A DNA stretch of 40,153 nucleotides from a virus (lineage: Duplodnaviria > Heunggongvirae > Uroviricota > Caudoviricetes): the IMG/VR virus record IMGVR_UViG_3300005260_000047; one strand, written 5' to 3'. Of this stretch, positions 1-40,153 are shown piece by piece; positions within the stretch are counted from its first letter, which is position 1; every line of letters begins with the position of its first letter. The notes beneath the pieces are model-generated. The model made no database searches. It saw nothing but the letters and a program-made list of their open reading frames with translations, and was not told the DNA's origin. Made by a program: the position numbers and the translations under genes.

Positions 1-336
1 ATGAATGCCGACCTGGTGATTCTTGACGAGCTGGGCTATTTTCCGTTCAGTTCGTCCGGCGGTGCCGTGCTGTTTCATCTGCTATCGAAGCAGTATGAAC
101 GCACCAGCGCCGTGACCACGACCAACCTGACGTTCGGTGAATGGGCCAGCATGTTCGGCGACGCCAATATGACGACGGCCTTCCTCAACCGGCTGACGCA
201 TCACTACCATATCGTCGAGACCGACAACGAGTCGCATCATTTCCAAGACAGTAGCGCGACGGCGAAATCGCACATTCAGACAAGAGAAACGGAAAAGCGT
301 AGCCGATCCAAAAGTAAGGAAACGACAACGGCTTGA
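1..336 (+). mobile_element. istB: IS21-family helper ATPase IstB, C-terminal part (5'-truncated by window edge; appears degenerate)
   Basis: Walker B-like [18 protein letters not shown] and RLTHH...ET.NES motifs typical of IstB; several residues deviate from the usual consensus ([16 protein letters not shown]). Confidence 0.8.
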
Positions 337-429
337 ATCGGCCTGATCGAAATTCATCGCGCGCGAACACCTAGCGTTCAGATTTTATGCGGGTTTTGAG
401 GCGATACGAAATGGGATGAGACAAGGATT

Positions 430-522
430 TGGTGCCCGAGACCGGAATCGAACCGGTACGCCCCCTCTCGGGTAAGCGGCGGATTTTAAGTCCGCTGTGT
501 CTACCAATTTCACCACTCGGGC
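430..522 (-). tRNA. tRNA-Leu (anticodon UAA), class II with long variable arm, CCA encoded
   Basis: Reverse complement GCCCGAGTGGTGAAATTGGTAGACACAGCGGACTTAAAATCCGC...GGTTCGATTCCGGTCTCGGGCACCA folds as a cloverleaf; anticodon loop CT-TAA-AA. Confidence 0.97.
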
Positions 523-561
523 CTTCAGACACTATGTTGCAATTTTAATGCAGCCACAAAC

Positions 562-585
562 AAAAAAAGCGCCGCGGCGCTTTTT
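562..585 (-). terminator. Intrinsic terminator downstream of the tRNA-Cys 3' end
   Basis: Perfect 22-bp palindrome AAAAAGCGCCGCGGCGCTTTTT (564-585) running into T7 on the minus strand. Confidence 0.7.
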
Positions 586-591
586 AGAAAA

Positions 592-641
592 TGGAGGCGG
601 GGGTCGGGATCGAACCGGCGTAAACGGCTTTGCAGGCCGCT
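592..641 (-). pseudogene. 3' half of tRNA-Cys(GCA): prophage attachment-site core (displaced fragment)
   Basis: Minus strand AGCGGCCTGCAAAGCCGTTTACGCCGGTTCGATCCCGACCCCCGCCTCCA gives anticodon arm (GCA), T arm, acceptor 3' strand, U73 and CCA; no D arm or 5' strand beyond 641, where phage-like sequence begins. Confidence 0.9.
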
Positions 642-674
642 ATTTTAACCAGTGAATCAGTGACTTACAGAATC

Positions 675-696
675 CGTCCACCCGATCGTCCACCCG
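675..696. repeat. Tandem 10-bp direct repeat CGTCCACCCG, candidate integrase arm-type sites
   Basis: Copies at 675-684 and 687-696, about 35 bp inside the att core. Confidence 0.55.
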
Positions 697-744
697 CCAT
701 CTGTTTGCAACATTTCTACAACAGAAAAGCGAAGCGCCATTCTA

Positions 745-1332
745 TCACTGGATCAGGTGCTTGTAGCTGAATGCCAACTCGGCCCATACCAAGCCGAATG
801 CTTCGAATACCGCCGCATCCAGGCCGAAGACCGGCATCGGGCGGCCGGCGCGCTCCTCCCAAAACACATACGGGGTGCCGATATGCCGCGGGCAGACAGC
901 CAGGCATTCGCGGGCGATTTCAGACACCGGCGGCATCAAGGCGAGCTTCCTGTAGGTAAGCATCGCTACGCCGATCGCATCGAGATTTGTTTCCAAGGCA
1001 AACAGCATGGCTTGCGCGCGCGGCCGGCCAATGTAATCCATTCCCTCTTTGAGTTCAGCCAGGGTAAGGCGACTACGCAGCGGCGCTTTAAATGACAGCA
1101 TCGGCGGCACACCGATCTCATTGCGCGCAATCGCCTGCTGGATTTCAGTCTGAGCGATGCCAATGGAAGTCTCGGCCATGTCACGCTGGCCAAGTTCAGA
1201 AAAACGCTCAACGAAGGCGAACAATTGCACCGGCTGGATCTCCATGACCGGCTGAAACCATATAGCTGATTTTGAAAGCGGCGAGGCGCCCAACAGGGCG
1301 CCTATTCGACCAATGTCCTTGAGCGCGGTCAT
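745..1332 (-). CDS. Degenerate, probably catalytically inactive tyrosine-recombinase-fold protein
   Basis: LTLAEL...AMLFALETNLD.....LTYRKL and PVSEIARECLAVCPRHIGTPYVF echo integrase box I and flanks; no TGxR arginine and no HxxR or Tyr box; SD AGGAGG. Confidence 0.5.
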   Translation of the reverse strand: MTALKDIGRIGALLGASPLSKSAIWFQPVMEIQPVQLFAFVERFSELGQRDMAETSIGIAQTEIQQAIARNEIGVPPMLSFKAPLRSRLTLAELKEGMDYIGRPRAQAMLFALETNLDAIGVAMLTYRKLALMPPVSEIARECLAVCPRHIGTPYVFWEERAGRPMPVFGLDAAVFEAFGLVWAELAFSYKHLIQ

Positions 1333-1365
1333 ACTATCCTCCTGCGCTCAAGTATAGCGCAGATG

Positions 1366-2004
1366 TCAGACCGTCAATACAGGCGCGCCGCAAAGGATGT
1401 CGGCAATTCTGGTGTCATTGGACTGATCGAAGGATTCAAACACCAGATCGTAACGCAAGCCACCCTGCAATGAGTTGTAGGCGGCAATACGCCAGGTTGG
1501 TTCGACATTGACCATCATCGCCATGCGCTTGGCATAGGAATTGATCACGCGCTCAGAATCCTGCTCTACTTCGGCAGCCAGCAAGTCGCCGCCAAAACGC
1601 CGCAAGAATCTGTCAGTGATGACTGATGTTGGATTATCGATAAAAACGCTGGTCAGTTGCACGTCTGGCCGCTTTTTCGCCCATTTCTGGATTTGCTCGG
1701 CGCCGACCGGCTCGCACACCAAAACGACATGCTCGCCATCCATCCACAGTCGCTCCAGTTCAGCGACCGTTACGCCGTAATGGTGTTCGCCAAACTTGAC
1801 CATTTCGATGAACATGTCGAGCGTTGCCATCGTCAGAAATTTCTCCTTGCTGACGAAGTAGTAATCGACTCCATCGACTTCGCCGGCGCGCGGACTGCGG
1901 GTGGTGGTCGAGACCGCTTTCATGCAGCCGCGCTCGGCCATCATCTTTTCCAGGGTGGACTTGCCGGCGCAGGATGGGCCGGTCAGGGTGGTCAGCTTCT
2001 TCAT
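1366..2004 (-). CDS. gmk: Guanylate kinase-like protein
   Basis: P-loop GPSCAGKST and GK signature STTTRSPRAGEVDGVDYYFVS. Confidence 0.85.
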   Translation of the reverse strand: MKKLTTLTGPSCAGKSTLEKMMAERGCMKAVSTTTRSPRAGEVDGVDYYFVSKEKFLTMATLDMFIEMVKFGEHHYGVTVAELERLWMDGEHVVLVCEPVGAEQIQKWAKKRPDVQLTSVFIDNPTSVITDRFLRRFGGDLLAAEVEQDSERVINSYAKRMAMMVNVEPTWRIAAYNSLQGGLRYDLVFESFDQSNDTRIADILCGAPVLTV

Positions 2005-2225
2005 GATTTCAAAAACTCCTTCATATCAACAGGTCGGAATCGGTCAACTCTTTGGCCATTGTGTTCGACGGTATCGAACCAGCGGGTATAAGGCTGCGTA
2101 AAAACTTCGGCTTGCGCGTTGTGATACAGCGGCTCGTAGACGATGACTTTGCGGCCATTTTCGTCTTTGGCGTTAAAGCTGATCACGTTATACAAATCGC
2201 CTTTGTAGTGCTGCCAGATATTCAT
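2001..2225 (-). CDS. DUF1653-like small protein
   Basis: WQHYKGDLYNVI...VIVYEPLY pattern. Confidence 0.65.
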   Translation of the reverse strand: MNIWQHYKGDLYNVISFNAKDENGRKVIVYEPLYHNAQAEVFTQPYTRWFDTVEHNGQRVDRFRPVDMKEFLKS

Positions 2226-2929
2226 TCTTCAATCTCCTTTATATTGAAAGGCCGCACCAGACCGATTTGTCTGGCGGCATCGAGTCCAATGCGGTTGATG
2301 TGGTGATTGACGGTTGCCTCGATCTCGATCTTGGCCGCGGTCTGTGCTTTCTCCAGCGCTTCTTCCGCCTGCTTAACAACGAACGACACGGAGCCTGGCA
2401 GGTGGCCCAGCTCGCGTTGCAGATCCTTGTGGATTTCGCGCAGCTCCGTCTTGGGCGTCTTGCCAGACTCAATTAACTCGCCAAGCCGCTTGACTTCCGC
2501 CATCGCCTTTTCCAGACGCTCGGCCGCCGATCGCTCGATCTCGCGGCGAAACATGCACGCTTTGGACTCCACCACATCGATAGCAGGAATCGTTTCGCCA
2601 TCGATTTCGGTGATGGTGCAGGGAATACCCTCGCCGCGGTTCGGCGTCGTGATGAATTCCGCGAATTGCGAATGGCTCAACTCAACCTCGATAATCGGGA
2701 GTCCTCGCGAATGAATCCAGTCGTTGCTCAGGTTGCGATGCAGCTCGGCGTGCTTGACGGTAATCCGGATGCGCTGCCCATGCTCGATATCGGAGCCGAA
2801 CATATTACGGTCGCCGCCAGTGATGACCGACATGCCGATCACGCCATAGGCGGGATGATTGTAGACTTCGTGCGGGTCGCACTTGCCGACCGCCTTCTCA
2901 CTCTTGGTTGGTCGTTGCTTGTTGCGCAT
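2222..2929 (-). CDS. Conserved phage hypothetical protein (start reassigned to ATG 2929)
   Basis: SD GGAGG before MRNKQ; HPAYG...FGSD...QFAEFIT...G.G.PCT motif; C-terminal coiled coil. Confidence 0.7.
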   Translation of the reverse strand: MRNKQRPTKSEKAVGKCDPHEVYNHPAYGVIGMSVITGGDRNMFGSDIEHGQRIRITVKHAELHRNLSNDWIHSRGLPIIEVELSHSQFAEFITTPNRGEGIPCTITEIDGETIPAIDVVESKACMFRREIERSAAERLEKAMAEVKRLGELIESGKTPKTELREIHKDLQRELGHLPGSVSFVVKQAEEALEKAQTAAKIEIEATVNHHINRIGLDAARQIGLVRPFNIKEIEE

Positions 2930-3113
2930 TGCTCGCCTCCTTTTGTGCCATTTTGGCCGTAACGATTTCCAGGAAATCGACCATTGTGAACAATGGCACT
3001 TCCTGGCCACGATTGTCGATCACTTGAATGATCACTTGTCCTTTCGGCGTCTGGTAGCTTTGGTGCCGCCAGGGCATTGAGGACTTCAGTTCTTGAAATT
3101 GCGCTTCTGTCAT
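2898..3113 (-). CDS. Hypothetical protein, 71 aa (start at ATG 3113)
   Basis: SD TAAGGA upstream; fills the gap between co-oriented neighbours. Confidence 0.55.
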   Translation of the reverse strand: MTEAQFQELKSSMPWRHQSYQTPKGQVIIQVIDNRGQEVPLFTMVDFLEIVTAKMAQKEASNAQQATTNQE

Positions 3114-3120
3114 AAGTTCC

Positions 3121-3507
3121 TTAGATATGATCGAGTGTTGTTGTGCGCGGCGTGTCGGGGCCGACCACCACTTCCTGACCGAATACAACTCGTCGCAAGT
3201 CGGCCAAATGCTCTTTCATGAGCGTGACTACCAAGTCGGTATTGGCGCCCTGCTGCTGGCCAGATGACGGGCGAATGCCGGCTTCCCATAAGGCGTCGAG
3301 CATAGCTTGCGCCGATCGCATCGATAATTGAAATGCGGGCGCCGGTCGCGGCATGCCTGGCAGCACAGTTGACAAGGCAAGAGGCGGCAGCGAGCAAATC
3401 ACCGCCACTTCACCATGCGGCAGACGTTGCGAAATGAGATAGGTGTCGAACCCGTCAATCGCCGGATTCCTCTCCAGCATCGCCTTTTCAATGACCAATT
3501 CAGTCAC
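3121..3507 (-). CDS. Hypothetical phage protein
   Basis: GTG start with GGGGG SD; packed operon. Confidence 0.6.
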   Translation of the reverse strand: MTELVIEKAMLERNPAIDGFDTYLISQRLPHGEVAVICSLPPLALSTVLPGMPRPAPAFQLSMRSAQAMLDALWEAGIRPSSGQQQGANTDLVVTLMKEHLADLRRVVFGQEVVVGPDTPRTTTLDHI

Positions 3508-3874
3508 AGTGACCCCCTTCAGAATCTACGACATCGACAGCCGCCTTCGGGTTGCTGATGCCGGCCGTAGTCAACTCGTCATTCGACAAGAACAGCCACC
3601 CCTGCACCCAAATGCCATCCTCACCTTCAGACAGGCGGGCATTGTCATCAACCTCGATACTGTCATCCGAACCAGCGCAGTGGTTATCGCGCGCCAGCTC
3701 GATCAAGCCCATGTGGCGTGCGGTCTCAATCGCTTCCAGCTCCCCTACCGAGATCGAATACGGCGGGCGGTACGATTCAGTAAAATCTTCCACCGCGCCA
3801 ACGATCTCGTTACGCACTTCGTTCAGCGATCCTGTATCGGGCCAGTCGATTTCGATTTGAATGATGTGCTTCAT
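3500..3874 (-). CDS. Hypothetical acidic phage protein
   Basis: Overlapping start/stop with neighbours. Confidence 0.6.
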   Translation of the reverse strand: MKHIIQIEIDWPDTGSLNEVRNEIVGAVEDFTESYRPPYSISVGELEAIETARHMGLIELARDNHCAGSDDSIEVDDNARLSEGEDGIWVQGWLFLSNDELTTAGISNPKAAVDVVDSEGGHCD

Positions 3875-4263
3875 TTCAATCTCCCCTGCTCTTTCAGCCA
3901 GTTCATCAGTTCTTCCATCGCGCCGACACCCAATGCAGCCTCACTCATATCGTCATCTGGATCGCCGCCCCACATGCTGCGCGCAATTTCCTTGATCTTC
4001 ATTGTCGCCGGCAGTGGAATTGGGCCAAGATGCACTTCGGTGCCGTCAGTCTTGATGCCAACCGCGTCGCAAGTCTCGATCTCCGGCGCCGCCGCGACGG
4101 TCGGGATCAAGTTGACGGCTTCGGCGATCTTGCGCAAGTCAGCGCTCCCCATTGTGACCGGCCAACGCTCACTCTCTTGCCGCAGGCCGTTTTGCGGAAA
4201 CCACTGCACCTGCATGCCGGCGTCCTCCATCGCCTTCACAAGTTGCGTGACTGTAATCTTCAT
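3871..4263 (-). CDS. Hypothetical phage protein
   Basis: ATGA overlaps with ligase stop and with the next gene; SD GGAGG. Confidence 0.65.
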   Translation of the reverse strand: MKITVTQLVKAMEDAGMQVQWFPQNGLRQESERWPVTMGSADLRKIAEAVNLIPTVAAAPEIETCDAVGIKTDGTEVHLGPIPLPATMKIKEIARSMWGGDPDDDMSEAALGVGAMEELMNWLKEQGRLK

Positions 4264-5687
4264 GCCGCCTCCTTCAGCGCCTCACCCGACTTGATTGCGA
4301 CGCCGAGCTTGGCGGCTTCTTCCTGGTCGAACACGCGCCGCAAGCTGTCGGCCACCGACTTGTCGCGGCGGTAGTCGCTTTCCGCAAAGCGCGGCAAAAA
4401 CAGCGAATGCAGCGGATTCGAATCGGACGGCTTCAGCACAAGGTTGGCCGTCACCGGCATGATCTTGCCGATCCATTCGTCGGGATTGGCATCGACCGCA
4501 TCGCGCATCTTCTCGCCCTTGATGGCGACATCGACTTCGAGCAAGCCGTCGGAGGTGACGCATTTCAGGCTGCCGGCGCGGCCGGCATTCTTGGCGTTGT
4601 CGCGGCCAAGCACGACTCCTTCGATTTGCAGATCGACCGTGAATTCCAGCTTGAGCTTGACCTGCTCCTTGCTGGTGCTGTCCTTCCAGATCGCGTTGCG
4701 ATACTTCAGGATCGTGCCTTCGCCGCCGCGCAGCATAATTTCGGCAGCATGCGCGTAAGCTTCCTTCAGGGACTTGACGATTCTAGTGGGGATCAATTGC
4801 ACGTAGCCGCTCTTATTGCCGGCGCCAAGCTGACGAATCAGGTCGCGCAGCCTGTCCACGTAGGCACGCGCATGCTTGCCTTTCGGCTTGACCGCCGTCA
4901 GTGGAATCTGATCCCACACCATGAAGATCGGCACTTCATCAGGGCTGAAGTCGCCACCCTTCAAGACCGAATTCAAAATGCCGTTGCCTTCCTGACGCGG
5001 CAACACGACGCCGCCGCGCGTAACCAGCATTTCGCCGTGATTTTGCATGCCGGCATCCAGTGTGTTTTGCACGGCTGATGCCAGCGATTCGAATTTCTCC
5101 ATCGGGAACATCGTGCCTTGCCGGCTGTAGATGAACACGGCGCCATTGTCTTCGTGATCGACATTGGCAAACATGCCGTCCGCCTTCTCCTGGCTGATGT
5201 GGCCCTGCTCCCATGCATCCCACTCGGCCGGCTTGGCGTCTTTTGGCAGTGAGCAGCGCTGATACGGGAATTCCGGCACCAAGCCTGGCCACACCTTGTT
5301 GCAGGTTTCTTCGGAAAAGCCGGCGCGCATGTCCTTCAGAATGACACGCTTGAGCAGTTCGGCAGACTTGACCGAAAGGCAGTTGAATTCGTATTCGACT
5401 GCGGCGCGCATCGCATCGCCGGTCAGTTTGCGTGTTGCCATATTGTTAATCAACGCCCATGTGCTTTCGCCAAACTCACAGCCATCTTCGCTTGGTGTCG
5501 GGATGCGCTGCGGCATGTTGCGAATGCCATATGAGATCAACGGGTTATAGGCTGCTTGCAGCACCCGCTTGAGCAAGTCGCAGCCGGCAACCGCCTTGAG
5601 CATGGAGATCTTGTCGTTCTTGCCGCTGGTATTGGCGATGGATTCGACCAAGTCGAAAATCTGATCGCTCGTCATGGAAACATTCAT
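4260..5687 (-). CDS. lig: ATP-dependent DNA ligase
   Basis: Motif I EKADG, motif III HGEM, GEGTILK, KLK, OB-fold end FLPRF. Confidence 0.92.
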   Translation of the reverse strand: MNVSMTSDQIFDLVESIANTSGKNDKISMLKAVAGCDLLKRVLQAAYNPLISYGIRNMPQRIPTPSEDGCEFGESTWALINNMATRKLTGDAMRAAVEYEFNCLSVKSAELLKRVILKDMRAGFSEETCNKVWPGLVPEFPYQRCSLPKDAKPAEWDAWEQGHISQEKADGMFANVDHEDNGAVFIYSRQGTMFPMEKFESLASAVQNTLDAGMQNHGEMLVTRGGVVLPRQEGNGILNSVLKGGDFSPDEVPIFMVWDQIPLTAVKPKGKHARAYVDRLRDLIRQLGAGNKSGYVQLIPTRIVKSLKEAYAHAAEIMLRGGEGTILKYRNAIWKDSTSKEQVKLKLEFTVDLQIEGVVLGRDNAKNAGRAGSLKCVTSDGLLEVDVAIKGEKMRDAVDANPDEWIGKIMPVTANLVLKPSDSNPLHSLFLPRFAESDYRRDKSVADSLRRVFDQEEAAKLGVAIKSGEALKEAA

Positions 5688-6352
5688 GGGTTCTCCTGTT
5701 GGTTAATAGCGTTTTGGGCGGCGATGCGACGCGCATACGCCAATGGGGATTCGCCAGGCTGCATCGCCGGCTTGGCCGGTTGAATCGAAGCGGCCGTGAC
5801 CTTGATCACTTCCTGCATGCGCACCTTGATGTCGGGCGATGCCGGCGCAGCCAGGTCTTCCAGCGCCGCATTGATCGCGCCGGCATAGCCTTGATCGGCT
5901 GCCGCCAGTTCGCGGTCGAGCGCGGTGGCCTTATCCTTCACTGGTGACTTATTGACACCGGCGTGAAAACGCCCTGCCGGTTTCGGATCCTTCGGCAGCA
6001 GGTTCGGTGGCGTCAGGTTTGACACCCGCACGCCGAACTCTCCGGTCGTAGTCAAAGGCAGCGTCAAGACTTGCGGCGGGATGCGCGGAAAAAAATAAAG
6101 CGCCACCCCTTTTAATTGCTCTTCCTCGCGCATGCCGAGCGCCAGGCACTTTCGCATGCGGATCGCTTCATGGCAGTCACGGTAGATGTCGTGACTGCGG
6201 CCCGCCTCGAATTCGGTAATCTTGAACAGGCAGCTTGCGTAAGCGGGTGAGCGCTGGACGGTTTCGCAGCCCTTCAAATAGTAGGCATTGTCGCCGCCGG
6301 CCGACGCGCTCGGCGGGAATGCTTTGTCATGCTTGATCGGTTCATTGTTCAT
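5684..6352 (-). CDS. Hypothetical protein with Cys-containing N-terminus
   Basis: 222-aa ORF coupled to ligase by ATGA overlap. Confidence 0.7.
   Translation of the reverse strand: MNNEPIKHDKAFPPSASAGGDNAYYLKGCETVQRSPAYASCLFKITEFEAGRSHDIYRDCHEAIRMRKCLALGMREEEQLKGVALYFFPRIPPQVLTLPLTTTGEFGVRVSNLTPPNLLPKDPKPAGRFHAGVNKSPVKDKATALDRELAAADQGYAGAINAALEDLAAPASPDIKVRMQEVIKVTAASIQPAKPAMQPGESPLAYARRIAAQNAINQQENP
5934..5951 (-). promoter_or_regulatory. Motif copy, intragenic (core match only)
   Basis: + strand tccttca-ctgg-tgactta. Confidence 0.35.
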
Positions 6353-6364
6353 TTCATTCTCCTG

Positions 6365-6829
6365 TTACCAGCTTCCCCATGATGCATCGCGTTCGATTTC
6401 CGGCTCGCTTTCGACTACGACATCCTCACCTGTTGCCGCAACGATATCTTCCACATCATTGGTGAAGCGAAAATATTCCATGACCGCGTTTTGCACGGTC
6501 GGATCCTTATAATGCTTCAGCCATCCCTTTAACTTATCCTCATCGACGGGGCCACGCACGCTATGCAGCATGTAGGCGCTCGACGCATCAATGTATCTGC
6601 CGCCGTTACGCAGCTTGCGCTTTTCCACTAGGATCTTGTCACGCTCAAGCCGCAACGCCGACAGACTGCCGCGCTCGATCTTGGTTTGCCCGCCGCCGCC
6701 ATTCATTTCGTTGATCTTGCCCCACCGCTTGATCAGCATGGCAGGGCCGTTTGGCTCGTCAATCAAGACGGTTTCGTAAAACTTTGTGCCTCCATCGTGC
6801 TGGAGGTAATGTGCCTTCACATTGAACAT
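6365..6829 (-). CDS. WGR-domain-like protein
   Basis: YL...GGTKFYE.......MLIKRWGKI pattern; SD GAGG. Confidence 0.55.
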   Translation of the reverse strand: MFNVKAHYLQHDGGTKFYETVLIDEPNGPAMLIKRWGKINEMNGGGGQTKIERGSLSALRLERDKILVEKRKLRNGGRYIDASSAYMLHSVRGPVDEDKLKGWLKHYKDPTVQNAVMEYFRFTNDVEDIVAATGEDVVVESEPEIERDASWGSW

Positions 6830-6871
6830 CGCCTCTTCCCCTTGCGCACATCGCGCTTTCTCAATACCGCT

Positions 6872-6915
6872 ATGTTACTGACCCCTGTCAGGACACACAA
6901 GTCATTAATGACTTA
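6872..6915 (-). promoter_or_regulatory. Operator copy (6898-6915) overlapping -35 of TTGTGT-17-TAACAT
   Basis: + strand caagtca-ttaa-tgactta; includes the HNH stop codon. Confidence 0.7.
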
Positions 6916-7398
6916 TCCTGCACGTTTGCCTGTATTGCGTTTATTACGCGCCTGCTCCAATCTTGTCGCCCACTTACAATTGCAAGGCTCGTAATTACCG
7001 TTGTTATCCTTACGCTCGATAGTCATATCTCGACTTGGCTTATCGCCCATATCCGCCAAGAAGTTTTCAAACGATTCAAGCCAGCGATCACATACCTTTA
7101 TGCCTCGACCACCGTAATCAGGATAAGACTTGTTATTCTGATTCGTGCAGCGCTGGATCATAGACGCCCATGTATTGTATTCTGTCGTGCCATATCTTCC
7201 GTGACTCGTTGTCATCTTTTTTGCCAGCTCTGAATTTAAGCAGCCGCATGATCTTGTGTTGCCGCTTACCAGCTTTGTTGCTGCGATCGACTTTGTATTG
7301 CCACAATCGCAAACACACTCCCATCGTCCGTTTCCAAGCCATTTGCGCGCCGTTAGTCTTCCAAACTTTTTACCAGTATGGTCGTTATTTCTTGCCAT
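6913..7398 (-). CDS. Free-standing HNH homing endonuclease-like protein
   Basis: [60 protein letters not shown]; AT-rich. Confidence 0.85.
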
Positions 7399-8507
7399 TA
7401 GTAACTCTCCGCCATCAGCAGTAATTTTGCCGCTGTCGCGTTGTTAATTACCGTCGCTCGCCAATATGCTGCCCTCACAACAGACGGCGCAACTTCATTT
7501 GGATCACGCCCCTTCGGGAGAAGGGCTATGCGCGTTATAAATCCATATCCATTCAATAACTTCGCTGCCATCACCGCATCTTTAATTGCCTGTCTTTCCG
7601 CATCCCACATGAAGGTGACGCGCTTTAATCCTTTCTCGCGCAGTGCCATTAACTTACCGAGCTGGCCATCGTCGCCGATCGACAAGTGCTTGCCGAACGA
7701 GCCGACCGGAACCACATCGCGCAGCGCCATTTCCCCATCGAGCGCGATCTTGGTCGCCATCACATCGAATGCACCCTCGCCAATCACGATCGATTCGGCA
7801 CCGACCGCATTGTGGCCGTTGTAAAGATGGCTGCCGGTCGATGCAAAGCCTGGCGGGAACAGGTATTTCTTATCCGCCGCGCCGGTGATGTCGCGCCCCT
7901 GGAACGACACCAGCTCTCCGGCCAGGCCAAACACCGGAATGATGATCCGGTTGCTGTAATCCTGCCGCATCGGCCGGCCTGCGTCGTCGCGATAATCAAA
8001 CGTGCCGCGCAGGCAAAACCGCAGATTGAAGTATCCGGCGATGTCATTCGTGATCGAACGGTTTTCCAGATATTTCAGGTTGCGGCCATTGATCGGCAGC
8101 GCCAGCGAATTTGGCAGCTTTAACTCGTTGACATTCAAGTTGACCGCGGCGCTGACTTTCTTCGGCGGCCGCCAGCCCTGCTCTCTCGCCACCTGCTTGA
8201 TGTGATCGATCGCCTCGCGATGCGATACATTCAAGTAGCTGGAAATGAACTTCCAGCGGTTGAACTTGGTTTCGCAATCGCCGTGAAAGCAATTCCCCAG
8301 GCCGGTATCGGCATTGATATAGACCTTATAGTTGGAATTGCCGCAGCAGGGGCATTCTTTCACGTTAAGCTGCTTGCCGCGCGCGCCGCGCGTGACCCTG
8401 TAGCGGACACCCTCGCGATCCATCCACGCCTCCATGTCGAGCGTGGACAGTGCTTCGTCCAGCTCGCTTGAAGCGTCACGCCGGCTGATGTGGATGGAAG
8501 TCGCCAT
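7398..8507 (-). CDS. DNA primase (Zn finger plus TOPRIM)
   Basis: CPCC...CFHGDC Zn ribbon, FQGRDI, GEGAFD, MWDAE, GRDPNE. Confidence 0.88.
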
Positions 8508-8518
8508 TGCTGTATCTA

Positions 8519-8797
8519 TCAGGCTTTGTTTCTCGCATGGCCGCCAACGCGATGCTTGACGCGGCGGTCGCCCATCAGATCGCGCAAATCGCGAATGCTC
8601 AGCGCCGAAACTTCATGCATGCGGATCAGCATTGATGCGCCGACCGGCAGCCTGCCGTGACGGATTTTGCTAATCACCGGCGGAGCAACTTCCAGCGCGC
8701 GCGACAGGGCGGCGTCGTTTTTCAAGCGCAGCCTGTTCAGCAGGGAATCCAGCAGGTTGTTCGGATCATATTGGACTTCTTGAGTAGCGTTATTCAT
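8519..8797 (-). CDS. Small HTH/XRE-like DNA-binding protein
   Basis: LKNDAALSRALEVAPPVISKIRHGRLPVGASMLIRMHE helix-turn-helix. Confidence 0.75.
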   Translation of the reverse strand: MNNATQEVQYDPNNLLDSLLNRLRLKNDAALSRALEVAPPVISKIRHGRLPVGASMLIRMHEVSALSIRDLRDLMGDRRVKHRVGGHARNKA

Positions 8798-8842
8798 TTT
8801 TAACCCCCATAGTTAGTAAAGATAAAACAACAAAAACTGTAA

Positions 8843-9040
8843 TCAGGTCGCCATCGCGTAGATTTCTTCGTCAGCCCATTCTTCTGGCGTCATATCTTCG
8901 AATGAATTTTCCTCTTCGCATACATCGTAAGAGGCGCATGCCAGCATTGTTGAAAATTTCTCTTCAAAGCCGAGCCTTACCATGTGCGCGACGAACTGCC
9001 CAATCCACTGTTCTTTTGTAAGCTGTTCTTTAGTCATCAT
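8843..9040 (-). CDS. Hypothetical acidic protein, 65 aa
   Basis: Overlaps helicase stop; co-oriented. Confidence 0.55.
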   Translation of the reverse strand: MMTKEQLTKEQWIGQFVAHMVRLGFEEKFSTMLACASYDVCEEENSFEDMTPEEWADEEIYAMAT

Positions 9041-10527
9041 TCGATCCTCACAATGCTTTCAATGAACTTCATCTTGGCCAGGTTTTGCTTGATGAATACG
9101 GTAAAGCCGCCCTCCTGATTGCGCGATGCGGCGAAATACAGCCGCGCTTCGCCGTTGGCGCGCTCTTCATCGGTGATATTGATCGAAATCATCAAGTCCA
9201 CCGTCCGCACCTTGTTGAAGTCGTCAGCGACATGCTCTGCCTTCATCACGGTCGATTTGACGCCTTCGCGATTACCCTGCGTCGCGGTCAACACCGCCAC
9301 GTTCTCGCGGGAAGCAATAGCGCGCAGTCCAAGATAAATATTCTTGCTGTTCTCGATAGAGTCATTCGTGTGGTGATCCGGCGCCATGATGTCGGCATAG
9401 TCCACGATGACCAGATCGAACTTGATCGCCGGCCGCACCGTGCCATCTGCGCGCATCATCGGTGACTTATAGCGCTCGATGACCGCCTGGAGCATGGCGG
9501 GCGTCAGGGTGCCGGACGGGTATTCATGGATCTTCAATTGACCTGAGCGCGGCGCCACCGCCTTGATCTTGCCCTCCACATCGTTGATCCGGTCAACGAT
9601 GGTCTTGATTTCAGTGTCCGAGATCGACGCATCGAAGCGGTCTGCCAGGATGGAGGTAGACACTTCGCAGCTTGCATACAGCACGTTAAAGCCGGCTAAC
9701 GACGCAGCTCTGGCAAATCCAATCAGTGCGGTCGTCTTACCCGCTTTCGGCCCGCCCAAGATCGCATACAGCTCTTTCCTACCCCAACCCTTGTGATACA
9801 GGATGTCATCGAGCTTTGGATAGCCGGTCGTGATGCCCTTTAACGTGCCGATGCCGAGCTTCTTGTCCTTGCGCTGCTGGCTGCGCTCTTCGACGCGCTC
9901 CCAATAGTCGTATTCCTCGCCGCCGTCATTCATGCCGACGTTGACGGCCATCTTGACCGCTTCAAAAATCTTGTCGAACTGCTTGCGCTCCAACCAATCC
10001 ACCGAATTCAAGATGGTTTGCTGCATGGTCTGGTGGCGCGCAAAGGTCGCAACCTTTTCCGCAAAGCTGTCGCCATTGGACAGATCGGTATGACCGCCGT
10101 AGATCTCCCTTAAAGCGTCTTTCACCAGCGGCATCATGTCGTCGCGGATCACCTTGGACGCCTTCGCGTCCTTGATCAGTGATTTCATCGTGGCGGTGTT
10201 TGGCACCGAACGGTATTTGTCGTAAAAATTCAGCGACAGATTAACCAGCGCCGCCTCGCCGATGTTCTCGAAATATTCCGGCTTGATCAGATGAGAAACC
10301 TTGCGCAGAAATTCCAAGTCGCGCACACAATGCGCTGCAATGTGCGTTTGAAACTCCGCATCGAACTCGAATTGTTCGCCGCCAAGCGTCACTTCCGGCG
10401 AAGCCGCGGTCGTCGCGTGAACGGTTGCGGCGACGGCCGGCAAGCCAGGCACGATGGTCGCTCCCATAAATGACGCGCCAACCGTTTCAGTCAGCGACTT
10501 CTCGATGGCTTCGACTGCGTCGGTCAT
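9037..10527 (-). CDS. dnaB: DnaB-like replicative helicase
   Basis: Walker A GGPKAGKTT, LVIVDYADIM, TATQGNR, SRN arginine finger. Confidence 0.9.
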   Translation of the reverse strand: MTDAVEAIEKSLTETVGASFMGATIVPGLPAVAATVHATTAASPEVTLGGEQFEFDAEFQTHIAAHCVRDLEFLRKVSHLIKPEYFENIGEAALVNLSLNFYDKYRSVPNTATMKSLIKDAKASKVIRDDMMPLVKDALREIYGGHTDLSNGDSFAEKVATFARHQTMQQTILNSVDWLERKQFDKIFEAVKMAVNVGMNDGGEEYDYWERVEERSQQRKDKKLGIGTLKGITTGYPKLDDILYHKGWGRKELYAILGGPKAGKTTALIGFARAASLAGFNVLYASCEVSTSILADRFDASISDTEIKTIVDRINDVEGKIKAVAPRSGQLKIHEYPSGTLTPAMLQAVIERYKSPMMRADGTVRPAIKFDLVIVDYADIMAPDHHTNDSIENSKNIYLGLRAIASRENVAVLTATQGNREGVKSTVMKAEHVADDFNKVRTVDLMISINITDEERANGEARLYFAASRNQEGGFTVFIKQNLAKMKFIESIVRIE

Positions 10528-10976
10528 ACCGCGTGTCCTTCTTCAGTCTTGGAATCCGGCACTTCCGGACGCGGGCTAATGGCCGAGAATTCGGAAATGT
10601 CATGCTTGAAAATGACGCGGTCGCGGCGCAACAGGTCGCCTTCTGGGCGTGCTGGATTTGGCACGAAGGTGCGAACGCTGACCGTGAATTTGTCGGAATG
10701 AATGACGGCGCCGGTGATAATCGTGCCATCGCACTTCTCGACCTCGATTTGCGCACCAGATGTCTCCAACGCTTTCAGGAAGGCTTCATGTCCCTTCAAA
10801 GGGCCGGTAACGCCCTTTCTCGGCGTTTGCGGCCTGGTGCGGCTGACATGCAGGGTGCGGCGCGGCGATGAAAGGTTTTCGCCGCCCTCTTGCGAGGCCA
10901 GTCGGCGCGCCTCTTCAATCTGCTGTTCGCGGACTTCGCAATCCGGCAGTTGCGCGACTGTATTGCTTTTAAACAT
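10524..10976 (-). CDS. Hfq/Sm-fold protein with N-terminal extension (start at ATG 10976)
   Basis: HEAFLKAL...DGTIITGAVIHSDKFTVSV...VIFKHDISEF parallels Hfq QDPFLNAL...NGIKLQGQIESFDQFVILL...MVYKHAIST; SD AAGGAG. Confidence 0.7.
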   Translation of the reverse strand: MFKSNTVAQLPDCEVREQQIEEARRLASQEGGENLSSPRRTLHVSRTRPQTPRKGVTGPLKGHEAFLKALETSGAQIEVEKCDGTIITGAVIHSDKFTVSVRTFVPNPARPEGDLLRRDRVIFKHDISEFSAISPRPEVPDSKTEEGHAV

Positions 10977-11026
10977 TTGGAAATCTCCTTGATGAAACGG
11001 ATGCACGGTTTGCATCGAACACAACG

Positions 11027-11048
11027 ATTATAGCTCAGCGATGACTTA
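11027..11048 (-). promoter_or_regulatory. Operator copy (11031-11048) abutting -10 TATAAT, upstream of the Hfq-like/helicase genes
   Basis: + strand tagctca-gcga-tgactta. Confidence 0.7.
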
Positions 11049-11051
11049 CTT

Positions 11052-11744
11052 TTACAGGCTGATCTCGATCGCACTCTCAATTGCCGACAGCGGGCAGCGG
11101 GCCAATGCCGCCTCGATGCGCAGCGCACCATATACATAAAGCGCAGATTGCAGCGCAAATTTTGGATGCGCGCGCTGCATGATTGCCGCCAACAAGTAGT
11201 CTTCGTAGGCGAGCTGGTCTGCCGCGCCGACGAACCGCTCAGCCGTATAGCGCGGATCCACCGCAAACTGAATCTTGGCGCGGCACTCCATCGCCCATGC
11301 GTTTGCCACATCAACGATCAGCTCGGCGTTCGACGCAATGTGCGCGGGGCGCGGCGGTTGACGCCAGCCATGCGCAATGCACCAATCCATCGCTTTGCGC
11401 ATGAAAAAGTCGTAACGAATACCCAACTCGTCAATTCTTTGCCGCAGCTTCCAGAACGATTGCTTTTCGCGGCTGTTCATGAAGTCCTTACCTTTGAAGC
11501 CCACCATGAACCGCTTGCCACGATCGAAGCACTGCCCCACGAAGTCGCCGTAGCTGCGGTTGTAATAATGCACACACAGGTAAGTCGCCATTGCCGGATG
11601 CAGCGCCCGATAGTCGAACCATTTAGACGCATACAGTTTGGTCTCAACTGCCAGGATCCGGCGATCGATATTTGCGATCGCCAGCACTTCACACTCCGCG
11701 AAGGTTAATGTCTGCCCGAAGAAGGCGCCGTAGCATTCAATCAT
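11052..11744 (-). CDS. Conserved phage protein upstream of helicase (start at ATG 11744), function unknown
   Basis: SD GAGAGGA; YASKWFDY, FWKLRQ..D.LGI.YDFF motifs. Confidence 0.7.
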   Translation of the reverse strand: MIECYGAFFGQTLTFAECEVLAIANIDRRILAVETKLYASKWFDYRALHPAMATYLCVHYYNRSYGDFVGQCFDRGKRFMVGFKGKDFMNSREKQSFWKLRQRIDELGIRYDFFMRKAMDWCIAHGWRQPPRPAHIASNAELIVDVANAWAMECRAKIQFAVDPRYTAERFVGAADQLAYEDYLLAAIMQRAHPKFALQSALYVYGALRIEAALARCPLSAIESAIEISL

Positions 11745-11860
11745 CTTGGGTGTTCCTCTCGTTCCCTGAAATACTTCATCACTCAATACATTTGAATGAT
11801 AGTTATGTTTTATAGAAGGGAGCTGGCGGCCCCAAGTCCGCCCCAAGCCCCCAAGTTACA

Positions 11861-12631
11861 TCATCGTTGCAGCATGGGGTTGATGCGATCCGGTGCCGGC
11901 ACCTCGTAAGCTTCGATCACTTCCTGCACCAAACCACTGCGCACAACGTCGCTCTTATTGAACATTACAACCTTGACCGCGGAGATATGCAGGAGTCGGT
12001 TCGCGGCATCAACAAAGCCTGAAGGCTCGCGGATATCCACCTGAGTCTCGTCACCGTTAATGACGACATTCGATCCTTCACCGATACGTGTCAGAAACAG
12101 CTTCATCTTGACTGCGGTGGCGTTCTGCGCTTCATCCAGGATCACGAAGGCATGCTTGAAAGTCTTGCCGCGCATGTAGGCAAAAGGCTCGCACTTGATG
12201 CGACCATCCTTGATCAAGAGTTCGACAAAGGACTTGCCAAGCCGCTCCTCCAGCGCATCGCGGAATGGGTCGAAATATGGATCGAACTTCTCCTCTTTCT
12301 CGCCAGGCAGGAAGCCCAATTCCTCGCCGCCCGCTTCGATAGCCGGTCGCGTCAGAATAATGCGCTCGACACGACGCTCCATCAGGGCGTCCGCCGCCAT
12401 ACAGGCGGCAACGTAAGACTTACCTGTTCCGGCCGGCCCCATGCCAAACACGATGCCGCCAGGCTGACGCATGGCCGAGGCATACTTGCGCTGCTTGTCG
12501 TTCTTCGCTTCGAAAGGCTTTGGCTTGACGAGGCGGGATGGCGGGAGAACTTCAGTAAATGCTTGTTCGGGGTGTTGACCACTGCGCTTGGCATCGCGCC
12601 GCGCATTGCGATCGGACTTCTTGTGCCTCAT
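11861..12631 (-). CDS. phoH: PhoH-family ATPase
   Basis: GPAGTGKSY, TRPAIEAGGEELGFLPG, YMRGKTF, ILDEAQN, GDETQVD, VRSGLV. Confidence 0.95.
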   Translation of the reverse strand: MRHKKSDRNARRDAKRSGQHPEQAFTEVLPPSRLVKPKPFEAKNDKQRKYASAMRQPGGIVFGMGPAGTGKSYVAACMAADALMERRVERIILTRPAIEAGGEELGFLPGEKEEKFDPYFDPFRDALEERLGKSFVELLIKDGRIKCEPFAYMRGKTFKHAFVILDEAQNATAVKMKLFLTRIGEGSNVVINGDETQVDIREPSGFVDAANRLLHISAVKVVMFNKSDVVRSGLVQEVIEAYEVPAPDRINPMLQR

Positions 12632-12666
12632 GAAATCCCGCTTTCAAAATGGTTGATCGAGCCTCT

Positions 12667-12688
12667 AATATAACTCAGCAATGACTTA
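12667..12688 (-). promoter_or_regulatory. Operator copy (12671-12688) abutting -10 TATATT, upstream of phoH
   Basis: + strand taactca-gcaa-tgactta. Confidence 0.7.
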
Positions 12689-12716
12689 TCGAACAATAAG
12701 AAAGCGGGGATTTTTT

Positions 12717-14045
12717 CTAACGTGTGATCAACTTCGCAATCGCAGGATCGACTTCATGCGGGGCGCGCGCATAGAACTTGCCGCCCGCCATTGCGAAGTC
12801 GGCAACCGTCACATAGTCATGCACCGTGGCGCGCGTCTGGGTATCGATATGCACGATGTCAAAGCCCATGTGCCAGTTCTCCCCTTCACAGTAGGAAGCG
12901 CTGCGCTTGTGGCCGCAGCCGAGCTGGTGCCATTCGAAGGCGCCGAACTGCGGGTTGAATTCCGGCCATACGATATGCCGGTGATGGTGTCCGTTTACGC
13001 CTGGCATCTTCCAGTTGCGCGCATGCGGGAAATGGTGGCAAACAAAGGTGTCGAAATACACCTTGTAGTTTTGCGCCAGCTCGCGCTCGAAATCGCGCTT
13101 GGTGAAAGCCGCCAGGTCTGCCTTGGCGATGTAATTGATTTCAAAGGCTTCCAGGCCAAGCAGCTTGGAGACTGTCCAGCCGTGCAGATCCGCCAGCACG
13201 GCGCGCATCGCTGGCGACTGGTCTGCCATATGGCGCAGCATACGCGCTTCATGGTTGCCTTCGATGAAATCGATCTGCGCTGCCGGCGCGGCTTCGCGGG
13301 TCGGCTTCAAAATCTTTTCATGGGCGAACTTGATGCGGCCAACCACATCCCATTCGCGCGGATCGACGCCGTATTTGCCGAATTCAGGCAAGTCGAAAAT
13401 ATCGCCATTGAACACGATGATGTCCGGCTGCACCCGCGCCACTGCGTCAAGCCAGACGCGCAGCCAGAACGGATCGATCTCGATGTCGTGCAAGTCCGAG
13501 CAAACCATCATGGTTTTGAAGCGGCCGTCGCCTCCCTTGACGTATTTGGCTGACCAGTCCAGCCGGTCAATGGTCATGTGCCGGTAGTGGTCAACCGAAG
13601 CGTGCTTGGCGACTGCGCGCTCTAACGCATGCTGCTGGCGCGACAGTTTCAATCCCGCCTGGCGCTTGAATTCTTCGAACGTGCCGAAGTATCTATTCCA
13701 GGTCGATTCGGAAATCTGGCTGTGATTGCGAAAGTAGTTTCGCGTAACCACCATTTCCGGATCCTTTTCCGCTACGCGGCGCAGCTCGGCGATGCAGTCT
13801 TGCGCATCCCAATGCTCCATGAACTTGCCGGAATCTTCTGACAGTGGCGACTCTGATGTGACGCTGCGCACCGCAATGCTTTGGCCGTTCGGGTTGCCTT
13901 TGTTAAGGCCGCGCAGAAAGCCCGCTTTGTTGCGGGCCGTCTTGATCGAAATGCTGAATTCTTCCGCTACATCAGCGACCGTTGGAAATTTCTCCAGGTC
14001 GTTCCAGACCTGAATGAATTGATTGATATCGACTTCTTTTGCCAT
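12717..14045 (-). CDS. Calcineurin-like metallophosphoesterase fused to N-terminal HTH-like and HNH-associated-repeat-like segments
   Basis: SDLH, GDIFD, GNHE, GHHH motifs; N-terminal TVADVAEEFSIS and IAELRRVA...STWNRYFGTFEEFKRQAGL. Confidence 0.8.
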   Translation of the reverse strand: MAKEVDINQFIQVWNDLEKFPTVADVAEEFSISIKTARNKAGFLRGLNKGNPNGQSIAVRSVTSESPLSEDSGKFMEHWDAQDCIAELRRVAEKDPEMVVTRNYFRNHSQISESTWNRYFGTFEEFKRQAGLKLSRQQHALERAVAKHASVDHYRHMTIDRLDWSAKYVKGGDGRFKTMMVCSDLHDIEIDPFWLRVWLDAVARVQPDIIVFNGDIFDLPEFGKYGVDPREWDVVGRIKFAHEKILKPTREAAPAAQIDFIEGNHEARMLRHMADQSPAMRAVLADLHGWTVSKLLGLEAFEINYIAKADLAAFTKRDFERELAQNYKVYFDTFVCHHFPHARNWKMPGVNGHHHRHIVWPEFNPQFGAFEWHQLGCGHKRSASYCEGENWHMGFDIVHIDTQTRATVHDYVTVADFAMAGGKFYARAPHEVDPAIAKLITR

Positions 14046-14076
14046 GATGCGCCGAGTAGAGGGTTGATCGGAAGGG

Positions 14077-14397
14077 TTACTTGGCCTGCTGCTGAAGCCG
14101 GCTCATGACATAATCGACCAGCGCGTCGTGGCGGGCGGCCAGTTCGCGGTAAAGCCGAATAATTGACAGATTGTCTTGAACCATGTCGGCCAGCCCGATG
14201 CCGGATGGAGCATCCGGCGGCAGCGTGTCATCGACCTTCAGCAGCGGCAGCGGCTTGGACTTGGTCATTGCCGCAGCCGGTGGATTCAGCAGGTCGTCCT
14301 TGGCGGGCAGCGTTGAGCAAGCGCACAGTGCAAACATCAAGCTGCTCAGGAGCGCGGCTTGCAGCGGCCGGCGCATGCTCTGCGGGAGCTTCTTCAT
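14077..14397 (-). CDS. o-spanin (Rz1-like lipoprotein)
   Basis: SD AGGAG; signal peptide with lipobox LCAC; Pro-rich; overlaps the i-spanin 3' end by 170 nt. Confidence 0.75.
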   Translation of the reverse strand: MKKLPQSMRRPLQAALLSSLMFALCACSTLPAKDDLLNPPAAAMTKSKPLPLLKVDDTLPPDAPSGIGLADMVQDNLSIIRLYRELAARHDALVDYVMSRLQQQAK

Positions 14398-14674
14398 TGG
14401 TAGTCTCCTGTTGGGGTTGTGGTCTGACGATCGGCCGGCGGGAAATGATCTTTTCAACTTGTTGGATGTTGTCATCCGACTCCGAGACAGCGCGCTCGAT
14501 CTCCTGCGCCTTTTCGACGGAATCGATGATCTTGTCGGCGGTCTTGGTGATGACCTGTTGCGCCGCCTTCGCCTGATCAGCGAGATCGAAGCGCCCTTTC
14601 GTGTAAAAACCGGCGCCAAAGCTCAATGCCAGGCACAAGACGGCGGCGATAATTTCAATAGCAAGCCGATTCAT
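14228..14674 (-). CDS. i-spanin (Rz-like)
   Basis: SD AAGGAGG; N-terminal TM helix, coiled coil, C-terminal Cys (LDVCTVRLLNAAR). Confidence 0.75.
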   Translation of the reverse strand: MNRLAIEIIAAVLCLALSFGAGFYTKGRFDLADQAKAAQQVITKTADKIIDSVEKAQEIERAVSESDDNIQQVEKIISRRPIVRPQPQQETTNEEAPAEHAPAAASRAPEQLDVCTVRLLNAARQGRPAESTGCGNDQVQAAAAAEGR

Positions 14675-14931
14675 TCCGTCACCTCCTTGATTGCGTCCTG
14701 CCCCGTCTTTGGATCTTTCAATGCCGACTTTTCGCCAAACCAGAAGCCGAGGATCATGGCGTTCATGGGGCCGACGGCCGTCATATAGTCCACAACCTTG
14801 AGCTTTCCACTCAATACCGCCCAGGCCAGCAGGAGGTTGTAGATTGTGGCGATGAAAAAAGTCAGGTATGGCCGCACCATTTTGTTCAGCGCCAGGCAGA
14901 GTTGGCAGGCGCCATTGAAAAAGTCTTTCAT
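14671..14931 (-). CDS. Holin (Holin_3TMs-like)
   Basis: 86 aa, two clear hydrophobic helices, ILGFWFG motif, directly after endolysin. Confidence 0.7.
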   Translation of the reverse strand: MKDFFNGACQLCLALNKMVRPYLTFFIATIYNLLLAWAVLSGKLKVVDYMTAVGPMNAMILGFWFGEKSALKDPKTGQDAIKEVTE

Positions 14932-15563
14932 GCAATTGCCTCTTGTGCTTCTTTCAGGTGGGCTTTGCGATCCTCGTAGCCGATCGCATCGCCTTCTCTT
15001 GCCGTTTTGCGCCCGATGTTGATCACATCGCAAACGCCATCAAAATCATTCTTGTCCGCCAGCTCATTGCAGCCGTGCGTCTGCCAGAACCAGGCTGCCG
15101 ATCGCGCCGCGCCAATCGGCGTGCGCAGCCAGTCACCGACTTGTTCGACCGGAATGCTGAAATAGTCGGCGCACTTTTTCTGGTTGTCGTATCCGGTCAA
15201 CTGAATCAGGCCGGCGCCGCGGTGCAGCCAACCCATGCCCGATTCCTCATTGCCGTTACCCATGCGGTTCGCATAGGCATGGTTGGCGATCTTCTGAGGC
15301 TTGCGCGCATATGAAGTGGCGATTGCAAGGGTGGGAAAGTATTTCGGGAAGGTCTTGACCAGACCGATAGCGGAATAGTTGAGGTTTTCTTCCACGCATG
15401 CCAGATCATTCGATTCGTGCGCGATATTGGCAAGGAAGAATTCGATGCGGCGCTCCGACAGGATGCCGAATTCGAACATCGCGTTATTCAGCGGCTCCAG
15501 GTAGGTAGCCGCGCGCTGGCGGGCATTTGGCATGGCCCGCTTGAGCTGCGCTATGGTAATCAT
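14928..15563 (-). CDS. Endolysin, glycoside hydrolase family 19 (chitinase-like)
   Basis: FLANIAHES, ENLNYS, YANRMGNG, RGAGLIQLTG, SAAWFW; ATGA coupling to upstream gene. Confidence 0.9.
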   Translation of the reverse strand: MITIAQLKRAMPNARQRAATYLEPLNNAMFEFGILSERRIEFFLANIAHESNDLACVEENLNYSAIGLVKTFPKYFPTLAIATSYARKPQKIANHAYANRMGNGNEESGMGWLHRGAGLIQLTGYDNQKKCADYFSIPVEQVGDWLRTPIGAARSAAWFWQTHGCNELADKNDFDGVCDVINIGRKTAREGDAIGYEDRKAHLKEAQEAIA

Positions 15564-15922
15564 TTCGCCAGTTGGGGAACGAGAATATGAAACAGTTGCG
15601 AGCCGAGATAAATCACCCCGCCACCGAACGCTCCCCACATCCACTTCATCATCTTGGACACGCCGTCGATCTGGCCATTGAACTTCACTTGATCCAGCTC
15701 GATGCGCGACACCTTGGTTTCACTCTTTTCCATGCGATCGACAATCCGCTCGATCGTCTGGTTGGTGGCCAGGTTGCGCTCTTCCAGCACCGCCAGCTTA
15801 CCGATGGCTTTGGCCATGTCAGTCACGGCGGCGCGCATTTCGCGCATGTCACGCTTCAATTCCTCCATTTGCTGCTCGAAGACGTTTTGGCTCGGCATTT
15901 CAAATCCTATCGTTGAAGTCAT
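15560..15922 (-). CDS. Coiled-coil protein with C-terminal TM helix (lysis-cassette membrane protein; holin or antiholin candidate)
   Basis: SD GAAGGA; heptad pattern; MWGAFGGGVIYLGSQLFHIL TM segment. Confidence 0.6.
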   Translation of the reverse strand: MTSTIGFEMPSQNVFEQQMEELKRDMREMRAAVTDMAKAIGKLAVLEERNLATNQTIERIVDRMEKSETKVSRIELDQVKFNGQIDGVSKMMKWMWGAFGGGVIYLGSQLFHILVPQLAK

Positions 15923-15963
15923 GTCGATCCTTCGTCTGTCGCTCGCAAAAGGAATTGCCAGGA

Positions 15964-16007
15964 AGTGTAGCAGGGGAGTCGTCTAAAATCAAGTCATCGG
16001 TGACTTA
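15964..16007 (-). promoter_or_regulatory. Operator copy (15990-16007) overlapping -35 of TTGATT-17-TACACT (TGn extended), lysis cassette
   Basis: + strand caagtca-tcgg-tgactta. Confidence 0.75.
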
Positions 16008-16008
16008 T

Positions 16009-16434
16009 TTAATTACTGCGAAAACCATACAGCATGCCAGGCGTGACGCGGTAACAGCCGGCCGGCACCACCCCACCGCCCTCTTTCACGCATTTGGCGC
16101 CCAATTCCGAGCAAAACCATTTGTCGTCGCTCTCCCATTCCCGCTGGCCCAATTCCACCCCGATCAAGCCAGTTCAGTCGTATGCCTTGTCAAGTTGCGA
16201 AACCGCATAGGCAATCGCCCTCTCTTTATCACCAGAGAAGGTGCAAAACTCATAGTGGGTGGACTCATTCAACCGTGTCGGCGCCGGATAGCGCGTAACA
16301 CCACTGCTCGCCAAGGCGCCGATCAGCGTTCCGTCATCCAGCGCGATATCGACATGACTCCACTGCGAGCGGGTTGCCAGCCGAATGATGCGGCTGCCAA
16401 TCATGTCATTGGTCGAAAACAAGAGCGTAATCAT
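16009..16434 (-). pseudogene. Permuted papain-like amidase (YiiX/YebB-type NlpC/P60) with an in-frame TGA at codon 87
   Basis: WSHVDI (His) upstream, AYD-TGA-TGLIG, then same-frame WFCSEL (Cys) to TAA at 16009-16011. Confidence 0.8.
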
Positions 16435-16886
16435 AATGCCGCCTTCTCTTGCCAGGACTGGCCCCAGACTTGCTCGACATAATCCATGACCGCAGCGGCC
16501 AGCGTCTTGTGGTCGTCAAATGTCAACTGGTTGATCGAGCCATCCATCGCGCGCACTGGCTTTGTAACTGTCGGATCGAGGATGCCGGCCGACCATGCCG
16601 CCACGCGGCTGGTAAGCTGGCCTTGAAAAACTTCATCCGTGTACCAATTCTTGCCATTCCATGTCACGCCGGTCGTCAGCGCCGTATCCCGCTTGCTTTC
16701 AATGTCCTCGACAGCGGCGCGTCTGTCTTCGATTTGCTGCAAGCGCGTGATTTCGGCATTTACCTCGTCCGCTGTCGGGCTTAGCGTAGCGTCTTCATGC
16801 CAGTCAAAGCTGTTGTCGTGCGCCACCCAGGCGTCATCCGGCCGCAACGACATGAGCGCATCATAGATTCCAATTACTTTTCTCAT
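16431..16886 (-). CDS. Tail-fibre-associated protein (DUF4376-like C-terminal domain)
   Basis: IESKRDTALTTGVTWNGKNW.TD motif; position in the fibre module. Confidence 0.6.
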   Translation of the reverse strand: MRKVIGIYDALMSLRPDDAWVAHDNSFDWHEDATLSPTADEVNAEITRLQQIEDRRAAVEDIESKRDTALTTGVTWNGKNWYTDEVFQGQLTSRVAAWSAGILDPTVTKPVRAMDGSINQLTFDDHKTLAAAVMDYVEQVWGQSWQEKAAL

Positions 16887-16895
16887 AGCTTTACT

Positions 16896-16913
16896 TTCGT
16901 CACTTGTGACTTA
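16896..16913 (-). promoter_or_regulatory. Operator copy
   Basis: + strand ttcgtca-cttg-tgactta; includes the hydroxylase stop codon. Confidence 0.6.
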
Positions 16914-17456
16914 TCTTGGCGAGTAAATATCGCACATCAAATGGATCCGGTCAATGCCGGAGCGGTTGTTGACCGCGTGCTGCCTGGTATTATCGATTTC
17001 ATACCACCAGCCTGGCTCCAGATAGAATTCCTCACCCTCGATCCAAAAGGCTACCTTTGGATCGGTGACGATCGGCAAATGGCAGCGATGCACCTGTGTT
17101 AGCGCGTTGCCAGAATCGGTATGTACTGGAATGGTCATGCCGGCCGGCAGGCGCACTAGCATCAGCTTGACGATACGCCCCTGGTAAAAGTCGGCAATAG
17201 CTTGCGCGATGGGCAGCACCGCGTCACGTAAGCCCTGTGGTTGATCGAACCATTGATCAAATTCTGGATTGGCGGGATCGCGTCCGTTTTCCAAAAATGC
17301 GAATGGAATGGAGTTGGTTGCCGCATGCTCGACGTAATATTGGCGCCTGTATTGCCAGGCGTGCCATGTCGATTCCGGCAACCGCGCCAAAACCTCACGT
17401 ATTACCGTGATATCGACGGGGCGGCCGACGCGGTAAATCTTATTGTCCAGTTTCAT
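16911..17456 (-). CDS. Aspartyl/asparaginyl beta-hydroxylase-like 2OG-Fe(II) dioxygenase
   Basis: MLVRLPAG..IPVHTD (HxD), RCHLPI, EIDNTRQHAVNN (distal His), RIHLMCD. Confidence 0.85.
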   Translation of the reverse strand: MKLDNKIYRVGRPVDITVIREVLARLPESTWHAWQYRRQYYVEHAATNSIPFAFLENGRDPANPEFDQWFDQPQGLRDAVLPIAQAIADFYQGRIVKLMLVRLPAGMTIPVHTDSGNALTQVHRCHLPIVTDPKVAFWIEGEEFYLEPGWWYEIDNTRQHAVNNRSGIDRIHLMCDIYSPR

Positions 17457-17853
17457 CTTCAATGGAGAGAGCTTTAAGCTTGCTGTTATTTGCCTCCCAA
17501 AAGCCGGCCGGCAAAGCGCCATACGGACTATTGTCACCATCGTAAATGTCGGTCACTTCACCATCAACGTCGCGCAAGGCAAACACGCAATACCACACGA
17601 CATCGTCAGTCAAGGCTGTGAATTTGTGAACATGCTCTTTCTTGATGATGATGAATGTATCGGCGTGAAAATCCCTGGGCGGATGGCCTTCTACCTCGAC
17701 ACGCACCGATCCGCGCGTCAGGAGCGATACATGATCGAACTTATGCTCATGCCCTGGCGCCGACTCCCCCGCTTTTCTCAAAAAATTCTTGCGCACCCAA
17801 ATATTGCCGAAATACCCTAACTCATGCCGTATAGTGTTGTTTTTCATGATCAT
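17440..17853 (-). CDS. Cupin-fold protein
   Basis: GHEHKFDHVSLLTRGSVRV...HVHKFTAL...YCVFA metal-binding cupin motifs. Confidence 0.75.
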   Translation of the reverse strand: MIMKNNTIRHELGYFGNIWVRKNFLRKAGESAPGHEHKFDHVSLLTRGSVRVEVEGHPPRDFHADTFIIIKKEHVHKFTALTDDVVWYCVFALRDVDGEVTDIYDGDNSPYGALPAGFWEANNSKLKALSIEDETGQ

Positions 17854-17856
17854 CCT

Positions 17857-18375
17857 TTAAGGTAATGTGGCAATGACTGTCGCCGGCATGCCAGGCGGTG
17901 TCGGCCAAACTACCGAGTCTGGAAATCCGGACTGGTTCTCAATCTCGAACAGTGCTTTCCTATAGTCGAATAGCGCCGCCTTTTCTTTTGGTGAAATGCG
18001 CCCGATCATATCCGGAAACAAGAAATGGTTTGTCGAGGCAAGAAGCGAATCGCGCTGCGATTTGACTTTATCGGCCGCGGTAGGCTGCGCCCCCGTAGCG
18101 GTGGGAATTACGACCGTTACCGTTCTGCGCGTGCCAATCTGCTGCACGCCCACCAGCGCGTCGATGAATGTAAGGTCTACCGCAGTGTCATGCGCCTGTA
18201 GCGTTTCTACTGACGGTGCGAAGTCGCGAATCCGCGCCTCCAACTCGGCTTGATTTGCCGGAAAGGGTTGCGTCAACTGCACCTGCGCTCGCCCGCCATC
18301 GCCAAATTCCACCTCGACCGTTTTTCTGGTTTGGTCGAATTTCGTGACTGTATAAGGTAACTGCGTGATATCCAT
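17857..18375 (-). CDS. Tail fibre assembly chaperone-like protein
   Basis: C-terminal R..LL..T...YRKALFEI..QSGFP..V.WP..P motif. Confidence 0.7.
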   Translation of the reverse strand: MDITQLPYTVTKFDQTRKTVEVEFGDGGRAQVQLTQPFPANQAELEARIRDFAPSVETLQAHDTAVDLTFIDALVGVQQIGTRRTVTVVIPTATGAQPTAADKVKSQRDSLLASTNHFLFPDMIGRISPKEKAALFDYRKALFEIENQSGFPDSVVWPTPPGMPATVIATLP

Positions 18376-18380
18376 TTAAC

Positions 18381-18548
18381 TCACCATTTGTTTAACGGGC
18401 AGGAGGTTCCAGGGGTTGCCGTCTTGGCGCGAATCGCACATTTGCATACCGAGCAATACATCACCATGACGCCTGCAATCTTTGGGCAGGCCGCGCAAAT
18501 TGCACGACGCTGCTCGCGCGTAGTTTTGTCCACCATTAGGGAAATCAT
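18381..18548 (-). CDS. Small Cys-rich protein, 55 aa (DUF6171-like); absent from the ORF track
   Basis: MISLMVDKTTREQRRAICAACPKIAGVMVMYCSVCKCAIRAKTATPGTSCPLNKW; ATGA overlap with the upstream stop and fills the gap exactly. Confidence 0.75.
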   Translation of the reverse strand: MISLMVDKTTREQRRAICAACPKIAGVMVMYCSVCKCAIRAKTATPGTSCPLNKW

Positions 18549-18895
18549 GATTGGCGCTCATCGAGAATTTTGTTGACCAAATCGCGAAGACGCATTTCCT
18601 CCATTTGCGTAATGGAGTCGTCACCGTCATCGGTGTCATCTTTAACAATTTGAACATTCGGGATGGCTTGCTCTTTTCCCACCATGTCATCGATGAAGTT
18701 CAGACAGCTCGCATCCTCTTTCATCGATGCGACAATGGCCGGATGAGGAAGGAAAGGACGAATAACTTCATCCAACTCTTCTTTAGTCTTTGGAAATGGA
18801 TACATTAATTTGATAGGCGCCCAAGCCAGCCCACTCTCAAACTCCACTTCAAGCAATCGAAGTTCCTTATTAAAGTGTCGAATTTTATAGTTCAT
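18545..18895 (-). CDS. Hypothetical tail-module protein
   Basis: N-terminus YKIRHFN..LRLLEVEF resembles the N-terminus of 17857-18375 (YTVTKFD..RKTVEVEF); AT-rich. Confidence 0.65.
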   Translation of the reverse strand: MNYKIRHFNKELRLLEVEFESGLAWAPIKLMYPFPKTKEELDEVIRPFLPHPAIVASMKEDASCLNFIDDMVGKEQAIPNVQIVKDDTDDGDDSITQMEEMRLRDLVNKILDERQS

Positions 18896-18897
18896 AG

Positions 18898-19875
18898 TTA
18901 TGCCAATGTACCTGCTAAGGTTCCAGAGTTATTGATCGTGACACTTGCAGTGCCTTTGAGTACATATTTACCCGATGCGCCGGCAGCATAACCACCAGCG
19001 CCAGCCGCACCAGCAGCACCACCCGTATAGTTACCGGAAGCACCGGCGCTGCCAGCCGCGCCAGCCGCACCAGCCGTGCCAGCAGCGCCCCATGCGCCAC
19101 CATTACCACCCGTACCGCCCGTACCGCCCGTACCACCAGCGCCCGCGTTCGTTCCGCCACCAGCGCCAGCAGCACCACCAAGACCGCCACCACCCAAGGC
19201 AGAAGCTTGGTTATAACCCTGACCTCTGCCACCGTTACCGCCACCGCCACCGTTACCACCAGCGCCACCGGACGTGTAAGCAGTTGCGGTATAGGCGCAC
19301 GTACCACAAGTCGAGCCGTTAGAGGCGCTATACGATCCATCGTAATAACAGTTGCTATAACAAAAGTAGTTACTACCGTAAGCTAACTGACACGAATAAT
19401 CACAATTATAAGAATTCGAAGCCAACGAACCCGCCCCTGTAGTTACCGTGTAGTTGTAGTAACCCTGACCACCCGTACCACCCGTACCACCAGCGCCAGC
19501 TTTACCGCCGCCACCACCACCAGCCAAGATCGATGCGCCTGCCGCATTCGTGATGACGACAGTTTGATTGGCGTAGTTAGCCTTGACAGCATCGCCACCA
19601 GCGCCACCGTTACCCATTGTTCCACCAGCGCCGCCAGCACCTTGAATTTGGCCCAGGTTAATGATGGAAATGGAAGATCCTGTCGGAAACTGGCCAATAT
19701 CAAGCGCCGGCTTGGCAGGATCGGTCGAGCCGACAATCGCACTCGACAAGATCGTCAACTCGACATCAATTGGCCCGCTCGGCGATCCAGCTAACGCAAA
19801 CAGATTGACATTCGTCTGCGCGTTGCTGATCGCCAGCTTCAGGCCGCCGCCGCGAATCATGGAATGAAACAGCAT
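18898..19875 (-). CDS. Glycine-rich tail fibre adhesin (gp38-like) with a central Cys/Tyr-rich loop
   Basis: N.G.IQGAGGAGG...GGAGG.AV...ILAGGGGGG and long GxGG repeats flanking SYNCDYSC...CGTC. Confidence 0.7.
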   Translation of the reverse strand: MLFHSMIRGGGLKLAISNAQTNVNLFALAGSPSGPIDVELTILSSAIVGSTDPAKPALDIGQFPTGSSISIINLGQIQGAGGAGGTMGNGGAGGDAVKANYANQTVVITNAAGASILAGGGGGGKAGAGGTGGTGGQGYYNYTVTTGAGSLASNSYNCDYSCQLAYGSNYFCYSNCYYDGSYSASNGSTCGTCAYTATAYTSGGAGGNGGGGGNGGRGQGYNQASALGGGGLGGAAGAGGGTNAGAGGTGGTGGTGGNGGAWGAAGTAGAAGAAGSAGASGNYTGGAAGAAGAGGYAAGASGKYVLKGTASVTINNSGTLAGTLA

Positions 19876-19884
19876 CGCGTAACC

Positions 19885-20793
19885 TTAGAAGTTCTTCGAG
19901 CCAGGGAAACCAAACCAGTTGGCGCCACCATCGATCGTCATCAGCGAAATGAAGTCGGTCTTGCTGGCGGTTGTGGTGAGCGTCGGAGCCACGCCATTGG
20001 GCCACTTCACTGCGGCCGGCCAGGTAATAGTGCGGCCGCCAGTCGCGTCTTGCGCAATCATGAGCGTCAATCCAAACGACACGCCGGCGGCCGGCGGGTT
20101 GGAAATCGTGAAAGTGGAATTTGCGGTCAAGGTCAAACTTTGAACGTTCCCCAAAGCGCAATCGATGTTGTAGTTCGCGCCAACGGCATTGTTCGAAACC
20201 AGTGTCTCGCGCCAGTTCTGGAACTCAGGCGACACTTTTGGCTGAAAGCCAGGGTCGTTCGTCAGTTGGCTCAGTTTGGTCAAGGTATTGCTTGTCCAAT
20301 CCTTGCTCCAGGCGCTCCAATTTCCATTCGTTTTAACGCGCGTATAGGACACTCCCGCAGTCAACGGCGCACCACCAATCCCCGCCGTGGTTGCTTTTTG
20401 CTTGGTCGTATTGGCGTCATGCCCCTCTACCACGATGAAAAACAGCCCCGTATCACCTGCCGGCGCATTGGTTAGTGAGGAGCCGCGGTAAAAGCCAGTC
20501 GCCGTTACCGTATTCAAGTCGGCGCCGCCAGCCAACGCGATACTGTTACCGTCCTGATCAACAAATAAGGGCAGTTTCGACAGGTCGGCAATCAATACCC
20601 ATGTTGGCGTCAGGTCGGCAAGCTGATACAGCTTGCGCATATCGGTGCGCAAGCATGGCATACCGACAATCAGGCCGGTGGTCGGGAAAGCCGTGCCGGC
20701 GTTCAAGGACAACGCCGTCTTGTCGTTGTCCATCAATTTGCCAAGGCTGGCAGTCAGCGTTTCGCTCGACTGAATATCGGTAAAGCTTTGCAT
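19885..20793 (-). CDS. Tail fibre protein
   Basis: DLNTVTATGFY...NAP...WSAW knob-like segment; C-terminal QDATGGRTITWP..VKWPNG.APTL domain. Confidence 0.75.
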   Translation of the reverse strand: MQSFTDIQSSETLTASLGKLMDNDKTALSLNAGTAFPTTGLIVGMPCLRTDMRKLYQLADLTPTWVLIADLSKLPLFVDQDGNSIALAGGADLNTVTATGFYRGSSLTNAPAGDTGLFFIVVEGHDANTTKQKATTAGIGGAPLTAGVSYTRVKTNGNWSAWSKDWTSNTLTKLSQLTNDPGFQPKVSPEFQNWRETLVSNNAVGANYNIDCALGNVQSLTLTANSTFTISNPPAAGVSFGLTLMIAQDATGGRTITWPAAVKWPNGVAPTLTTTASKTDFISLMTIDGGANWFGFPGSKNF

Positions 20794-20807
20794 TTAATGA
20801 CCTATAG

Positions 20808-20831
20808 TTAGTCAGTTGTGACTTATTATAA
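20808..20831 (-). promoter_or_regulatory. Operator copy (20808-20825) overlapping an extended -10 TGT-TATAAT, upstream of the fibre genes
   Basis: + strand ttagtca-gttg-tgactta. Confidence 0.65.
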
Positions 20832-20845
20832 CAAGAAAAATCCGC

Positions 20846-21868
20846 TTAGTAACCATGCGCCGACCATGTAAAGCTGCCGGTGACTTGGTTGTTCGTCGCT
20901 GGATCCACCAGCACCACCGTAAAGTCGATTGCCGTTACATTGGTCAGTTTGGGAATGGCAATAACGGTGCCGCCCTTGAGCGTCAATGTAACCTCCGGCG
21001 GGATGTGGAATTGTCGGTTGTAACTGACCGTGATTCCCGCCACGGCGTCGGTAATTGCGGCACTTCCGCGATCGAATACGTCCGGCACGTCAACCTGAAG
21101 CGACATACCCGTTAAGCTGGCGCGCGCTGCGCTTTGCGATTCCAAGACAGCGCGGAACAACGCATAGCGGTATTCATAATCGCCCTGAATGAAATCCTTG
21201 AAATCTGCGTAGCCTGGCGCGTGGCCGGCATCAACCAGCGTCTTGAAATCAGCAATCGTCATATCGGCAGTTGTTAGCAGCATGTCTGAAATTACGGCAT
21301 TTCCATGCCGCAAATATGTATCGAACACATGCAAGGCTTCAGCCTTCGATAGCGTAACGGCTTTGGCAAGCGCGTCCGAGACATGCAGTGCTTCAGACAA
21401 ATGCAGGTGATAGGCGATGGTGCGCCCAAAGGCTTCCGCCATGCCGAGCGCTTCTGTGACGCCCTTGGTAATGTCCTTTTTTAACGCATCAACCAGCGAA
21501 AACGATTCGTTCAATGGCTTCGTGACAGCTTTTGTAGATTGGTCGCGAATTGAAAATGATTCTGTGATGCGAATAATGAAGCTGATATTGTCGGTATAGG
21601 TTTCCGCAATATTCAAGCTGCGCAGGATGTTCTTGACCAAATGCCAGCTTGGCGCATCCGTCAGCGCAAACGCTTCCCCGAATGGCAGATTGATGTGCTT
21701 TTGAAGCGCCTCCGCTACCGCCAGCGATTCGCCCACATTGATGCGCGTGCTGGTGGTGGCGGCGTCCCTCCATGCTTTGTTCGACAAGGCGTCCTGCCAG
21801 GTAAAGCTACTCGACGCCCACGTATAAGGCGAAGAGGACAGGACGGTCTCGTCAACTGTTGATGCCAT
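20846..21868 (-). CDS. Tail/fibre-base structural protein
   Basis: Repeated ES(L/F)xxxD/E motifs; C-terminal H-type-lectin-like beta strands (FTWSAHGY); position after J. Confidence 0.6.
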   Translation of the reverse strand: MASTVDETVLSSSPYTWASSSFTWQDALSNKAWRDAATTSTRINVGESLAVAEALQKHINLPFGEAFALTDAPSWHLVKNILRSLNIAETYTDNISFIIRITESFSIRDQSTKAVTKPLNESFSLVDALKKDITKGVTEALGMAEAFGRTIAYHLHLSEALHVSDALAKAVTLSKAEALHVFDTYLRHGNAVISDMLLTTADMTIADFKTLVDAGHAPGYADFKDFIQGDYEYRYALFRAVLESQSAARASLTGMSLQVDVPDVFDRGSAAITDAVAGITVSYNRQFHIPPEVTLTLKGGTVIAIPKLTNVTAIDFTVVLVDPATNNQVTGSFTWSAHGY

Positions 21869-21873
21869 GTTTG

Positions 21874-21891
21874 TAAGTCATTTATGACTTA
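21874..21891 (-). promoter_or_regulatory. Operator copy, perfect arms, 5 nt before a start codon
   Basis: + strand taagtca-ttta-tgactta. Confidence 0.7.
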
Positions 21892-22341
21892 TTAGGACAT
21901 CGTAAAAGTAAAGACGGCGGTCAGCGTATCATCCGCGCCTTTATTTACGACCGGAAACACTACCCGATCCAACATGATGCCGGCCGCCGCAGCATTGATC
22001 ACGCCCGCCTCGGTAATGGCGCCAGTGCCAGTGCCTGGGTTGAAGGTTGCGCTAAACGAAAACACTTTAGTGCCGGCGGTATGTGCATACGTTGCCGCCA
22101 GGCGCGTGATCTCCGCAATCAAGGCGGTATTGCCGTTTGCCGCAGCGGTGGCGTCCGATCCGATCGCAATCCAGCCCATTGCCGCCGGTCGCGCGCCGGC
22201 ATTGCCGATAGCATCAGCGATGAAGTCAAACCCCACATCGACAATCAGATTGTCCTTATGGGTAATCTCCTTTTCGCCATTCGCCTTTTCAAGAATCAGC
22301 GTAACGGCGCCGTGCATCTTAAATGCGTCTTGTGCTTGCAT
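21892..22341 (-). CDS. Tail structural protein (start at ATG 22341)
   Basis: SD GGAG; NLIVDVG...IAIGS...GTGAITEAG...VVNKGADD motif. Confidence 0.65.
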   Translation of the reverse strand: MQAQDAFKMHGAVTLILEKANGEKEITHKDNLIVDVGFDFIADAIGNAGARPAAMGWIAIGSDATAAANGNTALIAEITRLAATYAHTAGTKVFSFSATFNPGTGTGAITEAGVINAAAAGIMLDRVVFPVVNKGADDTLTAVFTFTMS

Positions 22342-22365
22342 AAATTTCTCCAAGAAAGTCAATGC

Positions 22366-22394
22366 ATTGTATGTCAGTCGTGACTTATGTGCAA
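22366..22394 (-). promoter_or_regulatory. Operator copy (22370-22387) in the spacer of TTGCAC-17-TACAAT
   Basis: + strand tatgtca-gtcg-tgactta. Confidence 0.75.
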
Positions 22395-22397
22395 GCG

Positions 22398-25300
22398 CTA
22401 ATAAAGCCTCATGCTGGTGTAAGCGCCCTGCTCTGTGAAAGCACCTTGCGCCATCTTGTTATCACCGCCCATTTTTCCAATGAACAGCTTTCTGCTGGCG
22501 GCGGCCTGCACGATCGCCACGCACAGCCGGTCGTCAACGGCAAATACCCACGGCAGATCAATCCTGCGCTGCGCTTGATCTTCCAGGTAAAAGGCTCCGC
22601 GCTGCGCCGAGTAGCCAAATACCAGCTCGGTTGGGCTATTGTTAAAGGTGCCATTCGCGCGCCAGAACACGCCATCGACCACTTCTTGCGGCCGGATCCA
22701 GAATGAGAAATTGAACATGCTTGGAATGTTCGCATTCCATTGCACATTGGTCGTGTCCTTCAACATTAACCCGTTCGCATACCTTCCCGCAGCGTAGGAC
22801 ACGCCGGATTGCGCGGCGGGATACGATCCGGTTAAGCTGCCCAGATCATTGTCGAGCTGCCAACCATCGACTTCGGATGTGCGCTTGCCGATAAAGGGCG
22901 CGATTTGAAAGCGTGCAGATACGGAAGTCATGTCGCCAGTTGGCGTCCACTGCCGTTGCGCCTGTTGCGCCGTCCAGTTGAAAGTCGCGTCATTCCATGT
23001 CATCGATGACGACGAATCCACGGATTGCAAGCCAGTAAAAAGTGTGTTTTGCGCGCGGTAAGTGTCGCCCAAATCCACCTTGAAGACGTATTCAGAGCGC
23101 ACGGCTCCAAAATCCATCGTCAAGTTGCCACCGACATCACTGGCGTAATGCCGTGTCTTGTTCCAGCCATTCGCCTTCTCATCGTCCGTAAACAGAAGAT
23201 TGCTGTTGGCGCGTGCCGCAATGGCCGTATTGACAAAAACCGCCTTGTCGCTGTAGATACCAGGTGATGCGATCGCCTTGATCCAAAACATGCGATTGCC
23301 GGCCGCGCCGGCCGGCGTCGTGTAGCTGGTCGATAGCGTTTGCGTAATGAGCTGGCTGGTCGCCCAACTATCCCCCTCGCGAATTTCATAGCCAACAATA
23401 TTCTTTTCTTCGTTGGCGTTCCAGCGAAATTCCAGCCGCGAAATAGACTGCACACAATCGAAGCCAGCGACCTGCGCCGGCGGATCAAGGATGAGTGTGC
23501 AGGTAGTAACGTTGTCGGAGTAAATTCCAGACTTGTTTTTGCTTCGAATATGGTAGTGGTAAGTTCCCGCCGCGTTTTGATCATGCGTGATCATCGTTCC
23601 GGAAAATCCGGAGATCACAACCGTTCCCGCATCCCACGACACGCCTTCACGAATTTCGTAGGTTGGCGAGTCGATGTCCTTAACCGCATCCCATGTCAAC
23701 AACAAATCCGATGTGCGTTGCGTCACATTGAAGTTATACACGTCGCCAGGGGCCGTAGTGTGACCCTTGACCACATAGGACAGTGTGACCTTGGCGGAGG
23801 TGCGTCCAAAACTATTGATCGACTGCAATTCGAATTCATGCGTTGCGCTGCGCACGTTTTCAATATCCACCGATGGCGTCGTGGTGGTGATGGTCGTCCA
23901 GTTGGTGCCGTACTTATCGCCGGTGCGGCGCCAACTCAGCGCGAAAGTCGGCTCCGTGCAAGACCAGGACACATGCAATTTTGTGCCAATCACGCCTGGC
24001 GCCACCTGATACTGCACCTCGGTGACTTGCAGATCGACAGGGGCAGTGACCTTGTTTGGATCAATCAGCGAGATTTTCTGCGGCTCTAACGCCCATCCAT
24101 TTTCGATTGCATTATATTTGGACGGATTATGCTCGATTGCCGAGATCGCAAATACGCCAGGCTCAGCGTCTTGCGTGATGCCGACCACGCGCGCCAGCAG
24201 CGGTTGCAAATTCGGCTCGGTAATCAGCCACATGCTGTTTGCTACAGGCGCAGCCGGCAGTGGATCTGCCCATGTGACTGTTGCGTAGGTGCCGGCCCCT
24301 TGTGTCAAATCGATGGTGCGGTCGATAAAGCTGCCGTCCGGCAGGCGCAGCGAAATGAGCGTGCCTGGCTGCGACAGATCGACAGGCGCATCCAACGTGG
24401 CTGAAGTTGCCGTGACGGCAGTCAGCCTGCCGGCGTTGCGCTTGCCGGCACGATACGGATCGTGAATCCGGATCACGTCGCCTGGCGTTACCAGTAGCGA
24501 GTCTTGGCCAACCTTAAAGGCGACAAGATCCGACTCTTCCTTTTCCGTATAAAGAATCCATTTTCCGGCGCGCACCGCCATGCCGCGCGACGTGCAGCCG
24601 AAGGCGACCATATCGATCTTGCGCACGCCATATTTCGCAACCAGATCGGAATCCTCGACATATTCAATCTTTTGCTTGAAGTGTTCATTCGGGTCATTCC
24701 ATGTGATCAAGGCGACCGAATGCCTATTCTTTCTGGAGGATCCGGAATAGTTAAACACCCCATCCACGACATTGGCCGGCGAATAAATCATCGTGGAATC
24801 GGTTGGCATGTCTTGCGTAAATCCAACCATGCCGCCCGTCCAGAACGCCATGCCGCGAAATGCCGACGTAATGTCGGAAATCAGCTTATAAGCCTCTGAC
24901 TGGCTCTGGATCGCCGTATTGATGGTAAAGCGCGGCTCGACACCACCAAACCCGCTCGGCACCATTTCATCGCAATAGCGCCCGATCTTATACAGCGTCG
25001 CCTTGTCGATCTGTTGCGGGCTGATAAACTGCCCCAGGCCATACCGCTCATTGGTCAGCAAATCATACAAAACCCAAGCGGGATTCGAAGAGCTTCCCAC
25101 CTTGAAGCTGCCATCCCAGACGCCGGAATAGGTATGCGCGTTCGGGTCGTAATTCGATGGAATCTTGATTTTCAGGCCGCGCACCAAAAACGAGCGGCGC
25201 GGCACGCTATTGAACTGCGCCGAATCAAGACGCACTGCCACCAGTGCCGAGTTCGGATACGACAGGCGGCTATTGATAATTTCCGTGTAGGAGTCGAACC

Positions 25301-25958
25301 ATGTCTCGTTGGCGACAAGCTGCGTGGTGGAATCGTCCGTCAGTCGCACCATCCTGATATTCCAGGAGGAAGCCGGCTTGGGGAGTGTTAGCGAATAGGC
25401 GCGCTGGAATTTGGAACTACTTTTTCCAGAGATTGCAATCGTGCCGGTGGCGTCGTTATACGGGCCGCCATCGGTGGAGATATCAAAGCGGAAGTAGACA
25501 TCGGTGCCATGCACGTCGCCATCGTCGGCGTCAGTGCTGGTTAATCGCGGAATGGCGACGATGATGCGCACCATATCGGTTTCCGGATTCGATACCGTGA
25601 CGGTTGCAGGCGTGTCTTTTCTCACCCGCACACCGACAGGATACGGCGTTTCGATATCCGGAACACCATCGATCGGCGTCTGACCCTGTGTTCCTACCCG
25701 CTGCGCCGCCCAAGTCACGCCGCTGAAGTTCAGACTGCCGTCCGGATTAGCGAGCGGCGTATCGTTCAAGAAAATCGACTGCGAACCATTCAACAGCCCG
25801 CCAATCTCGCCCTCACCGAGCAAATCCAGCACCGTGATCATGGCGTGCGAATTGAGCGTGTCCGGATCCTCTACCGACACGCGCGCACTGCCGCTATCGC
25901 CACCACCACCAGCGCCGCGAATGACGCCAGCTTTTTTCAGCTCTTCAATCATGCTCAT
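22398..25958 (-). CDS. Tail tip/central fibre protein J
   Basis: DLLGEGEIGGL, YPNSALV, SNPAWVLYDLLTNERYGLG, GCTSRG.A.RAGKW, FNIII-like repeats. Confidence 0.93.
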   Translation of the reverse strand: MSMIEELKKAGVIRGAGGGGDSGSARVSVEDPDTLNSHAMITVLDLLGEGEIGGLLNGSQSIFLNDTPLANPDGSLNFSGVTWAAQRVGTQGQTPIDGVPDIETPYPVGVRVRKDTPATVTVSNPETDMVRIIVAIPRLTSTDADDGDVHGTDVYFRFDISTDGGPYNDATGTIAISGKSSSKFQRAYSLTLPKPASSWNIRMVRLTDDSTTQLVANETWFDSYTEIINSRLSYPNSALVAVRLDSAQFNSVPRRSFLVRGLKIKIPSNYDPNAHTYSGVWDGSFKVGSSSNPAWVLYDLLTNERYGLGQFISPQQIDKATLYKIGRYCDEMVPSGFGGVEPRFTINTAIQSQSEAYKLISDITSAFRGMAFWTGGMVGFTQDMPTDSTMIYSPANVVDGVFNYSGSSRKNRHSVALITWNDPNEHFKQKIEYVEDSDLVAKYGVRKIDMVAFGCTSRGMAVRAGKWILYTEKEESDLVAFKVGQDSLLVTPGDVIRIHDPYRAGKRNAGRLTAVTATSATLDAPVDLSQPGTLISLRLPDGSFIDRTIDLTQGAGTYATVTWADPLPAAPVANSMWLITEPNLQPLLARVVGITQDAEPGVFAISAIEHNPSKYNAIENGWALEPQKISLIDPNKVTAPVDLQVTEVQYQVAPGVIGTKLHVSWSCTEPTFALSWRRTGDKYGTNWTTITTTTPSVDIENVRSATHEFELQSINSFGRTSAKVTLSYVVKGHTTAPGDVYNFNVTQRTSDLLLTWDAVKDIDSPTYEIREGVSWDAGTVVISGFSGTMITHDQNAAGTYHYHIRSKNKSGIYSDNVTTCTLILDPPAQVAGFDCVQSISRLEFRWNANEEKNIVGYEIREGDSWATSQLITQTLSTSYTTPAGAAGNRMFWIKAIASPGIYSDKAVFVNTAIAARANSNLLFTDDEKANGWNKTRHYASDVGGNLTMDFGAVRSEYVFKVDLGDTYRAQNTLFTGLQSVDSSSSMTWNDATFNWTAQQAQRQWTPTGDMTSVSARFQIAPFIGKRTSEVDGWQLDNDLGSLTGSYPAAQSGVSYAAGRYANGLMLKDTTNVQWNANIPSMFNFSFWIRPQEVVDGVFWRANGTFNNSPTELVFGYSAQRGAFYLEDQAQRRIDLPWVFAVDDRLCVAIVQAAASRKLFIGKMGGDNKMAQGAFTEQGAYTSMRLY

Positions 25959-25960
25959 CC

Positions 25961-26617
25961 TTAACCCGAATCTCGGTTCATCAACATCGCGAATAAGTCA
26001 ACCGGCGGCGGAGCAATATCAGATGCGGGCGGCACATACTGCACCTCGTCAATCGTCAAGGCGGCGGAAATCGTGTGGCTGCCGCACAGAACCGTGCCGT
26101 ATAAAAGCTGCACCGGCACGCCCTGCATGGAGGTGTTGACCGGCCCATCGAAATAGGTATTGGTGCCATTCTTTTTCTGATTCTGGTCATTCGAGGTGGA
26201 CGGTCGCGGCGATAGCATTTCAATGGCGCCGCCCAACATCATCGCGACGCCAATATTGCCGACGATCATGCCCACGCCCGTCCACCCCATCGCATAGCCG
26301 ACAACAGCCAGCACCGCGCCTACCACGAACTTGGCCGCGCCGCCCGCGCCCGCCGTCAATGGCACGAAGGTGACGCGACATGGCTTTGCTTGCAAAAAGA
26401 TCGTGTCGTTGTCGAGTTCTACAATTCTGCCGTCGGCAAACTCGCAGACCACTTGATAGCGGCCGTATTTGGCCAGGCTGCTTTTGATCCAGGTAAATAG
26501 CCCTGGTTCATTGGCGTCAATGATCCGCAGCGCTTCGGCCGGACTGTCGATTGCCAGATTCCATTCGCGCCCGAATCGCTTGCCGAGCGCGCCTTCCAAA
26601 ATGACTTGGGTTAGCAT
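25961..26617 (-). CDS. Tail assembly protein I
   Basis: LEGALGKRFG, SPAEALR, TYFDGPVNT..QG.PV.LLYG. Confidence 0.9.
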   Translation of the reverse strand: MLTQVILEGALGKRFGREWNLAIDSPAEALRIIDANEPGLFTWIKSSLAKYGRYQVVCEFADGRIVELDNDTIFLQAKPCRVTFVPLTAGAGGAAKFVVGAVLAVVGYAMGWTGVGMIVGNIGVAMMLGGAIEMLSPRPSTSNDQNQKKNGTNTYFDGPVNTSMQGVPVQLLYGTVLCGSHTISAALTIDEVQYVPPASDIAPPPVDLFAMLMNRDSG

Positions 26618-27354
26618 AGTGTGGCGTGCCTTACATGGTGAATCGTGTGCTTGGCCCAATGGCCACCATACACATCGCGCCGCGACAGCCGCTTGTGCTG
26701 ATGGTGCAGCATCATATCGTCGCCCAGATAAATCGCCACATGATTGACCACCTCGGCCTCAATTTGCATCAGGAATACGTCGCCTTTACGCGGCTCGACA
26801 TCGATCAGCTTGACGAAGCCTTCTTGCTTGAACGATTCGGAAAAAAAATCGTAGCCCTTGTGCCACCACTGGTCGATGCGCGGATAGTCGCGCAGCACAA
26901 TGCCGTGTTCGCGCCGGTAATAGTCTTGCACCAGCGAATAGCAGTCGTAGATTCCGTAGAAATACGGACGGCCAATGTAGTCTACCGGCGTGTCGTCCGG
27001 CTCAATGATGGTCGGGCCTTCAAAGATAAAGCCGGCCTCGGTCTTCTTGATGCCGATAATGATCCACGGCACACCGCCGTTGTTGCAGCCGGCAATATCC
27101 TTTTCGGAGGGCTTGGGGGCAATCTCGCAATGCGAATGCCATACCGCGACGATCTCGCCCTCTTTGCGCGCCTTGACATAATCAACCGCCGAAATAGTGA
27201 AAAAGTTGCGCGGGTCGCCGTCGATGTTTTCGCATTCGATGAACTTGGGCTTTTTGCCAACCGACACCACCAACCCGCATGCTTCATGCGGGTAGCTGGC
27301 GGCCGCCGCCGCCTGGATCTGCGCAAGCAGCGCGTTATCAGTTGCCAGTAACAT
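26611..27354 (-). CDS. Tail assembly protein K (JAB/MPN plus NlpC/P60)
   Basis: YPHEACG, WHSH, PSEKD, GRPYFYGIYDCYSLVQDYY, HVAIYLG. Confidence 0.92.
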   Translation of the reverse strand: MLLATDNALLAQIQAAAAASYPHEACGLVVSVGKKPKFIECENIDGDPRNFFTISAVDYVKARKEGEIVAVWHSHCEIAPKPSEKDIAGCNNGGVPWIIIGIKKTEAGFIFEGPTIIEPDDTPVDYIGRPYFYGIYDCYSLVQDYYRREHGIVLRDYPRIDQWWHKGYDFFSESFKQEGFVKLIDVEPRKGDVFLMQIEAEVVNHVAIYLGDDMMLHHQHKRLSRRDVYGGHWAKHTIHHVRHATLC

Positions 27355-28048
27355 TGACGCGCACTGCTCCAGGAAAACCGCCGAACGGCAACACGTCGAA
27401 GCCAAATCTGGCACGACAATTTGAAAAACGCTTGCTGCAAAAGTCATTCGATCGCGAGCAAGATTTGTCGTTCTTGTCCAAGTAAGGGCCGGCATAGCCG
27501 CATTCAGGGCCGCGATAGCGCCAGGGGCAGGAGTTCTGCAATACCTGGCGGTATGGCAGCATGACGCCCTGCAAATCGAAGGCCGAACTCAGTTCCCATT
27601 CAATGACATAGCGGTTTTCCGACAGCTTTTGCTCGACAAACCACAGGTCGTCCTTCAAACGCTGCTGCGGATCGGCTTCGGGATTGACGCCGCCAGGGAA
27701 GTTGACCGCATCCAGAAAGCGCGCATAGGTGCGCTTTCTGATTATCTTGCAGCCGACCAGGTCATCGTTTTCCATTGCCAGTGCCGAAAACGCACCCCCG
27801 ACGTTGGCGATTCGAATCTTTGGCCGCGGCAGCGCCCCCTTTGTCGTGACATCAAAGCCTTCGACCTCAATCGGCGCCGCCATGTATGTATTGCCCTGCC
27901 ATACCACCGGCTGCGTCAGTGTGTTGGTGCCGGCATGAAAGCGCTCGATCTGCCCGCCAGGCAAATTGGTCATGTCGAGTTCGAACAACTCGACCAAGGC
28001 AGACGGTGACAGCGATTGCAGCTCGGTTTGAATGGTCGGCATGATCAA
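27338..28048 (-). CDS. Minor tail protein L
   Basis: VWQGNTY...PIEVEGF, LPRP, C.WRYRGPECGY, C.KRFSNCRARF, FGGFPG. Confidence 0.93.
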   Translation of the reverse strand: MIMPTIQTELQSLSPSALVELFELDMTNLPGGQIERFHAGTNTLTQPVVWQGNTYMAAPIEVEGFDVTTKGALPRPKIRIANVGGAFSALAMENDDLVGCKIIRKRTYARFLDAVNFPGGVNPEADPQQRLKDDLWFVEQKLSENRYVIEWELSSAFDLQGVMLPYRQVLQNSCPWRYRGPECGYAGPYLDKNDKSCSRSNDFCSKRFSNCRARFGFDVLPFGGFPGAVRVNVTGN

Positions 28049-28380
28049 TATTCAAAGACTTGTTCAAAGTCGCAGGTGATTTCCAGCGTGCCGCTGTTTG
28101 GCTTGGCCCGCCATCCGCGGCAGACGTACACACCCGCATCTTCCAGCGGCGTCGTCCAGTCGAATGCCTCCACCGCGCCGCGCGCCTTTAAAAAAGCAAT
28201 GATGTCTTTGCCTTCGGTGCGGGTGCGAAAGAAGGTCAGCGACCATTTCTGCGGCTGACTATTCAATCCATCGGGCGCGCGCGCCTCGTAACCGTCACCG
28301 AACTTGGTGACGGTTACGTTGGGCTTGGCATCCAGTTGCGAATCAACGTCCGGAAACCATGTAAAAACAGGTCTGCTCAT
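28045..28380 (-). CDS. Minor tail protein M
   Basis: FTWFPD, FGDGYEAR..DGLN, AFDWTTP, FEQVF. Confidence 0.93.
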   Translation of the reverse strand: MSRPVFTWFPDVDSQLDAKPNVTVTKFGDGYEARAPDGLNSQPQKWSLTFFRTRTEGKDIIAFLKARGAVEAFDWTTPLEDAGVYVCRGWRAKPNSGTLEITCDFEQVFEY

Positions 28381-28385
28381 GCCTT

Positions 28386-28415
28386 ATGATAACTCATCGG
28401 TGACTTATGTGTAAA
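28386..28415 (-). promoter_or_regulatory. Operator copy (28390-28407) in the spacer of TTTACA-18-TATCAT
   Basis: + strand taactca-tcgg-tgactta; includes the tape measure stop codon. Confidence 0.7.
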
Positions 28416-31400
28416 GGGCGCCACCTGGCCGCTTTTGCTTGACCAGCTCGTCCTGCACCACGGCGCGTACACGGTCAGCCATTTGCTTGTAGCTGGAAGC
28501 GTCGCCGGACGCCTTTTCCGAAGTCGTGCCGCCTTGGTTGACCGTGATTGAAATCACGACGTTTTGGCCGCCGTCGCTCTGGCCGCCATTGCCATCGACT
28601 TTCATGGTGACGGGGATCGAGCGACCGTCTGGCAGCGGCACATACGCTTCGTTCATGCTGCCTTCGCCAAAGAGCGCCAGTTGCGGGCTGTTGGCAATGC
28701 CGCCGCTTGCGTATTTCTTCAACGGCATGCTGCCCATCGAAGACATGATGCCGCCGTTAGCGAAGGCGCTTGCCACGCTTGACGCCGCCTGCTGCATGGC
28801 GAGCTGATCCAGCGCTGCTGCCGCCATCTGCGCAGACGCAGAGAGCCAGTCAAGCGTTGCGCTGGCCGCAGTTTGCGCAACGGAAGCCTCGCCCGTTTGC
28901 ACTGCTTGCTGCACCAGCCCCATTGTCGCCTGTTCGACACCCTGCGTTGCCATGTCGGTCAGGCCGGTATTGGCGACATTGGCGGTGCCGGCCATCTTAC
29001 GCATGCTCTCCATGAACATCGCCTGGGCGCTTTGCCCCGCCATGCCGGCCGCCGCCTGGGTCGTGCCTTCGCCGACAGTTTGAGCGGCCGGCTGCGCGGT
29101 CGCATTGGGCGCCATCATGCCGAGCAATCCGCCAATCTTGCCGCCGATCCCGCCAAATGCCTCAGTAATCTTCTGACCAAAGCTTTGCTTGAGCTGCATG
29201 TTCAGAATATCCGTCAGCATGCTGGCCAGGAAATTGCGCCATGAAGACTTCGCGCCAGTCAGTGTCTTGCCCAGTTCGCCCAAAAAGCCGTTAGACCATG
29301 TGGCGGTGGCGTCATTGATCTGCTGGTAGCCATCCTTCCACTGCTCCGCCATTTTCTCGATTGGCGTCATCATGGAGCGTTGCACTTTCTTGTTGTGCAG
29401 ATCGATCTCTTCCGCGCGCATGCTGAGAATCTTGCCAACGTCGGCATTGTTCTTCATCGCCAGTGCGATTTGCTCGTCGTAGCGCTGCTTGATGTCATTC
29501 AGCTCGATCTCGCCTTCGGCTTGCAGCCGCTCGCGCGTATTGACGATCGACTGAACGCGCAGATCCTTGAGCCTTTTTTCGTTTTCAATGGTGAATGTAG
29601 CAACGTCCTTGCGCGCAGCCAGCTCTGTCATCTTCTTGACTTCAGGCTCAAGCTGCGCCAGTGCAGCGCGCGCCTCCGCACTATGGGTGGCGATACCGCG
29701 CAGCATGGCCACGACGGCGTTTTCCGCCCTGGCTTGCGGCTTGTTGGTGTTGCCGTTAGCAGCGCGCGCCTCCAGATCCTCAACCTCGTCTGACAATTTC
29801 GGCAGCTTGGAGCGCAGCGCTTGCAGCTCGGCCGCGGCATTGAGCAGCACCTTCTTATTGGTGATGGCCTCAACTAACTCCGCTTCCTGGGCTTTGCTGT
29901 GCGCCTGCTTGGTGTGCGTGTCGTTTTCCAGCAGCAGAGCGACTTCCTGGCGTGCCTGCTCACGCAGCAGCCCAACCTCGCTTGCGTCCGACTTCATGCT
30001 TTCTAATGTCTGCTTAGCATGCAGCAGGCCCAACTGCTCTGAATGCAGCCGCGACAGAATAGCGTCAGTCGGTTTTGTGGCCGGCCCTTTCTTGTTATTA
30101 GCGAGAAGCGTTGGTTCTGCCGCTAAGTGCGCAACACCCGAATCAACGTTCGATACATCGATCTGCAATTGCTCAACAAGCTTTTGATAGGCTTCTTTTT
30201 GCTCTTGCGTAATCTTTCCGGCCGCAATCAATTCTTCGTATTTTCTCTGAGCTGAGATCAGGGCATTTTTTTTCGCCTTCAATGCATTCTCATCGACCTC
30301 GCCCACATCCTTCAGATACGCTTTTTTCTGCGCGTCCGTCGGCTTGCCCAACTTCTCGAATTGCTCCTTGAGTTTAGCGCGCTGCGTTTTGAACGGAACC
30401 ATCGCCAGATCGGCGCTGCGCTCGGCCTCCGCCTTCAGGTCGGACGCATACAGTTCCGCCTCTTTGCGAAACACCTGCTTCGCCCCATCGGCAAAGTTGC
30501 GTTGCTCGGTTTGAATTGCGCTTAAAAGTTGCTTATTCTGCTCTTTTAATTCTTCAATGCGCTTCTTAGCGCCCTTATCGCCCGCCTTGGCGTCTGGCGT
30601 CAGAACCTCGATCAGTTTTTCGTTAGCATGCACGCGATCAGTCTTGGCGCCGATGTCATTATTGACAGATTCCAAGTGTTGCTTGCTGGCTTGCCCACGT
30701 TCGACCAGCTCCGACATTTGCAGCGCGATCTTTGCGTCTTCCGCCGCTTTCTTCGCCTTCGAGCTGAAATAATCCCACGCCCAGACTGCCGCCGTGATTG
30801 CAATGACAAGACCATTCATCGAGAACACGATGTTCTTCAGCCAGCCGATCGCCGTCGATGCTGCCGCACCCATCAGACCCATCGCTTTATTGGACGCGGT
30901 AATCGCCTTGGCCTGCGCTTCATACTGCGCAACCACCTGCTTTAATCCGTTATTCTGCTGCGTGAGTGACGTGACTGTGGCGTTGGTGGCGTTAGTCGAG
31001 ATCGCAGTTAGCTCGGATCGCAGCTTTTCTGCCTTGTTGTTCCTTTCAAGCGCAATGGCGTTATTGATCAGCGCTTCCCGCTCCTCTTTAAGCAGATCGG
31101 CGTTGGCCTTCAAACCATTTACATCAATCATCAAACGGCGTGAATCAGCGCCGGATCCAGCCTTCTTACTGCGCGCAAGTTGCTCTGCCTGTAATTCAAG
31201 GGCCATAGCCTGTGAACGAATGCGGGTCTCGATCGCCAGCATTTCGCGAGCGCGACGCTCATGCGCCGCAATCATGGCATTGTCAGTCTTGATCTTTTCT
31301 TCAAGTTCCTGGGCGTTTAACGCTTTTTCAGCCTCGACACGCGCCTTCTCCGCTGTAATCGCCTCTTCATTGCGGCGGATTCGCTCGTTGAATTGAGCGA

Positions 31401-32571
31401 CCTGCGTTTCGACAGCACGCTTTGCGGCGGCCACCTCATCTGCTGCGGCCTGCACCGACGCATTGCGCTTGGCGATAATGGACAGACGCACGCTGTTGAG
31501 ACTATCGGTGATCTTTTTACCGGCGCCGGCGGCTTGGCCGACAGCCCAATACATTACCCATACCTTGCCGGCCGCGATGATTGTGTCCGACAGCTCGACG
31601 ATCTTTTTCGTAATATTGACGATTGACACCAGTGCGTCATTCAAGCCGCGTCCGATAGAGCGCGCAAGCGAAGCTGAAGAATCGCCATTGAACGCCGCCA
31701 GCAGGTCTCCCACTGCTTTCTTAGCGCCGTCAAATAAACCCTGATTGCCGATATCGAGCTTGAACAGTTCCCACTTGGTCTTTAACCGCTCCAGCGTGCC
31801 AACCCATGTATCCATCATTTGCGCCGCGGCGCCGGCATTGTCAATGCTCATAACGATGAGCATCTTCTCCATAGCGGATTTCGCCTCTACCGTTCCTTTC
31901 GACACGGCCTTGGTCAACTCCGCCATAGTCATATGCATGCCGTCCGCCATTGCCTGCATCGCTGTCGGCACTGCCTCGCCCAATTGCTGACGCAACTCCT
32001 CCATCGACACGACACCCTTGCCGCCCATCTGCTGCATGGCGATCGCCGCGCGTTTCAAGGATTCGGAATTGCCGCCAAAGCGCGCAACCGAGTCCACCAA
32101 CGCCTTCAAGGAGCCATTGACTGGATCGATGCCGCCCGTTTTCAGCTTGACGAAGGCATCACCAAGTGCCTTAATCTCAAACGGCGTGTTCTGCGCCATA
32201 TTGAACAGGAACTTGACGTTGGATGCAGCTTCGAGTTTTCTCCTTGCGTCATCTGTTTCTTTAGACAGCCCCTCCATCAGCTTGCCCAGGCGCTCGATCT
32301 CGCCGGAAGTCTTCAGGATGGCCAGCGGCAGCGACAAGAAAATGTCGCGCACGTCCATCAGGGCAAAGCGCGCCATGCCCATCGTCGTGACGACCTGGTG
32401 CGCCTTCGCCCCAAAGGAGGTAAGGTGGTTTTCTACGTTCTGGATGGACTTGGCCGTCGAGGCCAGGTTTTGCTCAAGCTGCTTGATGGCGCCACTGGCG
32501 TCGCGGATCCCGACCTTAAAGCCGCCATCGTCCAGAGTGAGAACGACCTTAATTTCCTTGCCAAGCGCCAT
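28405..32571 (-). CDS. Tape measure protein
   Basis: 1388 aa, tape-measure N-domain (QMGGKGVVSMEELRQQLGE), coiled coils, C-terminal ASGGI...GEG..EAYVPL. Confidence 0.93.
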   Translation of the reverse strand: MALGKEIKVVLTLDDGGFKVGIRDASGAIKQLEQNLASTAKSIQNVENHLTSFGAKAHQVVTTMGMARFALMDVRDIFLSLPLAILKTSGEIERLGKLMEGLSKETDDARRKLEAASNVKFLFNMAQNTPFEIKALGDAFVKLKTGGIDPVNGSLKALVDSVARFGGNSESLKRAAIAMQQMGGKGVVSMEELRQQLGEAVPTAMQAMADGMHMTMAELTKAVSKGTVEAKSAMEKMLIVMSIDNAGAAAQMMDTWVGTLERLKTKWELFKLDIGNQGLFDGAKKAVGDLLAAFNGDSSASLARSIGRGLNDALVSIVNITKKIVELSDTIIAAGKVWVMYWAVGQAAGAGKKITDSLNSVRLSIIAKRNASVQAAADEVAAAKRAVETQVAQFNERIRRNEEAITAEKARVEAEKALNAQELEEKIKTDNAMIAAHERRAREMLAIETRIRSQAMALELQAEQLARSKKAGSGADSRRLMIDVNGLKANADLLKEEREALINNAIALERNNKAEKLRSELTAISTNATNATVTSLTQQNNGLKQVVAQYEAQAKAITASNKAMGLMGAAASTAIGWLKNIVFSMNGLVIAITAAVWAWDYFSSKAKKAAEDAKIALQMSELVERGQASKQHLESVNNDIGAKTDRVHANEKLIEVLTPDAKAGDKGAKKRIEELKEQNKQLLSAIQTEQRNFADGAKQVFRKEAELYASDLKAEAERSADLAMVPFKTQRAKLKEQFEKLGKPTDAQKKAYLKDVGEVDENALKAKKNALISAQRKYEELIAAGKITQEQKEAYQKLVEQLQIDVSNVDSGVAHLAAEPTLLANNKKGPATKPTDAILSRLHSEQLGLLHAKQTLESMKSDASEVGLLREQARQEVALLLENDTHTKQAHSKAQEAELVEAITNKKVLLNAAAELQALRSKLPKLSDEVEDLEARAANGNTNKPQARAENAVVAMLRGIATHSAEARAALAQLEPEVKKMTELAARKDVATFTIENEKRLKDLRVQSIVNTRERLQAEGEIELNDIKQRYDEQIALAMKNNADVGKILSMRAEEIDLHNKKVQRSMMTPIEKMAEQWKDGYQQINDATATWSNGFLGELGKTLTGAKSSWRNFLASMLTDILNMQLKQSFGQKITEAFGGIGGKIGGLLGMMAPNATAQPAAQTVGEGTTQAAAGMAGQSAQAMFMESMRKMAGTANVANTGLTDMATQGVEQATMGLVQQAVQTGEASVAQTAASATLDWLSASAQMAAAALDQLAMQQAASSVASAFANGGIMSSMGSMPLKKYASGGIANSPQLALFGEGSMNEAYVPLPDGRSIPVTMKVDGNGGQSDGGQNVVISITVNQGGTTSEKASGDASSYKQMADRVRAVVQDELVKQKRPGGALYT

Positions 32572-32585
32572 TTATCAACCTCAAG

Positions 32586-32939
32586 TCACAAAAGTTTCGA
32601 CAGCTCCTTCAATTCAGCGAAGCCCGCCTCGTCACGCTCTTCCTGAATGTATGGCCGTCCTTGAGACTCGCCGCTTACCTTCACGATCGTGCCGGCTTCC
32701 ACGATCAAGCGTTGCCGGAGTTGCTGCGCTGCCTCCCCCATAGCGGTGGCCGCTACCGAGATCGACAGGCTGCGCATGTCCTTCTGGGCTTGAATCCGAT
32801 CGATGTTCTCGTTCATCAGCCAGAAGGTCTTGATCGGCAGTGTCATGACTGCCGGATAGCTCTGCGCATAAAAGTGCATCACCCGACAGAAGAAGAAACC
32901 AAAGTCGATTTCCTCGACCGCCGGCTTGCTTACTTTCCC
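32586..32939 (-). CDS. Tail assembly chaperone gpT-like segment, reached by -1 frameshift
   Basis: Open -1 frame from slippery GGGAAAG (32933-32939) to TGA at 32586. Confidence 0.75.
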   Translation of the reverse strand, partial: GKVSKPAVEEIDFGFFFCRVMHFYAQSYPAVMTLPIKTFWLMNENIDRIQAQKDMRSLSISVAATAMGEAAQQLRQRLIVEAGTIVKVSGESQGRPYIQEERDEAGFAELKELSKLL

Positions 32940-33268
32940 GCTTCGCCCGCCTCTGCTTCCGTCAGCTTCTCAGTGGCTTCAGCCAAGTCGTCACCGCGCA
33001 CGAAGGCGGCGATCTTGCCGAGGTTTTCGAGCGAGTAGCTGCCCAACGCCTCGCGCGGCACGCCAGGCACGGCGCGCATGATCATCTGCACCGTCGCTTC
33101 GATCTGGTCCGCCAGGCTGTCGGATTTCTCCAGGCGCTCCGCCGCGCGGGTAGTCTCGATGAAGTTATCCACTGTCATTTTTGGAATGTCGTAGGACTTC
33201 CCCTTGATGACCAGCTCACGCCCCATTGAGGCTGCGGATAGCGCGTCGAGATTGAGAACCTTTGCCAT
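32930..33268 (-). CDS. Tail assembly chaperone gpG-like
   Basis: Between tube and tape measure genes; SD AAGGAG; ends GCG GGA AAG TAA. Confidence 0.8.
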   Translation of the reverse strand: MAKVLNLDALSAASMGRELVIKGKSYDIPKMTVDNFIETTRAAERLEKSDSLADQIEATVQMIMRAVPGVPREALGSYSLENLGKIAAFVRGDDLAEATEKLTEAEAGEAGK

Positions 33269-33282
33269 GTGCTGCTCCTTGT

Positions 33283-33312
33283 AAAACAGGCCCGCTTATT
33301 GGCAGCGGGCCT
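33283..33312 (-). terminator. Intrinsic terminator-like hairpin after the major tail gene
   Basis: Stem AGGCCCGCT/AGCGGGCCT, 7-nt loop, followed by GTTTT. Confidence 0.65.
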
Positions 33313-33331
33313 TGTGGTTGATTTATTGGTT

Positions 33332-33359
33332 ATTGTAACTCAGTCGTGACTTATTTCAA
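33332..33359 (-). promoter_or_regulatory. Operator copy (33336-33353) in the spacer of TTGAAA-16-TACAAT
   Basis: + strand taactca-gtcg-tgactta. Confidence 0.75.
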
Positions 33360-34228
33360 GCGCCAACCGTAAAAAGCTTGCCGCTTGCGTCCGGATAGCC
33401 GGTGAACTCCACGTCATAGACGCGCTCGTCTTCCAGCTTGTAGGCGAACTTCAATGCGCCTGGGGTTGCAGCCAGCGGAATGACGAAGTCTTCCGACTTG
33501 TCCGTGTCCGGCTTGGAGATGGGGTGCAAGCGCAATTCGCGCGCCAACGAGAGCAAGTCCGTGCCAATGCCGGTCGAAACAGTGACCGACTTGGAGGTCG
33601 GATCGGCTCCGCCAGTCAGGGTAGCGCCGGACATGGTGACATCAGCGCCGGCAGTGCCAGTTACCAGGGTGAACCCGTTGCCTGCGACGGACGGCTCGCC
33701 GGCATCGCCGTAAACCAGGCGGTTGCCGTAAGTGACGGTCACGACGCTGGCGGTGGCGCTGTAGGTTGCTTCGGCGATGGCCGGTGTCGTGGACTTGTTC
33801 AGCATAGCTGCCAGGTTGGCTGCCGTTTCGTCGGTAGTTGCACCAATCAGAACTTCATCAGCCGCGCCACTCAGGGCCGACTTGAAAGTCACATTCACGC
33901 CGTTGACGACAATCGTGTTGCCAGTGATCGGGTTGGTGGCGATCGTGATCGAGCCATTAGCGACAGTGCCGCCGACGGTCGTCATCACGGCGCCAGGCAT
34001 AATGGCGACCATGTTTTCGATGGTGGTTTCGGCCAGCGGAGCCTTGCAGCTCACATCGCGGCCCATCAGGTATTCATTGACCGTGGTCTTGCCGAACTGA
34101 TCCACTTGAGTCTTGTGGGTCTCGGTCTTGACTTCGACTTCGACGCCGCCCTTGGTGTAGCCGAGATCCACGCCAGCGTAGACCATCTTGCACACGCCAA
34201 GCTTGACGTTTTTCGTGCTGGATTTCAT
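33356..34228 (-). CDS. Major tail (tube) protein with internal Ala/Thr/Gly-rich domain
   Basis: VKLGVC...DLGYTKGGVEVEV.TETHK..VDQFG; C-terminal DVEFTGYPD. Confidence 0.8.
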   Translation of the reverse strand: MKSSTKNVKLGVCKMVYAGVDLGYTKGGVEVEVKTETHKTQVDQFGKTTVNEYLMGRDVSCKAPLAETTIENMVAIMPGAVMTTVGGTVANGSITIATNPITGNTIVVNGVNVTFKSALSGAADEVLIGATTDETAANLAAMLNKSTTPAIAEATYSATASVVTVTYGNRLVYGDAGEPSVAGNGFTLVTGTAGADVTMSGATLTGGADPTSKSVTVSTGIGTDLLSLARELRLHPISKPDTDKSEDFVIPLAATPGALKFAYKLEDERVYDVEFTGYPDASGKLFTVGA

Positions 34229-34251
34229 TCAAAACTCCTTTGCAAAGAGAG

Positions 34252-34273
34252 AAATTAAGTCATTAATGACTTA
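34252..34273 (-). promoter_or_regulatory. Operator copy (34256-34273), perfect 18-bp palindrome, upstream of the major tail gene
   Basis: taagtcattaatgactta; -10-like TAATTT abutting, and TGG-TATAGT 3 nt upstream. Confidence 0.75.
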
Positions 34274-34309
34274 GCGACTATACCACAAAACAGCCACTTT
34301 TCCTAGCAG

Positions 34310-34795
34310 TTACAATCCCAATTCGTCAAGCACATTTCGCAGCCTTTGGTCGAGACCCTTTTCGATCTCGGCTGCGGCGCGATCCAGAAAGCCGCCCCCG
34401 ACCTCGATGCCGCTGCGCGCCTGCTTGCTTTGCGATTTCGGCCCCAACTGCATGAAGCCATACGGCGTCAAATGTTCATGAATCTCGTAGGCGTAGTCGC
34501 CCACCGTCTTACCTGGCCGTTCGGGGATCGGCATATTCATGTCGATATACACTTCGATTTCAGTGCGTGCAAAGCGGCCATACTCATCGCGGATCCGACC
34601 TAGCTCGGTGGGCGAAATCTTGATCGCTTTCTCCAGGTTGCCTTCATCGACCGGCGCCATTGCGCGCGCCAAGCGCATGGTGTCTTGCGCCGCCTTGTAA
34701 AGTGCCGACACCACCCTCTTCTTGCCTTTTGAATCCAGGCTGATCAGCATTTCCTCTACGCTGCGCACCCCTGTGACTTCCAGCCCCACGATCAA
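34310..34795 (-). CDS. Neck/tail completion protein (HK97 gp10-like)
   Basis: ARAMAPVDEGNL, YAYEIHE, GFLDRA motifs. Confidence 0.7.
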   Translation of the reverse strand: MIVGLEVTGVRSVEEMLISLDSKGKKRVVSALYKAAQDTMRLARAMAPVDEGNLEKAIKISPTELGRIRDEYGRFARTEIEVYIDMNMPIPERPGKTVGDYAYEIHEHLTPYGFMQLGPKSQSKQARSGIEVGGGFLDRAAAEIEKGLDQRLRNVLDELGL

Positions 34796-35172
34796 GCCTC
34801 CGTAAAGCTTGCTTCGAAATCGACTGCGAACTCATACAGATTGCCATCCGACAGCGGGAACGATACGGGCTTGGTTTTTGGCCGGCAGAAATTGAAACGC
34901 ATCGTGTCGGCTGTCTGATTCGTCAGCGTCAGTGTCGTCACCACATTGCCGATCAGGGTATCTGCCGCCACATAGTCGCGCCCGCGCACGATCAGCCGAA
35001 ACTCGCTGCGGTAATAGCCTGGCAGCTCATAATCGATTGGCGTGCCTTGCAACGGGCTGCGCAACAGAATGCCGGATTCGACTTCGGCCGGCAGCATGTT
35101 TAAAAACAGGGTATCGCCCTTGACGCCAAGTCCGGCACTTTCGATCAGGTTAGCCAATGGCATCAGGTTCAT
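34792..35172 (-). CDS. Tail terminator/minor capsid-like protein
   Basis: ATGA coupling; F.LIVRGRDY..A motif; position before the tube gene. Confidence 0.6.
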   Translation of the reverse strand: MNLMPLANLIESAGLGVKGDTLFLNMLPAEVESGILLRSPLQGTPIDYELPGYYRSEFRLIVRGRDYVAADTLIGNVVTTLTLTNQTADTMRFNFCRPKTKPVSFPLSDGNLYEFAVDFEASFTEA

Positions 35173-35516
35173 TTCTCGCTCCACATCATTGCATGGATCT
35201 CGACATGATCGAGGCGACCGGCGGCGTCATGACGCGGGAAACGCCCCGACACCTTGAATTTCGCCTCTGCGATTTCCACGATATCGTCAATCTTGACTTG
35301 CGTATTCGGGCGCAGCAGCAGCACGCAATCGGCATGCAATTCGCGCGCATTGCCACGCGAAGCCGACGAGTCGGCGCGCACACTGGTCTTGGTATTGGTG
35401 ATCAGCAGCTTGACCACCGAGCATTGCTCCGACACATACGCGCCAGGCTTGGGCTGTCCATACACGTCCTTGCCGCCGGACAATTGAATGCGGCAACGCT
35501 GATTCGGCCTAAACAT
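35169..35516 (-). CDS. Head closure/head-tail adaptor-like protein
   Basis: DVYGQP...SVRADSSASRG...KIDDIVEI..FKV; position. Confidence 0.6.
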   Translation of the reverse strand: MFRPNQRCRIQLSGGKDVYGQPKPGAYVSEQCSVVKLLITNTKTSVRADSSASRGNARELHADCVLLLRPNTQVKIDDIVEIAEAKFKVSGRFPRHDAAGRLDHVEIHAMMWSEK

Positions 35517-36193
35517 GAGTCAGATACGCGGTGGCGTTAGGGTGGAAAACAGACTTGCGCACGTCGGCCAAGCTCGGCAGCGCCTTGTCTGCACCAGACA
35601 GCGAGACCCTCAACCCGCAATACGGATGATTCGGATCGTCATAAGTCACTTGCGCGACATCAGATTGCAAGCCCAATGCGCGCGCTTGTGTGTCGATAAA
35701 GGACTGGTAAGCAAAATCGCGCCCCAGCAGCGCAACCAGCTTGGAGGAATCCCACAACCGGCCGGCCGCATCTACGCTTTTCAATTCCGGCGCCGCCAGC
35801 CTTTGCTGAAGCAGGGAGCCGATCGCCCCCCATCGGACGGGTGAACAAGGTTTTCAAGCCCAGGCCGCCGCCAGCCAAGCGATTGGTCAGCTCCCTCGCA
35901 TTGGTTAGCGCAACAGCACGCAGGGAAGACTGCAATTCACGCATGCCGCCCGCAATATCAACGCCATCGCCCAAGTCGCTTGCCCAACCTGCAATCATGT
36001 TGTCGGCGCTCTGAGCGAATTGCATCACATGGGTGCGCGCTGCGCTTTTGAACTGTTCGGCAAAAAAAGGCGGTGCGGGCGTGCCTGCGGCGGATTGAAT
36101 CGCCAGATAGCGGCCAATCAGCGCCATTGCAAAGCTGTCGTAAAGGCTCGACAAGTCCGCCTTGAACCGATCCACTTGTGTCAGGCCGATCAT
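35509..36193 (-). pseudogene. Head/neck-module gene split by a +1 G in a G6 run (35826-35831)
   Basis: 685 nt; removing one G joins MIGLTQVDRF...PMG to AIGSLLQQRLAAPELKSVDAAGRLWD...FHPNATAYLTHV. Confidence 0.75.
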
Positions 36194-37035
36194 GCGCGCC
36201 CCACTCGCTTGGCAAAGCTGACGAAATACGACAGATAAGACAGCGCGCGCCGGCTGCAAGGCAATTGCAGCGGTTTGCTGCTGCGGAACATTTGACGGCT
36301 TTCACCCACCACGTCCTGCACCAGCCCCGCATTGCGCGCGGCTTCGACCGAGCCGGCATTACCGAGAATGGCATCAGCTTCAGCGATCTGCGCTTTTTTC
36401 AAGGCGTCCAGAAAGCGGGTTGGCAGTTTGACGAACTGCTCCGGACGCAGCAATTCCAGGTTGCCGGAGAATAAAAACAAATCGCTCAAGCCGACATAGT
36501 TGCTGTCGTAGCGACCTTCGGGAATATAGTTCAAACTATCCTGCCCCCAATTGACGTTCGAATTCAATGGCGCAAACGACAGTTGGACAATATGGGCGCG
36601 CGCATCGATCAGGGCGGCCAGGCGCGTGGCGCGGTCGGCGCGCTCCCATGCATCGATATTAGCCAGCCCAAGCGCGGTAAATTCGGCCTGTGTGTAGCTT
36701 TGAAACGAATTCACGCCGACAACCAAGGGGTCGGCAGTCTCGATCACGTAAGACGCCATCAGCACGACTTGATTGCCGCCGATCGTGCAGTACAGTTCTA
36801 CCGAGCGCAGCCCGCGCACCATGCCGGTAGCCAGCGTATTCGACGCGGCCGGCACTGGCACTGCCGCCTCTCCCGCATTCGCGGCAAAGGTGGCCAGCGC
36901 GGTGCGGGCGACGATCTCCACCTCGTTTTCATCGGTGACGCGATAATCGATCGCCGATACGCTCAGGGGATTGCCGGCCGTATCGACTAACGGCACCCGC
37001 AGCGTGACATCCGTGCCTTGCAGGTAGCTATCCAT
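36190..37035 (-). CDS. Head-tail connector/adaptor-like protein
   Basis: VVGVNSFQSY..A...LIDAR...ALKKAQIAEADAIL...VGES motif; follows capsid genes. Confidence 0.6.
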   Translation of the reverse strand: MDSYLQGTDVTLRVPLVDTAGNPLSVSAIDYRVTDENEVEIVARTALATFAANAGEAAVPVPAASNTLATGMVRGLRSVELYCTIGGNQVVLMASYVIETADPLVVGVNSFQSYTQAEFTALGLANIDAWERADRATRLAALIDARAHIVQLSFAPLNSNVNWGQDSLNYIPEGRYDSNYVGLSDLFLFSGNLELLRPEQFVKLPTRFLDALKKAQIAEADAILGNAGSVEAARNAGLVQDVVGESRQMFRSSKPLQLPCSRRALSYLSYFVSFAKRVGRA

Positions 37036-37038
37036 TCA

Positions 37039-37494
37039 TTACGCCTCGATCCGTGGCCCGCGCAGAATTGCGGTGATCAATTCCTTGATCGAGTTGCCCT
37101 TGATGCCAAGCGGCTCGGCGATTTCGCGCAAACCCTTGATTCCTTTTTTGTCAGCAATCTCGGCCAACTCCGCTTCGGTATAGAAGGACACTGCTTCGGC
37201 AGGTGCGGCGGGTGCGCGTTCGGCAATCGCGCCGGCTTGTCGCGCCTGCTCGGCAATGGCCTGGTCGGCGTTTTGCTCGGCCGGCAAGTCGCCCACTGTC
37301 GTGTGCGCATGGTCGAGGATCGATTGCGTCACCGATGCCGTGTTGCCGTTTTCCCACTCGCACAAGAATTGGGCGGCGATGCGCACCGCATCGATCGCCT
37401 TGACATCACCCACCGTCAGGCCGTTTTCAAAGAACACGGTTCCCATTTGGCCGGTGAATGTTTCAAATCCAGGTTGAGTCAAGCGCAGTTTCAT
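37039..37494 (-). CDS. Head-associated protein with a C-terminal small helical (Rho-N/HeH-like) motif
   Basis: SD AAAGGA; GIKGLREIAEPLGIKGNSIKELITAIL. Confidence 0.6.
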   Translation of the reverse strand: MKLRLTQPGFETFTGQMGTVFFENGLTVGDVKAIDAVRIAAQFLCEWENGNTASVTQSILDHAHTTVGDLPAEQNADQAIAEQARQAGAIAERAPAAPAEAVSFYTEAELAEIADKKGIKGLREIAEPLGIKGNSIKELITAILRGPRIEA

Positions 37495-37516
37495 TTTTCG
37501 TCCTTTCAGATATGAC

Positions 37517-37542
37517 AAAGGCGGGCTTTTCAGCCCGCCTTT
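37517..37542 (-). terminator. GC-rich hairpin after the major capsid gene
   Basis: AAAGGCGGGCT-GAAA-AGCCCGCCTTT on the minus strand. Confidence 0.7.
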
Positions 37543-37543
37543 C

Positions 37544-37572
37544 ATTCTAAGTCACTTATGACTTATCTACAA
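37544..37572 (-). promoter_or_regulatory. Operator copy (37548-37565) in the spacer of TTGTAG-17-TAGAAT
   Basis: + strand taagtca-ctta-tgactta. Confidence 0.75.
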
Positions 37573-37575
37573 GCC

Positions 37576-38508
37576 TTAGATATTGGTCACGCCTTGCAGA
37601 CCGGCGATCGAACGGGTGGACTTGAGCGCCAGGCCGGAATACCACTTCAGCCGGATGCGGATCGCGTCCTTGTTCTGCACCGTGCCGATATTCTCGACCA
37701 CGATGCCGGCATTGTCGCCGCCATACAGGCCGTGCAAGCCATCGGCTTCGTTCAGACGCAGCGCATACACTGAGCAGGTATTGGGGTTGGTGCCTGCCGC
37801 CTCGTTACCAGCCAGGAACTCGTTCATGATGACCGGAATGCCATTGTGGGTCAGCATCGGGCGGCCAAAGTTTTCGAGCTGCTGCATCACGGCGTCAGTG
37901 CCGTAGGTAGCGCGCAACAGGGCGCGGAAGGCGCGGATCGTACCACGACGCATGACGATCACGTCGGCGCCGTTCGGCAAAGCGTCGCACAGTTCGTCCA
38001 GCATGGTCAGGGTCAGCGCGTTGCCGTTTGCACCGGCGCTAACGATTTGCGAACCGCCAACCGTTGCAGCGTAGGCTTGGGCGTCAGCCAACAGTTTTGG
38101 CAAGCCGTCGAACACTTTCGGGTTTGCGGTCGAGTCGCCGGTAGCCAGCGCTTTGTGGAATTCACGCGCGACCGTCTTGGCCTTCTTAGCGATTTGCACC
38201 GCCATCTGGTCATTGGTGTCGCTCATGGTTTGAGCCAGGAATTTATCCACGTCCACGTCACCTGCCAGAATGCGCAGCTTGGCCACGACTTCCTGGAAAG
38301 TCGCAGACGATTCATTGACGGGATCATTCGGGTCGAGCCAGTCGGCACCACCCAAGGTTTTTTCGCGGTTATAGACATATGCCTTGCCTTCGGTCTTGAC
38401 GAACGGCAGAACGGCAAACATGTCATCGCGGTCGATGATTTCATCGATTACGCCGGAAATGAGCTGGTTATTGCTCAGATTTTCGGCTTCAGTTCGCAAC
38501 AGAGGCAT
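37576..38508 (-). CDS. Major capsid protein
   Basis: MPLL..EAE.LSNN.L..GVID, YVYNREKTLG, GDVDVDKF, R.RLKWYSGLALKST; SD AAGGA; follows the scaffold gene. Confidence 0.88.
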   Translation of the reverse strand: MPLLRTEAENLSNNQLISGVIDEIIDRDDMFAVLPFVKTEGKAYVYNREKTLGGADWLDPNDPVNESSATFQEVVAKLRILAGDVDVDKFLAQTMSDTNDQMAVQIAKKAKTVAREFHKALATGDSTANPKVFDGLPKLLADAQAYAATVGGSQIVSAGANGNALTLTMLDELCDALPNGADVIVMRRGTIRAFRALLRATYGTDAVMQQLENFGRPMLTHNGIPVIMNEFLAGNEAAGTNPNTCSVYALRLNEADGLHGLYGGDNAGIVVENIGTVQNKDAIRIRLKWYSGLALKSTRSIAGLQGVTNI

Positions 38509-38544
38509 TTCGAATCCTTTTCAAAAACAATTTAAAAGGAGCCG

Positions 38545-38640
38545 GTCTCGCCTGGTCGCATCAGAGGTGACTTAGGCAATCCCGCTCATGGTTAAAGCGT
38601 TCTCGGAGCCTAAGTCGCTCTAGTTCACCGATGACGAGAC
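38545..38640 (-). other. Long structured leader of the capsid gene
   Basis: Nested complementarity: GTCTCG/CGAGAC, TAGAG/CTCTG, GACTTAGGC/GCCTAAGTC, TCC/GGA, CGCT/AGCG. Confidence 0.6.
38557..38574 (-). promoter_or_regulatory. Motif copy embedded in the capsid leader hairpin
   Basis: + strand cgcatca-gagg-tgactta. Confidence 0.45.
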
Positions 38641-38682
38641 AATACCGCATTTTGGCGGTTTTGTCAAGTCACCAGTGACTTA
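38639..38682 (-). promoter_or_regulatory. Operator copy (38665-38682) overlapping -35 of TTGACA-17-TATTGT, capsid promoter
   Basis: + strand caagtca-ccag-tgactta. Confidence 0.8.
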
Positions 38683-38695
38683 CATCAGAACAGGA

Positions 38696-39604
38696 TTACA
38701 GCTTATTGCCGTTGGTTTGCGCCAGAATATTCAACCCCTTCAAGCCGGCGTTGATCTTCGACACGCTATCGCCCGACTCTTGCTTGGCCTTGCCTGCTTC
38801 TACCTTCGGCGCCGAGCTGGAGCCTGCGCCTGGCTTGACCTTGCTGCGCAACAGCGAGTCGCGATCCGGATCGGCTTGCACGATCTTGCGCATGGCTTCT
38901 TCGAATGGCACCGCATTGCCATACTGATCCACCAGCGCGGTGCGGCTTGCTTCGCCGCGCGGCTTGTCATACGGCACCAGCTTGCCTTCAACCACATCGA
39001 AATGCTCGCCAAACAACTTGCGCGCCTTGGATGGCGGGATCGTGGTTTCTTCCTTGATGAATTCCGACTGTGCAAACTGCTGGCCGATCGACAGCTCGTT
39101 AATCGTGCTGTCCTTGGCTGCGAGCGCGGCCTGGAGTTGCGCAATCATCGTATCCTTGCTCTGGATTTGATTCGAATGCTCTTCCGCCATGCGCTGCTTC
39201 AAGCGATCCCACTCGCCCCTGGCTTCAAGCTGCGCCTCCTCGGCCTTTTTCTGGGCATCCATCAGCTCGCGCACCTTGACCGGATCGATGCCTTCGAAGG
39301 CTTTGAGCGCGCTCTGCGCCTTCTTCAATTCGTCACTGGCCTTTTGCAGCGCTTCCTTCTTCTGCATGTTCTCCTTCAGCAGCTTGGCTTCGGCGTCCGA
39401 CAGCTTGGGCTTGCCGTCTTCAGCGCCTTTGCCTTCCTTGCCGCCTTCCGCGCCCTTCTCGCCATCTGCCCCGCCTTCGCCAGCGCCCGACCCACCGTCG
39501 CCTTCACCAGCGTCGCCTGCGCTTCCGCCGCCGTTCTGGTTGCCGTTGCCGTCATCCGGATTCTGGACATGCCAGGATTTCATCTTATGCATCCACCACT
39601 TCAT
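38696..39604 (-). CDS. Capsid scaffolding protein
   Basis: G/D/E-rich N-terminus, long coiled coil, EEAMRKIVQADPDRDSLL...K.GAGS; SD AAAGG. Confidence 0.75.
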   Translation of the reverse strand: MKWWMHKMKSWHVQNPDDGNGNQNGGGSAGDAGEGDGGSGAGEGGADGEKGAEGGKEGKGAEDGKPKLSDAEAKLLKENMQKKEALQKASDELKKAQSALKAFEGIDPVKVRELMDAQKKAEEAQLEARGEWDRLKQRMAEEHSNQIQSKDTMIAQLQAALAAKDSTINELSIGQQFAQSEFIKEETTIPPSKARKLFGEHFDVVEGKLVPYDKPRGEASRTALVDQYGNAVPFEEAMRKIVQADPDRDSLLRSKVKPGAGSSSAPKVEAGKAKQESGDSVSKINAGLKGLNILAQTNGNKL

Positions 39605-39677
39605 TTTTTGCCTTTCTGACCAGTCTCTAGGTCAATGGGTTAATGCCGGCCGTTTCTCTTGGCCGACAGGTTGAAAA

Positions 39678-40153
39678 TCATCGATTGCCAGGCGCCGTCG
39701 CTGCCGCCTGCTTGTTGTTCTGACCCTGCTTGTTATCCCTTGCCGCCTTGGGAGCGCCTTGCGGCCCGCCGCCCTGCGTGCCGGCGCCCTGCTGCACCGA
39801 AGTCTTGCCGACAACCTTACTGTTGGCGCCGGCCGTCGCCTCGCTCATGGCTGCGGCCAGGTCAACCGGATTGATCGGCCAGTCTTGCAACTCTTTCAGC
39901 ATCTGGCTCTTCAGATCCTTGGCCAGTTGCGGGAACAGCTTGTCGATCAGCGCTTCCATTTGCTGACGACGCACCGCATCGGGCGCATTGACCAGCAGCA
40001 GCCGGCCGGCGATGTCGAACTCGTCGTACAAGCCGCGGGTGTCGAAGTTGTTTGGATACTCGACCAGCTCTTCCAGACCATCGAGCTGCTTTTCTTCGCC
40101 ATTCCACAATGCCACCAGCCGCACCAGCTTGTTTTCAAGCACTTCCAAGCTGT
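39678..40153 (-). CDS. Portal protein, C-terminal part (5' end outside window)
   Basis: Open to the window edge; YP.NFD.RGL.DEF motif; position upstream of scaffold and capsid. Confidence 0.65.
   Translation of the reverse strand, partial: SLEVLENKLVRLVALWNGEEKQLDGLEELVEYPNNFDTRGLYDEFDIAGRLLLVNAPDAVRRQQMEALIDKLFPQLAKDLKSQMLKELQDWPINPVDLAAAMSEATAGANSKVVGKTSVQQGAGTQGGGPQGAPKAARDNKQGQNNKQAAATAPGNR

Follow-up and report, generated by a model that had tools for sequence, protein, structure and literature searches.

The window, the whole 40,153-nt stretch of DNA analysed here, contains replication, lysis, tail and head genes, all encoded on the minus strand. The motif TAAGTCANNNNTGA, with the core TAAGTCA-N4-TGA, is present at 16 distinct places (19 raw matches on both strands, in which 3 perfect palindromes are counted twice), against a mean of 0.03 and a maximum of 1 in shuffled sequences. 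The original prediction had listed 15 of these sites, and every start coordinate is correct as the plus-strand start of an 18-mer, but the copy at 9452-9469 within a DnaB-like gene had been missed. The perfect left half lies on the minus strand, as do the genes, in 16/16 sites; 14 of the 16 are intergenic, the exceptions being 5934 and 9452; and at three sites the TAA of the motif is the stop codon of the upstream gene (28405-28407, 16911-16913 and 6913-6915). The shared orientation, the fourteen copies at gene junctions and the reuse of upstream stop codons were thus described correctly. In the following list, registers give the position of the site centre in a predicted promoter.

38665-38682, minus strand: candidate operator TAAGTCACTGGTGACTTG, register -41.5; the predicted promoter of the major capsid gene, TTGACA-17-TATTGT (38667-38639, predicted start about 38632), has a -35 whose first three bases are the last three of the site
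38557-38574, minus strand: operator-like site TAAGTCACCTCTGATGCG in the predicted capsid 5' leader, at about +58, without a promoter of its own
37548-37565, minus strand: perfect palindrome, register -19.5, within TTGTAG-17-TAGAAT; flanked by the capsid stop codon and a G+C-rich hairpin
34256-34273, minus strand: perfect palindrome overlapping the predicted start, directly downstream of an extended -10, TGgTATAGT; upstream of the major tail gene (33356-34228)
33336-33353, minus strand: candidate operator, register -19.5, filling the TTGAAA-16-TACAAT spacer; located after the major tail gene and before a terminator-like hairpin
28390-28407, minus strand: candidate operator, register -19.5, filling the TTTACA-18-TATCAT spacer; its TAA serves as the tape-measure stop codon, with a minor tail gene downstream
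22370-22387, minus strand: candidate operator, register -19.5, filling the TTGCAC-17-TACAAT spacer; preceded by the J-like central tail fibre gene
21874-21891, minus strand: perfect palindrome filling a 23-nt intergenic gap, without a convincing promoter
20808-20825, minus strand: candidate operator lying across the start predicted for GTTACT-17-TATAAT; upstream of a tail fibre gene (19885-20793)
16896-16913, minus strand: operator-like site; its TAA is the stop of gene 16911-17540, and the upstream promoter match is weak
15990-16007, minus strand: candidate operator, register -41.5, TTGATT-17-TACACT; upstream of the lysis block (endolysin 14928-15644)
12671-12688, minus strand: candidate operator, register -19.5, in the spacer of TTGTTC-18-TATATT; upstream of a PhoH-like gene (11861-12631)
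11031-11048, minus strand: candidate operator, register -19.5, with a perfect -10 TATAAT from motif position 17; upstream of gene 10524-11024 and the DnaB-like helicase
9452-9469, minus strand: intragenic copy inside the DnaB-like gene (9037-10527), without a promoter
6898-6915, minus strand: candidate operator, register -41.5, TTGTGT-17-TAACAT; its TAA is the stop of gene 6913-7398; upstream of a WGR-domain gene and ligase block
5934-5951, minus strand: intragenic copy inside gene 5684-6352, without a promoter
592-641, no strand assigned: attR, a 50-bp direct repeat formed by the 3' part of tRNA-Cys, with its second copy at the prophage left end

With one mismatch allowed, just two places are added (1613 and 35287), about the chance level, which makes the motif family a sharp one. 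All 16 sites have a pyrimidine at position 8 and 12/16 have an A at position -1; the full-site consensus of 18 bases is the palindrome (A)TAAGTCAY-NN-RTGACTTA. On the same contig, the 8.4 kb past the upper end of the window hold 3 further copies and the left end of the prophage another 4, making 23 copies over approximately 65 kb of the contig. Given that attR marks the right end of the integrated prophage, which is 111 kb long, all copies lie inside the prophage. The same restriction is seen in a related lysogen, Massilia sp. TN1-12 (6.3 Mb), in which 42/42 motif matches fall on one 112,962-bp phage-plasmid contig and the other approximately 6.2 Mb searched contain none, so that the motif is absent from host DNA there and the equal frequency in host DNA that would have spoken against the original prediction is not seen.

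Predicted sigma-70-type promoters contain the sites in two fixed registers, centred at -41.5 and -19.5. In the first, the last three bases of the site are the TTG of the -35 hexamer; in the second, the site fills the -35/-10 spacer and its final TA starts the -10 hexamer. A few copies instead overlap the predicted transcription start. For the 19 sites scored on the contig, 13 exceed the 95th percentile of the background promoter score and count as predicted promoters, 4 lie at -41.5 and 7 at -19.5, and 4-6 have no predicted promoter over background. An independent consensus scan of 27000-40153 returned three promoter-like places on the gene strand, all of them motif sites. Whole genomes of relatives behave similarly, with 7 sites at -41.5 and 8 at -19.5 in one (G1), 8 and 8 in another (G3), and about 40% of sites without a predicted promoter over background. 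The relatives' sites that end in TGACTTG read TTGACA-17-(TG)n-TAnnnT: among 68 distinct sites, many of which are orthologous copies, positions 39, 40 and 44 are T, A and T in 65/68 each, ACA is favoured at positions 19-21, and 50/68 sites have G at position 37. The arrangement at the capsid promoter site 38665 is kept in many relatives, in which a second operator often covers the predicted start of this promoter, and one rightward promoter in relatives bears two operators, one per register. The expected link between motif and predicted promoters is present, at fixed registers. The -19.5 promoters at 37548 and 33336 would fire directly into a hairpin, which is an odd arrangement.

The flanks bear on whether the motif might act in RNA, as a 7-bp hairpin with a tetraloop for processing, stability or translational control between cistrons. 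Perfect copies could fold in this way, and the sites occupy gaps between cistrons, near start codons and on the strand that is transcribed. However, the right arm changes from copy to copy (TGAAGGA, TGATGCG, TGAGCTA) with no compensating change in the left arm, which is invariant, a full stem is possible in just 6/16 copies, no site has an Rfam match, and what is conserved in the flanks is promoter hexamers with fixed spacing on the DNA. We regard a role in RNA as extremely improbable.

The -41.5 register could also be that of an activator or a dual regulator, in which case the motif would coordinate lytic expression instead of silencing it. Class II activators such as CRP and FNR sit at -41.5, and lambda cI activates PRM similarly. 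The -41.5 centre with its three-base -35 overlap has this geometry, and sites precede early and late gene blocks alike. Nevertheless, the -41.5 promoters have a near-consensus -35 and often an extended -10 and should need no activator, and sites are just as numerous within the -35/-10 spacer or over the predicted start, positions from which a bound protein usually represses. Activation is also at odds with expression in the lysogenic state of the homologue, in the Escherichia coli phage Cyrano, of the candidate regulator described below (PMC9928086), and on balance it is very unlikely.

Operators built into directional promoters that all point the same way are enough to give a single orientation, and the promoter-proximal half-site is in addition compromised by the -35 or -10 hexamer that it overlaps. 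Hence, the shared orientation reported earlier is real but results from the promoters and not from an intrinsic asymmetry in site function. Promoter occlusion cannot account for every copy, however, given that some are promoter-less and two are intragenic. Site 38557 lies 108 bp from site 38665 and has a promoter score of 1.7, under the background median, and the score of 8.0 at site 21874 is below the 95th percentile of background. Together with 16896 and the intragenic copies 9452 and 5934, these sites make it conceivable that the motif, or its promoter-less subset, marks stoperator-like roadblocks that halt elongating RNA polymerase in an orientation-dependent manner, as the L5 repressor does. 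Intergenic placement, one orientation with transcription and the three stop-codon overlaps fit, and these are the properties by which stoperators have been described (PMC9283540). However, most sites occupy exact promoter registers that alone explain the orientation, some sites in relatives have the perfect half on the opposite side, and a palindromic site with a predicted symmetric dimer differs from L5-type repressors, which are monomers on asymmetric sites (PMC9283540). We therefore consider roadblocks quite unlikely as the function of the motif.

Repression at promoters is consistent with the variation among relatives. Complete relatives have 16-32 forward motif matches each, with 16-30 in a set of three; in others the layout is kept while the outer half-site bases are changed to A[CT]AGTCA or TCAGTCA. 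These variants sit at the same places, and three complete genomes have A[CT]AGTCA as their top-ranking palindrome. The GTCA-N4-TGAC core of the consensus is fixed and the outer three bases vary (TAA, A[CT]A or TCA).

None of the binders suggested within the window (8519-8797, 745-1332 and 11052-11846) has a DNA-binding domain in Pfam. The original prediction had also allowed for a regulator outside the window, and there, on the same contig, lies the best candidate, P0015, an XRE/Cro-type protein of approximately 150 aa whose gene adjoins the integrase and is divergent from a 66-aa gene. The protein is found in 8/8 complete genomes tested as well as on the window's own contig. At the level of sequence, the outer half-site changes track its recognition helix, which is KPN[IV]ITM[IL]KQGKTK or a close variant in TAAGTCA elements, KPNMLSMIRQGHSK or RPNVLSMIxNGRVK in A[CT]AGTCA elements, and RPNVLSMIKSGETR in TCAGTCA elements. 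Shared descent may explain part of this covariation, and the resolution of the capsid and HTH trees is too poor to tell the two apart.

In an AlphaFold model, the N-terminal domain of the XRE protein has a five-helix HTH fold that can be superposed on P22 c2 and on 434 Cro, the latter with an rmsd of 1.7 A across 62 columns at 31% identity. A PDB profile search gave 8bny, 'Immunity repressor protein', at E 0.002, and the Pfam HTH_19 and HTH_3 matches are below gathering thresholds. An S24 autocleavage domain was found neither in a Pfam scan of a 147-aa orthologue nor in the precomputed Pfam list for P0015, and the C-terminal domain is without a confident structural match. The protein is predicted to form a symmetric dimer through a C-terminal interface: the homodimer model reaches an ipSAE of 0.35 against 0.00 for the best control, a mark reached by 21/30 proteins solved as pairs and 0/23 solved as single chains, with runs agreeing in at least 77% of contacts and a pLDDT of 76. 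The Cyrano homologue, CYRAN_45, is annotated as a putative repressor, has the same synteny and is transcribed in the lysogen at 10-fold over prophage background (PMC9928086).

We infer from these features that P0015 is the most likely binder, and that it represses rather than activates. The operators could nonetheless belong to another phage or host factor, for instance a ParB-like protein in the style of KorB of RK2, with the XRE protein not binding them. The element encodes two ParB_N proteins, both upstream of the terminase, a ParB-like gene has one perfect palindrome at its end, and the helix covariation could be phylogenetic. However, ParB-like similarity is about equal within (68-95%) and between (69-73%) operator groups, lytic relatives such as nickie and BUCTxx99 have ParB-like genes and lack the motif, the host DNA searched has zero copies, and a search of five TAAGTCA genomes did not find the 228-aa HTH_3 neighbour. 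A binder other than the XRE protein is thus unlikely.

Taken together, the motif probably represents the dispersed operators of a phage-encoded dimeric HTH repressor that acts on many promoters. One regulator with operators ahead of replication, lysis, tail and head blocks, as first proposed, holds as the best explanation, now with a candidate protein. The operators would sit within ordinary sigma-70-type promoters heading successive gene blocks, and a repressor bound at either register or at the start would bar host RNA polymerase from the promoter. In this way a single repressor could hold most of the 111-kb prophage in the off state, and all gene blocks would be derepressed at once when it is lost.

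Dispersed-operator control is a known style but has not previously been described for the SSU5-like group. The P1 C1 repressor has approximately 22 operators scattered over the genome (PMC8546580). As here, P1 is a large temperate phage of the phage-plasmid type with one repressor and operators mostly at promoters of separate blocks, but its operators are asymmetric and 17 bp long (ATTGCTCTAATAAATTT) whereas the site here is a palindrome, and the candidate here is a predicted XRE/Cro-type HTH dimer, not a C1-family protein. P1 late genes also use the activator Lpa; in contrast, the head and tail genes here have predicted sigma-70-type promoters bearing the operator. Dispersed palindromic operators on a plasmid-like replicon are shared with the KorA/KorB system of RK2 (IncP), in which some operators lie just upstream of the -35, others over the -10, and many operons are coordinated. 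KorB is a ParB-family protein able to act at a distance, whereas the candidate here is XRE-type, and similarity among the ParB-like proteins does not follow operator type.

Lambdoid Cro and CI proteins (434 Cro and repressor, P22 c2) have the same N-terminal fold as the candidate, and the likeness extends to a palindromic operator with one helical turn between half-site centres, a gene position beside the integrase and divergent from a small gene, and operator specificity that differs among relatives in immunity-group fashion. However, the operators of lambdoid repressors are clustered in two or three regions instead of being dispersed over approximately 30 promoters, and the candidate differs from the lambda cI type in having no detected S24 domain. 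Cluster A mycobacteriophages (L5, TipsytheTRex) have more than 20 genome-wide sites at promoters and in short intergenic gaps, transcription-oriented and sometimes overlapping stop codons (PMC9283540). The sites here share the orientation, the intergenic placement and the stop-codon overlaps, but those of cluster A are asymmetric 13-bp sequences to which a two-domain monomer binds, and most of them act on elongation, unlike a palindrome for a predicted dimer that lies mostly in promoter registers. Phages T1 and Stevie carry an asymmetric 22-bp intergenic repeat in 16-20 transcription-oriented copies (PMC4319613), which differs in sequence from the motif here and occurs in lytic phages.

To our knowledge, lysis-lysogeny control in SSU5-like elements is essentially unstudied. 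Among Proteobacteria, large prophages and phage-plasmids of this kind are common, and enterobacterial ones often carry resistance genes (PMC9600943). The result is a testable map in which approximately 30 predicted promoters share one operator, placed in either of two registers, together with a named candidate repressor and natural specificity variants that predict which elements would be mutually immune. The motif also eases promoter annotation in SSU5-like genomes and, if confirmed, the variants would form a compact set of orthogonal repressor-operator pairs. A broader reading, which we hold to be doubtful, is that the system is a readable immunity code of a widespread clade of SSU5-like prophages and phage-plasmids, each approximately 110 kb long, and that promoter-less copies serve as elongation roadblocks or looping partners of the symmetric dimer. 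The outer three bases would then be set by a few residues at or just after the recognition helix (...TMIKQGKTK, ...SMIRQGHSK, ...SMIKSGETR), and the promoter-less copies would have a stoperator-like function not known outside actinobacteriophages. Among the promoter-less copies are the capsid-leader site, the intragenic DnaB copy and a copy conserved inside an AAA_5 gene.

Pattern search of the window located 16 separate copies of TAAGTCA-N4-TGA (19 hits, with three perfect palindromes scoring on both strands), compared with a mean of 0.03 expected by chance in dinucleotide-preserving shuffles of the window. All 15 coordinates listed in the original prediction were correct, and its count of 15 overlooked one further copy (9452-9469, within a DnaB-like gene). 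The placement it described also holds: the perfect left half lies on the minus strand in every copy, as do all credible genes, 14 copies are in intergenic gaps, and at 28407, 16913 and 6915 the TAA of the motif serves as the upstream gene's stop codon. Permitting one mismatch added just two places in the window, which is about chance level. Constraint extends to flanking and inner positions, namely -1 (A), 8 (pyrimidine) and 17-18 (T-A). In a blind count across eight related complete genomes, the motif word was the top 7-N4-7 palindrome in every carrier genome. Forward-strand hits number 16 to 30 per genome in three complete relatives, and the motif occurs in most of 80 capsid-linked loci spanning 42 to 66% G+C. 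The motif is specific to the phage in Massilia sp. TN1-12 (6.3 Mb), in which 42 of 42 hits are on the phage-plasmid contig and none elsewhere; equal frequency in host DNA, raised as a counter-indication, was not seen, given that the Massilia host contigs are without the motif. Two copies, 38557-38574 and 38665-38682, both precede the capsid gene; their spacing of 108 bp, approximately ten helical turns, would let bound dimers form a loop. A promoter-less intragenic copy, TAAGTCACTGGTGATTAA, has a conserved position within an AAA_5 (MoxR-like) gene in three genomes: L192 450-467, on the same contig as the window, and 79674 and 20599 in the complete relatives G1 and G3, respectively.

Predicted promoters occupy discrete positions relative to the motif. 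Promoter registers were analyzed on 323 distinct motif sites pooled from relatives. Among the 68 sites ending in TGACTTG, T39, A40 and T44 each occur in 65, so that positions 39-44 of the motif read T-A-n-n-n-T almost without exception, with G37 in 50 sites and A-C-A at 19-21; these sites include many orthologous copies of few promoters, and their independence is overstated. They read as putative promoters with TTGACA, a 17-nt spacer and often an extended -10, with the site centred 41.5 bp before the expected start. For 19 sites on the window's contig, the highest-scoring sigma-70 match no more than 50 nt away was compared with random positions, and 13 sites scored above the 95th percentile. 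With positions relative to predicted promoters quantised in this way, another counter-indication, a motif unrelated to promoters, was likewise not seen.

Motif sites by position relative to the predicted promoter (sigma-70 scoring)
38682, 16007, 6915 and one site upstream of the terminase genes: register -41.5, four sites
37565, 33353, 28407, 22387, 12688, 11048 and one site before the portal gene: register -19.5, seven sites
34273 (after TGgTATAGT), 20825 (after TATAAT) and, weaker, 16913 and 21891: just downstream of the -10, two to four sites
38574, 9469, 5951 and one site in the ParB-like region: no promoter found

At the -19.5 sites the -35 element (TTGACA, TTGAAA, TTGCAC, TTTACA, TTGTAG or TTGTTC) abuts the motif, and the -10 begins at motif position 17. 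Counted from the first base of the site, transcript starts are predicted ~50 nt downstream for register -41.5 and ~28 nt downstream for register -19.5. Both registers recur genome-wide in relatives, with seven sites at -41.5 and eight at -19.5 in G1 and eight in each register in G3; around 40% of motif sites in whole-genome relatives have no promoter match (gene strands in the 61% G+C relatives come from a GC3-based caller). A strict consensus promoter scan of 27000-40153 gave three places on the gene strand, all three at motif sites. The major capsid gene and the major tail gene are each followed by an operator-promoter and then, directly downstream of it, a G+C-rich hairpin (37510-37545 and 33275-33310, minus strand), with the predicted transcript expected to start at the hairpin or slightly ahead of it; these hairpins may be 3' ends of the abundant upstream mRNAs, 5' stabilisers of the downstream mRNAs, or both. 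The predicted capsid mRNA has a leader whose opening ~30 nt (CGGTGA(A/C)CTAGAGCGACTTAGGC..., ~38600-38632, minus strand) are conserved at the same place in relatives (loci L003-L088), even where the operator type differs, which suggests that this sequence has a function of its own, at the RNA level or in protein binding.

The sites share one orientation because every promoter runs in the direction of the genes, and the degenerate half is the promoter-proximal one because it doubles as the TTG of the -35 or the TA of the -10. At a few sites in relatives the perfect half is on the opposite side, and hence the asymmetry comes from the promoters; the recognition site itself is truly palindromic. 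A stoperator-like roadblock, possible for promoter-less copies, is unnecessary for explaining the orientation and agrees poorly with the symmetry of the site and the predicted dimer (L5 type: PMC9283540). Action of the palindrome as an RNA hairpin is unlikely, given that the left arm is constant, the right arm varies without compensation and Rfam gave nothing at motif sites. For a protein-bound operator, site positions make repression likelier than activation. The -41.5 promoters have a good -35 and -10 and would be expected to be active without a helper, and the -19.5 and start-overlapping sites lie where occlusion is classic. One rightward promoter in G1 and G3 has two operators, one per register, and a second operator copy spans the predicted start of the capsid promoter in many relatives. 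An activator role at -41.5 is conceivable.

In some relatives TAAGTCA is missing, and A[CT]AGTCA-N4-TGACT[GA]T takes its position ahead of the capsid promoter and is also scattered genome-wide; others have TCAGTCA or unrelated palindromes. An XRE-type protein of ~150 aa was found in all eight complete genomes examined, its gene divergent from one of 63-66 aa and beside integrase and cobT/AAA_5 genes. Its predicted recognition helix and following loop follow the operator type.

Helix and loop of the XRE-type protein, by operator type
KPN[IV]ITM[IL]KQGKTK or close variants: operator TAAGTCA, >20 loci
KPNMLSMIRQGHSK or RPNVLSMIxNGRVK: operator A[CT]AGTCA
RPNVLSMIKSGETR: operator TCAGTCA

The helix residues that distinguish the groups are T/S, K/R and K/H/E. 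In TAAGTCA genomes the helix is nearly invariant while the whole proteins drop to ~50% identity, but capsid and HTH trees are poorly resolved and shared descent could underlie the helix-operator pattern. The motif might instead be bound by ParB-like proteins; their similarity, however, is independent of operator type, and lytic relatives have such proteins and lack the motif. An XRE gene adjacent to trfA in G1 and G3 proved to be a lineage-specific paralogue with a helix unrelated to operator type, and the 147-aa orthologue was therefore taken as the candidate instead. Searches of five TAAGTCA genomes did not recover the 228-aa HTH_3 protein whose gene neighbours that of the integrase, and the binders originally proposed within the window (8519-8797, 745-1332 and 11052-11846) drew no DNA-binding Pfam hit.

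P0015, the family member on the window's contig (outside the window) and candidate repressor, has the helix KPNIITMLKQGKTK; its Massilia orthologue is encoded at L104:15651-16094, minus strand. Imperfect operator copies are present at the promoters of P0015 and the divergent small gene, and a full copy in register -41.5 lies ahead of the excisionase-like gene. In the structure model the N-terminal domain is an HTH of the 434 Cro/P22 c2 type; Foldseek with the candidate protein gave nothing at E <= 0.001, with weak matches for the HTH domain (E 3e-3 to 2e-2) and none for the C-terminal domain. Structure modelling supports dimerisation through the C-terminal domain, with a homodimer ipSAE of 0.35 versus 0.00 for the best control (pLDDT 76; runs share at least 77% of contacts); among proteins of solved structure, 21 of 30 pairs but 0 of 23 single chains attain this ipSAE mark. 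In the Escherichia coli phage-plasmid Cyrano, the homologue CYRAN_45 has the same gene order and is annotated as a putative repressor; its transcription in the lysogen is reported to be 10-fold over the prophage background, and ciprofloxacin induces Cyrano (PMC9928086).

The analogy drawn with P1 C1, which has ~22 dispersed operators (PMC8546580), is apt: the logic of the proposed regulon matches P1 C1 and the L5 family (PMC9283540), and both the candidate protein and the operator are of the lambdoid Cro/CI repressor type. A literature search (motif string; SSU5 with repressor or operator) found no published description of the motif or regulon. On sequence evidence, the motif sites make a well-supported case for a known kind of control, putatively extended here to another element.

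The window's capsid gene lies on a soil-metagenome contig of 260 kb. Integrase and excisionase-like genes at the left end adjoin tRNA-Cys, tRNA-Gly, pgsA and uvrC, chromosomal genes lie past the window's low-coordinate end, and the two ends share a 50-bp direct repeat.

Attachment sites (3' part of tRNA-Cys)
Window 592-641: attR
L192 7084-7133: attL

Together these show that the element is a prophage of ~111.4 kb integrated in tRNA-Cys, with its right end within the window. Window 1-591 is host DNA with tRNA-Leu(taa) at 433-522, followed by IS21 IstB fragments outside the window. The structural proteins are akin to the SSU5/nickie group (siphoviruses and phage-plasmids, roughly 105-115 kb), and the nearest relatives are ~110-kb IMG/VR contigs and, in Massilia sp. 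TN1-12, a contig of 112,962 bp; nucleotide searches with the window against phage and plasmid collections gave nothing useful. G1 and G3 have a TrfA-type replication initiator with the paralogous XRE gene beside a double operator (Massilia contig L101:2195-3702), whereas the integrated prophage has the extra HTH_3 gene adjoining the integrase and excisionase-like genes (L192 4491-6907); the two gene sets may be different lifestyle modules carried by a single phage backbone. Across the whole window, the heptamer GCTGGTG (E. coli Chi core) occurs 25 times on the coding strand versus 4 on the other, a skew that could reflect codon usage or a Chi-like orientation bias.
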